This document shows, one piece after another, positions 1 to 64,000 of a stretch of DNA of 64,000 bases; position 1 is the stretch's first letter; each line of letters begins with the position of its first letter. The stretch lies in the IMG/VR virus record IMGVR_UViG_3300046170_000428. One strand, written 5' to 3'. A program made the translations under genes and the position numbers. The stretch comes from an uncultured virus (IMG/VR IMGVR_UViG_3300046170_000428). Lineage: Duplodnaviria; Heunggongvirae; Uroviricota; Caudoviricetes. A model generated the notes under the pieces. That model was not told where the DNA came from. It saw only the letters and a program-made list of their open reading frames with translations, and did not search any database.

Positions 1-528
1 AATGGGCTCTCTATCGCCGGTAACTGGGTTCTCGGTTACAGACCAAAGCGATGGATGGAAACTCGACCCAACTTCCATATGGCCAAAGCCCCACAGATCA
101 GAGAGTTCTATATCGACCTCCCCAGGTACACGTGGAGTAGCGAAAAGGGAGAGAACATGGGGCATGGTTACACTAACTGGAACTGTGGTCATATGGCGAC
201 CCATTATGCCTGTAATAGGCTCAAGGCAAACGAAGTGCACTTATATGGATTCGATTCTTGTTTTGATTTTAATATGAATTCATTCACAGATCTTGTATTA
301 CACAGTGATAGAGGATTAATGAATAACCAGAGATTGTCAAGTAATTGGCGGCCTATATGGGAAAGTATGTTTAAGGAATGGCCGAATGTGAAGTTCATCT
401 TCCATTATACTCATGATAAGTTTAAGATGAGGGTATCGTCTAACGTAGAAGCACGTGTATATAAGCGAGAAGACAGTAAAGAGAAACCAGAAGACGTGGA
501 CTTTAATAAATTAGGTGCAGATATCTAA
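1..528 (+). CDS. 5'-truncated hypothetical protein, possibly a Maf/GT29-like glycosyltransferase-related fold
   Basis: Frame is open from base 1 (NGLSIAGNWVLGYRPKRWMET...). Motif NCGHMA...ANEVHLYGFD loosely resembles the 'G..A.....IYL.GFD' signature of DUF115/Maf and GT29 proteins. Confidence 0.45.
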   Translation, partial: NGLSIAGNWVLGYRPKRWMETRPNFHMAKAPQIREFYIDLPRYTWSSEKGENMGHGYTNWNCGHMATHYACNRLKANEVHLYGFDSCFDFNMNSFTDLVLHSDRGLMNNQRLSSNWRPIWESMFKEWPNVKFIFHYTHDKFKMRVSSNVEARVYKREDSKEKPEDVDFNKLGADI

Positions 529-710
529 GGCTTCTGTGGCGCGCTCTGGTGGCCACCGGTACCGCGATGAAGATGCGGTTTTATATTGGGGTGAACATTC
601 CGATTTCCACCAGCGGCCCTTAGCACCCCGGTGTTTTTTCGCAAATTCCAAAGCCGCGCAGAAAAAAGAAACGTCCCCCATGTCCGTACGCGTGTATACT
701 TTTTTCTATT
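529..710. other. GC-rich structured intergenic element between convergent genes (candidate ncRNA or cis site)
   Basis: Visibly more GC-rich than the flanks. Inverted repeats GGTGGCCACC, ACCGC..GCGGT and GGGGTG..CACCCC. Confidence 0.35.
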
Positions 711-722
711 GAAAAGAAATTC

Positions 723-884
723 TTATTCTAACCCTGGATCTTTTTTCACAGGCTTATTCATTATATCGTATTCATCTGGATTATTACGTCGCCATTCTTT
801 TTCTTTATAATGTGTATATAAGCTATCACATACAATATATAAGATACCTAAAGAAACGAGTATTGATAATGTTTCGATAATCAT
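723..884 (-). CDS. small membrane-anchored hypothetical protein (53 aa)
   Basis: Manual translation MIIETLSILVSLGILYIVCDSLYTHYKEKEWRRNNPDEYDIMNKPVKKDPGLE. Start overlaps the stop of 881..1111 (ATGA coupling). Confidence 0.6.
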   Translation of the reverse strand: MIIETLSILVSLGILYIVCDSLYTHYKEKEWRRNNPDEYDIMNKPVKKDPGLE

Positions 885-1111
885 CTGTATTCCTTCCATG
901 CCTTATGTAATATATAGAACCATACACCATTAATCAATGGTTCAACGATTGCATCATATCCTGCCAATGCCCAATCCGCTCCAGTGATTAACCGATTACA
1001 CGTCATTGCTATCAATATATGTCCAAGTGTATATACAACTGCTAATGCCAATGATGATTCACCAATCATTTTTCGAAGCAATTGGAATATACCTGTACGA
1101 AATTCAGACAT
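881..1111 (-). CDS. DUF2061-like small membrane protein
   Basis: Hydrophobic 76 aa with SLALAVVYTLGH...AIVEPLINGVWFYILHKAW pattern. Confidence 0.6.
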   Translation of the reverse strand: MSEFRTGIFQLLRKMIGESSLALAVVYTLGHILIAMTCNRLITGADWALAGYDAIVEPLINGVWFYILHKAWKEYR

Positions 1112-1285
1112 CTAACAATCTCTGAATTCTATGATTCTTGCATTGTCATCTGCTGCGATCTTTTGTTTTGTTTTTTCTACCCAATCAGGTACAGTTGTAT
1201 TTGTTGGATCAAACTCTACATAATGACCATATCTCTCTACAATATATTCACAGACTTCTCTCTCACCAGGTGATAACTTATCCAT
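1112..1285 (-). CDS. hypothetical protein (57 aa)
   Basis: Manual translation MDKLSPGEREVCEYIVERYGHYVEFDP...IIEFRDC. Exactly fills the gap in a tightly coupled minus-strand operon. Confidence 0.6.
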   Translation of the reverse strand: MDKLSPGEREVCEYIVERYGHYVEFDPTNTTVPDWVEKTKQKIAADDNARIIEFRDC

Positions 1286-1502
1286 CATATTTTTCCTTTA
1301 AATCTTGTAGATCAAATTCATACTGCAAATCATCGACTGATCCTTCAATATATTCAATTGATGACTGAGTATATTTCTTATGCTTATCTAATTCATCATT
1401 GAGTTGTGTGACTCTCTTACGTAAGTAATTGATTTCACGTTGCATCTCTCTCATTTCTTTCTCATAGATGTCTAATGGGACAGATATCCTTCTTTTAACC
1501 AT
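1278..1502 (-). CDS. coiled-coil hypothetical protein
   Basis: Heptad-like EMREMQREINYLRKRVTQLNDEL; operon context. Confidence 0.6.
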   Translation of the reverse strand: MVKRRISVPLDIYEKEMREMQREINYLRKRVTQLNDELDKHKKYTQSSIEYIEGSVDDLQYEFDLQDLKEKYDG

Positions 1503-1858
1503 TTTGTATATAACTCCTCTTGTTGTTCATATGCTTCAATTTCTGTTGGTCTTTCACAATACGGTACGTTATCATCTGAATATATACCATTACTTGTTTG
1601 ACGAACGTGTACCATTTCATGAAAGAGTGCAGTGATCAGATCAGCGTTTGATTGGTTCTTTTCTAATTCAATCTCATGTGTATATCTATCCATATTCCAA
1701 TGATAACCCGTTGCGGGTTTTTCGAGATCACACAGAGAGATCGTAACATCCAGTCGACGGCGAGATGGCATGATTTCTGATACAGCCCAGAAAAAAACTT
1801 CTGATAAAAAATCTTTTGAAAGGCTTTTGTGATGGCCGATTATTTCACATTCAATCAT
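1472..1858 (-). CDS. putative zinc metallopeptidase (HExxH)
   Basis: ALFHEMVHVRQ motif plus downstream PTEIEAY; SD-like GGAGAG upstream. Confidence 0.7.
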   Translation of the reverse strand: MIECEIIGHHKSLSKDFLSEVFFWAVSEIMPSRRRLDVTISLCDLEKPATGYHWNMDRYTHEIELEKNQSNADLITALFHEMVHVRQTSNGIYSDDNVPYCERPTEIEAYEQQEELYTKWLKEGYLSH

Positions 1859-1890
1859 AGTATATCTCTCCCTCTCCGGATTACTCTCTT

Positions 1891-1919
1891 ATTATACCAC
1901 GTTCCCCAGGCATTGTACA
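1891..1919 (-). promoter_or_regulatory. early-type sigma70-like promoter TGTACA-N17-TATAAT
   Basis: Minus strand TGTACA (1914-1919), 17 nt, TATAAT (1891-1896). The same pattern occurs at five other sites. Confidence 0.75.
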
Positions 1920-1998
1920 CATATATTTTTTCTTTTGAAAAGAAAGTACTTAACAAAACCGTAACATATCTGCTGTCGACCGGACTATAGATAATAGT

Positions 1999-2466
1999 AT
2001 GAATGAATTAATCAAAAAGGTGCAGAAGATGGAACTAGGCAATCCTATTATTACAACTCTTATTGGACTGGTTGTGTTCTATATCGGCCTTAAAATGTTT
2101 TCCGGTGGAATGAAATCCATGGGAAATATTGAACACTTAGCATGGTTTACCAGTAACTATATCTATATGTTCTTTGGTGGTATTGTTATGACGTTATTAT
2201 GGCAATCTTCAAGTCTATCTACTACTGCAATTATTGCCCTTGTGGCATCAGGCGCTGTCCCCCTACCTGCTGCAATTGCCGCTGTTCTTGGCGCCAATAT
2301 TGGAACAACCGGTACAATTTGGTTGGCGGGACTTCTAGTTTCGGATGGTATGCCAAAAGGCGATACCCTTCGAATTGCTATGGCTCATAGTGGTGTGAAC
2401 CTCTTTATGGCCCTTACTCTTCTCCCATTTGTCCATCATATCGCTCGATTTCTAGGACGATTCTAA
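1999..2466 (+). CDS. Na+/Pi cotransporter family protein (single repeat, half size)
   Basis: QSSS signature (LLWQSSSLST) and GANIGTT motif of NptA/SLC34; several hydrophobic helices. Confidence 0.8.
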   Translation: MNELIKKVQKMELGNPIITTLIGLVVFYIGLKMFSGGMKSMGNIEHLAWFTSNYIYMFFGGIVMTLLWQSSSLSTTAIIALVASGAVPLPAAIAAVLGANIGTTGTIWLAGLLVSDGMPKGDTLRIAMAHSGVNLFMALTLLPFVHHIARFLGRF

Positions 2467-2548
2467 AAATAATTTAATTTTTTTTCAACTATTTTGCTAA
2501 GTCATTGTTTTTGTTGAATATTTTTTTTAACTTTTTTGCATTTTTTTA

Positions 2549-2577
2549 TGTACAAAGCTAAAAAAGTATGGTATAAT
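2549..2577 (+). promoter_or_regulatory. early-type promoter TGTACA-N17-TATAAT with an upstream IHF-like site (2498-2510)
   Basis: TGTACA 2549-2554, TATAAT 2572-2577; SD GAGGAG downstream. Confidence 0.75.
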
Positions 2578-2621
2578 ATACTTATAAAATGAAAAAAGAC
2601 ATTAACATTGAGGAGAATGAA

Positions 2622-2885
2622 ATGCAAAATTTAAGAAACCTAATTAAAGATCTTGAGAATCAAGCTAAGTCTAAGTGGGCTATCAAAGAAGATATGGCTG
2701 ATATGTATAATGAGGATGCTAGAGACACAGAAGTTGTTCTTATGTCAATCCTAGCTGGTAGATATAAGTGGGCCGATGAGAAACTTTCTATGATGGATAC
2801 TCTTCCAAGAGATAATGCTGTACTAGCTATCATCGAAGATAAAGGTAATGAGTGGGCTCGTGCAAATATCGGATGGAGTATGTAA
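2622..2885 (+). CDS. hypothetical early protein
   Basis: ORF 2589..2885; SD GAGGAGA favours the start at 2622 (MQNLRN). Confidence 0.7.
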   Translation: MQNLRNLIKDLENQAKSKWAIKEDMADMYNEDARDTEVVLMSILAGRYKWADEKLSMMDTLPRDNAVLAIIEDKGNEWARANIGWSM

Positions 2886-2887
2886 TC

Positions 2888-3127
2888 ATGAGATATATTA
2901 TGAAAGAAAAAGATTATGATATTAGCTTTTCTATGGCTCATGGTTCACCGTACGATAGAGGTGGGGCAGATAGTTATTATCAAAGACCGTTTGATCCACA
3001 CTATTGGCCTGACGGTACCGGTAATGGTATACGAGTTGAAAAATCAGAAATGACCGAAAAAGAAATTATTGCTTATACTATAGGTTTTGATGATAATGAA
3101 GATGCAGGTAATTTTAAAATTTATTAA
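2888..3127 (+). CDS. hypothetical phage protein
   Basis: ORF with HGSPYDRGGADSYYQRP motif; start uncertain (2888 or 2900). Confidence 0.65.
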   Translation: MRYIMKEKDYDISFSMAHGSPYDRGGADSYYQRPFDPHYWPDGTGNGIRVEKSEMTEKEIIAYTIGFDDNEDAGNFKIY

Positions 3128-3132
3128 CGAAA

Positions 3133-3190
3133 TTCTCCGAACCCATCCTTTCATTTTGTTCTCCTTATCGGGTTCGGAGAAACTTTTTTC
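3133..3190 (+). terminator. 12-bp stem-loop with a 25-nt loop followed by a T-run (terminator or antisense RNA element)
   Basis: TTCTCCGAACCC (3133-3144) is the perfect reverse complement of GGGTTCGGAGAA (3170-3181); followed by ACTTTTTT. Confidence 0.6.
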
Positions 3191-3253
3191 AAACTATTTT
3201 GCTAAGTGATTGATATGATTGAATATTTTTTTTAAATAAAATGAAAAAAAAGA

Positions 3254-3282
3254 TGTACAAACGCGAAAAACTGCTGTATAAT
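3254..3282 (+). promoter_or_regulatory. early-type promoter TGTACA-N17-TATAAT with an IHF consensus site at 3203-3215
   Basis: TGTACA 3254-3259, TATAAT 3277-3282. Reverse complement of 3203-3215 is TATCAATCACTTA, matching WATCAANNNNTTR. Confidence 0.75.
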
Positions 3283-3319
3283 GGTACCATAAAATGAAAC
3301 AGACATTGAGGAGAAAAAT

Positions 3320-3571
3320 ATGTCAAAAATTATAATTACAAAAAATATGTCTTCAGACGAAAGACTTGAGGCTCTAAGAAAAGCTACTAAGAAATTCAAT
3401 AAGAAGATGAATAGAAACGCCTCTGTCAAAAGAGACGAAACTTCTTTTATGGATAAATTTGCCGATGGTAATATCTATGCATGGACTGACGCACCTAAGT
3501 ATTTAGATGAGTACTATGGTGAAAAAGTTCGCGATCAAAAAGAATATGAATCATCAGAAGGTTGGAACTAA
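3320..3571 (+). CDS. hypothetical early protein
   Basis: ORF with GAGGAG SD directly after the promoter. Confidence 0.7.
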   Translation: MSKIIITKNMSSDERLEALRKATKKFNKKMNRNASVKRDETSFMDKFADGNIYAWTDAPKYLDEYYGEKVRDQKEYESSEGWN

Positions 3572-3747
3572 TGGATCCGGTCAAATTAGAATTCTTCCTA
3601 GATAAATGGGATATATTAGTCGGATTACTTGGATTCGGTTTTTCGATTGCACTAGTAGTTGTAGTTATTGCAGCTGGATTTAAATTAGGTATGAGACTAT
3701 GGCCATTTATTTTAGTGGCAGGTTTCCTAGCATATATGTTTATGTAA
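3571..3747 (+). CDS. small two-helix membrane protein
   Basis: Hydrophobic; TAATG-coupled on both sides. Confidence 0.65.
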   Translation: MDPVKLEFFLDKWDILVGLLGFGFSIALVVVVIAAGFKLGMRLWPFILVAGFLAYMFM

Positions 3748-4049
3748 TGTCAGTGTATCCGAATATATTTGAATTGAAGCCAAATCAATTATGTACATAT
3801 TATTTGACTTCATCTTATCTGTATTATAAAGAGGATCTCAATGTACTTACAGATACTGATTATGATTTATTATGCAATCGTCTCTATCAAAAATATGACG
3901 AGGTAACGCATCCGCATAAAAAATTAATAGATAAAGAATCACTTATTGCTGGTACTGGATACGGTTTAAAGGAATATCCTACACGTGTAAAAATGGCAGC
4001 GCTATGTTGGTACAATGAATGGAGTGAGGAAGATAATGCAACAAGTTGA
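3747..4049 (+). CDS. stand-alone protein resembling NAD+-dependent DNA ligase subdomain Ia
   Basis: YLYYKEDLNVLTDTDYDLL resembles LigA Ia 'YY..D.P.ISD.EYD.L'. No KxDG adenylation motif. Confidence 0.55.
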   Translation: MSVYPNIFELKPNQLCTYYLTSSYLYYKEDLNVLTDTDYDLLCNRLYQKYDEVTHPHKKLIDKESLIAGTGYGLKEYPTRVKMAALCWYNEWSEEDNATS

Positions 4050-4293
4050 TAAAGTCACACCGAAACATGATCTTACATGGTATGTAAAATGGGTATCTTG
4101 TTTTTTTGTATTAATTGCTGTAGCTTGTCGCAGCGTTGAAGAAGTTCCAAAAATTTATGATGTAGTATTTAGTCTTACAGGTACTATAGGTTGGTTATGG
4201 GTAGGATATATGTGGCATGATAGAGCGCTCCTCATGTTGAATGGTGTATTATCATTTTTATTAGCAACAAGTGTATTGAGGTATATGGTATGA
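4036..4293 (+). CDS. small membrane protein
   Basis: Three hydrophobic segments, WYVKW...GW..VG..WHDRALL.LN; GAGGA SD upstream. Confidence 0.65.
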   Translation: MQQVDKVTPKHDLTWYVKWVSCFFVLIAVACRSVEEVPKIYDVVFSLTGTIGWLWVGYMWHDRALLMLNGVLSFLLATSVLRYMV

Positions 4294-4649
4294 CGATGCA
4301 TTTAGTACGTGGTATGTCGAGTATAAATACAAAAAGACGTAAACAAAATAGAAAACCAGGATGGGAAAAAGCAGAAGCTGCACATAATGCCTGGTTGATG
4401 AAAAATGGCGTTCATCCTTCACAATTGAAAAATGAGGAGAAAAGTAGTGGTGCAAGTATTCCAGACTATAGAGCAACACGTTCAACAATCAAAACGTCAG
4501 ATACAATCACAGCAATCCAGGGTAAAAAACAAACCAACGAATATACTGGATCTTATATTACAGGAATTGCGCAGATGCACAAATCAAACGCAGTCCCTGT
4601 TGGTAGAGGAACTGATCCAAAAATATATGCACAAATGAGGAGGAATTAA
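4290..4649 (+). CDS. basic hypothetical protein of T4-like phages
   Basis: YTGSYITGIAQMHKSNAVPV motif; translational coupling to neighbours. Confidence 0.7.
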   Translation: MTMHLVRGMSSINTKRRKQNRKPGWEKAEAAHNAWLMKNGVHPSQLKNEEKSSGASIPDYRATRSTIKTSDTITAIQGKKQTNEYTGSYITGIAQMHKSNAVPVGRGTDPKIYAQMRRN

Positions 4650-4873
4650 TGGCTATTGAAGCACCCTTAAATTTAAAACTCGAAGCGTCTAAACGACCTA
4701 GAGATGAGTATATTCATAATCTATGGAGAATTCAAATTGACCAACATCCAGATGGATATTGGACATGGATGATTGAAACTGAAAATAATGGTCCTGCATA
4801 TTTTCATAATACAGACACACGACCCACTTATGGTGAAATTCAGAAGTGGATTGCAGATCAGTCTTGGAGCTAG
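4649..4873 (+). CDS. hypothetical protein
   Basis: SD GAGGAGG; TAATG coupling. Confidence 0.65.
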   Translation: MAIEAPLNLKLEASKRPRDEYIHNLWRIQIDQHPDGYWTWMIETENNGPAYFHNTDTRPTYGEIQKWIADQSWS

Positions 4874-4876
4874 ACA

Positions 4877-5338
4877 ATGTCTATCGCTAAGGCAACACTC
4901 ATGTGTTTAGCTCTTAATGCTTATTGGGAGGCACGTAACCAAAGCTATGAAGGTATGGTTGCCGTGAATCAAGTTGTTATGAATCGTGTTGCTTCTGATC
5001 TATATCCAAATGATGCTTGTGAAGTTATCTTTCAAGGGCCAACAAGAATATCTTGGAAAGATCCAAACAAAGAATATCCGATTAAAAATCGATGTCAATT
5101 TAGTTGGTATTGTGATGGAAAATCTGATGAGATTGAAAAAGAAAGTAAAGAAAATCTTAATGCTTGGAGAAATGCAGTTAAATCTTCACTTCAAGTTATG
5201 ATGCGAGATTACAAAGACTTAGTTGATGGTGCATTATGGTATCATGCAGATTATGTTCAACCTAAATGGACAAAGGAAATGGAACAAACTACTACAATTG
5301 GTAAACATATTTTTTATAAAAAAAGTGAAAAAAAGTGA
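4877..5338 (+). CDS. cell wall hydrolase, SleB/Hydrolase_2 family
   Basis: CLALNAYWEARNQ (catalytic Glu), AVNQVVMNRV, CQFSWYCDG, GALWYHA, IGKHIFY. Confidence 0.9.
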   Translation: MSIAKATLMCLALNAYWEARNQSYEGMVAVNQVVMNRVASDLYPNDACEVIFQGPTRISWKDPNKEYPIKNRCQFSWYCDGKSDEIEKESKENLNAWRNAVKSSLQVMMRDYKDLVDGALWYHADYVQPKWTKEMEQTTTIGKHIFYKKSEKK

Positions 5339-5347
5339 AAATAACTG

Positions 5348-5376
5348 TGTACAAACCCTCAAAACTGCTGTATAAT
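5348..5376 (+). promoter_or_regulatory. early-type promoter TGTACA-N17-TATAAT
   Basis: TGTACA 5348-5353, TATAAT 5371-5376. Confidence 0.75.
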
Positions 5377-5409
5377 ATATGTATAAAATGAAAAATTGAG
5401 GAGAACAAT

Positions 5410-5712
5410 ATGTACATTAAACCAAATAATAACGATAGCTATATCGCTACTATCTCGACTTCAGATGAATCAGATATGCAAAAGCTTAAAGAATTAAGAC
5501 ATTCTATTTCAATGATGAATAAAAGTGAATGTTGGGGAAGACACCAAAACGGAATTCACATTAAAAAACGTATCGAAGTAAAAGGTCGTGGTGCTAAAGT
5601 TAAAATGAAAACACCAACATCAAAAGGTCCTGTACAATATACTTATTGGGGATCAGTCGTCGGTGGCATTTCTAATGCTAAAGAATTAGACGTATACATT
5701 TATAACAGATAA
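5410..5712 (+). CDS. hypothetical early protein
   Basis: ORF with GAGGAG SD after the promoter. Confidence 0.7.
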   Translation: MYIKPNNNDSYIATISTSDESDMQKLKELRHSISMMNKSECWGRHQNGIHIKKRIEVKGRGAKVKMKTPTSKGPVQYTYWGSVVGGISNAKELDVYIYNR

Positions 5713-5716
5713 GCTC

Positions 5717-6856
5717 ATGGCAAAAGTAATAACAGCCCTAAAGGGTAAGAAAATAAAAAAGAAAGTTGCTAGAGCTCGAGCTAGATCTGGTGTTAATGCC
5801 TCTCCTATTGAAAAAGGACTTAATGCAGTAAAATATTATTTTCAAGTTGAAGTTGATAGAAAAAGTATTATTGATCAACAGAAAACTTTTATTAAAAAGA
5901 ATTTTAATAAGACTGATGCAAAATATATTTTAGCAAATGCTGAATATAATTTCGTCTTTCCATATCGTGGTGCCATTGCCTTTTGGTATAATACAGGGCA
6001 AGAAGTCACACAAGAATCAGAAGAGTCTAAGGCTCATCTGATAGAGAAGTACACCGAACTACGAAATAGTGGTAAGGTGATATATGATGCTAAAAAGCAA
6101 ACGTTGAGTAATGATGAAAATATCATTACGCTCTCTCCTCAACAACGCTTGCAAAATAAGATCAATAACACGATTATTCAAGATCTCCTTTCTCTTGAAG
6201 ACTCGTGGATCGAAGGCGAAGAAACTTCTCTAGACGTTTACCAAATGTTTGGTAAACATGGACTAAGTGGATCTGCCACTATTCCAGTACGTATGATGGT
6301 TGAGGGATGGTTACTTGATTATGAAGACGCTTATGATAAGCGATGTGAACAAGCAGTAGAAGGCTATTCGCATATATCAAGACCTGAACTCAACCGTCGT
6401 ATTAAAGAATGTCAAGCTATGTTAGCTGACCTTGATAGAATTAAAGCAGCGCAAAAAGCTACACGTAAAATTAAAATTCCAAAAGTAGCTTCTATTGACA
6501 AACAGATATCTAAACTTAAATTTAAAAAAGAAGATAGCGAATATAAAATAGTATCAATTAATCCGGCACAAATTGTCGGTAAATTTAAATTGTTTGTATT
6601 TAATACAAAATATAAACAACTAACTTATTATAAAACCGACGATCCAAAAGGATTTATAATCTCAGGTTCTACTATTAAGAATCTTAATAAAGAAATAAGT
6701 AAAAAAATAACACTAAGAAAACCATTAGACTTTTTACCAATTGTACTTAAGAAAACTCCACTTCAAATTGAAAAAGAAATGGATAACTTAACTACAAAAA
6801 TGAGTGAAGCAAATGGTAGAATTAATAATGAAACAATTCTATTAAGGGTATTTTAA
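5717..6856 (+). CDS. hypothetical protein upstream of gp33
   Basis: 379-aa ORF, C-terminal NGRINNETILLRV, coupled to gp33. Confidence 0.75.
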   Translation: MAKVITALKGKKIKKKVARARARSGVNASPIEKGLNAVKYYFQVEVDRKSIIDQQKTFIKKNFNKTDAKYILANAEYNFVFPYRGAIAFWYNTGQEVTQESEESKAHLIEKYTELRNSGKVIYDAKKQTLSNDENIITLSPQQRLQNKINNTIIQDLLSLEDSWIEGEETSLDVYQMFGKHGLSGSATIPVRMMVEGWLLDYEDAYDKRCEQAVEGYSHISRPELNRRIKECQAMLADLDRIKAAQKATRKIKIPKVASIDKQISKLKFKKEDSEYKIVSINPAQIVGKFKLFVFNTKYKQLTYYKTDDPKGFIISGSTIKNLNKEISKKITLRKPLDFLPIVLKKTPLQIEKEMDNLTTKMSEANGRINNETILLRVF

Positions 6857-7098
6857 TGACAATTGAAGAAGAATTTTTAACTAAATCTAAATTTACATCA
6901 TTAGTTGAATCAACAGTGAGTGAATTAAAACTTAGTTATATGGACGCAGTATTACATCTCTGTGAAAAGAATAATCTTGAACCAGAAGATATGAAGAAAT
7001 TTGTCTCACCAATTATACGAGACAAAATTGAAGCCGAGGCAATGGCTCTAAACTTCTTGCCAAAACAAAATACACTTGATTCAGCTTTTGCTGATTAA
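6856..7098 (+). CDS. gp33: late promoter transcription coactivator gp33
   Basis: F...VE..V....SYMDAV...CE.N.LEPE.....S..I..KIE.EA..LN.LP pattern; sits immediately before gp32. Confidence 0.85.
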   Translation: MTIEEEFLTKSKFTSLVESTVSELKLSYMDAVLHLCEKNNLEPEDMKKFVSPIIRDKIEAEAMALNFLPKQNTLDSAFAD

Positions 7099-7101
7099 AA
7101 G

Positions 7102-7142
7102 TATAAATAACGGTGTACAAAGACGCATGAACTTTGTATAAT
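7102..7142 (+). promoter_or_regulatory. tandem late (TATAAATA) and early-type (TGTACA-N17-TATAAT) promoters for gp32
   Basis: TATAAATA 7102-7109, TGTACA 7114-7119, TATAAT 7137-7142. Confidence 0.75.
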
Positions 7143-7180
7143 ATTACAGTAACATATTTCAGCTATACAAGGAAAAATAT

Positions 7181-8074
7181 ATGTCATTTGCAAATTTAAA
7201 AACTAATCGCGACTCAATCTCAAAACTTATTCAAGCAGCGGAAGCCACTGGCGGTGGTGGAGAGAAGAAGTCGTATGTCGATGAAAGAATCTGGAAACCA
7301 ACAGTAGATAAAGCAGGTAACGGGTACGCAGTACTTAGATTCCTACCAGCAATGGAAGGACAAGAATTACCATGGGTTAGATATTGGGATCACGGATTTA
7401 AAGGACCAACCGGTTTATGGTATATTGAAAATAGCCTTACATCTATTGGTCAACCAGACCCAGTCGGTGAACTCAACTCAAGGCTTTGGAATACAGGCAA
7501 TGAGGCTGATAAAGATAAAGCAAGAGATCAAAAAAGAAGATTGCACTATGTTGTAAATGCACTTGTGCTTCAAGATCCATCTGCACCTCAAAACGAAGGA
7601 AAGGTTTTCATCTATAAATTCGGTAAAAAGATCTTTGATAAAATCATGGATTCTATGCAGCCTGAATTTGCTGATGAAAAAGCAGTTAATCCTTTTGACT
7701 TTTGGGAAGGTGCTGAGTTTAAACTCAAAATCAGAAATGTTGAAGGTTATAGAAATTATGATAAATCTGAGTTTGGTACTCCATCAACTTTATATGATGG
7801 TGATGATACGAAACTAGAGGCTGTTTATAATCAGCTTCATAATTTATCAGAGTTTTCTGATCCAAAAAACTATAAGACTTATGATGAACTTAAGTTAAAA
7901 CTAGCTAAAGTTCTTGGTGAAGATGTAGTTAATTCTGGTGCACCAACAATGGCGCAAACTGCTCAAATGAATGAGCCTGCTCCTGCGCCAATTACTCCAA
8001 CTACAGCAGAAGATATTCCATCAGAAGATGATGACACTATGTCTTACTTTGCGAGATTGGCAAATGAAGACTAA
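7181..8074 (+). CDS. gp32: single-stranded DNA-binding protein gp32
   Basis: DERIWKPTVDKAGNGYAVLRFLP, WYIENS, YKFGKKIFDKI, NPFDFWEGA, YDKSEF, acidic C-terminus. Confidence 0.97.
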   Translation: MSFANLKTNRDSISKLIQAAEATGGGGEKKSYVDERIWKPTVDKAGNGYAVLRFLPAMEGQELPWVRYWDHGFKGPTGLWYIENSLTSIGQPDPVGELNSRLWNTGNEADKDKARDQKRRLHYVVNALVLQDPSAPQNEGKVFIYKFGKKIFDKIMDSMQPEFADEKAVNPFDFWEGAEFKLKIRNVEGYRNYDKSEFGTPSTLYDGDDTKLEAVYNQLHNLSEFSDPKNYKTYDELKLKLAKVLGEDVVNSGAPTMAQTAQMNEPAPAPITPTTAEDIPSEDDDTMSYFARLANED

Positions 8075-8276
8075 GAATATCTTTCATAACTTTTATTCAG
8101 AGGACGGTGCCCGAGAGGGTATCGTCTTTAAATATCCTAATGATGAAGCTTGGTATGTTGATTGCTATGAGCACGGACATTTATCACAAACTCGAAAGAT
8201 GGAAACTGATGGTGTTCTTCATAGTGAGCGATATGCAGAAGATTGTGCAGAAAACTGGGTATTTAAAATCTTTTAA
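8064..8276 (+). CDS. hypothetical protein
   Basis: MKTKN start overlapping the gp32 end; HSERYAEDCAENWV motif. Confidence 0.65.
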   Translation: MKTKNIFHNFYSEDGAREGIVFKYPNDEAWYVDCYEHGHLSQTRKMETDGVLHSERYAEDCAENWVFKIF

Positions 8277-9871
8277 TCCCAAGGCATGGGGTCGGTATAA
8301 CGAGGATCACCGCCATCATAAGATGTAGTAGGCGGCGAAACTATTGTTTGATTGTTAGCAGTATTATTATTTTGTACACTACTAGTCGGAGCATTAACAA
8401 CATTTTGTGTTTTTACCGCTCCACCGGCTCCACCCATTGCATCAAGCTCTTCGGCTTCTTGATTTCTTCTTGCTGCCACTCTTTCCGCAAAACGTTTTTC
8501 TCGTGCTTCTTTCCTTAATCTTGCTCTTTTAGCAAATAGACTTTCTCGTGGAAATTGTCTAGTAGGAGTAGGTTTAACCTCTTCTATAGCACCTGGAGTT
8601 TGCTCCTTTGGAGGAGAACTATCTACTTTTTTAGATACCTTTGGTGTTTCTTCTTCTTTACCTGTTTTTTCATCTTGACCTATTTTAAATGCTCTGACTT
8701 TATCACCAGCAGCTTTACTAAATTTATCAGCTAATAGCGCAGCACCTTCAATGACACTATTAACAAGACCGTTAATTAGTGTTTTGATTAAATCTGAAAA
8801 ACTAAAACTATCTAAAAACTTTTCAGCCTTATCAAGGCCAAATTTACCTAATAGCCATGATACTGCTTTTTTCAATAAGTCTAGTGGCATACCAATAACA
8901 GATTGAAGTAGACCTTTAATTGCACCAGCTAAACCTCCAAGAAATCCATCTTCAAGATATCCTTTAATCGCACCTTTAACTGTATCAAATGCAGTTATGA
9001 TTAATGTCAATGGTAAAAAGATTCTACCTATTACTCGGCCAATGTTACCAAGTATTGTCATAAATTGACTACCTTCTGAAAAAATAGCAAATGCGCTTTT
9101 AATAAATCCACCAGCTTTTTTTGCAGCCTCTATTGTAGCAGTAAAAGGTGCCTTAATAATATTGATAATTCTTGTAATTAAACTTACACCATCATCACCA
9201 CCGGTAAAAATAGCTTTAAACGGTTTTATTAAATCAGCAAGAGGTTCTAATGGAAACATAAATGCATTTTTAAGAAAAGTAACAACATTTCTTATTACTC
9301 GACCAAGACTACTTTCTCCAGAACTTGCAAAGAAATTTCGAATAGGTTGAATTGCTCTTTGTATTCCAGCCTTTGCGTCATCAATTAATGTAAGAGATTT
9401 CATCTTAAAGTCATCTGCAATCGCTGCTAATTGTGCACCTTTTGCAGAAAAGAAAGCTCGAATGGGCGTGAGTATTCTTTGTAAACCTGCAGAAATGTTT
9501 GCTCTTAAAGTTGAAAGATTTGTTTTAATTAATTCCATCAACTTATCAAGTCTAAAAAGTTTGGCATATACTTTAAGTGAATCTGCGAGGCCTTTCAAGA
9601 ATCCACCAAGGAGCGCAACAATACCTAAAAGAATCATTTTTAAATTATTCTTTGGTTCTTCGGCTTTAACATCTTCGGATGCCGCTGCACCTGCAGCCTG
9701 CTTTTCACGCATAGCTTCAAGCAACTTCATGTTTTGAAGCTGAACCATTTTGACAAAAGATTGCATAGTATTATTCAACGATTCCACTGCTGAAATAGTA
9801 CCTTCAAATCCTTTTTTATCAGATCGCTCTTGGTCTTTTAGACTTTGATTGACTTTCTCTAAAGTTGCCAT
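8273..9871 (-). CDS. probable tail tape measure protein (gp29 analogue)
   Basis: Long alpha-helical Ala/Gly/Ile/Lys-rich amphipathic protein, C-terminal NVVNAPT.SV.NN motif, directly downstream of gp26/gp51. Confidence 0.65.
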   Translation of the reverse strand: MATLEKVNQSLKDQERSDKKGFEGTISAVESLNNTMQSFVKMVQLQNMKLLEAMREKQAAGAAASEDVKAEEPKNNLKMILLGIVALLGGFLKGLADSLKVYAKLFRLDKLMELIKTNLSTLRANISAGLQRILTPIRAFFSAKGAQLAAIADDFKMKSLTLIDDAKAGIQRAIQPIRNFFASSGESSLGRVIRNVVTFLKNAFMFPLEPLADLIKPFKAIFTGGDDGVSLITRIINIIKAPFTATIEAAKKAGGFIKSAFAIFSEGSQFMTILGNIGRVIGRIFLPLTLIITAFDTVKGAIKGYLEDGFLGGLAGAIKGLLQSVIGMPLDLLKKAVSWLLGKFGLDKAEKFLDSFSFSDLIKTLINGLVNSVIEGAALLADKFSKAAGDKVRAFKIGQDEKTGKEEETPKVSKKVDSSPPKEQTPGAIEEVKPTPTRQFPRESLFAKRARLRKEAREKRFAERVAARRNQEAEELDAMGGAGGAVKTQNVVNAPTSSVQNNNTANNQTIVSPPTTSYDGGDPRYTDPMPWD

Positions 9872-9880
9872 AACTTTACC

Positions 9881-10072
9881 TTATCGTTTCATGTTCATTG
9901 CTTCTTGTTTAGCTTTTTCTTCTTTTACATGCTTTAATAATAATGCTACATAAATCTCTCTTTCGAAAGGTAGCATATTCTCTATCTCAGTCAAACTCCA
10001 ATTCCAATGTGTCATTAGAGAGAAATTTAAATTATAATAATTCTCTAGATTATCATGAGATAGAGTTATTAT
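9881..10072 (-). CDS. gp51: baseplate hub assembly protein gp51-like (not in ORF track; probably reached by -1 frameshift from gp26)
   Basis: Manual translation IITLSHDNLENYYNLNFSLMTHWNWSLTEIENMLPFEREIYVALLLKHVKEEKAKQEAMNMKR. The first in-frame ATG (10015) lies inside the conserved part. Confidence 0.8.
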   Translation of the reverse strand: MITLSHDNLENYYNLNFSLMTHWNWSLTEIENMLPFEREIYVALLLKHVKEEKAKQEAMNMKR

Positions 10073-10779
10073 AAAAAATTTGAAATACCCTCCACTAATA
10101 TTTCATTATTGTGCTCACATTGTGTGCATTTAAATTTTACAGTATGATTTAATTTAGGCATAGTTGTAAGAAAATCTTGAAGTAATTTAAACTGTTCTGT
10201 ATTCATTGATTCAATGAACTCGGTAACTTCTTTCTTTTCAACATCCTTCATATCGATTCTCTCATCTGGAGTTTCGACATATTCAATACAGCTATGCATA
10301 ATATTAAATATCTGATCTGAATTTAATTCACCTTCACCAATGCCTGATTCAATCATATCAGTGTATGATGGATATTTTAGCTGCACTTTAATATCATCAG
10401 TAATTGATATATTTTTTTCGACATTATTATCAATTTCAACTTTAATAGTATCAAGTTGGATTTTAATATCATTTGCGTGGCTACATTGATCACACTTAAT
10501 TGATATATCAGAAGACTCACCTACTGATTTTGATCTTAATTGTAAAAACATATATTCAACATCAAATGATGCAAGTTGACTTTCATAAATCTTATCATCA
10601 ATACATTCTATTAAAATATCAAGTACTGATCTAAACATGACTTTATTATCATTTGATTCTGCCGCAAGCATAAGAGACTTCTGCTCTTTTACTAAAAACG
10701 GACGATATCGAACCTTCTTACCAGATGACGGAATTATCATTTCATAAGACGGAGCATTATTAAGTTTTGGTAGTGCCAT
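10069..10779 (-). CDS. gp26: baseplate hub subunit gp26-like
   Basis: MALPKL..P.Y...IPS.GKKV.YRPFLVKEQK.L, LRSKSVGE, two CxxC pairs. Confidence 0.9.
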   Translation of the reverse strand: MALPKLNNAPSYEMIIPSSGKKVRYRPFLVKEQKSLMLAAESNDNKVMFRSVLDILIECIDDKIYESQLASFDVEYMFLQLRSKSVGESSDISIKCDQCSHANDIKIQLDTIKVEIDNNVEKNISITDDIKVQLKYPSYTDMIESGIGEGELNSDQIFNIMHSCIEYVETPDERIDMKDVEKKEVTEFIESMNTEQFKLLQDFLTTMPKLNHTVKFKCTQCEHNNEILVEGISNFL

Positions 10780-10794
10780 AATTTTAATTCACCT

Positions 10795-11394
10795 TTAAAA
10801 ATTAACTGATAATGATAACTGACCAGCTGGAACTCTCTTAAAATTAGTATAAGATAAAGCAACAGTTGTTTCAGCATAACCATCAGCATCGTTTGTATAT
10901 TCAATTGCCGTTATTGATGTTGGAAACGCATTAATTAATTCAACAGTATATGTTGCTACTTGAACATCAAGTGGCAAAGATCCTGTTAAAGCGCCAAGTG
11001 GCAACGGCATTGCCAATTGACTAATTATAACACGTTTCTGATATTCTGTTTTATATTTTGATGTTTGAGCATCTTCATTTAAAATAAGATCTCTCCATGT
11101 ATCAAAGTATCTTCTTACTGGTAGTGATGCTGTTTCCATAAATGTTAATGTTACATCTTCAATACCGTAACCATATGCAACCTTTTCAAATTTCATACCT
11201 ACACGTTTTTCATGAGTCAAAATTTGTTTTGAAGGTAGTTGTGCAGTTCTACAAAGAATATTCATGTTCCTTGAACCTAATGCGCCAATAAGTCCGCCAC
11301 CCCCAAGAGAAGGTAGGGTTACTAAAAATTTATTAGTCCTAGCTAAACCGCCACCAAAAGTAATTGAAGTTTTTAATTCTGATAAAGAAGCCAT
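10795..11394 (-). CDS. tail tube-related / baseplate-tail tube initiator (gp54/gp19-like)
   Basis: GGLARTNKF, CRTAQLP, VRRYFDTW, ELINAFPTSI pattern of tube-fold proteins; start MASLSEL at 11394. Confidence 0.7.
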   Translation of the reverse strand: MASLSELKTSITFGGGLARTNKFLVTLPSLGGGGLIGALGSRNMNILCRTAQLPSKQILTHEKRVGMKFEKVAYGYGIEDVTLTFMETASLPVRRYFDTWRDLILNEDAQTSKYKTEYQKRVIISQLAMPLPLGALTGSLPLDVQVATYTVELINAFPTSITAIEYTNDADGYAETTVALSYTNFKRVPAGQLSLSVNF

Positions 11395-11954
11395 TATAAT
11401 TTCTTTCTTGTATCTTTGTATACAGTATTTGCAGATGCTTTGTTCCAATTAGCACTTGGAAGAAAAGTTGCAACTTCCCATTCTGGTTTTTCAACTAAAG
11501 CAAATCTACTACGTACATGTTTAAATAGATAATGTTTCATTGCTGGCTCGACAAATCTTTTAGGTATTGCCCTCTTGTTTCCTATAATAATATCTAATAA
11601 TCTAGCTCGAACCGCTGGTGGTAAATAATGAAGATTAAGTCCCATAAATCCACCTTTAGCAGGTCCTAACATAATAATTAAAGGAAATCCATCATAATAA
11701 GGTAAAGTTTCTTTATATTTAGGATCATAAAAAAACATATACATATTTCCTTGTGGTCCAGTCCGAGTTACAGGTCTAGACTTTAATTCTAAAGCATCAT
11801 CTCTTAATAATTTATCTCTATTCATAGTAAAACGTCCACGAAACATCTGTCTCGCTTTATCTTTAAACCAACGAATAGATTCTTTTGTACGTGGAGTAAT
11901 ACCCGCACGAAATGCTTCTATCTCTAAATCTCTAAATAAACTTTCGCCTGCCAT
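11394..11954 (-). CDS. gp2: DNA end protector protein gp2
   Basis: MYMFFYDPKYKETLPYYDGFPL, GLNLHYLPP, HVRSRF; late promoter upstream. Confidence 0.9.
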   Translation of the reverse strand: MAGESLFRDLEIEAFRAGITPRTKESIRWFKDKARQMFRGRFTMNRDKLLRDDALELKSRPVTRTGPQGNMYMFFYDPKYKETLPYYDGFPLIIMLGPAKGGFMGLNLHYLPPAVRARLLDIIIGNKRAIPKRFVEPAMKHYLFKHVRSRFALVEKPEWEVATFLPSANWNKASANTVYKDTRKKL

Positions 11955-11959
11955 ACGAG

Positions 11960-11967
11960 TATTTATA
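11960..11967 (-). promoter_or_regulatory. T4-type late promoter TATAAATA
   Basis: TATTTATA on the plus strand just upstream of gp2. Confidence 0.7.
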
Positions 11968-11968
11968 A

Positions 11969-12466
11969 CTATTTTTTACGTTTTCTGAATGGAGCTAATG
12001 GCTTTAATTTGCCAGGAACTTTCTTCAGAGGTTTTTGCATAATACCCATGGATACTAATGTATGTTCTGTCCAGATTTGAAATTCCCACTTTCTATTCTT
12101 ACAAAATGAAGTTGCGGCTTCCCACTTATTCATATTTTTCACATAAGCAATTGCTTCTGTAACATATTGTCTTTTTGTTTTTCCTGTTTTTCTTGGAACG
12201 ACTGTTTCTTTGGAAGGTTTAATTTCCACGATGAGTGTTTTATCTTCAAAGACAATTTTGAGATCGGGATAATAGCGATGATACCTTTTATCAATATCGT
12301 ACCAATAAGGAATTACTATTTCTTCTGATGACCATTTTTTGACTTTCGGATTTCTGTCTAGCCATTTGAATACATCCCTTTCCCATAAAGATCTATAAAT
12401 TACATTAGATGGATCTCCGGCGTATTTCTTGGTATTCTCTACTATGTATGGACCTTTATATGCCAT
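11969..12466 (-). CDS. gp4: head completion nuclease gp4
   Basis: MAYKG...KKYAGDP.NVIYRSLWER, WSSEE..IPY, HRYYPD, VEIKP, N..KWEAA, IWTE. Confidence 0.92.
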   Translation of the reverse strand: MAYKGPYIVENTKKYAGDPSNVIYRSLWERDVFKWLDRNPKVKKWSSEEIVIPYWYDIDKRYHRYYPDLKIVFEDKTLIVEIKPSKETVVPRKTGKTKRQYVTEAIAYVKNMNKWEAATSFCKNRKWEFQIWTEHTLVSMGIMQKPLKKVPGKLKPLAPFRKRKK

Positions 12467-12475
12467 GTCTTTGTG

Positions 12476-12483
12476 TATAAATA
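12476..12483 (+). promoter_or_regulatory. T4-type late promoter TATAAATA
   Basis: Exact TATAAATA upstream of gp48. Confidence 0.7.
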
Positions 12484-12519
12484 GATTAAAGTTACATAAT
12501 ATGTATATAGGAAAATAGT

Positions 12520-13536
12520 ATGGCCGATAGACCAAAGCAACCATATCCTGGTCAATTAAAATATCCAATTAATCAAGAAGATCAGTATAATACTAAAATG
12601 GTTTTTCAAGCTGTGAAAGTTGAACCACCTAGCATTAATTCTTTAGGAGTAGCAAACGCTGCAACTTCAGTCACTGGAGGTGCGAGTGCTAGGAATAATG
12701 GAAATAAAGCCCCTATCACAAATAATCTTAGATTTTTTGATATTGGCGGAGAACGTGCAGATATATATGTTCCAATGGGCGGATTTCAAGTAGCAGATAC
12801 TTTTGATTATGCTCAATCGTCTTTAGGCACAATTGGTGCAGCCGCAGCAAATACTTTAAATCAAGGCGGAACGATTGGAGAATCAATTCGTAAAGGATTA
12901 TCTACGGCAGGTGCGTCGGCTATGGATGCATTAAAAGCCACATTCGGAGATCAATCTGTTGGAAGACTTGCCGCATTAAAAGTTGCACAATTTACAGGAA
13001 GTGAAACTGCACAGAATGTAGCAAGTATTACAGCTCGAGCAACAATGAATCCAAATATACGAACTAACTTTAATGGAGTGGCCGTTCGTGAATTTAGTTT
13101 TAGTTTTAAATTTATCCCTTGTTCTCGGGAAGAGTCATTAGCTGTAAAATCAATTATTAAATTTTTTAGATTCCATTCCTATCCCGAAGAGATCTCGAGT
13201 TTTGGTTCCTTCTCCGTAGGATTTGAATATCCCAATATGTTTAAAATTCGTTTATTATCAAATGCAGGAGATAGACATTTTAAAAATATTGGCACACCAA
13301 TTAAATTATGTTATTGTAAATCAGTAAGTACAAATTATAATGCAACAAATCCTGCATTACACGAAGATGGTTCACCAACAGAAATAGATTTATCTTTAAA
13401 CTTTACTGAATATAAAGCTCAAACACGAAAAGATATTGAGAATGAAGATAATGATTCATTCTATCATTTTGAAAATGGAACTGATGCTGGTACTAGTTCA
13501 AATCCGGGTCAGGGTAATACGATTGGCGGTACTTAA
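12520..13536 (+). CDS. gp48: baseplate tail tube cap gp48
   Basis: NPN....FNGV..REFSFSFKFIP.S.EE, YPN.FKI, DGSP...DLSL.F.E; precedes gp53. Confidence 0.85.
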   Translation: MADRPKQPYPGQLKYPINQEDQYNTKMVFQAVKVEPPSINSLGVANAATSVTGGASARNNGNKAPITNNLRFFDIGGERADIYVPMGGFQVADTFDYAQSSLGTIGAAAANTLNQGGTIGESIRKGLSTAGASAMDALKATFGDQSVGRLAALKVAQFTGSETAQNVASITARATMNPNIRTNFNGVAVREFSFSFKFIPCSREESLAVKSIIKFFRFHSYPEEISSFGSFSVGFEYPNMFKIRLLSNAGDRHFKNIGTPIKLCYCKSVSTNYNATNPALHEDGSPTEIDLSLNFTEYKAQTRKDIENEDNDSFYHFENGTDAGTSSNPGQGNTIGGT

Positions 13537-14270
13537 TGTCTAATTATTTTAAATACTTTCCTATTATTGATTATAAATTTGCCGATGAAACATCACCAGC
13601 TAAATTTGAAAATATATCAGTATATGCTGATGTTGTAGATCAAGTTGCAGATGCAACCATGATTTATGAAGAATATAATATTCTTCCTGGTGAAAGGCCT
13701 GATCAAGTTTCTGAAAAGTTATATGGAACTCCAGATTATCATTGGACTTTTTATTTAATGAATGATAATATCAGAGAACAAAGATGGCCACTTGCAAATG
13801 ATAAATTATTTGAAACAACAACTATTAAATATAATACTCGAGTAATTACAACTAGAACAAAATTAACTGATAAATTTAAAGTTGGACAAACTATTACTGG
13901 ATCTACTTCATCAGCTACAGCCACTATTGGAAAAAGAAATTTAGATTTAGGTCAGCTATATTTAGAAAATATTACGGGTACTTTTATTGCTGGTGAAAAT
14001 GTTACATCTACTAATGATGATAATGTAATTGAAACTATTGTAATTACAAGTTATGAGTTTCAATATAATGCTGCACATCATTATGAAAATGCTTCTGGAG
14101 AAACTGTTGACATAGATCCTGAAGTTGGTCCTGGTGCACAATTAACTGAAGTTACATGGTTAGAAAGAGTGAATAAAATAAATGAAGCTAATAAACAAAT
14201 TAAAGTCATTAAACCTGGTGTTGTACGTGATATAGTTAAAGCTTTTAGAGATGCAATTGGTAGTGTATAA
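13536..14270 (+). CDS. gp53: baseplate wedge subunit gp53
   Basis: YF..FP.I.Y, GERPDQVSEKLYG..DYHW (LysM-like), WPL, NE..KQIKVIKP. Confidence 0.9.
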   Translation: MSNYFKYFPIIDYKFADETSPAKFENISVYADVVDQVADATMIYEEYNILPGERPDQVSEKLYGTPDYHWTFYLMNDNIREQRWPLANDKLFETTTIKYNTRVITTRTKLTDKFKVGQTITGSTSSATATIGKRNLDLGQLYLENITGTFIAGENVTSTNDDNVIETIVITSYEFQYNAAHHYENASGETVDIDPEVGPGAQLTEVTWLERVNKINEANKQIKVIKPGVVRDIVKAFRDAIGSV

Positions 14271-15628
14271 TGACTGCAGAAAAAACCTCATTTGAATTTG
14301 AAACTATTGAACTAAATTCAGAACGTCTTGCTAGACCCGTTGAATTAAATCGTATTGTAAGTGATATTGAAATTTTTGAACATATTGAAAAACCATATCT
14401 TACTGCAAGAATGTTATTAATTGATGATAGTAGTTTTTATCAAGATGCAGATATTCTTGGATCAGAAAGCATTAAGATAGTAATACGATCATTAGAAGAT
14501 GGCGCTAGCGCTATAACTAAAAACTTTTTTATTTCTAAAATAGAAAAAGTTCAAAAAATTCAAGATAATTCACAAGTTATCGCATTTCATTTAGTTGAAG
14601 ATATTTTTTATTTTTCATCTTTAATTAATATTAATAGACATTATACTGGCAGCCCAATTCAAATTTTAAAAACTATTAGTAAACAATTTCTATCAAAAGA
14701 AATAACAAATATAGGTATTGATAAACAATTTTTAAGATGTATTATTCCAAATTGGTCTCCAATAAAAGCAATGGAATGGATTGCAAAAAGAGCATCAACT
14801 TCTAGAGGATATCCATTTTATTTGTATTCAACATTAGTTGAAAAAGAATTAAGATTTGAAGATCTTGCTAGTATACTTACAAGAACGTCATTAAATGGAA
14901 ATGGTGCAAAACATATTGTAGCATCAACAAAAGCTCAGGATACAATTAACGTAGAACAAACAAGAAGACTTATTAAAAATCATGATTTTGGTACACAAGA
15001 AGATTTATTAAGTCTTATTAGAAATGGATTAGTAAGTTCTAATCTTGAATATATTGATACTTTAACAGAAAATACTAAGAAGTTTAAATTTGATTCTAAA
15101 GATGATTTATTTAAGAAATTAACTCAAGATGAAATACTATCAAAAGAACAGCCGAACCCACCTGTTAATTATAACGAAAAAATTAATAATAAATTTATTA
15201 ATGATTATCAAAGTGCACAATTTACAAAAATTGGAGGGTCGATGCCTTTTAGGGATTCAGACGGAGTAACTAATCCTTTTGAATATGTTAATTGGACAAA
15301 TGCATACAGTGAAACGAAAAATAGTGCAGAATATAAATTATTAATAATTCAAACGGCTTTTGATAAAATGCTAAAAAAGAATCCACTAACAATTAACTTT
15401 GATGGAATGGAACTTATTAAAGGGGACTTTCACAAAACTATTGGACAAAATATTGACATTGTGTTTCAGCGTACACAAAGTAATAATGTAGCAGATCCAG
15501 ATGATAAGAAAAAATCAGGTAAATACTTAATATATTCAGTTAGGCATATGTTTAAAAAATCAGTAGATAAATACGACGTATCTGCAATGTGTGTAAAAAT
15601 TGGTAATTCAAAGAGAGTAGACATTTAA
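14270..15628 (+). CDS. probable baseplate hub protein (gp27/gpD-like)
   Basis: IFEHIEKPYLTA, IIPNWSP.KA..W, SGKYLI..VRH.F; lies between gp53 and gp5. Confidence 0.65.
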   Translation: MTAEKTSFEFETIELNSERLARPVELNRIVSDIEIFEHIEKPYLTARMLLIDDSSFYQDADILGSESIKIVIRSLEDGASAITKNFFISKIEKVQKIQDNSQVIAFHLVEDIFYFSSLININRHYTGSPIQILKTISKQFLSKEITNIGIDKQFLRCIIPNWSPIKAMEWIAKRASTSRGYPFYLYSTLVEKELRFEDLASILTRTSLNGNGAKHIVASTKAQDTINVEQTRRLIKNHDFGTQEDLLSLIRNGLVSSNLEYIDTLTENTKKFKFDSKDDLFKKLTQDEILSKEQPNPPVNYNEKINNKFINDYQSAQFTKIGGSMPFRDSDGVTNPFEYVNWTNAYSETKNSAEYKLLIIQTAFDKMLKKNPLTINFDGMELIKGDFHKTIGQNIDIVFQRTQSNNVADPDDKKKSGKYLIYSVRHMFKKSVDKYDVSAMCVKIGNSKRVDI

Positions 15629-16326
15629 TGAAATTTTATGGTGACAATTTTCGTTGGTTTATCGGTACAGTAGTTAACCTAAATGATCCGACAACTATGG
15701 GTCGAATAAAGGTAAGAGCTATTGGCGTACATGGTGATAGTATCTTAGATGATCAATTGCCGTGGGCACAAACTGTAGTTCCTATTAATGAAGGAGGAAC
15801 AAATGAAATTGGAAATGCCTTAGGTATTCAAGTAGGTGCGCGTGTATTTGGTATTTTTATGGATGGACAAAATTCTCAGTTACCTTTAATTCTAGGATCA
15901 ATGCCGAAGTATGAAGATGCAACTGAGGGAGATAGGTCAACACCTAGATTGTCTCGTGGTATAAACACGATTACAAAAACACCTGATACAGTAAATGGTG
16001 AACCAGAATCTCCTTATGCAGCGGTATATCCAAATAATAAAGTAACACAAACACCATCTGGTCATATAATAGAAATAGATGATACTCCTAATGCTGAAAG
16101 GATTCACATCTATCATAAGTCCGGATCATTTGTTGAGTTTCATCCAAATGGCGATGTAGTAACACAACATAAAAATGGATTTAAATTAACTACTGGTAAT
16201 GAAAAAATTCATATTACAGGTAAATTAGAAATTACGGTTGATGACGATATTTCAATTAAATCAACTGGCGGAAATATTTTAATTGAAACAGAAGACACAA
16301 GTAAGAAAATTGATTTAAATCCATGA
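15628..16326 (+). CDS. gp5: baseplate central spike gp5 (OB-fold plus short beta-helix, no lysozyme domain)
   Basis: WFIGTVV..NDP...GRIKVR..G.H, LPWA, VFGIFMDG...Q.P.ILGS, YP.N.V..T.SGH..E.DDTP..ERI..YHKSG. Confidence 0.9.
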   Translation: MKFYGDNFRWFIGTVVNLNDPTTMGRIKVRAIGVHGDSILDDQLPWAQTVVPINEGGTNEIGNALGIQVGARVFGIFMDGQNSQLPLILGSMPKYEDATEGDRSTPRLSRGINTITKTPDTVNGEPESPYAAVYPNNKVTQTPSGHIIEIDDTPNAERIHIYHKSGSFVEFHPNGDVVTQHKNGFKLTTGNEKIHITGKLEITVDDDISIKSTGGNILIETEDTSKKIDLNP

Positions 16327-16538
16327 CGCACGAATTTAAAATTATAAGGAATAGTATATTAGAAACTTATACAAATTACGACGATATACCAAATTCTTTT
16401 GATCATCTAATTAAGTTTGCTCCAGTGATTCCGCCAGAACCACATACAGATGAGCAACATGAAGAAATAGAAGAATGGCACAATAAATTTAAAAAGTTAA
16501 TGGAGATTGAACTTGCCAGCAGTAACACGAAAAGGTGA
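16323..16538 (+). CDS. small hypothetical protein between gp5 and PAAR
   Basis: YDDIP..FDHLIKF.P.IPPEPHTDEQHEEI; ATGA coupling. Confidence 0.65.
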   Translation: MTHEFKIIRNSILETYTNYDDIPNSFDHLIKFAPVIPPEPHTDEQHEEIEEWHNKFKKLMEIELASSNTKR

Positions 16539-16794
16539 TGCCGATGTACCGCACTGTTCGGGTATGGTAAGAGATGGTGCTTCAACAAATGTGTTTGTAA
16601 ATGGTAGGGGTATAAGCAGAGTAGGTGACAATAATACCGGACATTTACTTCCACCTGCTCCTTGTCCTGGGCATTCGGCACCAATAAGTTCAGGATCAAT
16701 AAGAGTATTTGTAAATAGTAAAGGATGTGGTAGAGTTGGTGATCCAACTTGTACATCAGTTGCTGAAGGTTCTTCAAATGTTTTCGCCGGATAG
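16513..16794 (+). CDS. PAAR spike-tip protein (gp5.4-like), probable TTG start
   Basis: PAVTRKGD...HC, NVFVNGRG..RVGD...H, GS..VFVN..GCGRVGD, GSSNVFAG; GGAGA SD before the TTG. Confidence 0.88.
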   Translation: MPAVTRKGDADVPHCSGMVRDGASTNVFVNGRGISRVGDNNTGHLLPPAPCPGHSAPISSGSIRVFVNSKGCGRVGDPTCTSVAEGSSNVFAG

Positions 16795-16795
16795 G

Positions 16796-16803
16796 TATAA
16801 ATA
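16796..16803 (+). promoter_or_regulatory. T4-type late promoter TATAAATA
   Basis: Exact motif before gp25. Confidence 0.7.
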
Positions 16804-16808
16804 GAGTT

Positions 16809-17249
16809 ATGGCACGAATATTTTCAATAGAAGACGGAACAATTGATACCGTATCGATAACAACTTCAAGAAATAAAGCGTATAGCGATCTTGATTTAAC
16901 ATTTGCTATTAAAGGCAATAAAGATATTTTTAAGAAGAACGATGCGGGAGCGGTTAAACAGGCTGTAAAAAATTTATTATTAACTAATTTTGGCGAAAAG
17001 CCTTTTAGTCCAAGGTTTGGTGGAAATTTAAATGCCTTTTTATTTAATCTTGATACTGAATTTGATGAACTTGAAATTGAAGATAACGTAGCTCAAGCTA
17101 TTGCAAATTTTGAACCGAGAGCAATTTTAAGAAGAGTAAGAGCTACATTATTACCAGATCAAAATTCAGTTAATGTAAAAGTAGTATTTCAAGTTGTCAA
17201 TGTTCAAGAAACACAAGAACTCAGTATAAATCTCGCGAGGTTAAGGTAA
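16809..17249 (+). CDS. gp25: baseplate wedge subunit gp25
   Basis: YSDLDL.F, AVKQAVKNLLLTNFGEKPF.P.FG, NFEPR. Confidence 0.93.
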   Translation: MARIFSIEDGTIDTVSITTSRNKAYSDLDLTFAIKGNKDIFKKNDAGAVKQAVKNLLLTNFGEKPFSPRFGGNLNAFLFNLDTEFDELEIEDNVAQAIANFEPRAILRRVRATLLPDQNSVNVKVVFQVVNVQETQELSINLARLR

Positions 17250-19087
17250 TGACCATTATTAGATCATCAGATCTTGATTTTGATACAATCAAGGCAAATT
17301 TAAAAACTTATCTTCAGGCTAAATCAGAATTTGCTGATTATGATTTTGAAGCATCAGGATTAAATAATATTTTAGATGTATTAGCATATAATACGCATAT
17401 TAATGGACTTATAGCAAACTTTGCGATTAATGAATCATTTTTAAATTCAGCTCAGCTCAGATCATCAGTTGTATCTCATGCTGAAACTGTAGGTTATTAT
17501 CCAGCATCAAAAACTGGAGCAACTGCTACAATAGGATTAACAGTTACAACTTCAGATACTGTTACTTCTACTTCAACTATTTCTGCTTTTACTACATTTA
17601 CTGGAACGCTTGGTGATACAACATATACTTTTCAAACATTAGAAGCGCATACTGCTACAAATGACGGAACAGGTATATTTGAATATAAAACAGATGATGG
17701 ATTAACTGCTGTTAAAATTACAGAAGGAACTCAAAAAACTAAAACATTTTTAGTAGGTGAAACTACTGATAATCAAGTTTATGTTATTCCAGACGCAAAT
17801 TTAGATAAAACTACTTTAAAGGTTGATGTATTTGATACTACTACATCAAGCACTTTTAATACCTATAATGACATTGAAAGTGTTGTAAGAATTGATGCAA
17901 CTTCAAAAGTTTATATTATTCGGGAAACTCCTAATGGTAACTTTGAGATTATATTTGGAGAAGGTAATGTCCTAGGACAGTCTCCGACTGCAGGTAACAA
18001 AATTGTCATAACATATCTTGCAACAAATGGTGCAGATGCTAATTCAATATCTTCATTTACAGCTGATTCTACTATTACAATTGGCGGTACCGGCTATACA
18101 CCAACGGTTACAACTACAATTAATTCTGCCGGAGGTTCAGAAAAAGAATCTATTGAATCAATTAAAGCTAATGCTCCACTCTCATTCGCATCACAGCAAA
18201 GATTAGTTACTGCGGAAGATTATCAGGCCATTATTTCTCAAAGATTTACTCAACTATTAGATGATGTTGTATCATGGGGTGGTGAAGAAAATATTCCAGC
18301 AACTTTTGGTGATGTATATGTATCTCTTAAATTTAAAGATAATATTTCTTCGGCAGTACAAACAGCTACTAAAAATACAATTCAAAATGTAATTGCTCCT
18401 AACTTAGGAGTAATGTCAATTGATGTAGAATTTGTAGATCCTATTGATACATTTATAGAATTAGCTATTACTTTTGATTTTGATCCAGACCTTACAAATT
18501 TAACACTTGATGCCATTCAATCAAATATTAAAACAGAGGCTGCAATATTTTTTACAGCAAATCTAGGAAATTTTAATAGTGTATTTAGAAAATCAGCAAT
18601 ACTTACAACAATTGATGCAATATCACCGGCTATTTTAAATTCTGATACAGTTGTTAAAGTTCAACAAAGTTTTACTCCAACATTAAATACTGTCGCAGAT
18701 TATGAAATAGCTTTTCCAGTAGCATTAGCAGTACCGGATGATGTAAATAGAATATTACAGTCTACTCCTTTTACAATAAATGGAAGTACATGTGTTATAA
18801 GAAATAAATTATCTTCTACTACTCTTGAAATATTCGATGCTACTAATGGTACTGTTATTTTTGACAATATAGGTAATTACAATCAAACTACTGGTAAAGT
18901 TAGTATTTCTGGATTTGGAGGAACCGTAACAGGATTTAGTGGATCAGCAATAAAAATATCAGTTACTCCGGCAAATCAAAATACAATTAAGCCTTTAAGG
19001 AATTATATTATAAAATTAGATACCGGTAAAACATCAGCTGCTGGCACAATTGATTTTCAGAATACAGCTACAACTTTAACGATATAA
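17249..19087 (+). CDS. gp6: baseplate wedge subunit gp6
   Basis: LDFD.IK.NLK.YL....EF.DYDFE.SGL..ILDVLAYNTH, ESIESIK..AP..F..Q.R.VTAEDY, WGGE. Confidence 0.95.
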   Translation: MTIIRSSDLDFDTIKANLKTYLQAKSEFADYDFEASGLNNILDVLAYNTHINGLIANFAINESFLNSAQLRSSVVSHAETVGYYPASKTGATATIGLTVTTSDTVTSTSTISAFTTFTGTLGDTTYTFQTLEAHTATNDGTGIFEYKTDDGLTAVKITEGTQKTKTFLVGETTDNQVYVIPDANLDKTTLKVDVFDTTTSSTFNTYNDIESVVRIDATSKVYIIRETPNGNFEIIFGEGNVLGQSPTAGNKIVITYLATNGADANSISSFTADSTITIGGTGYTPTVTTTINSAGGSEKESIESIKANAPLSFASQQRLVTAEDYQAIISQRFTQLLDDVVSWGGEENIPATFGDVYVSLKFKDNISSAVQTATKNTIQNVIAPNLGVMSIDVEFVDPIDTFIELAITFDFDPDLTNLTLDAIQSNIKTEAAIFFTANLGNFNSVFRKSAILTTIDAISPAILNSDTVVKVQQSFTPTLNTVADYEIAFPVALAVPDDVNRILQSTPFTINGSTCVIRNKLSSTTLEIFDATNGTVIFDNIGNYNQTTGKVSISGFGGTVTGFSGSAIKISVTPANQNTIKPLRNYIIKLDTGKTSAAGTIDFQNTATTLTI

Positions 19088-19088
19088 A

Positions 19089-20054
19089 ATGGCAATTACA
19101 TCTGTAGATAAAAATCGTAGAGAACCTGTTCTTAAAAGATCAGAAGTGTCGACTGTCTTACCTGAATGGTTTGAACAGTCTAATCCTAAGCTTATTCAAT
19201 TTTTAGAAGCTTATGAAGAATTTCTTGATAGTGATGCCGGTAAATTTAATTTCCATCAAAAAATTCAAGATGTATTTGCTGCGAGAGATATTCCAGATAC
19301 AGATGAAGATTTCTTAGATCAGATTATTGGAGAGATTGGTAACGGATTAACTCAAGCTTCTTTTTTTGATAAGCCTAGACTTATGGCAAGGTTACTTGGT
19401 AACTTTTATCAACAAAAGGGAACTAAACCTGCAGCTGAAGGTTTTTTTCGTGGTTTTTTTGGTGAAGAGATTGAAGTAATATATCCAAAAAAAGATATAT
19501 TTATTGTAGGCCAAGATGAAATTGGATTTGATTCACAGAAATTTATTCAAGATGCAAGACGTTTTCAGATTTTTTCTATATTAATTAAGTCCGGTCTTTC
19601 AGTTTCAGATTATGAAGAGCTATATAAAAGATTTGTACATCCTGCAGGTTTTCATCTTGCCGGTGATGTTTTAGTACAAACTGAAACTAGCATAGGAACA
19701 GTTATAACTTTACATGATCCGCTTGAAGTAGAAGAAACAGATCCACTTTTTGTAGGTACTGCGTCTTTTGAAACTAATACATTATTCGGAGAACACACGG
19801 CATTACAAGATTCATCAGATGGTACAACATTTAGAATTGATCTTCGTCAACAAGAACTACTATACTATACTACTGACTCAGACCTTGATATTCAAGATTG
19901 GATTACATATTATGATGATATAAAAACATTGCTTAATCCTAATTCATTTACACTAGATGATAGTGCTAATTCTGGAAGACCAGATATGGCAATGTCTATA
20001 GAAACTTTAGATAATGACTTTTTTACTCGAATTTCTTCAGATTCGGCGATATAA
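19089..20054 (+). CDS. gp7: baseplate wedge initiator gp7-like (short)
   Basis: LP.WF....P..IQFLEAY, FYQQKGT, YK.FVHPAGF; follows gp6. Confidence 0.7.
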   Translation: MAITSVDKNRREPVLKRSEVSTVLPEWFEQSNPKLIQFLEAYEEFLDSDAGKFNFHQKIQDVFAARDIPDTDEDFLDQIIGEIGNGLTQASFFDKPRLMARLLGNFYQQKGTKPAAEGFFRGFFGEEIEVIYPKKDIFIVGQDEIGFDSQKFIQDARRFQIFSILIKSGLSVSDYEELYKRFVHPAGFHLAGDVLVQTETSIGTVITLHDPLEVEETDPLFVGTASFETNTLFGEHTALQDSSDGTTFRIDLRQQELLYYTTDSDLDIQDWITYYDDIKTLLNPNSFTLDDSANSGRPDMAMSIETLDNDFFTRISSDSAI

Positions 20055-20057
20055 ATA
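20050..20057 (+). promoter_or_regulatory. T4-type late promoter TATAAATA
   Basis: Exact motif overlapping the gp7 stop. Confidence 0.7.
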
Positions 20058-20076
20058 ACCTAAACAGGATAAAAAC

Positions 20077-20898
20077 ATGGCACGAAAAAATTTAGGTATT
20101 GGATCATCAGCAAACGATGGAACTGGAGATACGCTCCGTACTGCTGGTGGGAAAATTAATGATAACTTTATTGAAATCTATCGCTTTTTAGGTGGTGGAG
20201 ATAGTGATAATTTATCTTCACAAATTTCACTTGAAGATAGCGCTGTAGTATTTGAAGGTGCCACTCCAGATGATTTTGAAACAAGACTTACCGCAGTTAA
20301 TGCAACAGCCGATAGACAAATTCAATTACCAGACGCAGATGGTATTGTTACACTTAATGATGTAACGCAAACACTAACTGCTAAAACATTATCTGCTCCA
20401 ACTATTAACTCTCCAAAAATGAGTTTAATTGTTGACTCAAGTGGTAATGAATTAATTACATTTACAAAGGCAGCTTCTGCAATTAATAATATTGCGATCG
20501 GAAATACTGCTTCAGGTAATAGTCCAACTATTGATGCTGTTGGAGGTGGAACAAATTTAAATTTAGAACTTGCTGGTAAAGGTACAGGTTCTGTAGATAT
20601 TCAATCTAAGTTTTCTTTAAAGGCTGTTACGATAACAGCTGATGGTGCGGCATCAACTGCGGCATCATATATTATATGTAATAAAGCTTCAGGCCTGGCT
20701 GTCAGCCTTGCAGATGGTACGGTTGTTGGAGAACAAAAAATATTTTCAAATAAAGGTGCCGGTGTTGCAACAATAACACCCGCTAATTTTGCAGCTGGCA
20801 CAAGTTTCGCAATTGCCCAAAATGAGGCAGCGACATGTATTTGGGATGGAACAAACTGGTTCCTTTGTGGTAACCAATCAGTAACGACGGTGGCATAA
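20077..20898 (+). CDS. baseplate/tail-fibre connector with gp9/gp10-type N-terminus
   Basis: GIGSSANDGTGDTLRTAGGKINDNFIEIY. Confidence 0.75.
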   Translation: MARKNLGIGSSANDGTGDTLRTAGGKINDNFIEIYRFLGGGDSDNLSSQISLEDSAVVFEGATPDDFETRLTAVNATADRQIQLPDADGIVTLNDVTQTLTAKTLSAPTINSPKMSLIVDSSGNELITFTKAASAINNIAIGNTASGNSPTIDAVGGGTNLNLELAGKGTGSVDIQSKFSLKAVTITADGAASTAASYIICNKASGLAVSLADGTVVGEQKIFSNKGAGVATITPANFAAGTSFAIAQNEAATCIWDGTNWFLCGNQSVTTVA

Positions 20899-20899
20899 T

Positions 20900-22268
20900 A
20901 TGACAGCAATTGTAACAGATCCATTTAAAAGAAAACTAGCAAGTGATCTATTAACAGAAGTACAAAGTACTACTGACTCTAATGAGTTTTATATTGGTAT
21001 TGGTAAAACTGATACCTATGACTCATCGGATACTACTATCACTCCGATTCGACATACTTTTGAAGAAAGAGTTGGTAGAGGTAATCTTGAATCAATTAAA
21101 AAGGTTACAGCTTCTTCACAAGTTGTAACAAGAAATAATTGGTCATCAGGAACAATTTATTCTGCTTGGAATGATAAACAACAAGGATATCCTACAAATC
21201 CATATTATGTTTTAACTGAAGATAATGAAGTTTATATTTGTTTACATCAAAGCAAAAGTTCAACTGGATCCGCAAACGCATCTACAGTTAAACCATCATT
21301 TAGTGATGCAGGGGTAAATCAAGTTCAAGCATTTGAAACATCAGATGGTTATCGTTGGAAACTTTTATATGCTATATCTGCTGGTGATGCATCTAGTTTT
21401 TTAACTGCTGCTTTTCATCCAGTACAAGTTGTAACAGTAGATTCTGGATCTGCTACTATTACTCAACTTCAACAATTGAATATTCAAAATACTGTAACTC
21501 CTGGTCAAATTATAGGTGTTCAGGTCGTTGACGGTGGCAGTGGTTATTCATCAGCTCCGGCATTAACCTTTCGTGGAAATGGTACGGGTGCTGCGGCAAC
21601 GGCAACAATTAGCGGTGGTGCAATTGTTAAAGTTGAAATGGATAATGAATCAGGCGGATTAGGTTCAGGATATGATTATGCTTCATTAAGTTTTACAGGT
21701 AATGCAACGTTAAGACCAATTATTGGTCCAAGAGATGGTATTGGTAAAAACGCGACTGCTGATTTAAAATCATCTAGTGTGATGTTTAATATTAAACCTG
21801 AAGGATCAGAAACAGGTACATTTAATATTACAAATGATTTTAGGACAAATATCATTATTTAAAAATTTAGATCTTACAGACTCTGCTTCTCCTGGTGGAA
21901 GATTTAGCGGAGTGAGTGCAAAAGTTAATAGAAATATGACACTAACTCAAGATATCACCACTACAGGATTTGCAGTTGATGAAATAATTACAGGTGGAAC
22001 TTCAGGGGTAACAGCTATTATCGATGAGGTTGATTCTGGTGGCGGTAAGATTATTCGCTTTCATCAAAACGAAAAAACACAAAATGGAAACTTTACAGAC
22101 GGTGAAGCACTTACCGGAAGTTTAGGTGCATCAGGTACAGTAGATAGCGGAAACCTTTTTGGATCTATAGATATTTACTCTGGAGATCTATTATACATAG
22201 AGAATAGAGCAAGAATTGTTCGATCTGCAAGTCAGACCGAAGACATAAAAATAATTTTGACGGTGTAA
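20900..22268 (+). CDS. gp8: baseplate wedge subunit gp8, broken by a +1 frameshift near 21843 (ORFs 20900..21862 and 21834..22268)
   Basis: RNNWSSGT.Y, YYV....VYICL, DGYRWKLLY in the first part; SGDLLYIENR....R...QTEDIKIIL in the second. Removing one G restores NDFRQISLFKN. Confidence 0.85.
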
Positions 22269-22272
22269 AAAA

Positions 22273-25200
22273 ATGGCAACAGCATTTACCACTACTACAT
22301 TTGAAACTACGTATAAAGACGATTTTAAAGATTCTGATAATTATCATAGAATTCTTTTTAATAGCGGAAAGGCTCTGCAAGCACGTGAGCTTACGCAGAT
22401 GCAAACTATTATTCAAGAAGAAATAAGTCGATTTGGTTCAAATATTTTTAAAGAGGGTGGTAAAGTTAATGGTGGTAACCTTACTCTTAATCCTAGAGAG
22501 TTTATTAAATTAACAGCAGGTGCTTTACCTGATGACGCGAGTACTGTTGTTGGTGAAGAATTTATAGATGACGATGGAATTAAAATCAAAATATTAAAAG
22601 CAGTTGAAGAAGTTGATTCAGATCCGGATACAATTTATGTAGAATATATTGATAGATTAAGTGGAACATCAGGTACATCAGTTATTCGTTGTGCTAACGG
22701 TAATACACTTACACATCTTGGAGCTACACTTGATCCATTAACAATTGCCTCGACAGATGCTACAGGCGAAGGTTTAGAAGCTTCAATTTCAGCCGGTTCT
22801 TTTTATATTCAAGGTAGATTTGTATTTGCCAAAGCACAGTCTATATTTGTTAGTAAGTATTCTAAAACCCCTACAAAAGATCTTGGATTCAAACTTGAAC
22901 AAGATATCGTAACAATTGCTGATGATACAGCTTTATTCGATAATCAAGGCGCAGTTCCAAATGAAGCATCTCCTGGTGCTGATCGTTGGAGAATTAAACT
23001 AACACTTACTACTCGTGATCAACTTGCAGCTGATGAAAATTTTGTATATATTACAGATATTATTAATGGTAAAATAGGACAAGAAGTAACTCAAGATAAT
23101 TCTTATAATGTTATTTTAGATACTTTAGCTAGACGTACAAAAGAAGAATCAGGTAACTATATTGTTCAACCCTATACTGCTAAATTTGATGCTCTTAATG
23201 ATTCAAATCTTTCGCTTAATGTTACTGGCGGTATTGCTTATGTTGAAGGATATAGAATTGCAACTAATGCTGCGGATATTACCGTACCAAAAGCACAAAC
23301 TACTTTAGAAAGAGCTGGCGATACTGTTATTCCAGTTTATGGTAATTATATTTTATTTGATTCAAACTATAATTTACCAGAACTTCATTCCAGAGCAATA
23401 CTTACAGACGCTGCCGCTGCCGGTGGAAATAAACTTGGTACAGCTAGAATTCGCCATTATGAAGAAGATGGTGCAGATCATAGAGCATATCTTTATGATA
23501 TAAAAATGGATGCTGGTAAAAACTTTTCTAGTACCGCTTCAATTGGTGCCAATAATCAAGATTATATTAATGTTAAACAAGAATCTAGTAGAGCTGTTTT
23601 AAAAGATACAATAAGAAATAATTTACTCTTTCCATTACCTAATACAAGGCCTTCTACAATTGCATATACTGCATCAAATGATATTACTCTACAAAAAAAA
23701 TATACAGTAACAACAAATGCTTCTGGAGTATTAGCTTCAAACCAAGTAATTAGCGGTGGTAATACATTTACTAGTAGTTCATCATGGGTTGTTACTAGAA
23801 CTGATGGTGTTATCGATACCCTCACATTTGATATTACACTCGGTACACCAACTGGTTCAGAATTTAATATTACTGGTGGTGCAGATAATAACCAAACATA
23901 TGACATTTATGCTTTACAAACTCATAAAGGACCAACAAATTTTTCAGCTAAAAGTAAATCGTTAGCAACAGGAGTACCTCTTACTGTTAATATGCAAACA
24001 GACCTTGATTCTGATGGAAATGGTGCTAAATTCCTTTCATTAAGAAAAGCTGATATTTACAAAGTAGAAGAAATTGCGTTAAACTCTGCTGGTGGTACAG
24101 ATATTTCAAATTTCTTTGAAATTGATAATGGTCAAAGAGATAACTTTTATGATATCGGTAGATTAAAAGTTAAGTCAGGGGTTTCGCTTCCACAAGGAAA
24201 TGCGTTTATTCGATTTAGACATTTCACTCATTCAACTTCTGGTAGTCATTTTGATGTTACATCATATCCAACTGGTGATAGTGTGGGTTATGCTGGAATT
24301 CCAGATTATAGAAGAAATGATGGAGTAACAATCAATTTAAGGAATGTTCTTGATTTTAGACCTATTGCCGGAGTACTTGCTGATTCTGCCGGAGTTGCAC
24401 AACACACATTTGATTCAGCTGGTGGTGGTAGTCAAATTGTTCCATTACTTCCAGTTAGTGGTAATTCATTTGATGTTAATCCGACTTATTATCTTCCACG
24501 GCTTGATAGGCTCATACTTGCTACAGCTGATGATGAAAAAAGACCATTACCTAGAGGCGAATTAAAATATATTGAAGGTGTTCCTGATTTTATACCGGCA
24601 TTACCTAATATTCCAACTGGATCATTATTACTTCAAAACTTTAAATTAAATGGATTTACTCTTAATGAATCTGATTTAAGTTCAAAAGTATTTGAAGCAA
24701 AAAGATTTACAATGGCAGATATTCAACGCCTTGAAGATCGTATTGATAATTTACAAAATTTAACTGTATTAAGTCTTTTAGAAAATTCAACTGAAGCACT
24801 TACAGTCCTTGATTCTGCAGGTCTTGCAAGAACAAAGGCTGGATTTATTGCAGATACATTTAGAGACTATACATTTTCAGATGTTTCAAGAGAAGAATAT
24901 AGGGCATCCGTTGAAAATAGAAATGGTTTATTAGTGCCTTTAGTTGTCATGAACGATTTTAGATTACTTTATGATTCTGCTAATTCAACATCAGTACGTG
25001 GTAAGACAAAAGGTTTAGCACAAACTGGAGACATGATAACTCTCCCAATTGATTCTAGTCATGTGTTAATAGATCAGTCTCTTGCAACTGAAACTGAAAA
25101 TGTTAATCCATTTTCAGTTATTACTGGTAGAGGTCTTTTAGAATTATCTCCAGCATCTGATACTTGGGTTGAAAGACGTAGAGCTCCAGAAGTAATTGTT

Positions 25201-25371
25201 GATGGTGGTACAATTGTTAATACAAGAAGAGTGGAAATTGCATTTGGAACTAGAAACTCAAGTAATCTTGGTAGTACGCAAGATGGTGCACCAGATGAAG
25301 ATGATGATACTGATGATACTAGTAATGGCGTATCGGCTGAAACAGCTGGACCAGGACAAGAGTCCGTATAG
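22273..25371 (+). CDS. large virion structural protein, VrlC/DUF4815-like N-terminal part
   Basis: Y.DDF....NYHRILF..G.ALQARELTQMQTI.Q, PGADR, LARRT.EESGNY, KRFTMADI..LE.RI.NL, ENVNPF.V. Confidence 0.85.
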   Translation: MATAFTTTTFETTYKDDFKDSDNYHRILFNSGKALQARELTQMQTIIQEEISRFGSNIFKEGGKVNGGNLTLNPREFIKLTAGALPDDASTVVGEEFIDDDGIKIKILKAVEEVDSDPDTIYVEYIDRLSGTSGTSVIRCANGNTLTHLGATLDPLTIASTDATGEGLEASISAGSFYIQGRFVFAKAQSIFVSKYSKTPTKDLGFKLEQDIVTIADDTALFDNQGAVPNEASPGADRWRIKLTLTTRDQLAADENFVYITDIINGKIGQEVTQDNSYNVILDTLARRTKEESGNYIVQPYTAKFDALNDSNLSLNVTGGIAYVEGYRIATNAADITVPKAQTTLERAGDTVIPVYGNYILFDSNYNLPELHSRAILTDAAAAGGNKLGTARIRHYEEDGADHRAYLYDIKMDAGKNFSSTASIGANNQDYINVKQESSRAVLKDTIRNNLLFPLPNTRPSTIAYTASNDITLQKKYTVTTNASGVLASNQVISGGNTFTSSSSWVVTRTDGVIDTLTFDITLGTPTGSEFNITGGADNNQTYDIYALQTHKGPTNFSAKSKSLATGVPLTVNMQTDLDSDGNGAKFLSLRKADIYKVEEIALNSAGGTDISNFFEIDNGQRDNFYDIGRLKVKSGVSLPQGNAFIRFRHFTHSTSGSHFDVTSYPTGDSVGYAGIPDYRRNDGVTINLRNVLDFRPIAGVLADSAGVAQHTFDSAGGGSQIVPLLPVSGNSFDVNPTYYLPRLDRLILATADDEKRPLPRGELKYIEGVPDFIPALPNIPTGSLLLQNFKLNGFTLNESDLSSKVFEAKRFTMADIQRLEDRIDNLQNLTVLSLLENSTEALTVLDSAGLARTKAGFIADTFRDYTFSDVSREEYRASVENRNGLLVPLVVMNDFRLLYDSANSTSVRGKTKGLAQTGDMITLPIDSSHVLIDQSLATETENVNPFSVITGRGLLELSPASDTWVERRRAPEVIVDGGTIVNTRRVEIAFGTRNSSNLGSTQDGAPDEDDDTDDTSNGVSAETAGPGQESV

Positions 25372-25387
25372 TAAAGGAATTTAATAG

Positions 25388-27506
25388 ATGACACATAGCC
25401 CAGGACATGATATAGTAACTACGAGAAGACAGGTAGTTGGTACGCGAGTTATCGATGTGCAATTAATTCCATTTATGCGTTCTAGAAAAGTATTCTTTAG
25501 AGCTAGAGGATTAAGGCCGAGAACAAGATATTTCCCATATTTTGGAAGAACTGCTATCGATGATTTTACAAGAAGTGAAACATCTTTCGAAAGATTTGCT
25601 ACAAGAACTGACGATAATACAAATTTATTTTTTAATGATACTGCGCACCCAGATGGATCTTCAAACTTAACATCAGATTCAGCTGGTGAAGTAATTGGTT
25701 CATTTATTGTTCCAAATACTGCTACGACGAAATTTAGAGCTGGTGCACAAGAATTTAAATTATTAGATATTTCAGGTGGTGTTGATGCTAATGCTATTAG
25801 TTTAGCGCGAACAAATTATAATGCTCAAGGTGTAATTGAAACTGTTCAAGATACTGTACGTGTTACAAGAATTATTGATAGAACAATATTTGTTGAACCA
25901 GAACGAAGTGATGGTCCTGATGGTGCCATCTGAACCATTAGCACAATCTTTCTTTATTAATCCTATTGATCATTCTAATGGTATTTTTATAACTAAAGTT
26001 AGACTTTATTTTTCATCTAAATCTTCAACAGTTCCTGTACAAGTTCAAATTAGACCTGTGGAAAATGGTATTCCAACATCATTTCCTATTCCTGGAGCAA
26101 TAACCTTTAAAGCTGCCTCTGAAGTCACTATTCCGAGCGATTTAACTGATTTAGATAATATTCGATCAAACGGTACAGACTTTGAATTTGAAGAACCAGT
26201 ATATTTAACTCCAGGTAGAGAATATGCAATAATAATTTTAGCAGAAAGTATTGATTACAATATTTTTGTTGCTAAGATTTATGACTTTTTAATTGGTACT
26301 ACTGCAAAACGAGTAAATAAACAGCCGACACTTGGTTCTCTATTTTTGTCTCAAAATGCATTTACATGGACTCCAGATCAAGACAGAGATCTTATGTTCC
26401 AAATTTACCGTGCAGATTTTGCAACATCAGGAATTGCTAAATTTACAAACGCTACTGATATTAGAGAAAAATTACCATTTCCATCAATATTAACAGATTC
26501 TGGTGGAACTGAATGTCACGTATTTATGGATGGTCATGGATTTGCAAAAAATGATAAAGTATTTGTTCAAGGCGTGACTGATGCATCTGTAACTGGAGCA
26601 TTTAGTTTTGCGAGTTCAATTAACGGCTCAAGAACTATTACAAAGGTCGATCATACAGGATTTACGTTTGCTGCAGATTCAAGTGCGGCAAGGTCTTTAT
26701 TAGTAGGTGGAAATGATACAGTTGTGACCCGTAATTATATGTATGATGAATTTTTTCCAAATATTGCAGCATTGCAACCTTCAGGTGGAACAACTATTGC
26801 TGCAAGTGCTAAATTAGTAAATGGTTCTTCATATGCCGGAAACAGAAATACTAATCCTACTTATACTAAAGATGCATCATATAGTAGCATTACTTTAAAT
26901 GAAAGAAATTTCTTAACTTCACCTAATGTTGTTTTAAATGATTCGAATGCAGTTGTACATAGTGTTTCAGGAGCTTCATTTGATTTACAGCTCAATTTAG
27001 CAACTGATGATACTAAAGTTTCGCCAGTTATTGATTTACAACGTGCAGCTGTATTAGCTACAGAAAATATTATTGATAAACAAGATGCATCTGTAACTAC
27101 AAATTTTAACGTTCCAATTACATTTGTTGATGAAACCGATAGATCACAAGGGTCGCATGGCGCTAAACATGTTACAGTACCAGTAATTTTAGAAGAACAG
27201 GCTGTCGGACTGAATATATTATTTTCTGCTAATCGACCATCTGCAGCAGGATTTAGAGTATATTATAAAATAGGAACAACTGATGATGATCTAGATGATC
27301 TACCATATGTTGAAATTGCAGAGGAAACGAATAATCCAGCCGATGAATTTAGAGGCCCATACAGAGAATATCAATATCTTCCTGGTGGTCAAGTCGGTAA
27401 TTTAGATGCATTTACTAAATTTCAAGTTAAAATTGTTATGACATCAACAAACTCATCTAGATTTCCAATTATTAAAGATTTAAGGGTAATTGCACTGGTT
27501 ACATAA
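25388..27506 (+). CDS. VrlC-like C-terminal part (ORFs 25388..25933 and 25920..27506, probable +1 break near 25926)
   Basis: IPFMRSR, GLRPRTR, EPLAQSFF, GSLFLSQN..TW...Q..DLMF, F..FQVKIVM.S......P.IKDLRVIAL; own SD AAGGA. Confidence 0.75.
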
Positions 27507-27727
27507 TGAATAAATATAGTAAAGTTGACGGACATAATGGATTAGTAAGAGCTCCTAATGGAGCCGTACTAAATGTAGATAAGCAAGCGATATCGCAAGC
27601 TAGAAACAGAAAAAAGATTTGGAAAGAACAACAAGAGGAACTTGCACAACTTCGTGATGATGTTGCTATAATGAAACAAATGATGCAACAATTATTAGAG
27701 GATAAAAATGGCTCAAACAGTAATTAA
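27506..27727 (+). CDS. small coiled-coil protein following the VrlC-like gene
   Basis: KVDGH.GLVR...GAVLN.D, C-terminal heptads. Confidence 0.7.
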   Translation: MNKYSKVDGHNGLVRAPNGAVLNVDKQAISQARNRKKIWKEQQEELAQLRDDVAIMKQMMQQLLEDKNGSNSN

Positions 27728-28292
27728 TCTATCTGATCCTATTAATACTTGGGTAACTAAGTCAAATGAAATGGGAGCAGATATCGGAGATTTGGCAACG
27801 CTGACTGATTCAGCCGCAACCCTCGTACACGCAATAAATGCACTTGACTCAGATATTGGTAATAGAACATCACTAAATACAAGTGTAACAACTAGTTTAG
27901 TTGCCGCTATTAATTCAATTCAATCCGACTTTTTAGAACAAACAGACTCTGCAGAAGTTAAAAACTTCTTTACAAGTAGTACAACAATTAGTTTTGATAG
28001 TGGTACTCCTGTAGGAGCACGTGGACAGTTTTCATTAGTTGACTCTTCTGTTACTGCGGCTAAATTAGCAAGTAATATTATATCAACTGAAAAGATTATA
28101 GATAATACAATAACATTAGCAAAGATGGCAGATAACTCGGTTGGTACTGCCGAGCTTATAGACTCATCAATTACTGAAGCTAAAATACAGATAAATACGA
28201 TAACATCAGCAAGTTTTAAAAATTCTACATCTATAATAATAAAAAACACAGCTGGTACGGCATTAAAAACGATTTTTGGACCTGGAGAATAA
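27708..28292 (+). CDS. short fibre/whisker-like structural protein
   Basis: INLSD.INTWVTKSN, SLVAAINS, [DN]S.VT.AK[LM]A pentad repeats; C-terminus shared with fibre 56504..59170. Confidence 0.65.
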   Translation: MAQTVINLSDPINTWVTKSNEMGADIGDLATLTDSAATLVHAINALDSDIGNRTSLNTSVTTSLVAAINSIQSDFLEQTDSAEVKNFFTSSTTISFDSGTPVGARGQFSLVDSSVTAAKLASNIISTEKIIDNTITLAKMADNSVGTAELIDSSITEAKIQINTITSASFKNSTSIIIKNTAGTALKTIFGPGE

Positions 28293-28295
28293 ATT

Positions 28296-29243
28296 ATGAC
28301 AGTTTTTCCTATCTTTTATGGTGGCGCAGATACTATAAAAGACATGAGCAGCGCAAATCTAGAAAGACTTATATATTATTTGCAAACTGCATATGCAGCA
28401 CAATTAAATGCAAGTGGCAATGGATATATTTTCGTGGGATCAGGCGAAACAACTATTGGATCAGCAACTGATACTTCTAATACTCAACAAACTAACTCTA
28501 CACAAAGAATTATTAACGACGGTATTATTCAGGGATATCCATCTTATCCAGGTGTTGGAACTGAAACTGACACAACTTATTCTTATCAACAAAAAAGAAC
28601 TGTTCCAAGTGCCGTATCATCAGGAGACTTTAATAGATATGGTATGATATTTTATGATTCAGCAAATGATGAAATAGAGCCGTTTTCAACTGAAGCACAG
28701 CTTGCTGCGGTAATTGTTGATCAAGCAATTACGAATATAATATCAGTTAATGAGGTAGGATCATATCGAGTTGGTACATCTGCGCCAACTTTTGGACAAG
28801 CAGGTACATGGGTTGATAAAGGCACATGGTTCCAAGATACAACATATGATGGAAATTCAGATAACTTTAAATTATGGTTAAAAACTGCTCTTAATACTGT
28901 ACCAGGAAGTGATATATATCCAGTAGGTTTAGAAGATGATGGTGGTGGAACACCAACTGGAAACCTAATTAATAGAGATTTTGGAACTGGAGCAGGCACA
29001 CTTATTAATGAAGTACTTCTCCCTGCGTTAACGCGTAAAATGTCAAGTGGACTTTATTATCAAGTAAGCACCTCAGCTGCTGCTGGATCATTACAGCGCG
29101 GATCATTTACTGATACTTCATTATCTGGAGTTACAAATACTCAAGTATTCCAACAAGAGGGTGCTACCTATTTTTATAGATCAGTTAGTACGCCATCAGG
29201 AACGGCATCAACCGTTCAAACTTACTATTTAAATCTAATATAA
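28296..29243 (+). CDS. putative virion structural protein (fibre tip/adhesin candidate)
   Basis: Thr/Ser/Gly-rich composition like neighbouring structural proteins; follows the short fibre gene. Confidence 0.55.
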   Translation: MTVFPIFYGGADTIKDMSSANLERLIYYLQTAYAAQLNASGNGYIFVGSGETTIGSATDTSNTQQTNSTQRIINDGIIQGYPSYPGVGTETDTTYSYQQKRTVPSAVSSGDFNRYGMIFYDSANDEIEPFSTEAQLAAVIVDQAITNIISVNEVGSYRVGTSAPTFGQAGTWVDKGTWFQDTTYDGNSDNFKLWLKTALNTVPGSDIYPVGLEDDGGGTPTGNLINRDFGTGAGTLINEVLLPALTRKMSSGLYYQVSTSAAAGSLQRGSFTDTSLSGVTNTQVFQQEGATYFYRSVSTPSGTASTVQTYYLNLI

Positions 29244-29267
29244 AAATGCTTACACAAGGAAAATGAA

Positions 29268-29801
29268 ATGAAAACGAGAGACGGCCGATTGGTCAATGCA
29301 AGATTTACAGATCATACATGTACAATGATTCGTTGTGAATTTAAAAATTATGATAAACCCGAAGGTGAAAATCTTTCAGTTCAAATGCATAGTTATAATC
29401 CAGAAAATAAGTTCGTGCTGCAAATTCTTGCAGAACATTCTGAAGAAGATCTGCAAAGAAATTACGTTGAATTTAATAAAATTGAAAATCTTAGAAAAAA
29501 ATATTTCGAAAAATTTGTAGATAGATTTGACGAAATTATTGATTATCTAGATAGTGGAGTTCCATCACAAGAAGTAATTAAAGTTCCGGTTACTTTAACT
29601 GAAATTATTAATTTAGGTAAAAACCCCGAAGATTTTTTTAAACTAAAATTAGAAATTTTTGAATTGCCTGAAGTAAAAGGTTCGAAGGATAGACAATGGA
29701 AAGCATCTATGAGAAAAGCAACTACCAGCCTCGAACTTCTCGCATTGCTAAATGCGGCCGATGTGAACCTAGAAAGTGAATCATCCGAATCTCAGGATTA
29801 A
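29268..29801 (+). CDS. hypothetical protein at the island boundary
   Basis: 177-aa charged ORF; AAGGA SD upstream. Confidence 0.65.
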   Translation: MKTRDGRLVNARFTDHTCTMIRCEFKNYDKPEGENLSVQMHSYNPENKFVLQILAEHSEEDLQRNYVEFNKIENLRKKYFEKFVDRFDEIIDYLDSGVPSQEVIKVPVTLTEIINLGKNPEDFFKLKLEIFELPEVKGSKDRQWKASMRKATTSLELLALLNAADVNLESESSESQD

Positions 29802-30390
29802 ACTCTCCACCTAGATATAGCCAATCTCCTGGATATTCAATATTAGCACCTACTAACCAGTCAGGATCATGATAACTCATGGTTGCTTCCCAACGAGTAA
29901 TCCAAGTTGCTGGAACGAAATCAAGTTGAAGCCTTTTTTTAACTAAGTCTTCTACAAAATATTGTTCACCATTAATAGGACCGATTGTGGTCCCATTTTT
30001 AATATAGTATTCCATCCAATATTCAGGGTTAGATACAAATTTGTTATAAATGTATCTACAATCTTTTGGATAATATTTTTGAAATCCACCTTGTAATTTG
30101 TAGTCTTTTTTCCATGTATCATTCCACCAACTTTCAGTTGCAATAAATTGACCAGGTTTTATTGGATAGTTAATCATATCCATGTAATCATTAATAAAGC
30201 TTACATCAATATCAATTACGCAAACAGGCTCATCGATATCTAATGACATTGGAATTAATTTATTCCATTGGGCTTTACCAATTTTTTCTTCACGAATCCA
30301 AGTTACGTTTGGTATTTTTGAATTAATGTAGTCTTCGTATTCTGGACCATATTTGTCTCCGGTCCTGACAGCGTACACTCGTGTTCCCAT
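29722..30390 (-). CDS. glycosyltransferase-like protein (GT-A fold)
   Basis: VRTGDKY.PEY, WNKL, VIDID (DxD), GEQ.F, MIHF.G..RP. Confidence 0.7.
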   Translation of the reverse strand: MGTRVYAVRTGDKYGPEYEDYINSKIPNVTWIREEKIGKAQWNKLIPMSLDIDEPVCVIDIDVSFINDYMDMINYPIKPGQFIATESWWNDTWKKDYKLQGGFQKYYPKDCRYIYNKFVSNPEYWMEYYIKNGTTIGPINGEQYFVEDLVKKRLQLDFVPATWITRWEATMSYHDPDWLVGANIEYPGDWLYLGGEFNPEIRMIHFLGSHRPHLAMREVRGW

Positions 30391-30896
30391 AATTTATCCT
30401 TAGCGTGATTATATAATGTAATTGGAAGCTTACCACCGCCCCATGCATATGAATCACAAACTCTTCCGTAAGTTTTATGTTTTATTTCTTTAAATAAAAA
30501 TTCATCGATTCCTTTATTATATTTGATCATATAATAATCTGGATCTTCTGCAAATTTATCATGAATATGCGAATGATCTCCATACCAAGACATAATAGAA
30601 CTATTAAGTGGTGTATGAAATGCATCTCTCCACCAAGCTAAAAGAACAGTAAATTCAGTGGTATAAAGATGAGTGATAGAACCATTGATAACAATATCGA
30701 GATCAAAATAAAGATATTGACCTTTCCGAAAGCGATCAAACAAAGAAAGCTTATCATACACACCACCGTATATGACATCGTCTACGACATGAATTTTATC
30801 ATACTCTTGGCCGGTATTGTCTAACATATATTTTATATTATCCACCCAGATTTGTTGACCATATCCAGGTGGAGTATTCAATAAAACTATTTCCAT
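30303..30896 (-). CDS. glycosyltransferase-like protein (GT-A fold)
   Basis: DKLSLF, YLYFDLDIVI (DxD), LNSSIMSW, GIDEFL. Confidence 0.7.
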   Translation of the reverse strand: MEIVLLNTPPGYGQQIWVDNIKYMLDNTGQEYDKIHVVDDVIYGGVYDKLSLFDRFRKGQYLYFDLDIVINGSITHLYTTEFTVLLAWWRDAFHTPLNSSIMSWYGDHSHIHDKFAEDPDYYMIKYNKGIDEFLFKEIKHKTYGRVCDSYAWGGGKLPITLYNHAKDKLWEHECTLSGPETNMVQNTKTTLIQKYQT

Positions 30897-31519
30897 TTAC
30901 CCATGACCATAAATCGAATATACTTGTCAGGTGTATTATCGTTCATACGCTTCCAATCACCGTACATTTCTTTTAATTCATTCTTTTCTAAAAGTTCTTG
31001 ACAACTTGTCACACAATTAGTATGATCAGGTTCATTTATTTTATTATTAGATTGTAAAACTAATAGTGTCCTTTCAGGCGATTCATAGCAATCCTTATTC
31101 GTCGACATATCCCACATATGTTCGCACGATGTATTAATAATCATGTGAGTACGTCTTTTTTCTTGATATGTAAAGTAATCTTGATGAAATACTCTGACAT
31201 GCCAGTTTTTAAATATACAATTATATTTGTTAATTGCTCTACATGCAAATTCATCTATTTCGAAGATATCGATTCGATTAATTTCTTTATCATATTTTTG
31301 ATATAATAAATCAATAAGGGGATATCCAAACCAACCTCCAATAATTTCAATATTAAATTTACCGTGTTCATCTCGTGGAATCTGAACTTTATCTAAGCTT
31401 TCAATTAACCATTCTTTACATATAATTTGATTAGGAGATAAACTATCAAAAAGTCTTTCCATTTGGTCCGGACAGTTATATCTGAACCATTTTAGTATTT
31501 TAGAATATTCAAGTCTCAT
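30887..31519 (-). CDS. class I SAM-dependent methyltransferase-like protein
   Basis: Q..CKEWL, IIGGWFG (motif I-like), FEIDE, IINTSCEHM, LQSN, H.NCV, RFMVMG. Confidence 0.65.
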   Translation of the reverse strand: MRLEYSKILKWFRYNCPDQMERLFDSLSPNQIICKEWLIESLDKVQIPRDEHGKFNIEIIGGWFGYPLIDLLYQKYDKEINRIDIFEIDEFACRAINKYNCIFKNWHVRVFHQDYFTYQEKRRTHMIINTSCEHMWDMSTNKDCYESPERTLLVLQSNNKINEPDHTNCVTSCQELLEKNELKEMYGDWKRMNDNTPDKYIRFMVMGKWK

Positions 31520-31980
31520 ATTTGCCCATAAACATAAAAATGTGTTTCTTTATCATCACAACCTTTTTCATATACTTTTGACACATTATAAAGTTTAATA
31601 ATGTCTTCAGTACTTTCAATTGGCGTACAATCACCATTGTGATTATCGTTATCACCTATTAAAATAACATCAATACCTTTAGGCATTTCAACTGGATATG
31701 TTTTTTCAATATTTTTATGCACAATTAAATCCGCACCCATAACAGCATTTAAAATTTCTGGATCGCGATCAAAAACAAAATCTCTATTGATATAGTAAGG
31801 TGATTTTAAAAATTTAGGATCATAATCAATTGCAACTGCTTCAATATCAAAATCATTTAACATTATTAATAGCTCATATATTTCATTAGGAGCTAGAAAA
31901 ATAATCTTATTATATTGTAAAAATAACTTTTCAACATTAGCGGGTGAAATAATTGGCTTTGCAGGATTAATAATTGTCAT
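31516..31980 (-). CDS. degenerate paralogue of the methyltransferase-like protein
   Basis: IDYDP, LIVHKNIEKT (cf. IINTSCEH), HNGDCTPIES (cf. HTNCVTS), HFYVYG. Confidence 0.45.
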   Translation of the reverse strand: MTIINPAKPIISPANVEKLFLQYNKIIFLAPNEIYELLIMLNDFDIEAVAIDYDPKFLKSPYYINRDFVFDRDPEILNAVMGADLIVHKNIEKTYPVEMPKGIDVILIGDNDNHNGDCTPIESTEDIIKLYNVSKVYEKGCDDKETHFYVYGQI

Positions 31981-32668
31981 AGCTTTTCCATAATTTAATT
32001 ACTCTACTGTCAGCTTCGTGTAGCTCATACATCACGTCTATAATACCTTTATTATTGTATTTGTGTGAAGTATTGAAAATAGTTATTCTACCTGGAAGTT
32101 TACGTCCAGAAACATTATAGTTACTAACTAAACCTTCTTCCCAATATTCAAGTCTATTATTTCTTTCGTGCTGATAGTAGAGATATTTGTCAAGAGATTT
32201 ATATGTCCACTCAATTTTTTCCCAATTATCATTAGTAAATTTAATTAACCATTCTGGATTATTGAATTTTACAAAAGAACTATTTACATGACATGATACG
32301 CCTTTTCCATACCACCGTAATGATTTAGGCCAATATGGATTCCAATAATTCCAAATCATTTTAAAATTTGAAAAGTCATCTGCCATACTTGTAATATCAT
32401 CATGAATCAGAATATCTAAATCAAGCCAGACACCTTCTTCATGTTTTTCCATAAGAATTAATTTTTCATATGTAAACACTCGATCAGTATTAAACTTTCT
32501 TAATTCATTAATATCTTTAATTTCTACTTCTTCTCTTATACCTTTATGATAGTCGGTATAGCAAGTCAAAGTAAAAGGTTTGTGATAGTGTTTTTTAAGG
32601 CTACCGTAAAGTCTATTAACATAATTATGATCATACTTATCGCCCCATTTTAAAGTGTAAAAATCCAT
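31967..32668 (-). CDS. glycosyltransferase-like protein (GT-A fold)
   Basis: LKWGDKY...YVNRLY..L, CYTD, WLDLDILI (DxD), VNSSFV. Confidence 0.75.
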   Translation of the reverse strand: MDFYTLKWGDKYDHNYVNRLYGSLKKHYHKPFTLTCYTDYHKGIREEVEIKDINELRKFNTDRVFTYEKLILMEKHEEGVWLDLDILIHDDITSMADDFSNFKMIWNYWNPYWPKSLRWYGKGVSCHVNSSFVKFNNPEWLIKFTNDNWEKIEWTYKSLDKYLYYQHERNNRLEYWEEGLVSNYNVSGRKLPGRITIFNTSHKYNNKGIIDVMYELHEADSRVIKLWKSYDNY

Positions 32669-32700
32669 TAACGTCCTTATTCTTCAGATATATAGTATAT

Positions 32701-32729
32701 ATTATAACACATAATGAATGAATTGTACA
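32701..32729 (-). promoter_or_regulatory. early-type promoter TGTACA-N17-TATAAT for the GT/MTase operon
   Basis: Minus strand TGTACA (32724-32729), 17 nt, TATAAT (32701-32706); AAGGA SD before the ATG at 32668. Confidence 0.7.
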
Positions 32730-32741
32730 TAGGAAATTTTA

Positions 32742-34181
32742 ATGAATGTGAAAGATATTGACAAACAGTTTCCAACCAAAACTTTTTGTGCCCTCCCTTG
32801 GATGCATCTCTCAACAAGACCTAACGGACATATGCGAGTATGTTGTACTGCTAATGCTTCAGGAGTTGCAGTAAACTCAGATTCCACAAAAAAGTCAGTT
32901 TCTGAAGCTGGCGTTTTGCGTAATGATGATGGTAGGCCGTCTAATCTTGCTACTACTGGTCTAATGGAATCATGGAACAATGAATATATGCGTGGCGTAA
33001 GGAGGATGATGCTCAATGGAGAAAAACCAAAATCATGTACTAAATGTTATAAAGAAGAAGAAGCAGGTCACAGGTCAAAAAGAATTTGGGAAACTCGTAA
33101 ATGGATTAAAGACCTCGGTGGTGTTGAAGCAATTATTGAAGATACACAAGAAGACGGATCAGTCCCTGCAAGAATACGCTATATCGATTTACGCCTTGGT
33201 AGTAAGTGTCAACTTGCATGTGTTATGTGTTCTCCTCATGATTCTTCTGGCTGGGTAAAAGAACATAAGAAAATTTGGCCAGAACTTAAAAATCAAAATC
33301 TTAAAAAGTCGATGACATGGGAAAAAGAATCTGGTAAACTTGCATGGTCAGGTGGTTCATATAATTGGCATAAAAAGAATCCAAAATTTTGGGATGAGCT
33401 ATATGAGACATTGCCAAATTTAAGACAATTATATTTTGCTGGAGGCGAGCCATTAATTATGGACGAACATTATATGCTTTTACAAAAATGCATAGATGAT
33501 GGACTAGCTTCTGATATTGAGTTAAGATATAACTCAAACGGTATTGAATGGCGTGATGATTTATTTGATTTATGGAAACAATTCCGCAATGTAATATTTC
33601 ATTTTAGTGTCGATGATATTGGTATTCGCAATCATTTTATTCGTTATCCATCAAATTGGGATGTAATTACAGAATCAATGCATAAAATGGATAATTATCC
33701 ACATGGAAACTTAACGCTTACAAGTGCTTATACTGTAATGGCTCTTAATATTTTTTATTTACCAGAATTTATCAAATGGAAAATTGAGTCAAATTTTAAG
33801 TTACTAAATAAGTGGCCAAATGGTGCAGGAATCTTTTCTTGCCATTTAGCATACTGGCCTCCTCAATTAAATGTTAAGGCTCTTCCTGTTTGGTTTAAAC
33901 AAGAAATAAGACAAAAATTTGAAGAAGAACTTTATCCATATGTAAAAGAAAATTGGCATAAATGTACTGGTGTTAAAGAAGCTGGTATAACGTATGATCA
34001 ATTTATATCATCAGAATATGGAATCCCGAGAATGGAAGGATTGTTGACATTCATGGAAGCAGAAGACTGGTCCGAACGATTACCTGAAATGGCAGAATGG
34101 TGTTATACAGTTGCAAAACAAAGATTCTTAGATTTTAATGATGTTTTTCCAGATTTAGACTGGCTAGAGTGGTATAAGTAA
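32742..34181 (+). CDS. radical SAM enzyme 1, N-terminal twitch/SPASM-like domain
   Basis: CQLACVMC (CxxxCxxC), GGEP; N-terminal C..PW...CC...CTKC. Confidence 0.9.
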   Translation: MNVKDIDKQFPTKTFCALPWMHLSTRPNGHMRVCCTANASGVAVNSDSTKKSVSEAGVLRNDDGRPSNLATTGLMESWNNEYMRGVRRMMLNGEKPKSCTKCYKEEEAGHRSKRIWETRKWIKDLGGVEAIIEDTQEDGSVPARIRYIDLRLGSKCQLACVMCSPHDSSGWVKEHKKIWPELKNQNLKKSMTWEKESGKLAWSGGSYNWHKKNPKFWDELYETLPNLRQLYFAGGEPLIMDEHYMLLQKCIDDGLASDIELRYNSNGIEWRDDLFDLWKQFRNVIFHFSVDDIGIRNHFIRYPSNWDVITESMHKMDNYPHGNLTLTSAYTVMALNIFYLPEFIKWKIESNFKLLNKWPNGAGIFSCHLAYWPPQLNVKALPVWFKQEIRQKFEEELYPYVKENWHKCTGVKEAGITYDQFISSEYGIPRMEGLLTFMEAEDWSERLPEMAEWCYTVAKQRFLDFNDVFPDLDWLEWYK

Positions 34182-35329
34182 TGCCTTTTTGTTCAGTTCC
34201 TTTTATTCATACATTTATTGATACAAAAGGTAAAAATAGAATTTGTTGTGCAGCTAAATGGACACCTGGTCAATATGATTTACAAGATTGGCAAGGTGAA
34301 GACTATCAAAAAATTCGTGCAAGTATGTTGAATGATAATCAAGACTGGTTACCAGAATGCCAAGATTGTGAAAGAAGAGAAAAAGTTGGTGAAGATTATT
34401 CGTATAGAAAAATATATAATAGACTATACGAAAAATTAGGTAAACCAAACCTTGATGTCGTAACAGGAAATCCTTTTGAAACTCCGATCTCTTACGATTT
34501 GAGAATGAATAATTTATGTAATTTATCTTGTAGAATGTGTGGTCCTTCGTCTAGCTCTCAACTTTATAAAGAAATGATAAGGCATCCTGAATTATGGCCA
34601 AAATCTGCATATGAACCGCTTGAGGCGTATAATAGTATGGATATCAATGGTATTATTGATGAAGCTGAATCTATGTATGAAATTAAACTTCTTGGTGGAG
34701 AGCCAACAGTTCAACCTGAAACAAAAGCAATTATGAAAAGATTAATTGATGTGGGAAATACTGGACTTAGATTTAATATAACAACAAATGGTACAAATGT
34801 AAATACAACTTTTTATGACTTGTTAAAGCAATTTAAGCAAGTGTATCTTCAAATTTCTATAGACGATTATGGTATAGGTCATGACTATATTCGTGGTCCT
34901 GCTTCAAATTTTGAAACAATATGGAAAAACATAAAGAAAATATATGAACTTGATTGGGCCGGAGACGTTAATATTGCAATACATCAAACAATAACAACGT
35001 TTAATATTTTTAATTTTTGGGAATTGAGACAGCAAACAAATATACAATATCCTTGGTGTGGTTTTCGTAATGGCATAGTTTATCATCCGCCAATGTATAG
35101 TCCTCAATATCTTCCAGAAAAATGGAAAGATATGGCCGCTGAAGCAGCTAAAAAAGCAGGAGCATATGAAGATGAAAAACATATTTTTAAATTAATATAT
35201 CAGGTTGAAACTAATATGAATTATGTAAGAGAATTAAAAAATTATACATCTATTATGGATTTTGCCAGAAATCAACATTTAAAAGATTATTTTCCGCAAT
35301 TTGCGGAAATATTTGAAGGTATTAATTAA
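34181..35329 (+). CDS. radical SAM enzyme 2
   Basis: CNLSCRMC, GGEP, TTNGT; N-terminal C...CC...CQDC. Confidence 0.9.
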   Translation: MPFCSVPFIHTFIDTKGKNRICCAAKWTPGQYDLQDWQGEDYQKIRASMLNDNQDWLPECQDCERREKVGEDYSYRKIYNRLYEKLGKPNLDVVTGNPFETPISYDLRMNNLCNLSCRMCGPSSSSQLYKEMIRHPELWPKSAYEPLEAYNSMDINGIIDEAESMYEIKLLGGEPTVQPETKAIMKRLIDVGNTGLRFNITTNGTNVNTTFYDLLKQFKQVYLQISIDDYGIGHDYIRGPASNFETIWKNIKKIYELDWAGDVNIAIHQTITTFNIFNFWELRQQTNIQYPWCGFRNGIVYHPPMYSPQYLPEKWKDMAAEAAKKAGAYEDEKHIFKLIYQVETNMNYVRELKNYTSIMDFARNQHLKDYFPQFAEIFEGIN

Positions 35330-36477
35330 TGCCATTTTGTTTTGTTCCATTTATGCATTCACGTATCGATACTCAAGCGCAAAATAGGCCTTGTTGTTCT
35401 TGGAGATGGAAACCTGGACAATATGATTTACAAAATTGGGAAGGTAAAGATTATCAAGATATTAGAAAATCTCTTATGGATGATAACAGTGAATGGAGAG
35501 AAGAATGTGGTGATTGTCAAAATAGAGAAGAATCTGGTGCAGAATCTTTAAGAGAAGCGTATAATCTAATTTATGATGAATTAGGTAAACCAGAACTTAA
35601 TATTATTAATGGTACAAATTTTGAAATGCCGATATCATATGATTTAGGATTTAATAATTTATGTAATTTATCTTGTAGAATGTGCGGACCAAAATTTAGT
35701 TTACAAATTCAAAAAGAAGCAAAGAAACATCCAGAACTTTGGCCACATTGGCCAGATGTACATAAAGATTATAGTAGCAAATATGATTTAGATATTATTC
35801 TTAATAACGTTGAATCAGTATATGAATTTAAGTTTCTTGGAGGTGAACCCACTTTGCAGCCAGAAACTCAAGCTATTTTGAAACGCCTAGTTGAAGTTGG
35901 ACATACTGATTTTATTAAAATATTTATTACCACTAATGGAACAAACGCTAATCATTATTTTTTTAATTTATTAACAAAATTTAAAAAAGTTGACATTCAG
36001 TTTTCTATAGATGCATATGGTCCAGGACACGATTATATTCGTGGACCTGCAAGTAATTTTAAAAAAATTTGGGAAAATATAAGTAAAATAAGTGAATTAA
36101 ATTGGGCCGGAACCCCAAACTTTGAGATAAATCAAACAGTTCAAGTTTTTAATATTTTTGATTTTTGGAGATTAAGGCAAGAAGTAAATAATCAATTTGA
36201 ATCATTTAAATTCCGTAATTTTATTGTTTATACTCCAGAATTTCATAGCCCATCTTATATTCCAGATAAATGGAAAGATAAAGCTAAAGAGATTGCTATA
36301 AATGAAGGCGTCTTTGAAGACGAAAAACATATCTTTAATGAAATTTATAAATACGACTATAAACCAGATGCTATGAAAGCATTAGTAGCTAATACTCATC
36401 TCATGGATCCAGTGCGTAATCAGTTTTTAAAAGATTATTATCCATTATGTTATGAAATGCTTGAGGAGATTAAATGA
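35329..36477 (+). CDS. radical SAM enzyme 3 (tandem paralogue of enzyme 2)
   Basis: CNLSCRMC, GGEP; both 382 aa and share PGQYDLQ.W.G.DYQ and GHDYIRGPASNF. Confidence 0.9.
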   Translation: MPFCFVPFMHSRIDTQAQNRPCCSWRWKPGQYDLQNWEGKDYQDIRKSLMDDNSEWREECGDCQNREESGAESLREAYNLIYDELGKPELNIINGTNFEMPISYDLGFNNLCNLSCRMCGPKFSLQIQKEAKKHPELWPHWPDVHKDYSSKYDLDIILNNVESVYEFKFLGGEPTLQPETQAILKRLVEVGHTDFIKIFITTNGTNANHYFFNLLTKFKKVDIQFSIDAYGPGHDYIRGPASNFKKIWENISKISELNWAGTPNFEINQTVQVFNIFDFWRLRQEVNNQFESFKFRNFIVYTPEFHSPSYIPDKWKDKAKEIAINEGVFEDEKHIFNEIYKYDYKPDAMKALVANTHLMDPVRNQFLKDYYPLCYEMLEEIK

Positions 36478-37796
36478 GTACTTTTTGTCCATTAGCTTGG
36501 AATTCAATTAATTTAAGAAATAATGGCGATCTTCGTATTTGCTGTAATACTAACAGTTATAGTCCGCAGAAAGGCATTATGCGTAAAAAAGATGGTACAG
36601 CATATAATGCTGGTCGTGATGATTTAAATGAAGCTCGTAATGCTGATATTTTAAAAGACGTACGTGTTTCAATGATGAAAGGCGAATGGAATCCAGAATG
36701 TGAGCGTTGTCGACAAGAAGAAATTAATGGGATTAAATCAAGGAGAGAATATGAATCGGAAGACTGGGACCTCACCCTCGATGATGCAAAGGCTAAAACA
36801 GCACCTGACGGATCCATATCTACGGACGATTTTGATCTTGAATTTTTTGACATTCGTTACGGGAATTTTTGTAATCTTAAGTGTAGGATGTGTGGACCAA
36901 CAGACTCTCATTCCTGGTACGAAGATCATGTAAAATTATATAATAAACCATCATATAAAGATACACATGACTTAATTAAATTAACTAAAAATGCAAAAGG
37001 TCGATGGTCTACAGATCAATATGATTGGTTTAAAAATTCAAACTTTTATTGGAATAATTTTGAAAAGCATACAGGTAAAGCAAAAAAGCTTTATATTGTA
37101 GGTGGTGAACCACTTATTATTCAAGAGCACGTCGAATCACTTGAAAGACTTATTGCTTCTGGTAGATCAAAAGAAATACAAATTGAATATAATAGTAACT
37201 TAACAAATGTTACTGATCGCATGTTAAAGATTTGGGAAAACTTTAAACAAATTCGAATCGGTGTTTCTATTGATGGATATGGTAAAGTTTTTGAATATCA
37301 AAGGACTCCTGCAAAATGGGAAGCCGTTTATAAAAATATGCAAAAGCTTGATGAAAATAGAAATATAAACTTTAAAGGTTGGTTTGCTTTTACAGTTACC
37401 CCATTTAATGTTTTTCATTTACCTGAATTTATGAAATGGAAATTAGAAGAATCTGGTTTGAAACGATATAATCCTATAACCGGACCAAGACCAATTATTA
37501 CTCAACATATGTGCCATTCTCCAAAGTATTATAATATTAAAGTACTTCCACAAATGTTAAAGGATGAAATTTGCGACCACTATCAAGACTATATTGATTG
37601 GGTATATCAATCAAATCATTCAGATCATGTAAAAGTTAAGTTTGCAGAATTACTTGATGGTGTTATGGATTTTATGAATTCAGAAAGTTATACAGAGGAA
37701 TATTTAGATAAATTTATTGGACATACACGTAAATTAGATTTATTTAGAAATCAAAATATTCTTGATGTTGTTCCTCAATATAGAGGTTTGTTTTGA
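36474..37796 (+). CDS. radical SAM enzyme 4
   Basis: CNLKCRMC, GGEP; N-terminal C...CC...CERC. Confidence 0.9.
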   Translation: MSTFCPLAWNSINLRNNGDLRICCNTNSYSPQKGIMRKKDGTAYNAGRDDLNEARNADILKDVRVSMMKGEWNPECERCRQEEINGIKSRREYESEDWDLTLDDAKAKTAPDGSISTDDFDLEFFDIRYGNFCNLKCRMCGPTDSHSWYEDHVKLYNKPSYKDTHDLIKLTKNAKGRWSTDQYDWFKNSNFYWNNFEKHTGKAKKLYIVGGEPLIIQEHVESLERLIASGRSKEIQIEYNSNLTNVTDRMLKIWENFKQIRIGVSIDGYGKVFEYQRTPAKWEAVYKNMQKLDENRNINFKGWFAFTVTPFNVFHLPEFMKWKLEESGLKRYNPITGPRPIITQHMCHSPKYYNIKVLPQMLKDEICDHYQDYIDWVYQSNHSDHVKVKFAELLDGVMDFMNSESYTEEYLDKFIGHTRKLDLFRNQNILDVVPQYRGLF

Positions 37797-38749
37797 AACC
37801 AATTAAACTCGTTAATAGAAATACAGAAAGAAATAAAGCGCAATTGGTTGAGTGGAACTTAACTCGTCGCTGTAATTTTGATTGTTCATACTGTGACGAC
37901 ACGGGAAACAATCCAGTTGGTTTTCATTTTAAACACGATAAAATTTCTAAGCATCCATCACTTAAAACTATGATTAAAATTATTGATGGTATAGAAAGTT
38001 TAGGTTATTATAATATTGATTGGGCATTGTCAGGTGGAGAACCTTTTACTGTACCACATATATATGAAGTATTGAAGTACTTAAGAGAATCTGAACCATA
38101 TAATATTAGTTTAGTTACAAATGGATCAGTGGGATTAGATAGAATTATAAAATGTTTTGAATTACTTGATAAATTAATAATTTCATTTCACTATGAATTT
38201 ACACAACATCGTACAGATGAATATTTTGATAAGATTGTAGAAATTGATAAATTAGCTAAGTCGTTAGGAAAAAGATTTAATGCACGATTTTTGTTATATC
38301 CGGGTCAATTTGACTATTTTAAAAAAATGTATGAAAGACTAAAAAATGCTGGAGTACGCGTGGCTGAATTTAGAAATATTATACCACCGCCAGGGTGGAA
38401 TAAATCATATACTAAACAAGAAAAAGATCAAATTAATTGGTTTCGAAACAAAACTGGTAGTTACGCACAAAACTTAGAACTTACATTTGATGATAATACA
38501 TCTGTTATAACTTATCCAGATCAAATAACAATAAATGGCTGGAATAAATTTAAAGGATGGTCGTGTACTGCCGGAATAAATCAAATACATATAGGTCCGT
38601 ACGGAGAAGTATATAGAGCAACATGTAGAGCTGGTGGCCAAATTGGAAGCATTCTTGATCCAGATTTTAAACTTCCAATTGAACCAATTACCTGTCCTTT
38701 TGAAACTTGTATTGACTACATAGATATATCAACGCCAAAAAATGCTTAA
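37793..38749 (+). CDS. radical SAM enzyme 5, C-terminal Cys cluster (TTG start)
   Basis: CNFDCSYC, SGGEP, VTNGS; C-terminal CTAG...C...CPFETC. Confidence 0.88.
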   Translation: MKPIKLVNRNTERNKAQLVEWNLTRRCNFDCSYCDDTGNNPVGFHFKHDKISKHPSLKTMIKIIDGIESLGYYNIDWALSGGEPFTVPHIYEVLKYLRESEPYNISLVTNGSVGLDRIIKCFELLDKLIISFHYEFTQHRTDEYFDKIVEIDKLAKSLGKRFNARFLLYPGQFDYFKKMYERLKNAGVRVAEFRNIIPPPGWNKSYTKQEKDQINWFRNKTGSYAQNLELTFDDNTSVITYPDQITINGWNKFKGWSCTAGINQIHIGPYGEVYRATCRAGGQIGSILDPDFKLPIEPITCPFETCIDYIDISTPKNA

Positions 38750-39938
38750 TTATTCACCTACATTTTGCCCTATGCCTTTTAATCATTCCTATATTGGTCC
38801 TGATTCAATAAGAAAACCGTGTAGTCGTTTTAATTTTAATATGATCGATCATGATAATTATGATGAATTTATAAAAAAACTTCAACAGTATAAACTAAAA
38901 GGCGAAAGACATCCTGGCTGCCGTAAATGTTGGGTTGAAGAAGATGCTGGTCGTAAAAGATCGTTGAGACAAATTCATTTGAATGTTGAAGGATTTAACT
39001 ATCCAATGACACATGATCTTGACCCAAATAATCCTAAGATTCGCTGGTTAGAATTAGCATTTTCAAATCGTTGTAATATTAGATGTAGAATGTGCGGGCC
39101 ATTTTATTCTACAAATTGGTTTAAAGACTGGGCTGCAGTTCCTGAATATGCCTTTGGAATACCAGGTGTTGGTAAAAGTCAAAACGATGTTGAAAACTTT
39201 TTAAAAATTAATGGTAATAAAGCACAATCATTTGATATATCAACTTTAGACAAATATATTCCAGATTTACGTATGGTTAAAATGACTGGCGGAGAACCTT
39301 TTTTAATTCCGGAATATCATCAGATTTTAGAACGTATAGATGAAATTGGTAATGCTCAAGGAATGTGGTTAAACTATAGTACAAACTTAACAGTAAAACC
39401 GAAAAAAAGATTAAAAGAGCTTTGGAAAAAATATGAAAAAGTTATGTTTGCTACATCACTTGATGGCGTAGGACATTTTATAGAATATCAAAGATATCCT
39501 ACAAAATGGTGTGATGTAAGAGAAGTAATGGATGATTTAATGCAAATTCCAAATGCGTGGGTTGGCGTTAGATCAACTATTACAATTTATAATGTTTTAA
39601 ATATGACAGGTATAGCACATTGGTTTGCTGAACAAGAAGACAAATATAATGGATTTAGCGAAGATAGTTGGATAAATTTTGTAGGTGTAACAGAACCAAG
39701 CTATTTATCAATTACTGTTTTACCGAAATGGGCAAAAGACATGATAGCAGAAAGACTATCGTGGTCAGCGCCGTCCAGAAAAGTTCAAGATAACTTTGAT
39801 CAAATAATTAAATATATGTACAATGAGGACAATTCTAATAAATTACCACAGTTTGTTGACTATACACGAAAGCTTGATAAAGCAAGAGGTGAAAGTTTTG
39901 CAGAAGTTGCGCCTGAACTAGCAGAATTAATGAAATGA
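38742..39938 (+). CDS. radical SAM enzyme 6
   Basis: CNIRCRMC, GGEP; N-terminal C..C..CRKC. Confidence 0.9.
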   Translation: MLNYSPTFCPMPFNHSYIGPDSIRKPCSRFNFNMIDHDNYDEFIKKLQQYKLKGERHPGCRKCWVEEDAGRKRSLRQIHLNVEGFNYPMTHDLDPNNPKIRWLELAFSNRCNIRCRMCGPFYSTNWFKDWAAVPEYAFGIPGVGKSQNDVENFLKINGNKAQSFDISTLDKYIPDLRMVKMTGGEPFLIPEYHQILERIDEIGNAQGMWLNYSTNLTVKPKKRLKELWKKYEKVMFATSLDGVGHFIEYQRYPTKWCDVREVMDDLMQIPNAWVGVRSTITIYNVLNMTGIAHWFAEQEDKYNGFSEDSWINFVGVTEPSYLSITVLPKWAKDMIAERLSWSAPSRKVQDNFDQIIKYMYNEDNSNKLPQFVDYTRKLDKARGESFAEVAPELAELMK

Positions 39939-40465
39939 TATTGAGCTCAGGGAAAAATAAAATATATTGCCCTTTACTTGATTTTGATGCAATTGATATG
40001 TGTTTAGATTTTTTAGAGCCAAAAAAATATTTTGGTAAAAATAATAAGAACTATATTCAGCGTTTAGATCCAAATGGACAACAATATTTAAATTCTTGTA
40101 TCTGGGATAAATCTAAAGGAAAATGGGAATTTAAGTTTTGTCATAGTGAATATCCAGATTCTTATCATAATAATAATGGAAATCTTGGATTTATACTTCC
40201 ACTTGCATGGCAAAATCACGCTCCAGCTACTATCATGTATAAGTGGTATTCTGATCGAAAAGTAATATATAAAGAAAGAGGTAAAATTTATTATACTGAT
40301 AATGATGAATTAGCTCTTACTATCACAAAAAATTCACCAAAAATTGATATAGTATTTGAGTGGAAAAAAGATAGAGCATTAATTTTTGATTGTAATCAAT
40401 TACAATCAACTACTAGAAATTGGGAAAGTGGTTGGAAGGAATATATAATTGGCTTCGTCATTTAA
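39935..40465 (+). CDS. degenerate 2OG-Fe(II) oxygenase/cupin-like protein
   Basis: Paralogue of the next ORF (GFILP..W...PATIMYKW.SDRKV, FEW.KD..L.F.C.QL); HxD site reads HNN. Confidence 0.45.
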   Translation: MILSSGKNKIYCPLLDFDAIDMCLDFLEPKKYFGKNNKNYIQRLDPNGQQYLNSCIWDKSKGKWEFKFCHSEYPDSYHNNNGNLGFILPLAWQNHAPATIMYKWYSDRKVIYKERGKIYYTDNDELALTITKNSPKIDIVFEWKKDRALIFDCNQLQSTTRNWESGWKEYIIGFVI

Positions 40466-40994
40466 TTCTATAGTTATAGATAATCCTTTTAATATGGATA
40501 TTATTGAAATGGCATTTGATTATTTTGAAGATAACTATAAATATAGCAAATTAGGCGAAGATCAAAAAAACTGGGCTTTTAATATAACCCCTAGATTTCA
40601 AAAATTAATGAATGAAAAAATGCCGTATTTTCAAGGAAGGTGGGTATTTAATTTTTTTCATAGCGATCATCCTATGCCATGGCATACTGATACAATAGAT
40701 GAAAGTGATGGAAATATTGGATTTATACTCCCATATCAATGGGAAGGTAATAAACCTGCTACTATCATGTATAAATGGTGGTCAGATCGAAAAGTCAAAT
40801 ATGTTGGAAACGATGAAATTAGATATCTTGACACTGATGAGTTAGCCCTTACAGTTAAAGATTTACCTAAAGTTGATTTTACTTTTGAATGGGAAAAGGA
40901 CAAAGGTCTTTTATTTAATTGTAGACAGTTACGGACTAATAGAAAATTTGAAAGACCTGCATGGAAGGAGTTCATAATTGGCTTCGTCATCTAA
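40449..40994 (+). CDS. 2OG-Fe(II) oxygenase/cupin-like protein (TTG start)
   Basis: MPWHTD (HxD) followed by beta-rich segments; the distal His position reads QLR. Confidence 0.5.
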   Translation: MASSFNSIVIDNPFNMDIIEMAFDYFEDNYKYSKLGEDQKNWAFNITPRFQKLMNEKMPYFQGRWVFNFFHSDHPMPWHTDTIDESDGNIGFILPYQWEGNKPATIMYKWWSDRKVKYVGNDEIRYLDTDELALTVKDLPKVDFTFEWEKDKGLLFNCRQLRTNRKFERPAWKEFIIGFVI

Positions 40995-42162
40995 TACTAT
41001 ATGCATGATTCCATGGGAAGCCATGGCTGTCAATATGGAAAGCAATATAAGACCGTGTTGTCGTTTTAAAGTTAAAGATTCTGTAGCTCCAGAAGATTAC
41101 GAAGAAGCATTTAAACAATTACGTATTGATATGCTTAATGGTAAAAAAGATCCACGTTGTAAAAAATGTTGGCAAGAAGAAGAAGCTGATATTCCAAGTA
41201 TGAGAACCCGTGCTAATTCTTTTCATGGTTTAGAATTTAAAAAAGATATTCTTACTGAAAAATTTCGTAAACTTACTCACATTGAATTAAGTTTAGATAA
41301 TATTTGTAACTTTCAATGTCGCATGTGTTCAAGCCTATACTCTTCTAAATTAATTAAAAGGGATATGTGGGCAGTAAAAGAAAGACCAGATATTGAATTT
41401 AATGTGGCTAAAGTACAAAAGTCAAGATATGAAACTTTAAAGGATATGAATATTGATTGGTCAGAACTACGAAGTGTTAAACTGCTTGGTGGTGAACCGA
41501 TGATGTCTCCAAACTTTTTAGATTTTTTATACTTTCTTGATATGCGTACAGATATATCAAAAGTAGAACTTGAAATTGTAAGCAATTGCTCATTGTCTAT
41601 GTCAGAAGAAATAGCAGAGATTTTAAATCAATTTCAATTTATTCGATTGTCTGGAAGTTTTGACGCTACTCCAAAATTAAATGAATATCAAAGAGTCGGA
41701 TCTAAATGGCATGAAGGATTAAATAATTTTATTGAATATGGTGAACTATTAAAAAATAGGCGAATGATAATTCATCAAACATTTACTGTTTTGAACATTA
41801 ATAAAATAGATGAATCACTCAAATTATATGAACCCCATTGTGATTCTATATCATGGTCATATGATGAGTATTATCTTTCTTTTATGTCCGCGCCTGATTG
41901 GTTTGAAGAATGGGTTTTAAAAACAAACTCAAACGAAAAACTTAAAAATATATTTAAAAAACGAGAATATAATGATGAAAAATGGCGTAAAGTGATGAGA
42001 ACAATTTATGCACTTGATGATTTTTATGGAACTAATATTGAAGAAGCAAATCCAGAACTAGCACGAATGCTAAGAATACATAATAAAAAAAGGGTATATA
42101 ATCATAAGTGTAATGGCGATCCTGATTGTTATTATTGTAACTTATACGAAGAAGCGATATGA
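40978..42162 (+). CDS. radical SAM enzyme 7 (TTG start)
   Basis: CNFQCRMC, GGEP; N-terminal C..PW..CC..CKKC; extra C-terminal C....CYYC. Confidence 0.9.
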   Translation: MASSSNTICMIPWEAMAVNMESNIRPCCRFKVKDSVAPEDYEEAFKQLRIDMLNGKKDPRCKKCWQEEEADIPSMRTRANSFHGLEFKKDILTEKFRKLTHIELSLDNICNFQCRMCSSLYSSKLIKRDMWAVKERPDIEFNVAKVQKSRYETLKDMNIDWSELRSVKLLGGEPMMSPNFLDFLYFLDMRTDISKVELEIVSNCSLSMSEEIAEILNQFQFIRLSGSFDATPKLNEYQRVGSKWHEGLNNFIEYGELLKNRRMIIHQTFTVLNINKIDESLKLYEPHCDSISWSYDEYYLSFMSAPDWFEEWVLKTNSNEKLKNIFKKREYNDEKWRKVMRTIYALDDFYGTNIEEANPELARMLRIHNKKRVYNHKCNGDPDCYYCNLYEEAI

Positions 42163-43340
42163 AATGTAAATTAGCATGGTCACATTTAGATTTTAAACCT
42201 GGTGGTTATGCACCATGTTATAGATTTAAATTATACGACGGACATAAATTTGGTAATGTTCCAGAAATGCCTGATGTCAATTCTCCCGAGTGGGTACGTG
42301 TGCGGGAGCAATTAAAAAATGATGAATGGCCAAAAGAATGTGTAGATTGTAAAATTCAAGAAGAAAGTGGAATCAGATCATATAGACAAAGATCTGAAGA
42401 TTTACTTGTTTCAGAACCAGATTATACAAAAACAACTATTCAAATTAAAGACTTACAGCTCAAACTTAATAGAGCATGTAACTATTCATGTCGACATTGT
42501 ACAGTTGCTAGTAATTCTAACTTTATTAAAGTCGGTAAAGAAAATCCGGAAATAGCAAAAAGACTGTGGGAAGATCATCATTTCGATCACATTATTGAAC
42601 GAAATGAACATAAAATAGATATACCTACGCCTGAAGTTATTGATCATCTTTTTGAAAATGTATTACCAACTATTGAACGTATTGAGTTTTCTGGCGGTGA
42701 ACCATTTTTCCATGTTGAAATGTATAGATTCTTGCAGCGTATGATTGATGATAGCAATATTGATACATCGCAAATTACTCTCATATATAATACAAATATG
42801 TCGCTTACACGATTTAAAAATTATGATATATGTGAGTTATGGAAACATTTTAAAAGAGCTGATATTACAGTAAGTATGGATGGAACTACAGATTTGTTTA
42901 ACTATTTTAGACAAGGTGGTGACTATAATAAAGTAATTGATAATATTCATGATATGCTATCTAGAACAGATAAAGTCACAAGATTATTATTCGTATGTAC
43001 TACAACTGCATATCATGCCTTTTATATGGATAAAATTGATTATGAATTAGGACTTTTAAAAAAAGAATTACAACAAAAATATAAGATTGAAGTAAAATAC
43101 AGACCAACATTTGTTCATTGGCCAGAAGGATTAGATGTAGTTAATCTTGCCGAAGATACTAAAAAAGATTTATTAGAAACTACAAATGATACTGAATTTA
43201 CAAAAGAATTTAAACTAAGATTAAAAGGAAAGCGTACTATTCCAACTGAAACATTTAAAGATATTGTAATGCTTCAAGACCAACTTTATAACAGAGACGC
43301 TAGTAAATTAGCACCGAGGATTTTTGATTATGTCTATTAA
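42159..43340 (+). CDS. radical SAM enzyme 8
   Basis: CNYSCRHC, SGGEP; N-terminal C..AW..C..CVDC. Confidence 0.9.
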   Translation: MKCKLAWSHLDFKPGGYAPCYRFKLYDGHKFGNVPEMPDVNSPEWVRVREQLKNDEWPKECVDCKIQEESGIRSYRQRSEDLLVSEPDYTKTTIQIKDLQLKLNRACNYSCRHCTVASNSNFIKVGKENPEIAKRLWEDHHFDHIIERNEHKIDIPTPEVIDHLFENVLPTIERIEFSGGEPFFHVEMYRFLQRMIDDSNIDTSQITLIYNTNMSLTRFKNYDICELWKHFKRADITVSMDGTTDLFNYFRQGGDYNKVIDNIHDMLSRTDKVTRLLFVCTTTAYHAFYMDKIDYELGLLKKELQQKYKIEVKYRPTFVHWPEGLDVVNLAEDTKKDLLETTNDTEFTKEFKLRLKGKRTIPTETFKDIVMLQDQLYNRDASKLAPRIFDYVY

Positions 43341-44055
43341 TATTCCAATTACAACTGAAAATGTTATTATTAGATTATCTGGAGGTGCAGATAGCGCATT
43401 ACTCCTTTATATGATTTGTGATGAATATAAAAAAGCAAATAAACCACTTAGTATATGGCCAATTACTGTTATTCACGGCGTACGAAACTGGCAAAGTTAT
43501 CATGCTCAACAGGTACTTGACTATATGATAGACAAATTTCCAGATGTAAATTGGATGACTCATGAAGTTCGAAAATGTATGGATCCTGGTGGAAAACCAA
43601 ATAATAAAAATGCTAATAATTATGTTGACGATCAAGAATCATTAATTGACAATGTAGTAACTAAAGTTGGTAAAACATGTGCAGTATTTAACGGTGTAAC
43701 AGCAAACCCGCCAGAAGAAATTGGTCAAAAGTATTGGGGTTCATCAAAAGTTTTTGGTCCAAAAGTTTGGGATGTGCGAGAAAAGCATAGAGACTGGAAA
43801 TTTATTGCTGATAGAAAACCAATTGAAGATGATAGTGCAAGAAAATTAGTACATGTCAATCCATTTATTCAACATCATAAAGGGCATGTTGCTAAATTGT
43901 ATTATGATTATGGACTAATTGATGATTTATTACCACTCACTCGATCGTGTGAAGGCTGGGATTATATGACAGCTAATTATTCTAAAACATGTGGAGAATG
44001 TTGGTGGTGTATGGAAAGGGAGTGGGCTTTTGAAGACGGTTATCGTTCAATTTGA
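43330..44055 (+). CDS. QueC-like PP-loop ATPase (adenine nucleotide alpha-hydrolase)
   Basis: LSGGADSA PP-loop; TRSC...CGECWWC.ER zinc motif. Confidence 0.8.
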   Translation: MSINIPITTENVIIRLSGGADSALLLYMICDEYKKANKPLSIWPITVIHGVRNWQSYHAQQVLDYMIDKFPDVNWMTHEVRKCMDPGGKPNNKNANNYVDDQESLIDNVVTKVGKTCAVFNGVTANPPEEIGQKYWGSSKVFGPKVWDVREKHRDWKFIADRKPIEDDSARKLVHVNPFIQHHKGHVAKLYYDYGLIDDLLPLTRSCEGWDYMTANYSKTCGECWWCMEREWAFEDGYRSI

Positions 44056-44734
44056 ATATGAAATAAAAGACAAAAGTACTAGCGCATATGCTGGAGATCG
44101 ATCAGAATCAAAGGTACAGTATACTCTTGATATGTGCAAAGATTCTATGGCAGATTATGCAGAGAGGCATGAATATGATTTTAAGTACATAACTGAAACT
44201 ACAGATTTTCATGAAAAGCAATGGAAAGACTATGATCCACGTGGTAAAATTCATTTTGAAAGTGGCGGCAAAACAACAAAATTAGGTGAAGATCTTTTTT
44301 GTGGTACAGGTTGGAAATATGTTTACGGCTGGTTTTATTATCTTCCAAAATTAGCACTTGAGTACGATCGTATTATTAAAACTGATACTGATGTATATGT
44401 TATGAATCCTGAAATTCCATTTCCAATTGAAAAAACTGGATTTGTAAGTAAATGTTTAAAAAACCTTGGTATAATTATGTTTGATAAAGAATCAGCAAAT
44501 GCTTATTATGAATGGGGAATTAAAAACCTAATTCATGAGGAAGGTTACTGGGATCTTATGAAAAAGTTTTTAAAAGTTCATCCACAATATGCTAATTTAA
44601 CTTTGCCTATAGAATTTCATAATACTATTGCGCGAGATCCTCAACCAGAAACATGTGTAATGTATCATTTATCTAGTATGCCAAATAATAAAAAATATAA
44701 AGGACTATGTACAGCATTAGAAAAATACACTTAG
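43991..44734 (+). CDS. glycosyltransferase-like protein (GT34/GT-A-like); start probably TTG at 44030
   Basis: SM.DYAERH.YDF, YDRIIKTDTDV (DxD), EFHN, MYH. Confidence 0.55.
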   Translation: MENVGGVWKGSGLLKTVIVQFEYEIKDKSTSAYAGDRSESKVQYTLDMCKDSMADYAERHEYDFKYITETTDFHEKQWKDYDPRGKIHFESGGKTTKLGEDLFCGTGWKYVYGWFYYLPKLALEYDRIIKTDTDVYVMNPEIPFPIEKTGFVSKCLKNLGIIMFDKESANAYYEWGIKNLIHEEGYWDLMKKFLKVHPQYANLTLPIEFHNTIARDPQPETCVMYHLSSMPNNKKYKGLCTALEKYT

Positions 44735-45693
44735 AGTCTACTGAAATATGTCAGGCAATGTGTCCTATGTGCGACCGAGTCACATTAGATGGTAAATTAA
44801 ATCCATGGATTACTAATGCTAGTCTTTCTCTTGATGATATCAGAGGTATGTTTCCAATAGGTTTTATAGAACAACTTAACGAGATGTATATGTGCGGCAA
44901 TCTCGGAGACCCAATGTTGGCTCCAGAATGCGTTGAAATATTTGCATATTTTAGAAAACATAATCCGAAAATATATCTTTCTATGAATACAAATGGAGGA
45001 GCTCGTAAGCCTGATTTTTGGAGGAATCTTGCTAAATTAACAAATCATGTTACATTTTCAATAGACGGTTTAGAAGACACCAATCACATTTATAGAAAGG
45101 GTGTTTCTTGGAAAAATGTAATGAATAATGTAAAGGAATTTATTAATGCTGGTGGAAAAGCAAAATGGGACTACCTGGTATTTGAACACAATGAACATCA
45201 AATCGAACTTGCAGAGGCAACCAGTACAAGACTTGGATTTGTTGATTTTAGAGTCAAAACGACTAACAGATATGATAAAAAACGCCCTGCATGGCAAACA
45301 TACTGGAGGGGAAAAGAACAAGAAATATTAAAACCGCCTAAACAAAAAAAATATCAAAGTGAAGTAGTTAATAATCCACTAAAAAATAAACATGAATTTA
45401 ATATAGATCCAAAATGTGTTAAAAATAAAGAAATATATATTTCTGCTAGAGGCCATGTATTTCCTTGTTGTTGGGCACATGCTTCTACATGTAGTTCTCA
45501 AAAATTAGATTTAGCTGATAAATTAGACATGAATTCAATGGTAAGAGAAAACAATGCAAAGGAAGTAGGAATAAATAAAGCTATAGAATGGTTTGATAGT
45601 ATATTTGAAAGATGGAATACTGATGATAAGCCATACATATGTTCAGCTAAGTGTAATATAAAACAAGATACAGTGAAATTACAATATGTATAA
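44707..45693 (+). CDS. radical SAM enzyme 9, C-terminal SPASM/twitch
   Basis: CQAMCPMC, GNLGDP, NTNGG, FSIDG; C-terminal C...VFPCCW...CSAKC. Confidence 0.9.
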   Translation: MYSIRKIHLESTEICQAMCPMCDRVTLDGKLNPWITNASLSLDDIRGMFPIGFIEQLNEMYMCGNLGDPMLAPECVEIFAYFRKHNPKIYLSMNTNGGARKPDFWRNLAKLTNHVTFSIDGLEDTNHIYRKGVSWKNVMNNVKEFINAGGKAKWDYLVFEHNEHQIELAEATSTRLGFVDFRVKTTNRYDKKRPAWQTYWRGKEQEILKPPKQKKYQSEVVNNPLKNKHEFNIDPKCVKNKEIYISARGHVFPCCWAHASTCSSQKLDLADKLDMNSMVRENNAKEVGINKAIEWFDSIFERWNTDDKPYICSAKCNIKQDTVKLQYV

Positions 45694-46753
45694 TAATGTG
45701 AAAATGGTTCATTTTGAACCAACTCAAATGTGTCAAGCTTCTTGCCCTATGTGTGATAGAAACAAAAATGGTGGAGAAGTGAATCAATATTTAAAAGATG
45801 AATCTATGACGCTCGAAGGTTTTAAAAAAGCCTTCTCAAAAGAATTTCTTGCAAATCTTAAAACTTTCTTTTTCTGTGGAAACCATGGAGATCCTATTTT
45901 TGCACCTGACATGTTAGAACATGCAAAATATGTTCGTGAGTGTAATCCTGAAATTAATATGTTTGTTACTACTAATGGTGGTGCACGTAAACCTGAATGG
46001 TGGGAAGAATTAGCAAAAGTAGTTTCATTTGTTAATTTTTCAGTTGATGGTTTACAAGACACTAATCATTTTTATAGACAAGGTGTTAAATGGCAAAATG
46101 TTGAAGATAATATGGCAGCATTTTGTGATGCTGGAGGTTATGCTAAATGGACATTTCTTGTATTTAATTATAATGAACATCAAGTAGAACAGGCTCGTAT
46201 GTTTGCCGAACTAATAGGTGTAAAAGATTTTATTGTAAAGAAATCTGGTAGATATATTAATACTGCAGACCTAAAGAAAAAAGATGATCATCAGGCAGTT
46301 TTTAGAGGGAAAGATGCTATTCGATTATCTCCACCAAAAGACCCTAAATATCGCAATAAAGCAATTGATAATGATTATGACAAAATAGTAGAAAAATATG
46401 GATCCATGGATAGTTTTATCGATGTTGCAGAAATTAAACCGAAATGTTTACAGAAACAAGAAATATACGTATCGGCTGAAGGTTTAGTTTTTCCATGTTG
46501 TTGGTTAGCAGGTCAAGTGTATAAATGGTGGAGACCTATTGAAAGCTCTCAAGAATATAAAGTTATTATGTCAACTGGCGGATTTGAAAAAATAAATGTA
46601 CATCATACTCCATTACAAGAAATTATTAACGGAGACTTTTTTGCTACCGTAAAGGGTAGTTGGGACATTCATGGAGTAGGACAAGGTAGAATGAAAACAT
46701 GTGCAACCAAATGTAATGTTGGTTTTGATCCTTTTGTGGCGCAGTGGGCATGA
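45686..46753 (+). CDS. radical SAM enzyme 10 (paralogue of enzyme 9)
   Basis: CQASCPMC, GNHGDP, TTNGG, VFPCCW, CATKC. Confidence 0.9.
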   Translation: MYNNVKMVHFEPTQMCQASCPMCDRNKNGGEVNQYLKDESMTLEGFKKAFSKEFLANLKTFFFCGNHGDPIFAPDMLEHAKYVRECNPEINMFVTTNGGARKPEWWEELAKVVSFVNFSVDGLQDTNHFYRQGVKWQNVEDNMAAFCDAGGYAKWTFLVFNYNEHQVEQARMFAELIGVKDFIVKKSGRYINTADLKKKDDHQAVFRGKDAIRLSPPKDPKYRNKAIDNDYDKIVEKYGSMDSFIDVAEIKPKCLQKQEIYVSAEGLVFPCCWLAGQVYKWWRPIESSQEYKVIMSTGGFEKINVHHTPLQEIINGDFFATVKGSWDIHGVGQGRMKTCATKCNVGFDPFVAQWA

Positions 46754-48108
46754 CTAAAATAATGGGCATTTCAGAGGGTAGTCACGATGCTGCATATGCA
46801 GTTATTGAACATGGTAATATTTTATCAGCGCATCATGCAGAAAGATGGACCCGGAAAAAAAATGAAAAATGGCTTTTACCTCGTTTTATGCCTTTTGGTA
46901 AAAATAAAAGAAAAAAACAACTTGTTGGTAAAGTTGATATTATTATAGGTCATGAAGATAAAAAAAGAGTAAATGAAAGAAGAATAAAAGCAGGCCAAAA
47001 ATTACTTATTGAAAATATACCAGTAAACTACTATTATAATCATTATGAAACTCATGCTTGGGCCGGATGGGCAACTGCACCTTTTGATGATTGTGATATA
47101 CTTTGTATTGATGCAATTGGCGAATCTGAATCAGCTACGGTATTTGAAGTTAGAAATAAAATATTTACTAAAACTTGGGAAATGGAATATCCACAGAGTC
47201 TTGGTTTAATATATTCTGCAGTTACTCATGGATTAGGTTATAAGCCTATGGAAGAAGAATATATTGTAATGGGATTAGCCGCATATGGTGAGCCGATAAT
47301 TGATTTTGAATATCTTATGGATGAAAATTGTCATAAAGGGATTAAATTACCAAATAATAGACCAGAAGATATTGCCGCATCAGTACAAGCATTATATGAA
47401 AAACAATTACTTATTTTAATAGATAAGTATTGTAAGCATGATAATCTTATTTTAATGGGTGGATGCGCACTTAATTGTGTAGCTAATTCAAAAATTAAAG
47501 GAAAAAATATTTGGATTATGCCAAATCCAGGAGATGCAGGGTCTTCTCTTGGAGCAGCGGCAAGGCATTATGGTGATAAAGTAAAATGGGAGGGACCATA
47601 TCTTGGAAAAGATATTGAAAGGAGCATTAATCCTTATGAAGTTGTTAGACATCTTTATGAGCACGGTGTTTGTGGTGTGGCTAATGGTCGTGCTGAGTTT
47701 GGCCCTCGGGCCCTTGGTAATCGCAGTCTTATTGCTGACCCCCGCCTTGATATTAAAGATACTGTTAATGAAATTAAAAGGAGACAAAAATTCAGACCAT
47801 TCGCACCTGCAATATTAGAAGAATATGCTAATGAATATTTTGAAGGGCCAATGAATGAATATATGCAATTTGTAGCAAAAGCAAAACATGATTATAAATC
47901 TGTTACACATGTCGATGGTACCGCAAGAGTGCAAGTGGTAAAACCAAATTGTAAATCTGTTATTAGACAAATTCTTGAGGAATGGTATGAATTAACAGGC
48001 TGTCCTATGTTATTAAATACAAGCTTAAATATTAAAGGACAGCCAATGGTTAATAGTTGGCAACATGCATTAGAATTTGAAAATAAATATGGTGTCAAAG
48101 TTTTTTAA
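46750..48108 (+). CDS. O-carbamoyltransferase (NodU/CmcH/TobZ family)
   Basis: HDAA, AER..R.K, H...HA, DAIGE, EEY.VMGLAAYG, GGCALNC.AN, GDAG.S.GAA, EFGPRALGNRS, KRRQKFRPFAP, HVDGTARVQ, LLNTSLN. Confidence 0.95.
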   Translation: MTKIMGISEGSHDAAYAVIEHGNILSAHHAERWTRKKNEKWLLPRFMPFGKNKRKKQLVGKVDIIIGHEDKKRVNERRIKAGQKLLIENIPVNYYYNHYETHAWAGWATAPFDDCDILCIDAIGESESATVFEVRNKIFTKTWEMEYPQSLGLIYSAVTHGLGYKPMEEEYIVMGLAAYGEPIIDFEYLMDENCHKGIKLPNNRPEDIAASVQALYEKQLLILIDKYCKHDNLILMGGCALNCVANSKIKGKNIWIMPNPGDAGSSLGAAARHYGDKVKWEGPYLGKDIERSINPYEVVRHLYEHGVCGVANGRAEFGPRALGNRSLIADPRLDIKDTVNEIKRRQKFRPFAPAILEEYANEYFEGPMNEYMQFVAKAKHDYKSVTHVDGTARVQVVKPNCKSVIRQILEEWYELTGCPMLLNTSLNIKGQPMVNSWQHALEFENKYGVKVF

Positions 48109-48659
48109 TGAATAAATTACTAATATTTGATCTTGATGGTGTTTTAGCTGATACTCGAGAAATACATTATCACGCTCTCAATGAAGCACTTGAAGAAATA
48201 CTAGGTAAAAAAGCTATTATCGATAGAGATACACATTTATCACAATATGATGGTCTTCCCACTACCGTAAAACTTAAAAAACTTAAAATAGATCCTAGTT
48301 ACCATAATGATATATGGTTATCGAAACAAGATAAGACAGAAGATCTTGTTGATAAACAAATTATGACTGATTTACCCCTTATTCAATTTTGTAAAAAATT
48401 AGAAAAGGAAGGAATTAAATTAGCCTGTTGTAGTAATAGCATTCGAAGTACAATCATTCGAGTACTTCAAAAATTAGGTATATATGATTATATGGATATC
48501 ATAGTATCAAATGAAGATGTAATGAATAATAAACCGCATCCTGAAATGTTTTGGAATGCAATGACAAGTATAGGTACTATTCCAGAAAAAACAGTTATTT
48601 TAGAAGATAGCCATATTGGTAGATTAGCAGCAATAAGATCTGGTGCCTATACTTCGTGA
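48108..48659 (+). CDS. HAD-family phosphatase (probably N-terminal domain of a HAD-nucleotidyltransferase fusion)
   Basis: IFDLDGVL.D, CCSNS, KPHPE, ILEDS..G. Confidence 0.9.
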   Translation: MNKLLIFDLDGVLADTREIHYHALNEALEEILGKKAIIDRDTHLSQYDGLPTTVKLKKLKIDPSYHNDIWLSKQDKTEDLVDKQIMTDLPLIQFCKKLEKEGIKLACCSNSIRSTIIRVLQKLGIYDYMDIIVSNEDVMNNKPHPEMFWNAMTSIGTIPEKTVILEDSHIGRLAAIRSGAYTS

Positions 48660-49488
48660 GATTCAAGATGCTAATTGTTTAAGAAATGTACATATACAAA
48701 ATGAGATAATTGATATGTTAAAAGATGCAGAAGAAAAAGTATCTGTTCCATGGAATAATTCTAATTTAAATGTTATTATTCCGATGGCAGGCAATGGTAC
48801 AAGGTTTGCTCAAAAAGGTTATTCTTTTCCAAAACCTTTGATTGATGTTAAAGGTGTGCCTATGATCGAAGCCGTCGTAAATAATTTAAATATTAAAGCA
48901 AATTATATTTTTATCGCAAAATCAGAGCATATTCAAAAATATAATTTAAATGATGTCATTCAAAACATGATGAAAGATAAAGCTTATAATGTTACTTTAG
49001 TAGAACAAGATCATACGCCAGTGGGTGCGGCATGTACTGTTTTACTTGCAAAAGAATATATTGATAATGATTCACCCATTCTTATTGCAAATTCAGACCA
49101 AATTTTTGAATGGAATTCAAATGAATGCATGTATGCATTTAAGCACGAAGAAATAGACGGTGGCATTTTAACATTTAAAAACTCACATCCAAAATGGTCG
49201 TATGCTGAGATAGCTGATAATGGATTTGTAAAACGTGTAGCCGAAAAAGTTCCATTACCGGGAAATAACGCTACAGTTGGTGTATATTATTGGCAAAGAG
49301 GATCTGATTTTGTACGTTATGCTAAGCAAATGATTGAAAAAGACATACGCGTAAATAATGAATTTTATGTTTGTCCAGTTTTTAACGAAGCTATTACTGA
49401 TGGTAAAAAGATTCGAGTCAAAAATGTAGATAAAATGTGGGGTATTGGAACACCAGAAGATCTAGAAGAATATTTAAGACATGAGTAA
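48643..49488 (+). CDS. sugar-phosphate nucleotidyltransferase (NTP_transferase family)
   Basis: IIPMAG.GTRF...GY..PKPLI, GAACTVL, IANSDQ, WSY, VAEK, NNEFYVCP, GIGTPEDL. Confidence 0.88.
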   Translation: MPILREIQDANCLRNVHIQNEIIDMLKDAEEKVSVPWNNSNLNVIIPMAGNGTRFAQKGYSFPKPLIDVKGVPMIEAVVNNLNIKANYIFIAKSEHIQKYNLNDVIQNMMKDKAYNVTLVEQDHTPVGAACTVLLAKEYIDNDSPILIANSDQIFEWNSNECMYAFKHEEIDGGILTFKNSHPKWSYAEIADNGFVKRVAEKVPLPGNNATVGVYYWQRGSDFVRYAKQMIEKDIRVNNEFYVCPVFNEAITDGKKIRVKNVDKMWGIGTPEDLEEYLRHE

Positions 49489-50116
49489 ATTATTAATTGC
49501 AAGCGGTTGTAGTTATACACAACAAGAGTATGAGGGATATTTAAAAAATGATATAACAACTTGGCCTGAACTTGTTGCTAAAGAATTAGATATTGAGTTT
49601 GTAAATGTTGCATGCACGAGCGCGCCAAACGATTATATTTGCAATTCTGTAACTGATGCTTTTTTTGACTATTCTCATCGTGACATTATTATCATGGTTC
49701 TTTGGACCGAATCAAATAGATGGTATCCAATAAAACCACCAAAAGAATTAAGAAAAAAAGATTGGTTAGTAGAATATCAACTTCGTTGTATGTGGAGGCT
49801 AAACGAATTTTGTAAGCAGCAACAAGTTCCATTATATCAAGGTCATTCTACATCGCTTTTACAACATCTAGACATTGAAGATAGGACTGATCTTTTAATG
49901 AATAATAAATATTATAGTCCTGAGTATTTTGGCCCGCAAAATCCGTGGAGTAATATGATGTGGATGGCTAATGAAACATATAGTATTCCTAATGATGGTC
50001 ATCCAAATCAAAAAGGGCATGATTGGATAGCGGAGTACTTTTTAATAAAATACGAAGGCGGTGATTTTGAAGTGCCTTCAGATAACTACAACAATATAGA
50101 GTTTGTTTATGACTAA
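49481..50116 (+). CDS. SGNH/GDSL-like hydrolase or acyltransferase 1
   Basis: ASGCSYT (block I), N.A...A.ND, DGHPN..GH (block V). Confidence 0.75.
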   Translation: MSKLLIASGCSYTQQEYEGYLKNDITTWPELVAKELDIEFVNVACTSAPNDYICNSVTDAFFDYSHRDIIIMVLWTESNRWYPIKPPKELRKKDWLVEYQLRCMWRLNEFCKQQQVPLYQGHSTSLLQHLDIEDRTDLLMNNKYYSPEYFGPQNPWSNMMWMANETYSIPNDGHPNQKGHDWIAEYFLIKYEGGDFEVPSDNYNNIEFVYD

Positions 50117-50921
50117 AAAATTATTAATTGCAGGTGGTGATAGCTGGTCATGTCCAACTGAGCACTATTATATAGAAGCCGGTATGGATAAAATTTGGCC
50201 AGATTTTGTTGCAGAGTTTTTTGATTGGGATATCATTCACACAGGACTCGGTGGCGCGGGCAATGATTATATTCATAATGCTGTAATTGATGCTATTGAA
50301 GCAAATCCAGATAGAGAAATTGTTGTAATGGTTGCATGGTCTCAAGCCATGAGATTACAACCATTTGATATGCCTATTAGTCAAATTACATTTAATGTCC
50401 ATATGCCAGATCTAGAACCACCATTTGGTCCTGTTAAAAACAGAGTTCAAGATGAGTTACGTCAATTATTGAGATTACATGTTGATTGTTATGACCCAAT
50501 AGGTAGTAAAGTTGTAGGACTTAAAAAAGATGATTGGTATCGATATATCGCTCGTTGGTCATTGAGAAATATTTACCTTTTAAATGAATATTGTAAAAAT
50601 AAAAATGTTGAGATTATCCATCATAGAGCTCTTAATATTTTAAACGGTATTGAATGGGTTTTTAATTCAAGGTTAGATCATAAAGAACGACATGTGATGA
50701 ATGAGTCAGTAAGAGCTGAGCATCCTATTAATCATTATTATTGGAAAATAAAAGAATGGGATAATGTTGTAGGTCCTGATTTATTTGAACGAGGAAGTTC
50801 TTGCTATGAACTTTATCCAAAATATTATCTGTCTAATCGAGAACAACATCCAAATACTAAAGGAATGGAATTAATTGCACATTCCTTTGTAAACAAATAT
50901 ATTGAAGTTTATGAAAAATAA
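50109..50921 (+). CDS. SGNH/GDSL-like protein 2
   Basis: GGDSWS, GLGGAGND, QHPN.KG. Confidence 0.75.
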   Translation: MTKKLLIAGGDSWSCPTEHYYIEAGMDKIWPDFVAEFFDWDIIHTGLGGAGNDYIHNAVIDAIEANPDREIVVMVAWSQAMRLQPFDMPISQITFNVHMPDLEPPFGPVKNRVQDELRQLLRLHVDCYDPIGSKVVGLKKDDWYRYIARWSLRNIYLLNEYCKNKNVEIIHHRALNILNGIEWVFNSRLDHKERHVMNESVRAEHPINHYYWKIKEWDNVVGPDLFERGSSCYELYPKYYLSNREQHPNTKGMELIAHSFVNKYIEVYEK

Positions 50922-50924
50922 TTG

Positions 50925-51803
50925 ATGACTAAAAAACTTTTAATTACAGGAGGAGATAGTTGGTCGTCTCTTCATGAAGGATATTATAAAGAAGCTGGTA
51001 TGGATAAAATCTGGCCAGGTTACGTTTCAGAGTTTTTTGATTGGGATGTTATTCATACCGGACTTGGCGGTGCTGGTAATGACTATATCCACAATACTGT
51101 AATTGACGCCATTGAAGCAAATTCTGATAGAGAAATTGTTGTGATGGTAATGTGGAGTCAAGCTATTAGATATGTTCCATTTGATTTACCTATCGGACAG
51201 CTTACTTTTAATGTACACGTGCCGCCACTAAATCCACCATTTGGGCCTGTAAGGATAGAAGCTCAAAATGCTTTAAGAAAATTAGCCAGTTTACATGTTA
51301 AATGTTATGATCCTAAACGAGATAAAGGTGAAAGCATAGGACAGCTTAATAGTTATGCAGCTGATGGTATTGATCAAAATGATTTTTATAGATGGATTGC
51401 TCGTTGGTCATTAAGAAATATTTACCTTCTAAATGACTATTGTAAACAAAGGAACATTCCAATTATACATCATAAATCTTTAAATATTTTTGATGGAATT
51501 GAATGGATACTTGATCCAATATTTAATCATGAAAATAAACGTTTAATGAATAAAGCTGTAAGATCTGAAAATTCAATAAATCATTACTATCATAAAATAA
51601 AAGAATGGGATAATGTTGTAGGTCCTGATTTATTCCAAAAAGGTAGTGATTGTTATTCACTTTATCCAAAATATTTTTTAAATAAATTAAATCCTCATGT
51701 AAATGCAAAAGGTATGCAATTAATAGGACACACATTTATTAATAAATATATTGAAGTTTATGAAGAACGATCAACTTCGGAAGCAGACTATGTCTATAAT
51801 TAA
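50925..51803 (+). CDS. SGNH/GDSL-like protein 3 (close paralogue of protein 2)
   Basis: GGDSWS, GLGGAGND; long blocks shared with protein 2 (KIKEWDNVVGPDLF). Confidence 0.75.
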   Translation: MTKKLLITGGDSWSSLHEGYYKEAGMDKIWPGYVSEFFDWDVIHTGLGGAGNDYIHNTVIDAIEANSDREIVVMVMWSQAIRYVPFDLPIGQLTFNVHVPPLNPPFGPVRIEAQNALRKLASLHVKCYDPKRDKGESIGQLNSYAADGIDQNDFYRWIARWSLRNIYLLNDYCKQRNIPIIHHKSLNIFDGIEWILDPIFNHENKRLMNKAVRSENSINHYYHKIKEWDNVVGPDLFQKGSDCYSLYPKYFLNKLNPHVNAKGMQLIGHTFINKYIEVYEERSTSEADYVYN

Positions 51804-52458
51804 ACAGCCATTATTAATAACTGGAGGTTGTAGTTTTGGAGACCCTAAAGAACCTGATTATAAAAATAGCGTAACAGTTTGGCCAATAGTTGTTTCTAAA
51901 ATTTTAGATATTAAATTATTAAATGTTTCGAAACAAGGAGCTAGTAATGACTATATTGAAAATATAGTATTTGATTCTATTTTACAAAATTATGAAAATT
52001 ATGATATACAAGTTATGGTACTTTGGACTGGCGCAGATAGAGTCAATGTATTTGACACGGATACTTATCCTGGAAATCACCAAGGTTACGATCAAAAGAA
52101 AATATTAAATAAAACTTTTCGTAATATAAAAAGATTAGATTTAATTTGTAGACAGTTTAATATTCCTTGCTATCATAGAATAGGTATAGGATTTGAAAAT
52201 AGCGATGAGTTGAATGAATGGTTAATTAAACATCCAATATTAAAAGAATTTAATTTATCGCTTTTTGAAATTATAAGTGGAAGATGGTCAAGTACAGGTG
52301 AAGGTGCTCATGCTCAATGGGTATTAGAAAATGGTCATCCGAATCAAGACGGTCAAAACGCAATTGCACAAATGTTCATAGATACTATGAATAATATACC
52401 ACTTGGAACATTAGGTACACAATCGAATTTAATTGAGGATAATTTTATTTATGACTGA
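51790..52458 (+). CDS. SGNH/GDSL-like protein 4
   Basis: GGCSFG, GASND, NGHPNQDG. Confidence 0.75.
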   Translation: MSIIKQPLLITGGCSFGDPKEPDYKNSVTVWPIVVSKILDIKLLNVSKQGASNDYIENIVFDSILQNYENYDIQVMVLWTGADRVNVFDTDTYPGNHQGYDQKKILNKTFRNIKRLDLICRQFNIPCYHRIGIGFENSDELNEWLIKHPILKEFNLSLFEIISGRWSSTGEGAHAQWVLENGHPNQDGQNAIAQMFIDTMNNIPLGTLGTQSNLIEDNFIYD

Positions 52459-53551
52459 TTTGAAATGGAGTCAATACGACTTTACAAAAATACCATTTGA
52501 TAATATAGTTAAAGTCGGTCAAAGGACTATGCTCCATCGAGACTTATTTACGGTGAGTTGGTTACTTGGTAGATTTTGTAATTATTCATGTTCTTATTGT
52601 TGGCCGTATGCATCTAGTCGAGTGAAAGATCATAGACCTATTGATTTGATTCTTATGACAATTGACGAGATTAAACGCCAATCTCGTGATAATGGATATA
52701 ATTCTTTTCATTTTAGTTTTAGTGGTGGTGAACCTACGTTTCATCCACAATATTTAGAAATTATGAAATATCTTGCAGACGATGTTCCTAATACTAACTA
52801 TCATTCCGTACATATGACTTCAAACATTTCACGTAAAATGAAATGGTTTGAAGAATATGCTAAAATTTGCGCTAAGTTTAATAGATCAAGTATTACCGCA
52901 TCATGCCATAGAGAACATGTTGATACTGATGCTAAAGTTGCAGATTTTGCAGATAAGTTAGAATATTGCCAAAGCCAAGATATTCAAGTTACAATTAACC
53001 AAGTAATGCTACCTGATAAGTTCGAACAGTGCTGGGATGACGCATTATATTTTCATGAAAGGGGAATTAATGTCACTCTTAAGCCTCAGTCTGATCCTAC
53101 TGCCAGCTTTATTGTTAATGGCTATACTGATGATATGCTTCAACGACTACATAATGGAATGCCTCAACGAGGATTTACCGATATCAAAAAACAAATATCG
53201 CGGCCGAAGCCAAAAGTGGAACTTGATCTCCGCTATGAAACGACTGGTGTTCCACAACATATGCAAGTTGAATTGGAGGATAGTAAAGGAGCCAAGTATT
53301 ACATGGATCAAGCTGAAAGATTTAATGCGTTTAACTTTAATAATTTTAGTGGTTGGAATTGCGAGTCAGGCTATCGTAGTATTATTATTCGTGAGCCTGA
53401 TGGCAATATTAAACGAAGCTACTCCTGTGATGACGAACCTTTAGGAAATATTACTACCGGATTTAAATTATTTGATAAACCAATGCCATGTATCACAAAA
53501 AGTTGTGTTTCTTCTGCCGATTCTAAGATTCCAAAAACTAAAAATGTATAA
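52451..53551 (+). CDS. radical SAM enzyme 11 (related to enzyme 5)
   Basis: CNYSCSYC, SGGEP, MTSN; C-terminal N.FSGWNCESG...C...PCITKSC. Confidence 0.9.
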   Translation: MTDLKWSQYDFTKIPFDNIVKVGQRTMLHRDLFTVSWLLGRFCNYSCSYCWPYASSRVKDHRPIDLILMTIDEIKRQSRDNGYNSFHFSFSGGEPTFHPQYLEIMKYLADDVPNTNYHSVHMTSNISRKMKWFEEYAKICAKFNRSSITASCHREHVDTDAKVADFADKLEYCQSQDIQVTINQVMLPDKFEQCWDDALYFHERGINVTLKPQSDPTASFIVNGYTDDMLQRLHNGMPQRGFTDIKKQISRPKPKVELDLRYETTGVPQHMQVELEDSKGAKYYMDQAERFNAFNFNNFSGWNCESGYRSIIIREPDGNIKRSYSCDDEPLGNITTGFKLFDKPMPCITKSCVSSADSKIPKTKNV

Positions 53552-53554
53552 ATA
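53547..53554 (+). promoter_or_regulatory. T4-type late promoter at the right edge of the island
   Basis: Exact TATAAATA overlapping the stop of radical SAM enzyme 11. Confidence 0.72.
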
Positions 53555-53605
53555 ATGTTAAAGGCAGGGTGGAAACACCGACAAAGAACTCAACTGGAGT
53601 AGTTC

Positions 53606-53962
53606 ATGGCTCAGTACGAAGAAATTACAATAGATCAAGGCACCGACGTGGCTATACAACTAGAATTAGTTGATAACACTGGCGCTGCTAAATCTTTAAC
53701 CGGCTATTCTGTCACGGCAAAGATGAAAAAGAACTATAATTCTACTGATTCAAGCGATATTCAAAGTTTTACGTCAATTGTTGCTAGTCCATCTACTGAT
53801 GGTATTGTAACTCTGTCATTAACTAATTCTCAAACCGATGCGCTAAGAGCTGGACGGTATGTATATGATGTAGAACTTTCTTATGTCGATAGTGACGCTA
53901 ATACTATTGTAGAAAGAATCCTTGAAGGCCGAGTTCAGGTTACGCCATCAGTCACTAAATAG
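53606..53962 (+). CDS. small virion structural protein (BppU-like)
   Basis: ITIDQGTD, LTGYS..A.MKK.Y, G.VTLSLT..QT..L..GRYVYDV, RILEG.V.V.P.VT. Confidence 0.7.
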   Translation: MAQYEEITIDQGTDVAIQLELVDNTGAAKSLTGYSVTAKMKKNYNSTDSSDIQSFTSIVASPSTDGIVTLSLTNSQTDALRAGRYVYDVELSYVDSDANTIVERILEGRVQVTPSVTK

Positions 53963-53970
53963 GAACTGAT

Positions 53971-56466
53971 ATGCGAGTACTGGTCGAACAAAGGACCTAC
54001 GTTAAAAGAGTTATAGTTGGCACACCTATTGCAAGCGTTAGAGAAGCAGGCATAGTTGATTCGGATGCTACACTTGCAATCGTTTTAGCCAATTCAATTG
54101 ATTCTGCCGAAGTAATTAACTTAATTGATTCAGCATATGTTCAAGCAAGACAAGTAGATCTGCAACGAGATTCGTCGTTTGTAACAGGTATTCTTGATAG
54201 TTCTCTAGGCGCACTTACAAATTCAATTATTCCGCATATTGACAGTTCGATCGATCTTGGTTCTCCAACTAAAAAATTTCGTAGATTATATCTTTCAGGT
54301 AATACTATTGTCCTTGGTGATTTAACACTTGGTGATGAAAGCGGTACATTTGTTATTAGAGATTCATCTGGTACAATATCAGCAGTTAATTTAGATGGTA
54401 ATACTACATCAGACCTCGCAGAAGGTTCAAATCTTTACTATACAAGAGCCCGATTTGATTCAGCTCTTAATGATACTATTTCAGATAGTGCTATTCGTAG
54501 TAAGTTTTCTGCATCAGGCGACATATCATATGATTCAAGTACAGGTCAATTTAGTCTAGATGTTGAAACCGTATACACACAGGCAAACTTTGAATCAGAT
54601 TTAAGTTTATCGCTTAATGCTACTAATGGTATTTCATACGATTCTTCTAATCATAAACTATCGCTTATAAACACCGGTGTTGATTCAGGCATTGTCGGTT
54701 CATCAACTCAAATTCCTATTCTTACAATTAATGCTCAAGGTAGAATTGATGCCGTTAGTACGGCAATAACTTTAGATTCATCTACAGCAATTAATCTTAT
54801 AGACTCTTCTTATGTAAGATCTCGGCAGATTACTTATAACACAAGCGACTTTACTGATAGTGCATATGTTATAGCTCAAATTAACAATTTAATTGATGGT
54901 GCTCCTGGTACTCTTGACACACTAAATGAAATCGCAGCGGCTCTTAATGATGATGATTCAGCTTATAATACACTTATTGGATTAATTGCTACTAAAACCG
55001 ATTTTGATTCTGCTGATGCAATTGCACTTATTGATTCTGCATATGTTCAGCTACGGCAAACACCACAAGATTTTGCATATAGTTCATTAACTGGTACACC
55101 TACTATTCCAACTTTTGGTACAGACTTTGTTGACTCTGCATATGTAGAATCAACTATTGATTCTGCTTATATCCAAGCACGTCAGCAATTGGTCGACTCG
55201 GCAAGCATTGTTCAGTTGGTAGATTCCACTTATGTTCAAGCAAGACAAATTACATACACAACTGCGGACTTTACTGATTCAGCTTATGTTACTGGATTAC
55301 CAGTAAGCACTTTTACAAATGATGCTAATTATCTTGATAGTACAAGTGTTCAAGGTGTCATCGATGCATCTTATATACAAGCAAGACAAACAACCTATGA
55401 TTTCTTAGATTCTAGCGAAGCTATAGCTCTTATCGATTCTGCATATGTTCAAACAAGACAAATAACTTATAATACATCAGATTTTGTTGATTCAGCTTAT
55501 GTCACTGCGCAAATCAACGCCCTTATTGCTGGAGCACCCGGAACACTAGATACTCTTGATGAAATTGCGGCCGCATTAAACGATGATGACTCGGCTTATG
55601 GGACTTTAGTTGGACTTATCAATGCTAAATCAGACGTTGATAGTATTGGCTCGTTAAGTAATGTAACTTATGGTGTGCCGAGCGAAGGTCAAATATTAAA
55701 GTATGATAGTGCCACTTCAAAATTTATTTTATCTGCAGATACAGGTGGAATTGATTCTGCCTATTTAGAAGCTAATTCACTTGATTCTGAAAGAACAATA
55801 TCGCTTATAGATTCATCATATGTTAATGCCCGAGTACAAGATCTTACTGGTGATGAATTTACATTTACTTTAGTTGATAGTGGCGCAATTGCAGGACCAA
55901 GAATAGTACTTGATAGAAATAGTTCATCTCCTGCAGATTCAGATGCATTAGCAAATATCGAGTTTAGAGGTAGAAATAGTGCAGATTCTAGTATCCAATA
56001 TGGTAAAATAGCAACATTTATTAATAACGCGACTGCAAATGCTGAAGTTGGTGAAATGCAATTCATCATTAAGCAATCTGGATTCGAACGCGTTAAAATG
56101 AAATTGAATTCTCAAGGTATAGTGCTTGATAATAGTGAGTCAATAGTATTCTCTGATGATTCAAATAGTCAATTATTATCACCAGGAAATTATACAGCTG
56201 ATCACGTTTTAACACTACCAGATTCAAGTGGTATTATTGCAACACGTAATCACATAACTACACTCATAGATTCAGCATATGTTCAACGAAGACAAAGCGA
56301 TGTAGAAACTGGGTTTTCTCTTGATTTTGCTGATAGCGTTGGAACTGTATTAGTTTCGCTTCCAATCGTTCAAGCAGCATCGATTGCAACTGGAGCTGTT
56401 GTTGGTTTTGGTAATTCAGTAACATTATTAGATAAAGATAGTGCAGAAGTAATCATTCAACTTTAA
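53971..56466 (+). CDS. fibre-like structural protein with many DS[A/S]Y repeats
   Basis: DLGS.TKKFRRLYLSG, EGSNLYYT.AR, two APGTLDTL.EIAAALNDD fibre motifs, repeated IDSAYVQARQ. Confidence 0.75.
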   Translation: MRVLVEQRTYVKRVIVGTPIASVREAGIVDSDATLAIVLANSIDSAEVINLIDSAYVQARQVDLQRDSSFVTGILDSSLGALTNSIIPHIDSSIDLGSPTKKFRRLYLSGNTIVLGDLTLGDESGTFVIRDSSGTISAVNLDGNTTSDLAEGSNLYYTRARFDSALNDTISDSAIRSKFSASGDISYDSSTGQFSLDVETVYTQANFESDLSLSLNATNGISYDSSNHKLSLINTGVDSGIVGSSTQIPILTINAQGRIDAVSTAITLDSSTAINLIDSSYVRSRQITYNTSDFTDSAYVIAQINNLIDGAPGTLDTLNEIAAALNDDDSAYNTLIGLIATKTDFDSADAIALIDSAYVQLRQTPQDFAYSSLTGTPTIPTFGTDFVDSAYVESTIDSAYIQARQQLVDSASIVQLVDSTYVQARQITYTTADFTDSAYVTGLPVSTFTNDANYLDSTSVQGVIDASYIQARQTTYDFLDSSEAIALIDSAYVQTRQITYNTSDFVDSAYVTAQINALIAGAPGTLDTLDEIAAALNDDDSAYGTLVGLINAKSDVDSIGSLSNVTYGVPSEGQILKYDSATSKFILSADTGGIDSAYLEANSLDSERTISLIDSSYVNARVQDLTGDEFTFTLVDSGAIAGPRIVLDRNSSSPADSDALANIEFRGRNSADSSIQYGKIATFINNATANAEVGEMQFIIKQSGFERVKMKLNSQGIVLDNSESIVFSDDSNSQLLSPGNYTADHVLTLPDSSGIIATRNHITTLIDSAYVQRRQSDVETGFSLDFADSVGTVLVSLPIVQAASIATGAVVGFGNSVTLLDKDSAEVIIQL

Positions 56467-56468
56467 TG

Positions 56469-56476
56469 TATAAATA
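56469..56476 (+). promoter_or_regulatory. T4-type late promoter
   Basis: Exact TATAAATA before the 56504 gene. Confidence 0.72.
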
Positions 56477-56503
56477 ACATAAGGAAACTAAAGGAATTAG
56501 AAA

Positions 56504-59170
56504 ATGGCAGATAGAATTCCACTAATTATTGAGGGATCGAGTATTCGAGAGATTCCGTCAGCTGACAGACTTGATGTCCAAGGGGCATTAGAAGTCAATG
56601 GGGATATTACACCCGGAACTGATTCGGCATACGATATTGGTACATCGTCACTTAAATTTAGAGATATTTACTTATCGGCTGGTACTATTCACCTAGGTGG
56701 TGTAAAGTTAAGAGCTGATGGTAATACATTATCTATTCAAGACAGTACTGGAGCATCCTCCGGTGTTGCAACTACATCTCTTGCAACAATAAGTACTGAC
56801 GATCTTTCTGAAGGTTTAACTAATCTCTTCACTACAGCAGCTCGAACACGAAGCCATATTCAAGTAACAGATGCTGGTGGTGATGGTTCTCTTACCTTTG
56901 ATTCTGCCTCAGGTTTATTTACATATACTGGACCTTCTGCTGCTGAAATAAGAGCTCACATGAATGTAGTTGATGCTGGTGGAGATGGATCATTTACTTA
57001 TGATTCAGCAACAGGTCAATTTACTTATACTGGTCCAAGTGCTAGTGAAGTACGAGCACATATTACGGCAAATAAAGGTGTAAGTATTACATCAGGCGAA
57101 ATTAATGTCGACTCTGCAAATATAAGAGGAATATTTTCCGCAGTTGATTCTGGCGGAGACGGAGCTTTTTCTTATGAAGAAGATACTGGTAAATTCATAT
57201 ATCGTGGACCATCTGCCACAGAAGTAAGAGCTCATATTAATGTAGTTGATGCTGGTGGAGATGGATCTTTTACTTATGATTCTGCTCTTGGAAAGTTAAC
57301 ATACACTGGACCTGATGCTACTGAAGTAAGAGCACATTTTAGTGCTGGTGAAGGTATTGATCTGGCTTCTGGCGTTATTTCTGGAGAAGATGCAACAGAT
57401 GTTAATAAAGGTATTGCTTCATTTAGTAGTGATCACTTTGACGTTACATCAGGTGCAGTTACTATTAAAGCTGATGGAATAGATGATACACATATTGATT
57501 TTGGTACAGGAACAAATCAAGTTAGCACTGCAGATATTCCAGAACAAACTAATCTATATTATACAGATGCTCGAGCTGACAGTGATGCAAAGAATGCTAT
57601 ATCTTTAACTTTTACTGGAGGTGATGGTGCAGCATCATATACACCAGCAACTGGTGTTATTTCAGTCACTGGACCATCTGCTGCTGAAGCAAGAGCACAC
57701 TTTAGTGGTGGAAATGGCGTAACTATTACAGACGGTTCTGTAGCAATTGGTCAACCTGTAGCTACTACCGATTCTGTTACTTTTGCTGGGATGACAGTTA
57801 CTGGTGATTTAAATGTTTCAGGTACAACAACTTCGGTTAATTCAATTTCTTATACTGTTAATGATCCATTAATTCATCTTGCTGATAGTAATGAGGTCGC
57901 TGATGTAGTTGATATTGGTTTTATAGGTCATTACTATCGAGATGGAGCGCGAAGACACGCTGGTTTATTTAGAAATGCTGATGACCAATCATTTAATTTG
58001 TTCAATAACATGGTTGACTCTGCATTTGATAGTGCGCTTCCACCAAACGTTATTAATACTGGAGCAACAGGATATACTTTAGCTAACTTGAATGCTGGTA
58101 CTGTTACTGGTACTTTTGTTGGTAACGTAACTGGTAATGTAACTGGAAGCTCTGGATCAACAACTGGTAATGCGGCAACTGCTACCGCTTTACAAACAGG
58201 AAGAACAATTGGTTTAAGTGGTGATGTTACTGCAACAGGTGTAAGTTTTGACGGAACAGGTAATATTACTCTTACTACTGCTATGGCAAATAATAGTGTT
58301 GATTTAACAACACATACTACTGGTAATTATGTTCAACAAGGTGCTACATCTGGTAACGGTATCTCAGGTTCAGTTAACTCAGAAGGCGGAACATTCACTG
58401 TAACATCAAATGCTACAAATGCAAATACAGGAAGTACAATTGTATTTCGAGATGGTTCAGGTAACTTCAGTGCAGGAACAATTACTGCCGCTTTAAGTGG
58501 TAATGCTTCAACTGCTACTAGCTCAACTAACTCTACTAATGCAACAAACTTTAACGTTGCTGCTGATAATAGTACTAACGCCACACATTACGTTATTTTT
58601 ACTGGTGGTGCCACTGGTAATCAGAGACCTAATTCTGATACTACATTAACATATAATCCATCTTCAAATACTTTATCAACTACTACGTTTTCTGGCGCTT
58701 TATCCGGTAATGCAACTACTGCTACCACTCTCCAAACCGCAAGAACTATCGGTGGTGTATCATTTAATGGTAGTGCAAATATTAACTTACCAGGTGTCAA
58801 TACAACTGGTAATCAAAATACTTCTGGTAATGCAGGTAGTGCTACTGTTTTACAGACTGCAAGAACTATTGGTGGTGTATCATTTAATGGTAGTGCAAAT
58901 ATTAACTTACCAGGTGTTAATACTTCTGGTAATCAAAACACTTCTGGTAATGCCGCAACTGCAACTGCATTGGCAACTGGTAGAACAATTTCTCTTACTG
59001 GAGATGCTACTGGAACATCTGGATCATTTAATGGTACAGGTAACGTAAGTATTTCAGTTGCTTTAGCTGCAAATACAGTATCTTCGACTGAATTAGTAAG
59101 TGCAAGTACATTGTTAATTAAAAATACAGCTGGAACAACGATTAAAACTATTATTGGAGCGGGTAGCTAA
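56504..59170 (+). CDS. tail fibre protein
   Basis: DIGTSSLKFRDIYL, DAGGDGS.TYDS..G..TYTGPSA.E.RAH repeats, GNAATATAL.T.RTI and GVSFNGSANINLPGV fibre repeats. Confidence 0.8.
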   Translation: MADRIPLIIEGSSIREIPSADRLDVQGALEVNGDITPGTDSAYDIGTSSLKFRDIYLSAGTIHLGGVKLRADGNTLSIQDSTGASSGVATTSLATISTDDLSEGLTNLFTTAARTRSHIQVTDAGGDGSLTFDSASGLFTYTGPSAAEIRAHMNVVDAGGDGSFTYDSATGQFTYTGPSASEVRAHITANKGVSITSGEINVDSANIRGIFSAVDSGGDGAFSYEEDTGKFIYRGPSATEVRAHINVVDAGGDGSFTYDSALGKLTYTGPDATEVRAHFSAGEGIDLASGVISGEDATDVNKGIASFSSDHFDVTSGAVTIKADGIDDTHIDFGTGTNQVSTADIPEQTNLYYTDARADSDAKNAISLTFTGGDGAASYTPATGVISVTGPSAAEARAHFSGGNGVTITDGSVAIGQPVATTDSVTFAGMTVTGDLNVSGTTTSVNSISYTVNDPLIHLADSNEVADVVDIGFIGHYYRDGARRHAGLFRNADDQSFNLFNNMVDSAFDSALPPNVINTGATGYTLANLNAGTVTGTFVGNVTGNVTGSSGSTTGNAATATALQTGRTIGLSGDVTATGVSFDGTGNITLTTAMANNSVDLTTHTTGNYVQQGATSGNGISGSVNSEGGTFTVTSNATNANTGSTIVFRDGSGNFSAGTITAALSGNASTATSSTNSTNATNFNVAADNSTNATHYVIFTGGATGNQRPNSDTTLTYNPSSNTLSTTTFSGALSGNATTATTLQTARTIGGVSFNGSANINLPGVNTTGNQNTSGNAGSATVLQTARTIGGVSFNGSANINLPGVNTSGNQNTSGNAATATALATGRTISLTGDATGTSGSFNGTGNVSISVALAANTVSSTELVSASTLLIKNTAGTTIKTIIGAGS
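58739..58954 (+). repeat. tandem 120-bp-period direct repeat in the fibre gene
   Basis: 58741-58800 and 58861-58920 differ at only two positions. Confidence 0.85.
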
Positions 59171-59925
59171 TGGCCAATCCTAACTCGAGAGATACTCTCA
59201 TTGACTATTGTAAGCGACGACTTGGCGAACCTGTTATTGAGGTAAACGTCGATGAAGATCAACTTGAAGACAGAGTTGATGAAGCGATACAGTATTATCA
59301 AGAATTTCATTCTGATGCTACTTATCGTGCATACGTGTCTCATGAATTAACGGCTGATGATATTACAAATAAATATATTACAACCTCTTCTGATGTTCAT
59401 CATGTGACAAAAGTATTCCCTGTTATATCAAGTGCAAGTGCTTCAAAGAATTTATTTAATCTTCGCTATCAAATGCACTTGTCCGAATTAACTGATATGT
59501 CTCAGTTTGCTGGTGATATTGCATATTATGAACAAATTCAACAATATTTGTCTTTACTTGATATGACATTGAATGGTACGACAATGACAGATTTTTCTCG
59601 TAGACAGAATAGAATTTATTTATTTGGACATATTGAAGATTTAGACATTGTAGCAGGCGATTATGTAGTTTATGAAGTGTATAATACTGTTCAACCAAAT
59701 ACTTATACTTCGATTTATAACGATATGTGGTTGAAAGAATATACAACTGCGTTAATTAAACAACAATGGGGAATGAATTTAATGAAATTTGAGGGTATGC
59801 AATTGCCCGGTGGAGTAATACTTAATGGTAGACAATTGTATGATGATGCTCAAGGTGAAATTGAAGACCTTAGAGAAAGGATTAGACTCGAGCACGAATT
59901 ACCAGCAGACTTTTTTATAGGATGA
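59170..59925 (+). CDS. gp13: neck protein gp13
   Basis: SR..LIDYC.RRLG.PVIEVNVD.DQ..DR, NDMWLKEY.TALIK.QWG.NL.KF.G..LPGGV.LNG. Confidence 0.95.
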   Translation: MANPNSRDTLIDYCKRRLGEPVIEVNVDEDQLEDRVDEAIQYYQEFHSDATYRAYVSHELTADDITNKYITTSSDVHHVTKVFPVISSASASKNLFNLRYQMHLSELTDMSQFAGDIAYYEQIQQYLSLLDMTLNGTTMTDFSRRQNRIYLFGHIEDLDIVAGDYVVYEVYNTVQPNTYTSIYNDMWLKEYTTALIKQQWGMNLMKFEGMQLPGGVILNGRQLYDDAQGEIEDLRERIRLEHELPADFFIG

Positions 59926-59929
59926 TGGT

Positions 59930-60823
59930 ATGGCCCGAAACTACTATATAAGGGATAATGTAAGATCTGAACAGAATCTCTACGAAGATATTGTAATTGA
60001 ATCTCTCAAAATTTACGGACAAGATGTATATTATCTTCCGCGTGATACCGTATATGAGGATAGAATTTTTGGTGATGAAATTCCTGCACGATATAATTCA
60101 AGTTATAAAATAGAAATGTATATCGACAACATCGAAGGTTTCGATGGTGAGGGCGACTTATTTACTCGATTTGGTGTAGAAATCAGAGACGAATGTACAT
60201 TTGTTGTATCAAGGCGTAGATGGAATCAAACAGTAGGTGGTGATAACAATATTAATAGTGAAAGACCGCGCGAAGGCGATTTAGTGTATTTACCGCTTTC
60301 AAAATCTATGTTTCAAATAACTGCGGTAGAAAATGATCAACCATTTTTTCAATTATCTAATCTTCCTGTATTTAAATGCCGTGCACATTTATTTGAATAT
60401 AATAGTGAAGATTTTGATACTGGTATTGAAGAAATTCAAGATATCGAAGAAAACTATGGATACACATATCTGTTAAAGATTTTAGGTGCAGATATAAACA
60501 ACAGAAAACCAATATATCCAGGCAATATTATAACACAGAATCAAAGTGGTGTATTAGTTACAGCCGAGGTTGCTAAATATTCAGATTCAGATGGAACAAT
60601 TCATGCTGTGAACCTATCTTCATCAGATGCAACATTTAAACTATTCCAGGCTGATAGCTCAATTACTGTTGATTCTAATGCTAACATACATACAATTCAA
60701 ACAGTTTCTGAATTAAATAAACTTTCAGAAGATGAACAGAATACAGATTTTGGAACATTTGGTGATGATTTCCTAGATTTTAGTGAATCAAATCCATTTG
60801 GAGATCCATCGGGGAATGACTAA
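59930..60823 (+). CDS. gp14: neck protein gp14
   Basis: EQ.LYED..IES.KIYG.DVYYLPR, GF.GEGD...RFG, RP.EGDL.Y.P, PFFQL, DFSE.NPFG. Confidence 0.95.
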   Translation: MARNYYIRDNVRSEQNLYEDIVIESLKIYGQDVYYLPRDTVYEDRIFGDEIPARYNSSYKIEMYIDNIEGFDGEGDLFTRFGVEIRDECTFVVSRRRWNQTVGGDNNINSERPREGDLVYLPLSKSMFQITAVENDQPFFQLSNLPVFKCRAHLFEYNSEDFDTGIEEIQDIEENYGYTYLLKILGADINNRKPIYPGNIITQNQSGVLVTAEVAKYSDSDGTIHAVNLSSSDATFKLFQADSSITVDSNANIHTIQTVSELNKLSEDEQNTDFGTFGDDFLDFSESNPFGDPSGND

Positions 60824-61086
60824 TGAGTGACGATTTTTTTGATTTTGGCTTTACAGCTGTCGACGAAAATGAATTAGAAGCAGTTCAAAAAATTACTTCA
60901 AAAGCAGAAACTCTTGGTGCTTCTGCAATGAATACTCAAGAGAAGATAGATAAATTATATAATGCAATTATACCATTATTAAATAACTTAAAGAAAAACC
61001 CAGAAAAGGAATATATTCTCTGGCCGGATCGGTTAAATAAAGTAGAACAATTCGAAACGCATTTACAGAAAATATATAATAGCTAA
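60823..61086 (+). CDS. small hypothetical protein between gp14 and gp15
   Basis: FDFGFTAVDE, PLL.NL..NP.KEYI.WP.R; TAATG coupling on both sides. Confidence 0.7.
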   Translation: MSDDFFDFGFTAVDENELEAVQKITSKAETLGASAMNTQEKIDKLYNAIIPLLNNLKKNPEKEYILWPDRLNKVEQFETHLQKIYNS

Positions 61087-61880
61087 TGTTTGGTGGACAC
61101 TTTTATCACGAAAAAACTAGAAAAGCAGTTGCTATATTTGGCAAACTGTTTAATAATCTATATGTAATTCGTAAAAATCAAACTACTGGTGCATCTACTT
61201 CTCAAGTAAAAGTTCCATTAGCGTATGCTCCGAAAGCAAAATACCTAAGTCGTATTAAAGAAAATCCAGATTTAGCAGCAAATGATGGAGTAGCAATTAA
61301 ACTACCGCGTATGTCATTTGAGATTACTTCATTGACATATGATAATACTAGACAAGTATCGAAAGTAAATAATTTTACACGATACGGAACTAATGACAAT
61401 AATAGAAATAAATTTTATACGGCAGTTCCATATAATATTACATTTCAGTTAAACATATACACAAAAACTCAAGATGATGCTCTTCAACTTGTTGAGCAAA
61501 TTTTACCTACATTTAATCCACAATATTCAATAACACTTAAACCTTTTGCTGATTATTCTGATATTTTAGAAGATATTCCAATTACAATATCTGGAGTATC
61601 ATTTCAAGATGATTTTGAAGGTGAAATAGGTGCCCGTAGAACTATTATTTACACTATGGATTTTGAAATGAAAATATCATATTATAGTGGTATTAGTACT
61701 GGCCCAATTGTTCGTGATGTTAGGGCAAAAATTTTTGATATCGGTGCAGGATTAAGTGATTCTGATATTAGACTAAAAACAATTCAGGTGCTTCCCAATC
61801 CAACAACATTAAACATTTTAGGTGATTCAGATTTTGGATTTACAAGGATAGATTATGCCGCAGACTCCGACGCTTCGTGA
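61086..61880 (+). CDS. gp15: tail sheath stabiliser/terminator gp15
   Basis: FYH...RK.V..FG.LFNN, VPLAYAP..K, LPRMSFE, DD.LQ.VEQILP.F.P, RR.IIYT. Confidence 0.95.
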   Translation: MFGGHFYHEKTRKAVAIFGKLFNNLYVIRKNQTTGASTSQVKVPLAYAPKAKYLSRIKENPDLAANDGVAIKLPRMSFEITSLTYDNTRQVSKVNNFTRYGTNDNNRNKFYTAVPYNITFQLNIYTKTQDDALQLVEQILPTFNPQYSITLKPFADYSDILEDIPITISGVSFQDDFEGEIGARRTIIYTMDFEMKISYYSGISTGPIVRDVRAKIFDIGAGLSDSDIRLKTIQVLPNPTTLNILGDSDFGFTRIDYAADSDAS

Positions 61881-62250
61881 TAGCGATAAAGCCGCAAATG
61901 ATTATGATTATTCGCGCGAAACATATTATGAACTAATTGAAAAAGGCAAAAATGCCTTAGAAAATATGATTGAAGTTGCCAGAGAATCTGAGCATCCTCG
62001 AGCATATGAAGTTTTATCTGGTATGATAAAAAATATATCTGACGTAAACGACCGCTTAATGATATTAAATAAAGGTAAAAAAGAACTTGAGAAAAAGAAT
62101 GAAACGACCGAAGTAAATAATACACAAAATAATTTCTACTTAGGTTCAACTGCAGACGTACAACGTTTGCTAAAAGGCGATTTAATAGATGTCACACGAA
62201 CAGGCGGTGAAAGCGAGAGCGACTCGGGAGACGTATCTAGGGAATCCTAA
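61855..62250 (+). CDS. gp16: terminase small subunit gp16
   Basis: DY.YSRE....LIEKG..A, A.ESEHPRAYEV, N..YLGSTADVQ. Confidence 0.92.
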   Translation: MPQTPTLRDSDKAANDYDYSRETYYELIEKGKNALENMIEVARESEHPRAYEVLSGMIKNISDVNDRLMILNKGKKELEKKNETTEVNNTQNNFYLGSTADVQRLLKGDLIDVTRTGGESESDSGDVSRES

Positions 62251-63847
62251 TGTTAAGCGCGATGGTGTTGCTGAACAATGGACTCAAGAGTCAATTCTTG
62301 AATATAAAAAATGTATGGATAATCCCATATATTTTTCACAAAAATATATAAAGGTTATTTCACTTGATGAGGGTTTAGTACCGTTTGATCTGTATCCTTA
62401 TCAACAAGAAATGTTTGGGAGATTCAATGAGCATAGGTTTAATATTATATTGGCTTGCAGACAATCAGGTAAATCCATATCGGTTTGTGCCTACTTGCTC
62501 TGGTATGCGCTGTTTCATCCGGAAAAGACTGTGGCCATTCTCGCTAACAAAGCATCAACCGCAAGAGAAATGCTCTCCCGGATCACGCTTATGCTTGAAA
62601 ACTTACCGTTCTTTTTACAAGCAGGAACAAAAGCTCTTAACAAAGGTTCACTTGAGTTTGGCAATAATTCTCGAATTATTACTGCTGCAACCACTGGTTC
62701 TTCTATCCGTGGTCTTAGTATCAATTTGCTTTATCTCGATGAATTTGCATTCGTAGAAAAAGCTGCAGAATTTTATACTTCTACATATCCTGTTGTATCT
62801 GCTGGTAAAGATACCAAAGTCATTATCACATCTACGGCAAATGGTATTGGTAATATGTTTTACAAGATTTGGGAAGGTGCAGTACAATCAGTTAATGAAT
62901 TTACTCCATTTCGTGTTGATTGGTGGGATGTTCCAGGCCGTGATGAGGAATGGAAACAACAAACAATTAACAATACATCAAAATTGCAGTTCGATCAAGA
63001 ATTTGGTAATACGTTTTTCGGTACAGGTGATACCCTAATTAGTGCTGAAGCCCTTATGGAATTAAGAGCTAAACAGCCTAAAAGACATATTGAACAAGGT
63101 GATGGTTCTGTATACTCAGATCCAGAAAAAGGTAAAGAGTATATTATGTGTGTAGATGTTGGAAAGGGAAGAGGACAGGACTATTCTACATTTACTTTAA
63201 TCGATATTAGCGTAAAACCATTTGAACAGGTAGCTGTTTACCGTAACAATACTATTTCTCCATTACTCTTCCCTACTATTATATATAAGTATGCGAAATT
63301 ATACAATAATGCATATGTTATTGTAGAGTCAAATGATCAGGGTTCTCTAGTAGCAAACGGCTTATATCAAGAACTTGAATATGATAATGTGCATATGGAA
63401 TCTGCGGTAAAGGCAAATGCTATTGGTCAGGCTATGACTCGTAGAGTTAAAAGATTAGGTTGTTCTGGCTTAAAAGATCTTATTGAAACGAATAAACTTA
63501 AAATTTATGATGAACAAACTATCCTTGAAATATCTACATTTGTTGCAAAAGGTAATTCATATGAAGCCTCAGAAGGTAATAATGATGATTTAATCATGAA
63601 TTTAGTTATGTTTGGTTATTTTGCTCAAACACAATTCTTTAATGATATGACCGATATCAATCTAAAAGAAATGTTGTTTAAACAAAGAATGGCTGAAATT
63701 GAAGCTGATATTGTACCATTTGGTTGGGTAGATGATGGTTCTGAATGGATTAAATCAATTGAAGAAGAAGAAATTGTAAGAGCGGGTAATGAACCTGAAT
63801 CTCCAGATTGGCTTATTGATATGGAACAGCAAAACGACCGCTGGTAA
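62189..63847 (+). CDS. gp17: terminase large subunit gp17
   Basis: YLGNPN, Walker A RQSGKS, Walker B LYLDEFAF, STANG, nuclease VDVGKG...DYS and DDLIM. Confidence 0.97.
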   Translation: MSHEQAVKARATRETYLGNPNVKRDGVAEQWTQESILEYKKCMDNPIYFSQKYIKVISLDEGLVPFDLYPYQQEMFGRFNEHRFNIILACRQSGKSISVCAYLLWYALFHPEKTVAILANKASTAREMLSRITLMLENLPFFLQAGTKALNKGSLEFGNNSRIITAATTGSSIRGLSINLLYLDEFAFVEKAAEFYTSTYPVVSAGKDTKVIITSTANGIGNMFYKIWEGAVQSVNEFTPFRVDWWDVPGRDEEWKQQTINNTSKLQFDQEFGNTFFGTGDTLISAEALMELRAKQPKRHIEQGDGSVYSDPEKGKEYIMCVDVGKGRGQDYSTFTLIDISVKPFEQVAVYRNNTISPLLFPTIIYKYAKLYNNAYVIVESNDQGSLVANGLYQELEYDNVHMESAVKANAIGQAMTRRVKRLGCSGLKDLIETNKLKIYDEQTILEISTFVAKGNSYEASEGNNDDLIMNLVMFGYFAQTQFFNDMTDINLKEMLFKQRMAEIEADIVPFGWVDDGSEWIKSIEEEEIVRAGNEPESPDWLIDMEQQNDRW

Positions 63848-63863
63848 TGGAATTTTAAAATAT

Positions 63864-63913
63864 TATAAATACTATTGAAATTGAAAATAATCGTATCATG
63901 CATCATATAAATA
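63864..63913 (+). promoter_or_regulatory. two T4-type late promoters upstream of gp18
   Basis: TATAAATA at 63864-63871 and 63906-63913. Confidence 0.7.
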
Positions 63914-63931
63914 ATCCAATGAGGTAAACCA

Positions 63932-64000
63932 ATGGCACTTTTTGCACCATCTCAAAGTCCTGCAGTCATAGTTAAAGAGGTAGATCTAACAGGCGGAGTG
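63932..64000 (+). CDS. gp18: tail sheath protein gp18, N-terminus (truncated by the window end)
   Basis: GAGG SD; MALFAPSQSPAVIVKEVDLTGGV matches the 'SP.V..KE.DLT' sheath start; follows gp17. Confidence 0.8.
   Translation, partial: MALFAPSQSPAVIVKEVDLTGGV

Follow-up and report, generated by a model that had tools for sequence, protein, structure and literature searches.

Several described systems come close to the one proposed here. Maf enzymes, among which those of Clostridium and Geobacillus have been studied (bioRxiv 10.1101/2020.06.03.131540, PMC11339370), O-glycosylate serine or threonine with nonulosonates or Kdo, and no sequon is known for them (PMC11339370). In Bacteroidota, O-glycosylation follows the sequon D-(S/T)-(A/I/L/V/M/T), extended with S/G/C/F, and concerns exported proteins only (PMC8729774). 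Phages may also glycosylate their own particles: in mycobacteriophages Che8, Corndog and Myrna, phage glycosyltransferases reportedly modify the phage structural proteins, with glycans at the C-termini of capsid and tail tube (Freeman et al. 2023, cited in PMC12363180 and PMC12619734). For marine T4-like phages, the targets of glycosyltransferase-rich islands have been guessed to be the host surface or DNA (PMC7029224 and PMC12801897), and for the pelagimyophage "host recognition cluster" the authors propose a modification of the host O-chain (PMC7029224).

We analysed 64 kb of DNA (the window) from an uncultured marine T4-like phage, in which a first-pass annotation had counted Asp-Ser (DS) pairs in many peripheral virion proteins; our recount matched its figures in every protein listed. 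The carriers, all on the plus strand, are a gp7-like wedge protein (19089..20054; 6 DS, 5 followed by a small residue), a gp9-like fibre connector (20077..20898; 3, all small), the gp8 wedge (20900..22268; 6 across two frames, all small), a VrlC-like protein (22273..27506; 11 in the N-part, 10 small, and a C-part in two frames with 4 DS, all small), a short fibre-like protein (27708..28292; 6 in 194 aa, all small), a small fibre-assembly-like protein (53606..53962; 2, both small), a tail fibre (56504..59170; 12, 10 small, all within residues 40-509), the gp14 neck protein (59930..60823; 3, all small, in the C-terminal part) and the gp15 sheath terminator (61086..61880; three DSD in the C-terminal 40 residues). 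The inner-ring baseplate wedge gp6 (17249..19087, plus strand, assigned by Pfam/PHROG), which served as negative control, has one DS and none with a small residue after it, and gp53 and gp25 have none. The frame shift in gp8, near 21840-21850, is probably a sequencing error; in a 92%-identical relative gp8 is a single 455-aa ORF.

The richest carrier, absent from the earlier list, is a fibre-like protein (53971..56466, plus strand) with 41 DS in 831 aa versus 11.0 expected, 36 of them followed by a small residue. Its DS pairs are spaced by about 20 residues with mixed synonymous codons, and its full-length orthologues (1082-1262 aa) have 40-47 DS each.

Pooled over the proteins listed earlier, DS exceeds the expectation about 1.9-fold (52 versus 27.2, p 1.5e-5). 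For the plain pair only three of these proteins pass p<0.05 individually (gp7, 27708 and 56504); gp9-like, gp8, the VrlC N-part, 53606, gp14 and gp15 do not, and some other peripheral proteins are not enriched in it (VrlC C-part 3 versus 3.3, 28296 1 versus 1.8, gp13 0 versus 1.2). The real signal is D-S-[A/D/S/N/G], found 48 times versus 11.2 expected: with 53971 set aside, the residue after DS belongs to this set at 53 of 57 sites in the outer and neck proteins (background 40%, p 3e-17), and at 11 of 45 only in hub, island and non-structural proteins. DS[AD] alone occurs 32 times versus 5.5 in the outer proteins of the window (5.8x), a count never reached when the residues were shuffled 1000 times within blocks of 30. 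Non-fibre proteins considered by themselves still have 33 DS[ADSNG] versus 8.0, which rules out a repeat expansion in one gene, as the first-pass annotation had argued. Its contrast with gp6, gp53 and gp25 stood as a count and was not informative within the window alone (gp6 1 versus 3.4 DS, p 0.15; gp53 and gp25 together 0 versus 1.2, p 0.29); the gp6 scarcity becomes clear in relatives, with 12 DS[ADSNG] versus 82 in 62 non-independent orthologues. The distal part of 56504, also DS-free, has an expectation of only 0.8.

The Asp-Ser-(small residue) tag is specific and lies at the protein level. In dereplicated orthologues DS[AD] is 6.5x the expectation; across window outer proteins and dereplicated orthologues DT[AD], NS[AD], ES[AD], DA[AD], DK[AD] and DP[AD] all remain at or below 0.9 of it, with NS[AD] at 0.4x and DT[AD] at 0.5x. 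No enrichment was found for DT (29 versus 39.8) or DT[AILVMT] (17 versus 16.2), so that the threonine version is not favoured; DS[ILVMT] is depleted (3 versus 11.1) and D or N after DS is common (19 versus 4.8). The phage tag thus resembles the Bacteroidota sequon in having Asp at -1 of the putatively modified residue and shares DSA, DSS and DSG with it, but it does not favour Thr, is depleted in large hydrophobic residues at +1 and often has D or N there. The acceptors also differ, being exported proteins in one case and virion proteins, which are assembled in the cytoplasm, in the other. A DNA-level motif or repeat is ruled out, because the motif is confined to the coding frame (98 occurrences, versus 4 and 6 in the two alternative frames) and its codons are mixed. 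Non-structural proteins show no avoidance of DS[AD] (35 versus 35.2).

Among relatives, with the same tally as for gp6, the carriers reach 331 versus 62 in gp7, 205 versus 44 in gp9-like, 434 versus 106 in gp8 and 573 versus 174 in VrlC (N-parts or full forms), and DS[AD] reaches 133 versus 19.8 in gp14 and 157 versus 11.0 in gp15. The tag is also present on sheath and capsid, within solvent-exposed domains: in 21 sheath sequences the N-part outside the core has 96 versus 21.4 and the core (last 300 aa) 2 versus 8.8, and in the three capsid sequences scored the insertion region has 7 versus 1.3 and the rest 0 versus 1.0. Exposure is here read only from T4 domain maps, onto which sheath and capsid were mapped (PMC3004832 and PMC9546572); a single-sequence model of a gp8 relative had pLDDT 31. 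DS[AD] shows no excess in portal, gp13 or terminase. Comparison of orthologues across tagged and untagged phages revealed that the sites are lineage-specific, the untagged phages building the same virion proteins without the tag, and that they turn over, occupying many different columns, some as singletons. The tag therefore marks outward-facing parts of the virion far above chance, and the suggestion that selection across the whole virion favours an exposed tag in proteins without common ancestry is supported, given the non-fibre excess, the turnover of sites and the restriction to exposed domains. Mycobacteriophage glycans reportedly lie at C-termini, unlike the tag found here at dozens of internal positions in baseplate, fibre, neck, sheath and capsid proteins; as in those phages, glycosyltransferases are phage-encoded (GT8-like, GT25 in relatives, and the predicted CstII-fold one).

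The first-pass annotation had also expected the tag to track the enzyme island (29268..53551), which occupies the same place between VrlC and gp14 as the "host recognition cluster" of pelagimyophages and like it has GT8-like and radical SAM genes (PMC7029224). Eleven of its genes are of radical SAM type, three passing the NCBIfam cut-off, all of twitch-domain type, and others encode GT8-like proteins, a NodU-like carbamoyltransferase, a QueC-like PP-loop protein, a HAD phosphatase and a nucleotidyltransferase; its proteins have no DS enrichment (25 versus 28.9). The expectation failed, since the number of radical SAM genes in tagged relatives is 0-2 and untagged pelagimyophages have island-type genes. 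Even relatives whose islands are tiny keep a strong tag, so that the island is not needed for it.

A better co-varying gene than the island is a CstII/Maf-fold glycosyltransferase-like ORF (1..528, plus strand), the candidate initiating enzyme, of which the window edge leaves the 3' part (175 aa). This ORF lies outside the coordinates covered by the earlier annotation. It is 74% identical over 170 aa to a full 233-aa ORF of relative G001, whose predicted model (pLDDT 89) has CstII and CstI as best Foldseek matches (CstII E 1.7e-4, TM about 0.45), Maf 5mu5 reaching only E 0.096; in the VIA comparison Maf 5mu5_A (Z 10.2, 172 residues aligned, rmsd 4.0) and CstI (Z 10.1) are tied, and the fold also matches the non-glycosyltransferases SteA (Z 9.7) and HPPK (Z 8.8). 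Pfam PF01973 (MptE-like/DUF115) scored 13.2 and 13.5 bits in two members, below the gathering cut-off of 34.6, and did not match two others; ESM Atlas returned unnamed viral clusters with a weak PF01973 lead (13% of members). No sialyltransferase was matched in Pfam and NCBIfam, nor by the family profile among PDB sequences at E<=1. The phage enzyme is a single domain of about 210-235 aa with invariant D46, H125, D146 and D150. The Magnetospirillum Maf (PDB 5MU5) is alike in catalytic-domain fold and solubility and, if the linkage proposed here is correct, in O-linkage to Ser where a filamentous surface structure is exposed; it differs in being a multi-domain chain of 632 aa with 9% identity and flagellin as acceptor, whereas the proposed acceptors here are many non-homologous virion proteins with a short tag. 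The acidic catalytic residues of Maf are E324 and D415. Campylobacter CstII and CstI (PDB 1RO7, 2P56) share the fold at 11-17% identity.

Tag and enzyme together mark one clade of the T4-like phages. Among 17 enzyme-bearing T4-like contigs, 12 of which were chosen via the enzyme and not via the tag, core proteins have DS[AD] at 3-10x the expectation in 14, only the fibres are tagged in two, and one is too short; Syn33, Mosig, HTVC008M and the complete G065 have neither a close enzyme nor the tag. The C48C1 sub-clade keeps the enzyme with no tag excess in gp7, gp8, VrlC, gp14, gp15 and gp23; since it carries the enzyme, and the tag in fibres and sheath only, it was rejected as a clean negative control. 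Pelagimyophages have a distant paralogue of the enzyme fold without the tag, and a motif search for an alternative tag in them gave nothing comparable (top motifs SSS, SG, SGT). In an unrelated family of 30-kb phages the enzyme is present in DSL-LC06 and G078, which have DSAG 8 and 12 times versus 0.22, while four relatives of HTVC111P type have no enzyme and no DSAG; in the HTVC controls DS[AD] is slightly above expectation (21 versus 13.0, p 0.025). Of five fragments of this family, the four without an enzyme match are incomplete, and in the three that extend to the genes upstream of the terminase the contig stops short of where the enzyme usually lies; these fragments were therefore not counted as negatives. 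The co-occurrence rests on about two independent evolutionary events.

Since tag and glycosyltransferase-like enzyme appear together in two unrelated families, Asp-Ser-small sites are probably where the phage places sugars on its own particle. The reading that we favour, with somewhat better than even confidence, takes the tag as the sequon of a phage-encoded system for O-glycosylation of virion serines; the "dedicated modification system" of the earlier annotation survives, as an inference, in this best reading and is not tied to the 29-53 kb island. D-S-[A/D, also S/N/G] would be the acceptor tag on solvent-exposed virion parts, and the soluble CstII/Maf-fold enzyme would place a first sugar on serine; this would probably be an ulosonic acid, either Kdo or a nonulosonate, taken from its CMP-activated form. 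In the two glycan clusters, variable genes of GT8/GT25, methyl-, acyl-, carbamoyl- and radical-SAM type may then extend or decorate it, the island thus possibly elaborating the glycan, with a variable virion coat as the outcome. The tag suggests that, unlike in the host O-chain proposal, the virion is an acceptor for at least part of the glycan genes of the tagged clade.

CstII and CstI transfer sialic acid onto sugars and are not known to modify protein; the PDB entry titles name a trisaccharide acceptor. That these best Foldseek matches transfer to sugars (CstII to lipo-oligosaccharide) would fit a different, unlikely arrangement in which the role of the CstII-fold enzyme would be limited to capping or extending the glycan and the tag would be read by the island GT8-like family, an unrecognised glycosyltransferase or a host enzyme. 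GT25 and GT8-like genes adjoin the enzyme at 75 and 73 of 80 loci, and a GT8-like family is common to DSL-LC06, G078, G001, G002 and C48C1 and was not found in the four HTVC controls. However no such flanking GT25 and GT8-like genes turned up in C48C1, DSL-LC06 and G078, and the closest homologues of the island GT8-like gene (30303) are in untagged G065 (48%) and Mosig (47%), that of DSL-LC06 being far more distant (E 1e-5). A host enzyme of the Bacteroidota kind would act on exported proteins only and take DT and a hydrophobic +1, neither of which is enriched here.

A structural preference of DS-small for an Asx/ST turn, helix N-cap or hairpin, with no covalent modification and with shared ancestry behind the enzyme link, is distinctly unlikely. 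D-x-x-G turns are indeed frequent in the carriers (82 D[^S][DNSA]G versus 97 DS[DNSA]G), many sites are conserved columns, one gp15 site aligning with DDD/DGD of outgroups, and the fibre motif lies within helical repeats. Asn and Thr are the usual substitutes in Asx/ST-type turns, but here they stay at or below expectation; moreover, orthologues in untagged phages form the same proteins without the motif, and in an unrelated family this tag again occurs alongside this enzyme subfamily. Very improbable, in our judgement, is a purpose other than sugar: the serine might receive a phosphoryl, acyl or phosphopantetheinyl group, or the tag might bind cations or a host or phage protein. In favour of it are island enzymes of the acyl-, carbamoyl- and nucleotidyl-transfer type and acidic D-x-D-rich loops around the capsid sites. 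The phosphopantetheine carrier motif is D-S-L, with Leu after Ser, and DSL is absent (0 versus 2.3); Asp is at -2 in only 1 of 57 sites, the island is not needed for the tag, and the co-varying gene has a sugar-transferase fold.

Returning to serine O-glycosylation of the virion, we consider a broader form of it plausible, at a little under even chances: a mobile, cytoplasmic, sequon-directed system in which one CstII/Maf-fold enzyme of about 200 aa would read D-S-(A/D/small) on folded virion surfaces and add an ulosonic acid, swappable islands would build a variable coat, and the tags would have evolved after an arrival, by origin or transfer, that happened at least twice, in T4-like myophages and in 30-kb phages. 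If so, the large glycan islands of marine T4-like phages would be, at least partly, virion-coat and not host-surface loci. A tag and a named candidate enzyme allow the virion hypothesis to be tested directly at each site; if abundant marine virions do have a sugar coat, this would bear on adsorption, grazing and decay. A small, soluble enzyme whose Ser sequon has three residues would supply glyco-engineering with something that it lacks, because the known Maf enzymes have no sequon (PMC11339370). The 14 matches to the enzyme in GTDB genomes all lie on MAG contigs from unrelated phyla; T4-like baseplate genes are present on the ones that were examined.

The first-pass annotation had described a DS-x motif scattered over the peripheral virion proteins of the window, and a recount confirmed its per-protein figures. 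Pooled over the proteins it listed, DS occurs 52 times where D and S content predicts 27.2 (p 1.5e-5); taken singly, only three of them are significant for plain DS. Elsewhere in the window, plain DS was found 9 times against 14.0 expected in hub and inner proteins, 11 against 10.9 in non-structural proteins and 25 against 28.9 in the enzymes of the island. The scarcity noted for gp6, gp53 and gp25 is correct as a count, but these three absences are uninformative in a single genome, and the densest carrier, the fibre-like ORF 53971 with 41 DS, was missing from the list. The motif is also narrower than DS-x, since A, D, S, N or G comes next at 53 of 57 outer and neck sites (leaving aside ORF 53971) versus 11 of 45 elsewhere in the window. 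This residue class was chosen post hoc from the window and was hence re-tested on proteins from outside it. In the outer proteins of the window DS[AD] is found 32 times against 5.5 expected, a count equalled in 0 of 1000 local shuffles, and DSA and DSD rank as the top two S/T-containing motifs of the non-fibre outer proteins. Hexamers encoding DS number 98 in frame versus 4 and 6 in the other frames, with mixed codons, and selection therefore acts on the protein. The DS tag is a real feature.

Among 80 gp15-anchored relatives, distinct yet related sequences that are not independent, DS[AD] is enriched in gp14 (133 observed, 19.8 expected), gp15 (157, 11.0), sheath (122, 25.6) and capsid (14, 4.1), and is not raised in portal (5, 8.2), gp13 (4, 8.0) or terminase (0, 13.1). 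A scan of 80 gp8-anchored loci, for which one of six seed peptides contained a DS, gave for DS[ADSNG] 331 against 62 in gp7, 434 against 106 in gp8, 205 against 44 in gp9 and 12 against 82 in gp6. Across 21 sheath proteins, after dereplication, 96 sites fall in the N-part (21.4 expected) and 2 in the last 300 residues (8.8 expected); these 300 residues align with T4 gp18 341-658, i.e. domains III-IV, which are described in PMC3004832 as core or interior, domains I-II being exposed. Capsid sites fall in a stretch that aligns loosely with the T4 I domain and its linker, a region on the capsid surface as described in PMC9546572, with 7 against 1.3 in the I-domain-like stretch and 0 against 1.0 in the remainder (three of eight sequences matched the anchors). 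Judged from these T4 domain maps, the sites in the relatives' sheath and capsid would lie in outer domains, in agreement with the exposure claimed at first. Sites turn over, with 11 recurrent columns and 10 singletons among 21 sheath sequences and 19 and 10 among 44 gp8 sequences.

The first 528 bases of the window (1-528, + strand) are the 3' part of a gene 74% identical to the complete 233-aa ORF of the comparison genome G001. At E<=0.001 the family numbers 1119 members, and the nearest Atlas clusters carry 94-100% viral labels. With a model predicted from 80 aligned members (pLDDT 89), Foldseek ranked CstII first (E 1.7e-4), and VIA Z scores were 10.2 for Maf, 10.1 for CstI, 9.7 for SteA, 8.8 for HPPK and 8.0 for a mammalian sialyltransferase, pointing to a CstII/Maf-like fold. 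A BFVD search with this model found the fold widespread in uncultured phages and also present in giant viruses. Around the enzyme gene, relatives have a second conserved glycan cluster (loci L196-L275), expected just 5' of the window; the flanking genes in 80 loci include GT25 (75/80), GT8-like genes (73/80 and 59/80), a RuBisCO-like protein (20/80) and methyltransferases.

We infer, at every step, that the tag is probably an acceptor sequon: its Ser would receive a CMP-activated ulosonic acid from the CstII/Maf-fold enzyme, a first sugar to which the products of the variable GT, methyl-, acyl-, carbamoyl- and radical-SAM genes would add. Kdo is a general cytoplasmic donor in Gram-negatives. 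Transfer of Kdo or Neu5Ac to Ser/Thr is within the capacity of Maf enzymes (bioRxiv 10.1101/2020.06.03.131540), and by analogy the phage enzyme may work much as in Maf flagellin glycosylation. However, it has a single domain and lies below the Pfam PF01973 cut-off, so that it is not a Maf member, and the proposed system would use a DS sequon whereas none is known for Maf (PMC11339370); the tag also differs from the Bacteroidota sequon described in PMC8729774. In mycobacteriophages, phage enzymes are known to glycosylate the virion (Freeman 2023, as cited in PMC12363180 and PMC12619734); marine phage glycosyltransferases are ascribed to host surface or DNA in PMC12801897 and PMC7029224. A literature search, with most subscription papers and all supplements outside its reach, found no paper on the DS tag; Phage C48C1 and its accession gave, respectively, a single unrelated paper and no paper.

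Initiation by some other enzyme is unlikely. That the tag is a structural turn seems less likely still, a reading weakened by NS[AD] and DT[AD] standing at 0.4-0.6x, and a non-sugar role is the least likely of these alternatives. A promiscuous cytoplasmic enzyme might have led to DS[AD] avoidance in non-structural proteins, and there is none in those of four tagged genomes (35 against 35.2); perhaps only assembled or extended surfaces are substrates for the enzyme, or else the cost may be small.

To relate tag and enzyme, 35 enzyme-bearing viral contigs were searched, 9 of which also have gp8; of five MAG genomes four have gp8, three on the enzyme's own contig. With G001-G003, G062 and C48C1, those 9 and 3 contigs make 17 enzyme-bearing T4-like contigs, and in 14 of them core-protein DS[AD] stands at 3.0-9.6x. 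C48C1 and G062 have 5 against 3.7 and 2 against 3.5 in core proteins, and 23 against 5.9 and 21 against 5.4 in fibres; G046 offers only 280 aa to score. The sub-clade of C48C1 (loci L081/L082) and G062 keeps the enzyme, with the tag confined to fibres and sheath, and G062 encodes a 5165-aa protein with 56 DS. In a FastTree phylogeny of 22 genomes (gp8 and VrlC N-part, 820 columns, rooted on Syn33) all close-enzyme contigs belong to a single clade (support 0.86), and the C48C1 group branches within it. By this topology the co-occurrence in T4-like phages is one event, after which the tag would have been withdrawn from the core proteins of one sub-clade.

The tag had also been expected to track the island, which was not borne out. 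G052, with two radical-SAM-motif ORFs in 77 kb, is still tagged (13 against 3.8), as is contig G083:C7, with zero in 35 kb (15 against 2.8). Conversely, island-type genes are present in pelagiphage Mosig and in the complete genome G065, among them homologues of the GT8-like ORF 30303 at 47-48%, and neither phage is tagged (3 against 7.2 and 0 against 3.4); HTVC008M (8 against 9.0) and Syn33 (6 against 11.3) show no excess either. In pelagimyophages the enzyme is represented only by a distant paralogue (Mosig_00142 at L521:3399-4244, three places in HTVC008M, and G065), with neither a DS tag nor an alternative motif of comparable strength.

Among 50,697 GenBank phages, just two matched a member of the enzyme family: C48C1 and Phage DSL-LC06, of 29.8 kb (hhalign 97.7%). 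The latter was picked through the enzyme alone. DSA is the top motif of its structural region (11 against 2.0). DSAG occurs 8 times in DSL-LC06 and 12 times in its complete, enzyme-bearing relative G078, against 0.22 expected, and is absent from four HTVC111P-type pelagiphages, all without the enzyme and about 45% identical in capsid. On the contrary side, these four controls have DS[AD] 21 times against 13.0 (p 0.025), and seven fragments of the 30-kb family, not sorted by enzyme status, are mixed (0-6 sites). Terminase apart, two non-structural genes of DSL-LC06 had matches in every one of G078, G001, G002 and C48C1 but in no HTVC control; one is the CstII-fold gene, the other is GT8-like. 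For the GT8-like family, untagged pelagimyophages have the closer members, whereas of the CstII-fold gene they have only the distant paralogue. Mobile, sequon-directed virion glycosylation is a serious possibility that we would not yet call probable. DSL-LC06 (locus L463) and G078, kin of the HTVC111P-type pelagiphages, have their own glycan cluster with GT9, GT8-like, KpsC-like and FkbM genes, and their tag, DSAG, is sharper than the T4-like one.

The window itself covers the baseplate-to-terminase region of a T4-like phage at 33% G+C. Its gp15-nearest GenBank relatives are C48C1 (49%), then Mosig and cyanophages (about 40%), and many IMG/VR contigs are nearer. The 24-kb island (29268-53551) lies between VrlC and the fibres, a position termed host recognition cluster in PMC7029224. 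The reading frame of gp8 changes at 21834-21862, probably through a sequencing error, because relatives at 92% identity have a single 455-aa ORF. Three ORFs make up VrlC here: one split (25371-25388) recurs in relatives (about 1010-1040 and 690-710 aa), others being fused (about 1700 aa), and the second (about 25930), absent from relatives, looks like an error. Overlapping ORFs for a HAD phosphatase and a nucleotidyltransferase (48108-49488) are possibly one fused gene, frameshifted here. The island holds 11 radical SAM genes (32742-53551). Four paralogous ORFs at 49481-52458 have no Pfam match, and have motifs reminiscent of SGNH acyltransferases.

Follow-up and report, generated by a model that had tools for sequence, protein, structure and literature searches.

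An Asp-Ser surplus in a tail fibre of an uncultured marine T4-like phage and its possible role in the fibre shaft

The tail-fibre protein encoded at positions 53971-56466 of the window (the whole stretch of 64,000 nucleotides that was analysed, from the uncultured virus IMGVR_UViG_3300046170_000428) contains the dipeptide Asp-Ser (DS) about four times as often as expected, and this surplus is real. In our view, the interpretation that best accommodates the data, to which we assign roughly even odds (about 0.5), is that Asp-Ser serves as structural punctuation of a homotrimeric fibre shaft, with no need of chemical modification. The shaft would be made of many short modules, each opening with hydrophobic-Asp-Ser-small. 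The capping and packing role that we infer for the pair is as follows: the Asp would cap the N-terminus of a short amphipathic helix or open a tight hairpin turn, hydrophobic residues at -1 and +4 would clamp the helix start, and the small Ser would pack on the adjacent trimer chain, at a spot with no room for Thr. DS would be kept at dozens of positions by selection for a stable rod that folds with its chains in register. The fibre gene and its surroundings comprise the following features.

53971..56466, plus strand: tail-fibre protein, 831 residues, no Cys, no Trp, 41 DS
54748..55650, plus strand: shaft segment, residues 260-560, with 17 DS sites and a parallel homotrimer model
54775..55011, plus strand: copy 1 of a 79-residue duplication, residues 269-347, with the widespread fibre motif GAPGTLDTLNEIAAALNDD and PHROG fibre matches
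55408..55644, plus strand: copy 2 of the duplication, residues 480-558, from its identity to copy 1, PHROG and PDB entry 9d93
55750..56463, plus strand: C-terminal part, residues 594-831, from invariant DS columns and orthologue identity
53606..53962, plus strand: 118-residue protein, matched by phrog_1084 and phrog_3304, 'L-shaped tail fiber protein assembly'
56504..59170, plus strand: second fibre protein, 888 residues, with PHROG tail fibre matches
22273..27506, plus strand: VrlC-like structural proteins (DUF4815, phrog_358), from Pfam, PHROG and tblastn to the HTVC008M 'VrlC protein'
59170-60823: gp13/14-like neck ORFs, from Pfam and PHROG

Of the 16 PHROG families that match the fibre at E <= 0.1 (best 2e-19, over residues 289-347 and 494-558), ten belong to the tail category: nine stand for tail fibre or tail protein and one for tail fibre assembly. 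The tail collar fibre gp4 of PDB entry 9d93 matches the fibre motif in the second copy of the duplication (E 0.0026), and tblastn matches fall under annotated tail-fibre genes of cultured phages; all of these matches span only parts of the 831-residue protein. No Pfam family scored above cut-off for the fibre, and a profile of 13 of its repeat units gave no match to PDB sequences at E <= 10. Homologues of the 118-residue protein lie upstream of fibre genes in related loci, and HTVC008M gp061 and C48C1 CDS0205 bear the same assembly annotation. The second fibre shares an N-terminal module with the first (residues 35-174 and 86-195, respectively; 37% identity). It has a mild DS surplus (12 versus 6.5 expected), and DS[ADE] occurs eight times in it against 1.3 expected.

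The fibre gene sits beside the second fibre gene, between the VrlC-like genes and the neck genes gp13 and gp14. A hypervariable block running from the VrlC gene to the neck gene gp14 has been described as the host recognition cluster of pelagimyophages and cyanomyophages; tail fibres and glycosyltransferases are encoded in it, to which some genomes add radical SAM cassettes (Zaragoza-Solas et al. 2020, PMC7029224). The window fits this layout, with VrlC-like ORFs marking the upstream border and gp13/14-like ORFs the far side. The terminase large subunit (TerL) of the phage is 71.5% identical to that of Phage C48C1 and about 48% to those of cyanophages, and its nearest cultured relatives are Kyanoviridae: C48C1, for which no host is named, and the Pelagibacter phages HTVC008M and Mosig. 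The ORF encodes a tail fibre and belongs to the host recognition cluster of its phage, an uncultured T4-like (Kyanoviridae-like) one of marine origin. A literature search returned no publication about fibres rich in Asp-Ser or about glycosylated fibres in these phages.

The stop-free translation of the plus-strand ORF contains 41 DS and 10 SD by direct count. From its composition (83 Asp, 110 Ser) 11.0 DS are expected, and 10,000 shuffles that kept the composition gave a mean of 11.0, a standard deviation of 2.95 and a maximum of 23; SD stands at expectation. Its z of 9.1 compares with 3.2 for the runner-up among the 36 window ORFs scored. A preliminary description of this DNA had put the counts at about 41 DS and about 8 SD, the first of which is exact and the second slightly low, and had held that composition alone cannot explain the excess, which the shuffles bear out. 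The contexts that it listed (IDSAYVQARQ, NDDDSAY, YDSSTG and LPDSSG) all occur in the protein. DS is followed by Ala at 19 sites and Ser at 12, and otherwise by Asp, Gly or Thr (two each) or by Ile, Glu, Asn or Val (one each); it is preceded by Ile at 10 sites, Val at 8 and Leu at 5, the rest being others. Density is about one site per 20 residues, and nine of the 40 gaps between successive sites are exactly nine residues long.

Recent DNA repeats can be ruled out as the source of this excess on three grounds. Self-comparison of the fibre DNA by blastn gave only five short matches (30-73 nt, 78-90% identity). The long internal duplication (residues 269-347 and 480-558) is better preserved as protein (63 of 79 residues, 80%) than as DNA (154 of 237 nucleotides, 65%). 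Finally, the Ser codons at DS are drawn from both codon boxes (31 TCN, 10 AGY).

The surplus is a trait of the family. Among 121 homologues the median z is 9.1, and D-S occurs at 3.46 times expectation while D-T reaches only 0.36 times. The surroundings of 4849 DS sites in 120 homologues follow a fixed amphipathic pattern: the fraction of hydrophobic residues is 0.65 at -1, 0.57 at +4 and 0.55 at +7, against a background of 0.30, and at +2 Ala accounts for 0.48 whereas Lys, Arg, Leu and Pro are nearly absent. Ser is retained in 0.72 of cells at DS columns compared with 0.36 at other Ser columns, from which the motif is evidently under selection at the protein level. Substitution of Ser by Thr is rarer at DS columns (0.058) than at other Ser columns (0.135), so that Thr is avoided there and is not interchangeable with Ser. 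Fourteen DS pairs do not vary among 12 orthologues whose identity to the query, taken across the full alignment, is 43-58%. In the C-terminal part, residues 594-831, which is the best conserved among orthologues (85-87% identity to L001-L004), the DS at residues 614, 730, 751, 767 and 823 are invariant in 12 sequences. Marine T4-like phages carry the family widely, with 1050 proteins at E <= 1e-10 among the candidates scored.

Two cultured fibres that match P0001, Kolga gp17 (z 1.0) and CRP-902 gp50 (z 2.0), are not DS-rich; they match other parts of the fibre and were for that reason dropped as a co-occurrence test. Phage C48C1, the nearest cultured relative, lacks an orthologue of the DS-rich fibre. 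The DS counts of the fibres that it does have give z <= 3.2, and DS-(A/D/E) is abundant in two C48C1 proteins.

The helix starts at DS and the position of DS at the chain interface are properties of predicted models. The AF2 monomer model of the whole fibre is poor (mean pLDDT 48.3, pTM 0.26); in it, 13 of 19 helices begin 0-2 residues after the Asp of a DS, whereas random placement averaged 2.7 and reached at most 10 over 20,000 trials. Four sites of the same model, the Y-D-S-x-x-G of residues 188, 224 and 579 and the R-D-S-S-G of residue 131, fall in turns of four residues that join two strands. A three-copy model of residues 260-560 scored 0.66 (best of three controls 0.00), the score being the model's own confidence, calibrated on two copies rather than three and with a different alignment source. 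The model passed the mark of the prediction tool, as did 20 of 30 proteins solved as one-chain pairs and one of 23 solved as single chains. The partner pLDDT is at least 78 and the runs share at least 87% of their contacts, and the prediction supports a parallel homotrimer for this segment. In this model the Ser of DS contacts the neighbouring chain at 16 of 17 sites, compared with 171 of all 301 residues (hypergeometric P 7e-4) and 3 of 15 other serines, where touching the neighbouring chain is not equivalent to being buried; the Asp lies on the inter-chain face at 15 of the 17 sites. The preliminary description had regarded a buried or helix-capping Ser as speaking against modification, and it is in this direction that the models, as models, point, by both the helix starts and the inter-chain contacts.

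DS occurs in unrelated types of module: at helix starts, in hairpins and in the 'A-D-S-A-x-I-T-N-I-S-G' repeats carried by orthologues. Such a spread over several unrelated modules is unusual for one structural device. If Asp-Ser does punctuate the shaft, the fibre would represent an undescribed family of shaft modules, with no Pfam family and no solved structure; this would help in annotating host recognition clusters and in modelling fibres, and would not be surprising.

The alternative that survives best, although we think it unlikely, is that DS-(A/S/D) is a recognition tag, and that a phage enzyme would modify the Ser on the fibre and on other outer virion proteins in the cytoplasm, where the virion proteins of tailed phages assemble, before or during assembly. 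This is the idea of the preliminary description without its Bacteroidota machinery. The likeliest enzyme would be a GT8-fold transferase from a reverse-strand cassette, working with sugars that the neighbouring island makes or tailors.

29722..32668, minus strand: five-gene cassette of small genes, inside the structural module
31967-32668, minus strand: GT8-fold-like protein (AF2 pLDDT 91.6; Foldseek)
30303-30896, minus strand: GT8-fold-like protein, relative of ORF 31967-32668 (hhalign 95%)
29722-30390, minus strand: GT8-fold-like protein, cassette member
30887-31519, minus strand: methyltransferase-like protein (Atlas match, a lead only)
31516-31980, minus strand: cassette member without assigned function
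32742..53551, plus strand: radical SAM and sugar-tailoring island (Pfam, PHROGs, NCBIfam)

The cassette is predicted to encode GT8-fold transferases, and the earlier statement that the island encodes glycosyltransferases is thereby upheld. The best PDB matches to the model of ORF 31967-32668(-) in Foldseek are the GT8/GT-A enzymes LgtC, glycogenin, UGGT and GlyE, and its neighbours also include the Skp1 galactosyltransferase; the cassette proteins have an invariant D-L-D (D-x-D), and hhalign values within the family are 95% and 68%. The Pfam GT8 match (E 0.0033) lies below cut-off, and Atlas look-ups gave GT8 at 0.95 and methyltransferase at 0.96-0.97, as leads only. ORF 43991-44734 was rejected as a further relative (hhalign probability 0.06%). 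The fold neighbours favour a tag in that some of them, glycogenin, GlyE from the pathway of the pneumococcal serine-rich adhesin, the Skp1 galactosyltransferase and UGGT, have proteins or protein-linked glycans as their substrates, in the cytoplasm or the ER. That GT8 enzymes as a rule lengthen glycans rather than start them on Ser counts against it, as does the Pfam scan of 64 window ORFs at E <= 0.001, in which no GT4/GT-B initiating transferase appeared, divergent members being able to escape such a scan.

The island itself contains 13 radical SAM ORFs, and eight of them attain the NF033640 cut-off (N-terminal twitch radical SAM). It also has one ORF each of PP-loop/QueC-like, NodU-like carbamoyltransferase, HAD/beta-phosphoglucomutase-like and sugar-1-phosphate nucleotidylyltransferase type, as well as several that fall into no family. 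The nucleotidylyltransferase, HAD enzyme and carbamoyltransferase imply that the island handles activated sugars, which would suit a modifying role. Four paralogues at 49481-52458 have SGNH/GDSL-like motifs, a lead only; a PDB profile search with them gave non-significant matches only (GDSL-like protein, E 0.28). Radical SAM peptide chemistry on D-S-x-Y was rejected, since there are contigs that carry DS-x-Y/F-rich fibres but lack any radical SAM gene, and a link of DS to protein-isoaspartate repair by the methyltransferase-like ORF was dropped because it rests only on a 0.87 Atlas neighbour.

The virion proteins offer evidence in favour of a tag. DS-(A/D/E) is about fourfold enriched in the other outer virion proteins of this phage (29 versus 7.2 expected, z 8.2), which have unrelated folds, but not in the inner proteins (5 versus 3.1) or the island enzymes (2 versus 5.0). 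The DS sites of the VrlC protein in the window are occupied by other residues in the HTVC008M and C48C1 orthologues, and in VrlC the motif looks like a clade-specific overlay and not a requirement of the fold. The Ser at DS of the fibre is kept twice as well as other Ser, as would be expected of an acceptor, and phage-encoded O-glycosylation of virions is said to have a precedent in actinobacteriophages.

Co-occurrence with the transferases also speaks for a tag. A member of the GT8-like family was found on eight of the nine longer IMG/VR contigs searched that carry DS-rich fibres, and the ninth, L042, has a sub-threshold Pfam GT8-like ORF, a count that covers only those DS-rich fibres with a visible neighbourhood. 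The synteny is shared by descent, however, and the contigs are therefore not independent cases. The short contigs L018, L020, L035, L038 and L045 (8-15% complete) have DS-rich fibres in different gene surroundings and no glycosyltransferase or radical SAM gene, and are too short to count. A tblastn search of cultured phages with the GT8-like protein gave nothing, and a profile search for the family picked up weak members both in Mosig and in C48C1. The transferase family is represented twice in phage Mosig, once within an island of radical SAM, carbamoyltransferase and methyltransferase genes, yet none of the 11 outer proteins of Mosig tested is DS-enriched. There were no radical SAM matches on two DS-rich-fibre contigs of 74.9 and 41.6 kb. 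The expectation of the preliminary description that island and DS-rich fibre should occur together thus fails for the radical SAM genes, which are neither necessary, from these two contigs, nor sufficient, from Mosig. A surplus that is independent of the radical SAM island, and a similar island without the surplus, were counted in favour of a structural role.

Two further points weigh against a tag. In the trimer model a bulky glycan every nine residues would be hard to fit at Ser residues that contact the neighbouring chain. The authors who described the host recognition cluster ascribe its glycosyltransferases instead to modification of the host O-chain (PMC7029224). Taken together, the evidence tested leans mostly away from the Ser of DS as the acceptor of island enzymes. 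The fuller version of the proposal, to which we give slightly less credence, is that a marine T4-like clade writes a hydrophobic-Asp-Ser-(Ala/Asp/Ser) tag into its fibres and outward virion proteins, and that the tag would be recognized by GT8-fold transferases from the host recognition cluster, which would coat the exterior of the tail with an unusual, island-tailored sugar. If this were so, abundant ocean phages would have a target for their sugar and radical SAM islands, which are large and have so far lacked an explanation, the motif would be a new kind of protein glycosylation sequon, and cytoplasmic virion glycosylation with its own sequon would be undescribed for phages of Gram-negative marine bacteria.

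We consider it improbable that the three chains, with the side chains of their Asp and Ser, form ligand rings for Ca2+ or Mg2+, along the axis or between subunits, through which DS would stiffen the outer parts of the virion in sea water. The predicted inter-chain position of both residues would allow this; a further Asp often follows DS (0.13 family-wide), D-S-D/E turns up frequently among the remaining outer proteins of the virion, and marine phages often need divalent cations. Against this, no calcium-binding family was matched, Pfam having returned none above cut-off, and Ala is the commonest residue after DS. The orthologue cluster P0013 was automatically named 'Ca2+-binding EF-hand superfamily protein' by its source, which is a weak pointer to cation binding. 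Lastly, in a visibly repetitive protein so rich in Ser and Asp, the surplus might be put down to composition, or to one DS-containing unit having recently been duplicated in tandem, with DS itself under no selection; this is already refuted by the shuffles with SD at expectation, the short and diverged DNA self-matches, the long duplication that is better kept in protein than in DNA, the codon usage and the invariant DS positions in orthologues.

Comparison with the described host recognition clusters indicates a close likeness in gene content: the window likewise combines tail fibres, GT8-type glycosyltransferases and radical SAM cassettes, and the cultured pelagimyophage Mosig carries a comparable island. 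It differs in that the phage is only distantly related to cultured members and in that the part of the published account available mentions no Asp-Ser bias of fibres (PMC7029224).

The general protein O-glycosylation system of Bacteroidota recognizes D-(S/T)-(A/I/L/V/M/T), extended to S/G/F/C at the third position (PMC8729774; PMC8550257), and acts only on proteins that are exported out of the cytoplasm (PMC8729774). The third position of the strict sequon is matched by 23 of the 41 DS sites in the fibre and that of the extended one by 37. Thr, however, is not interchangeable with Ser in the fibre family, as both the D-T deficit and the substitution rates indicate, and phage fibres assemble in the cytoplasm whereas the substrates of that system are exported. 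Nothing points to a Bacteroidota host, the cultured relatives infecting Pelagibacter or having no named host. The analogy drawn in the preliminary description therefore breaks down on the equivalence of Ser and Thr and, by implication, on compartment.

Work attributed to Freeman et al. in Cell Host Microbe in 2023 is said to have found phage-encoded O-glycosylation of virions in actinobacteriophages, with glycans reportedly located by mass spectrometry on capsid and tail-tube subunits. There the phage glycosyltransferases adjoin structural genes, and here the GT8-fold ORFs at 29722-32668(-) lie within the structural module; in this case too the phage might be decorating its own virion. The candidate acceptor here, in contrast, is a fibre.

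In Gram-positive cocci, adhesins with Ser-rich or Ser-Asp repeats are glycosylated by GtfA/B and GT8 enzymes such as GlyE, and by SdgA/SdgB; the repeats are disordered, and an initiating GT4/GT-B enzyme is required. The resemblance would lie in a repetitive fibre at the surface that is densely O-glycosylated in the cytoplasm, on Ser specifically and with GT8-fold enzymes involved, GlyE being itself a Foldseek match. The Pfam scan found no such initiating enzyme in the window, and the DS sites of the fibre are predicted to be in ordered, inter-chain positions.

The known motif closest to the proposed structural role is the helix N-cap with a hydrophobic staple, in which N' and N4 are hydrophobic and Ser, Thr, Asp or Asn occupies the N-cap. 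N-caps in general do not pair Asp strictly with Ser, avoid Thr or follow one another so densely. In both, however, a polar cap is flanked by two hydrophobic positions, hydrophobic(-1)-D-S-x-x-hydrophobic(+4) in the fibre family, and 13 of the 19 helices in the low-confidence fibre model begin within two residues of the Asp of a DS.

The gene at 53971–56466 (+) encodes a fibre protein of 831 residues that contains no Cys and no Trp. No Pfam family was found for it; 16 PHROG families match at E <= 0.1, ten of them in the tail category, and the tail-category matches all fall on both copies of a widespread fibre motif. We count 41 Asp-Ser (DS) and 10 Ser-Asp (SD) dipeptides in this protein, where the preliminary description gave about 41 and about 8; the first figure stands and the second was slightly low. 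Composition predicts 11.0 DS pairs, and in a comparison with shuffled sequence proposed in that description 10,000 shuffles averaged 11.0 ± 2.95 and never exceeded 23, in agreement with its view that composition is insufficient to account for the DS count. All of the DS contexts that it cited were found. DS is mostly preceded by Ile, Val or Leu and is followed by Ala in 19 cases and by Ser in 12, and the nine-residue spacing described as frequent is present in nine of the 40 gaps. The DS observation is confirmed. Furthermore, repeats in the DNA do not account for the excess, because self-blastn gives only five short, diverged matches (30–73 nt, 78–90% identity), the one long duplication (residues 269–347 versus 480–558) is more similar in protein (63/79 identical) than in DNA (154/237), the DS serines use both codon boxes (TCN 31, AGY 10) and the DS z score of 9.1 is unmatched among the 36 window ORFs tested, the runner-up having 3.2.

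The DS excess is shared across the family. Of the candidates scored in a protein search, 1050 were relatives at E <= 1e-10, and statistics were compiled over 121 proteins (the query, one identical cluster representative and 119 others). The median DS z score is 9.1, with z > 4 in 115 proteins and z > 6 in 104; D-S occurs at 3.46 times expectation and D-T at 0.36 times. Serine is kept in 0.72 of the 2041 alignment cells at DS columns, compared with 0.36 at other Ser columns, and is replaced by Thr in 0.058 and 0.135, respectively. Across 12 orthologues whose full-alignment identity to the query is 43–58%, 14 DS pairs are invariant. At the 4849 DS sites the fraction of hydrophobic residues is 0.65 at −1, 0.57 at +4 and 0.55 at +7 (background 0.30), with Ala at +2 in 0.48 and Tyr at +3 in 0.22. 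This context is periodic in the manner of a short amphipathic helix and also fits the hydrophobic-staple N-cap, a textbook motif.

Among the sampled members of the fibre protein set (P0001–P0030, then each tenth), the closer homologues, to P0070, are 687–1224 residues long and all have 39–49 DS pairs, while the more distant ones beyond P0070 have 23 to 55. Length variation among the close homologues seems to come mostly from DS-poor modules. At columns ~240–370 of the 12-orthologue alignment the orthologues bear one to four 28-residue repeats (G-G-D-G-S...Y-D-S...G-P-S-A-x-E-V-R-A-H) that are absent from the fibre at 53971–56466. Several copies are found in the second fibre (56504–59170), and shaft modules seem to have been swapped between the adjoining fibre genes.

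The AF2 model of the fibre monomer is poor (pLDDT 48.3). In this model 13 of the 19 helices start 0–2 residues past the Asp of a DS pair; in 20,000 trials of random placement the average was 2.7 and the highest value 10. Y-D-S-x-x-G at 188, 224 and 579 and R-D-S-S-G at 131 lie in four-residue interstrand turns. Three copies of residues 260–560 gave a trimer model scoring 0.66, which is above the tool's mark, the best of three controls scoring 0.00; the mark, reached by 20 of 30 same-chain-pair structures and one of 23 single-chain structures, was calibrated on two copies and other alignments, as against three copies here. Partner pLDDT is at least 78 and contact agreement between runs is at least 87%. 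The Ser of DS contacts the adjacent chain at 16 of the 17 sites, compared with 171 of 301 for all residues (P = 7e-4) and three of 15 for other serines; such contact is not equivalent to burial, and these are models, not structures. In our view, the most likely explanation, with a probability of roughly one half, is that DS serves as structural punctuation of a homotrimeric shaft. The preliminary description took DS as a sugar acceptor and noted that buried or capping serines would argue against this; within the limits of the models, the serine positions do argue against it.

The window is part of an uncultured marine T4-like myovirus (G+C ~33%), with genes for gp32, the baseplate wedge, neck proteins gp13/14/15 and a T4-type large terminase. 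The closest cultured relative is Phage C48C1 (Kyanoviridae), with a TerL 71.5% identical, followed by cyanophages at ~48%. An island lies between VrlC and the fibre, and the features of this region are as follows.

22273–27506, VrlC-like structural genes, on one side of the fibre, with the neck genes on the other
29722–32668 (−), island cassette of five small genes
32742–53551 (+), island block of 13 radical SAM ORFs, 8/13 reaching the NF033640 cut-off (N-terminal twitch radical SAM), together with PP-loop, NodU-like carbamoyltransferase, HAD/beta-phosphoglucomutase-like and sugar-1-phosphate nucleotidylyltransferase ORFs
Directly upstream of the fibre, 118-aa gene, PHROG 'L-shaped tail fiber protein assembly'
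56504–59170, second fibre gene, adjoining the fibre at 53971–56466

The 13 radical SAM ORFs of the window are packed in this single 21 kb block, and the eight NF033640 members are paralogues. In mid-block (39935–40994) there are two adjoining paralogues without a family, 44% identical over 170 aa. Four further paralogous ORFs (49481–52458; pairwise 23–65% identical) have three motifs in common (N-terminal G-G-(D/C)-S, a G-x-N-D block and C-terminal H-P-N), which recall SGNH/GDSL hydrolases; their Pfam search was empty and a PDB profile search was non-significant (GDSL-like protein, E 0.28). Within the baseplate module, 11969–12568 (−) has the N-terminal domain of a TnsA-like endonuclease (Pfam E 2.4e-15) and could encode a mobile or homing enzyme. 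Two short ORFs (1999–2466 and 3699–4049) may be gene fragments or auxiliary genes; one matches part of a Na+/Pi cotransporter domain (E 1.7e-15) and the other the N-terminal NAD+-binding domain of DNA ligase (E 1.7e-10).

The 14 outer structural proteins of the window (17249–29243 and 56504–60823) contain 29 DS-(A/D/E) tripeptides versus 7.2 expected (~4x, z 8.2), compared with 5 versus 3.1 in 13 inner or DNA-handling proteins and 2 versus 5.0 in 27 island enzymes. A wedge protein (4 versus 0.54), VrlC (7 versus 1.46), a 194-aa fibre-like protein (3 versus 0.35) and the second fibre (8 versus 1.3) are enriched; the gp6-like and gp13/14-like proteins are not. When VrlC orthologues are compared, the window (7 versus ~1.4) and the related locus L024 (7 versus 1.2) have the excess, but HTVC008M (1 versus 2.4), C48C1 (0 versus 2.4) and Mosig (1 versus 2.2) do not, and distant orthologues have other residues at the DS sites of the window VrlC. 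The pattern resembles a clade-wide overlay affecting the outer proteins. An overlay of this kind would be predicted by a tag or by a common requirement, for instance for cation binding; it is unexpected from a purely fold-bound motif and in this respect counts against structural punctuation.

We regard it as unlikely that DS is a tag that marks serines for modification by the GT8-like cassette, but candidate enzymes are present. The 31967–32668 product, folded with 46 homologues, gave a model with pLDDT 91.6 whose best PDB neighbours are LgtC (E 2.7e-8), glycogenin, the UGGT catalytic domain, LARGE1 and GlyE; these are retaining GT-A enzymes of the GT8 kind, and D-L-D is invariant in the family. 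By hhalign, kinship to this family has a probability of 95% for 30303–30896, which also has a sub-threshold Pfam GT8 match (E 0.0033), and 68% for 29722–30390. The earlier statement that the island holds glycosyltransferases is therefore borne out at the fold level. A further candidate member, 43991–44734, was rejected, as hhalign shows no kinship.

Radical SAM genes are not required for DS-rich fibres: there are no PF04055 matches on the 74.9 kb contig that holds L037 (fibre z 10.8) or the 41.6 kb contig that holds L029 (fibre fragment z 4.8; z 7.5 for the complete copy of this fibre on L013), compared with 11 on the contig of L006. Nor is the island sufficient for the excess, because the cultured Pelagibacter phage Mosig (MT647606.1) has a comparable one between VrlC and fibre (three MoaA-like radical SAM genes, a carbamoyltransferase, a homologue of the window methyltransferase-like ORF and a weak GT8-like family member) and DS enrichment is absent from all 11 outer proteins tested in this phage (z −1.5 to 1.1; DS-(A/D/E) 0 or 1 each). 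The Mosig island (record ~55000–74400) also encodes aminotransferases, Asp/Arg-hydroxylase-like proteins and an epimerase, and Mosig could be an experimental model for tailoring islands. The GT8-like family tracks the DS-rich fibre where visible, being found on eight of the nine longer IMG/VR contigs searched that bear such fibres; a Pfam GT8 ORF below threshold is present on the ninth, L042. The positive contigs inherited their synteny from a common ancestor and do not count as independent cases. Both the family and DS-rich fibres are absent from HTVC008M (NC_020484.1). Five short contigs (8–15% complete) with DS-rich fibres in other contexts show no GT8-like gene and are too short to judge. 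Of the co-occurrence proposed earlier between island and DS-rich fibres, the radical SAM part fails and the GT8-like part holds for these related contigs. A cation-binding role, which the outer proteins would also accommodate, is a minor and distinctly improbable rival; chance or recent duplication is excluded.

We note that HTVC008M, at the corresponding position beside its fibres (record 56402–59681), encodes four 2OG-Fe(II) oxygenases and a ferrochelatase-like protein in a reverse-strand cassette that lacks glycosyltransferase and radical SAM genes. In the 344 kb Ralstonia jumbo phage RsoM2USA (MG752970.1; 215958–218508), homologues of the window methyltransferase-like and first twitch radical SAM ORFs adjoin, which hints at a conserved core pair of islands.

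The layout of the window matches the 'host recognition cluster' of pelagimyophages and cyanomyophages, described in PMC7029224 as a hypervariable VrlC-to-gp14 block that contains fibres, GT8 glycosyltransferases and radical SAM cassettes. Literature searches, with passages of that work among the text covered, turned up no account, for these phages, of fibres rich in Asp-Ser or of fibre glycosylation; the supplements of that work may list the fibre families. The Bacteroidota O-glycosylation motif with which the DS sites had been compared is given in PMC8729774 as D-(S/T)-(A/I/L/V/M/T), extended to S/G/F/C, for a system that acts only on proteins sent beyond the cytoplasm. The three-residue form of the analogy holds, with 23 of the 41 fibre sites fitting the strict motif and 37 the extended one, but the Thr acceptor does not. 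The fibre is not a substrate of the Bacteroidota system, because its family avoids Thr, phage fibres are assembled in the cytoplasm and nothing indicates a Bacteroidota host; the two are at most analogous, with different enzymes.
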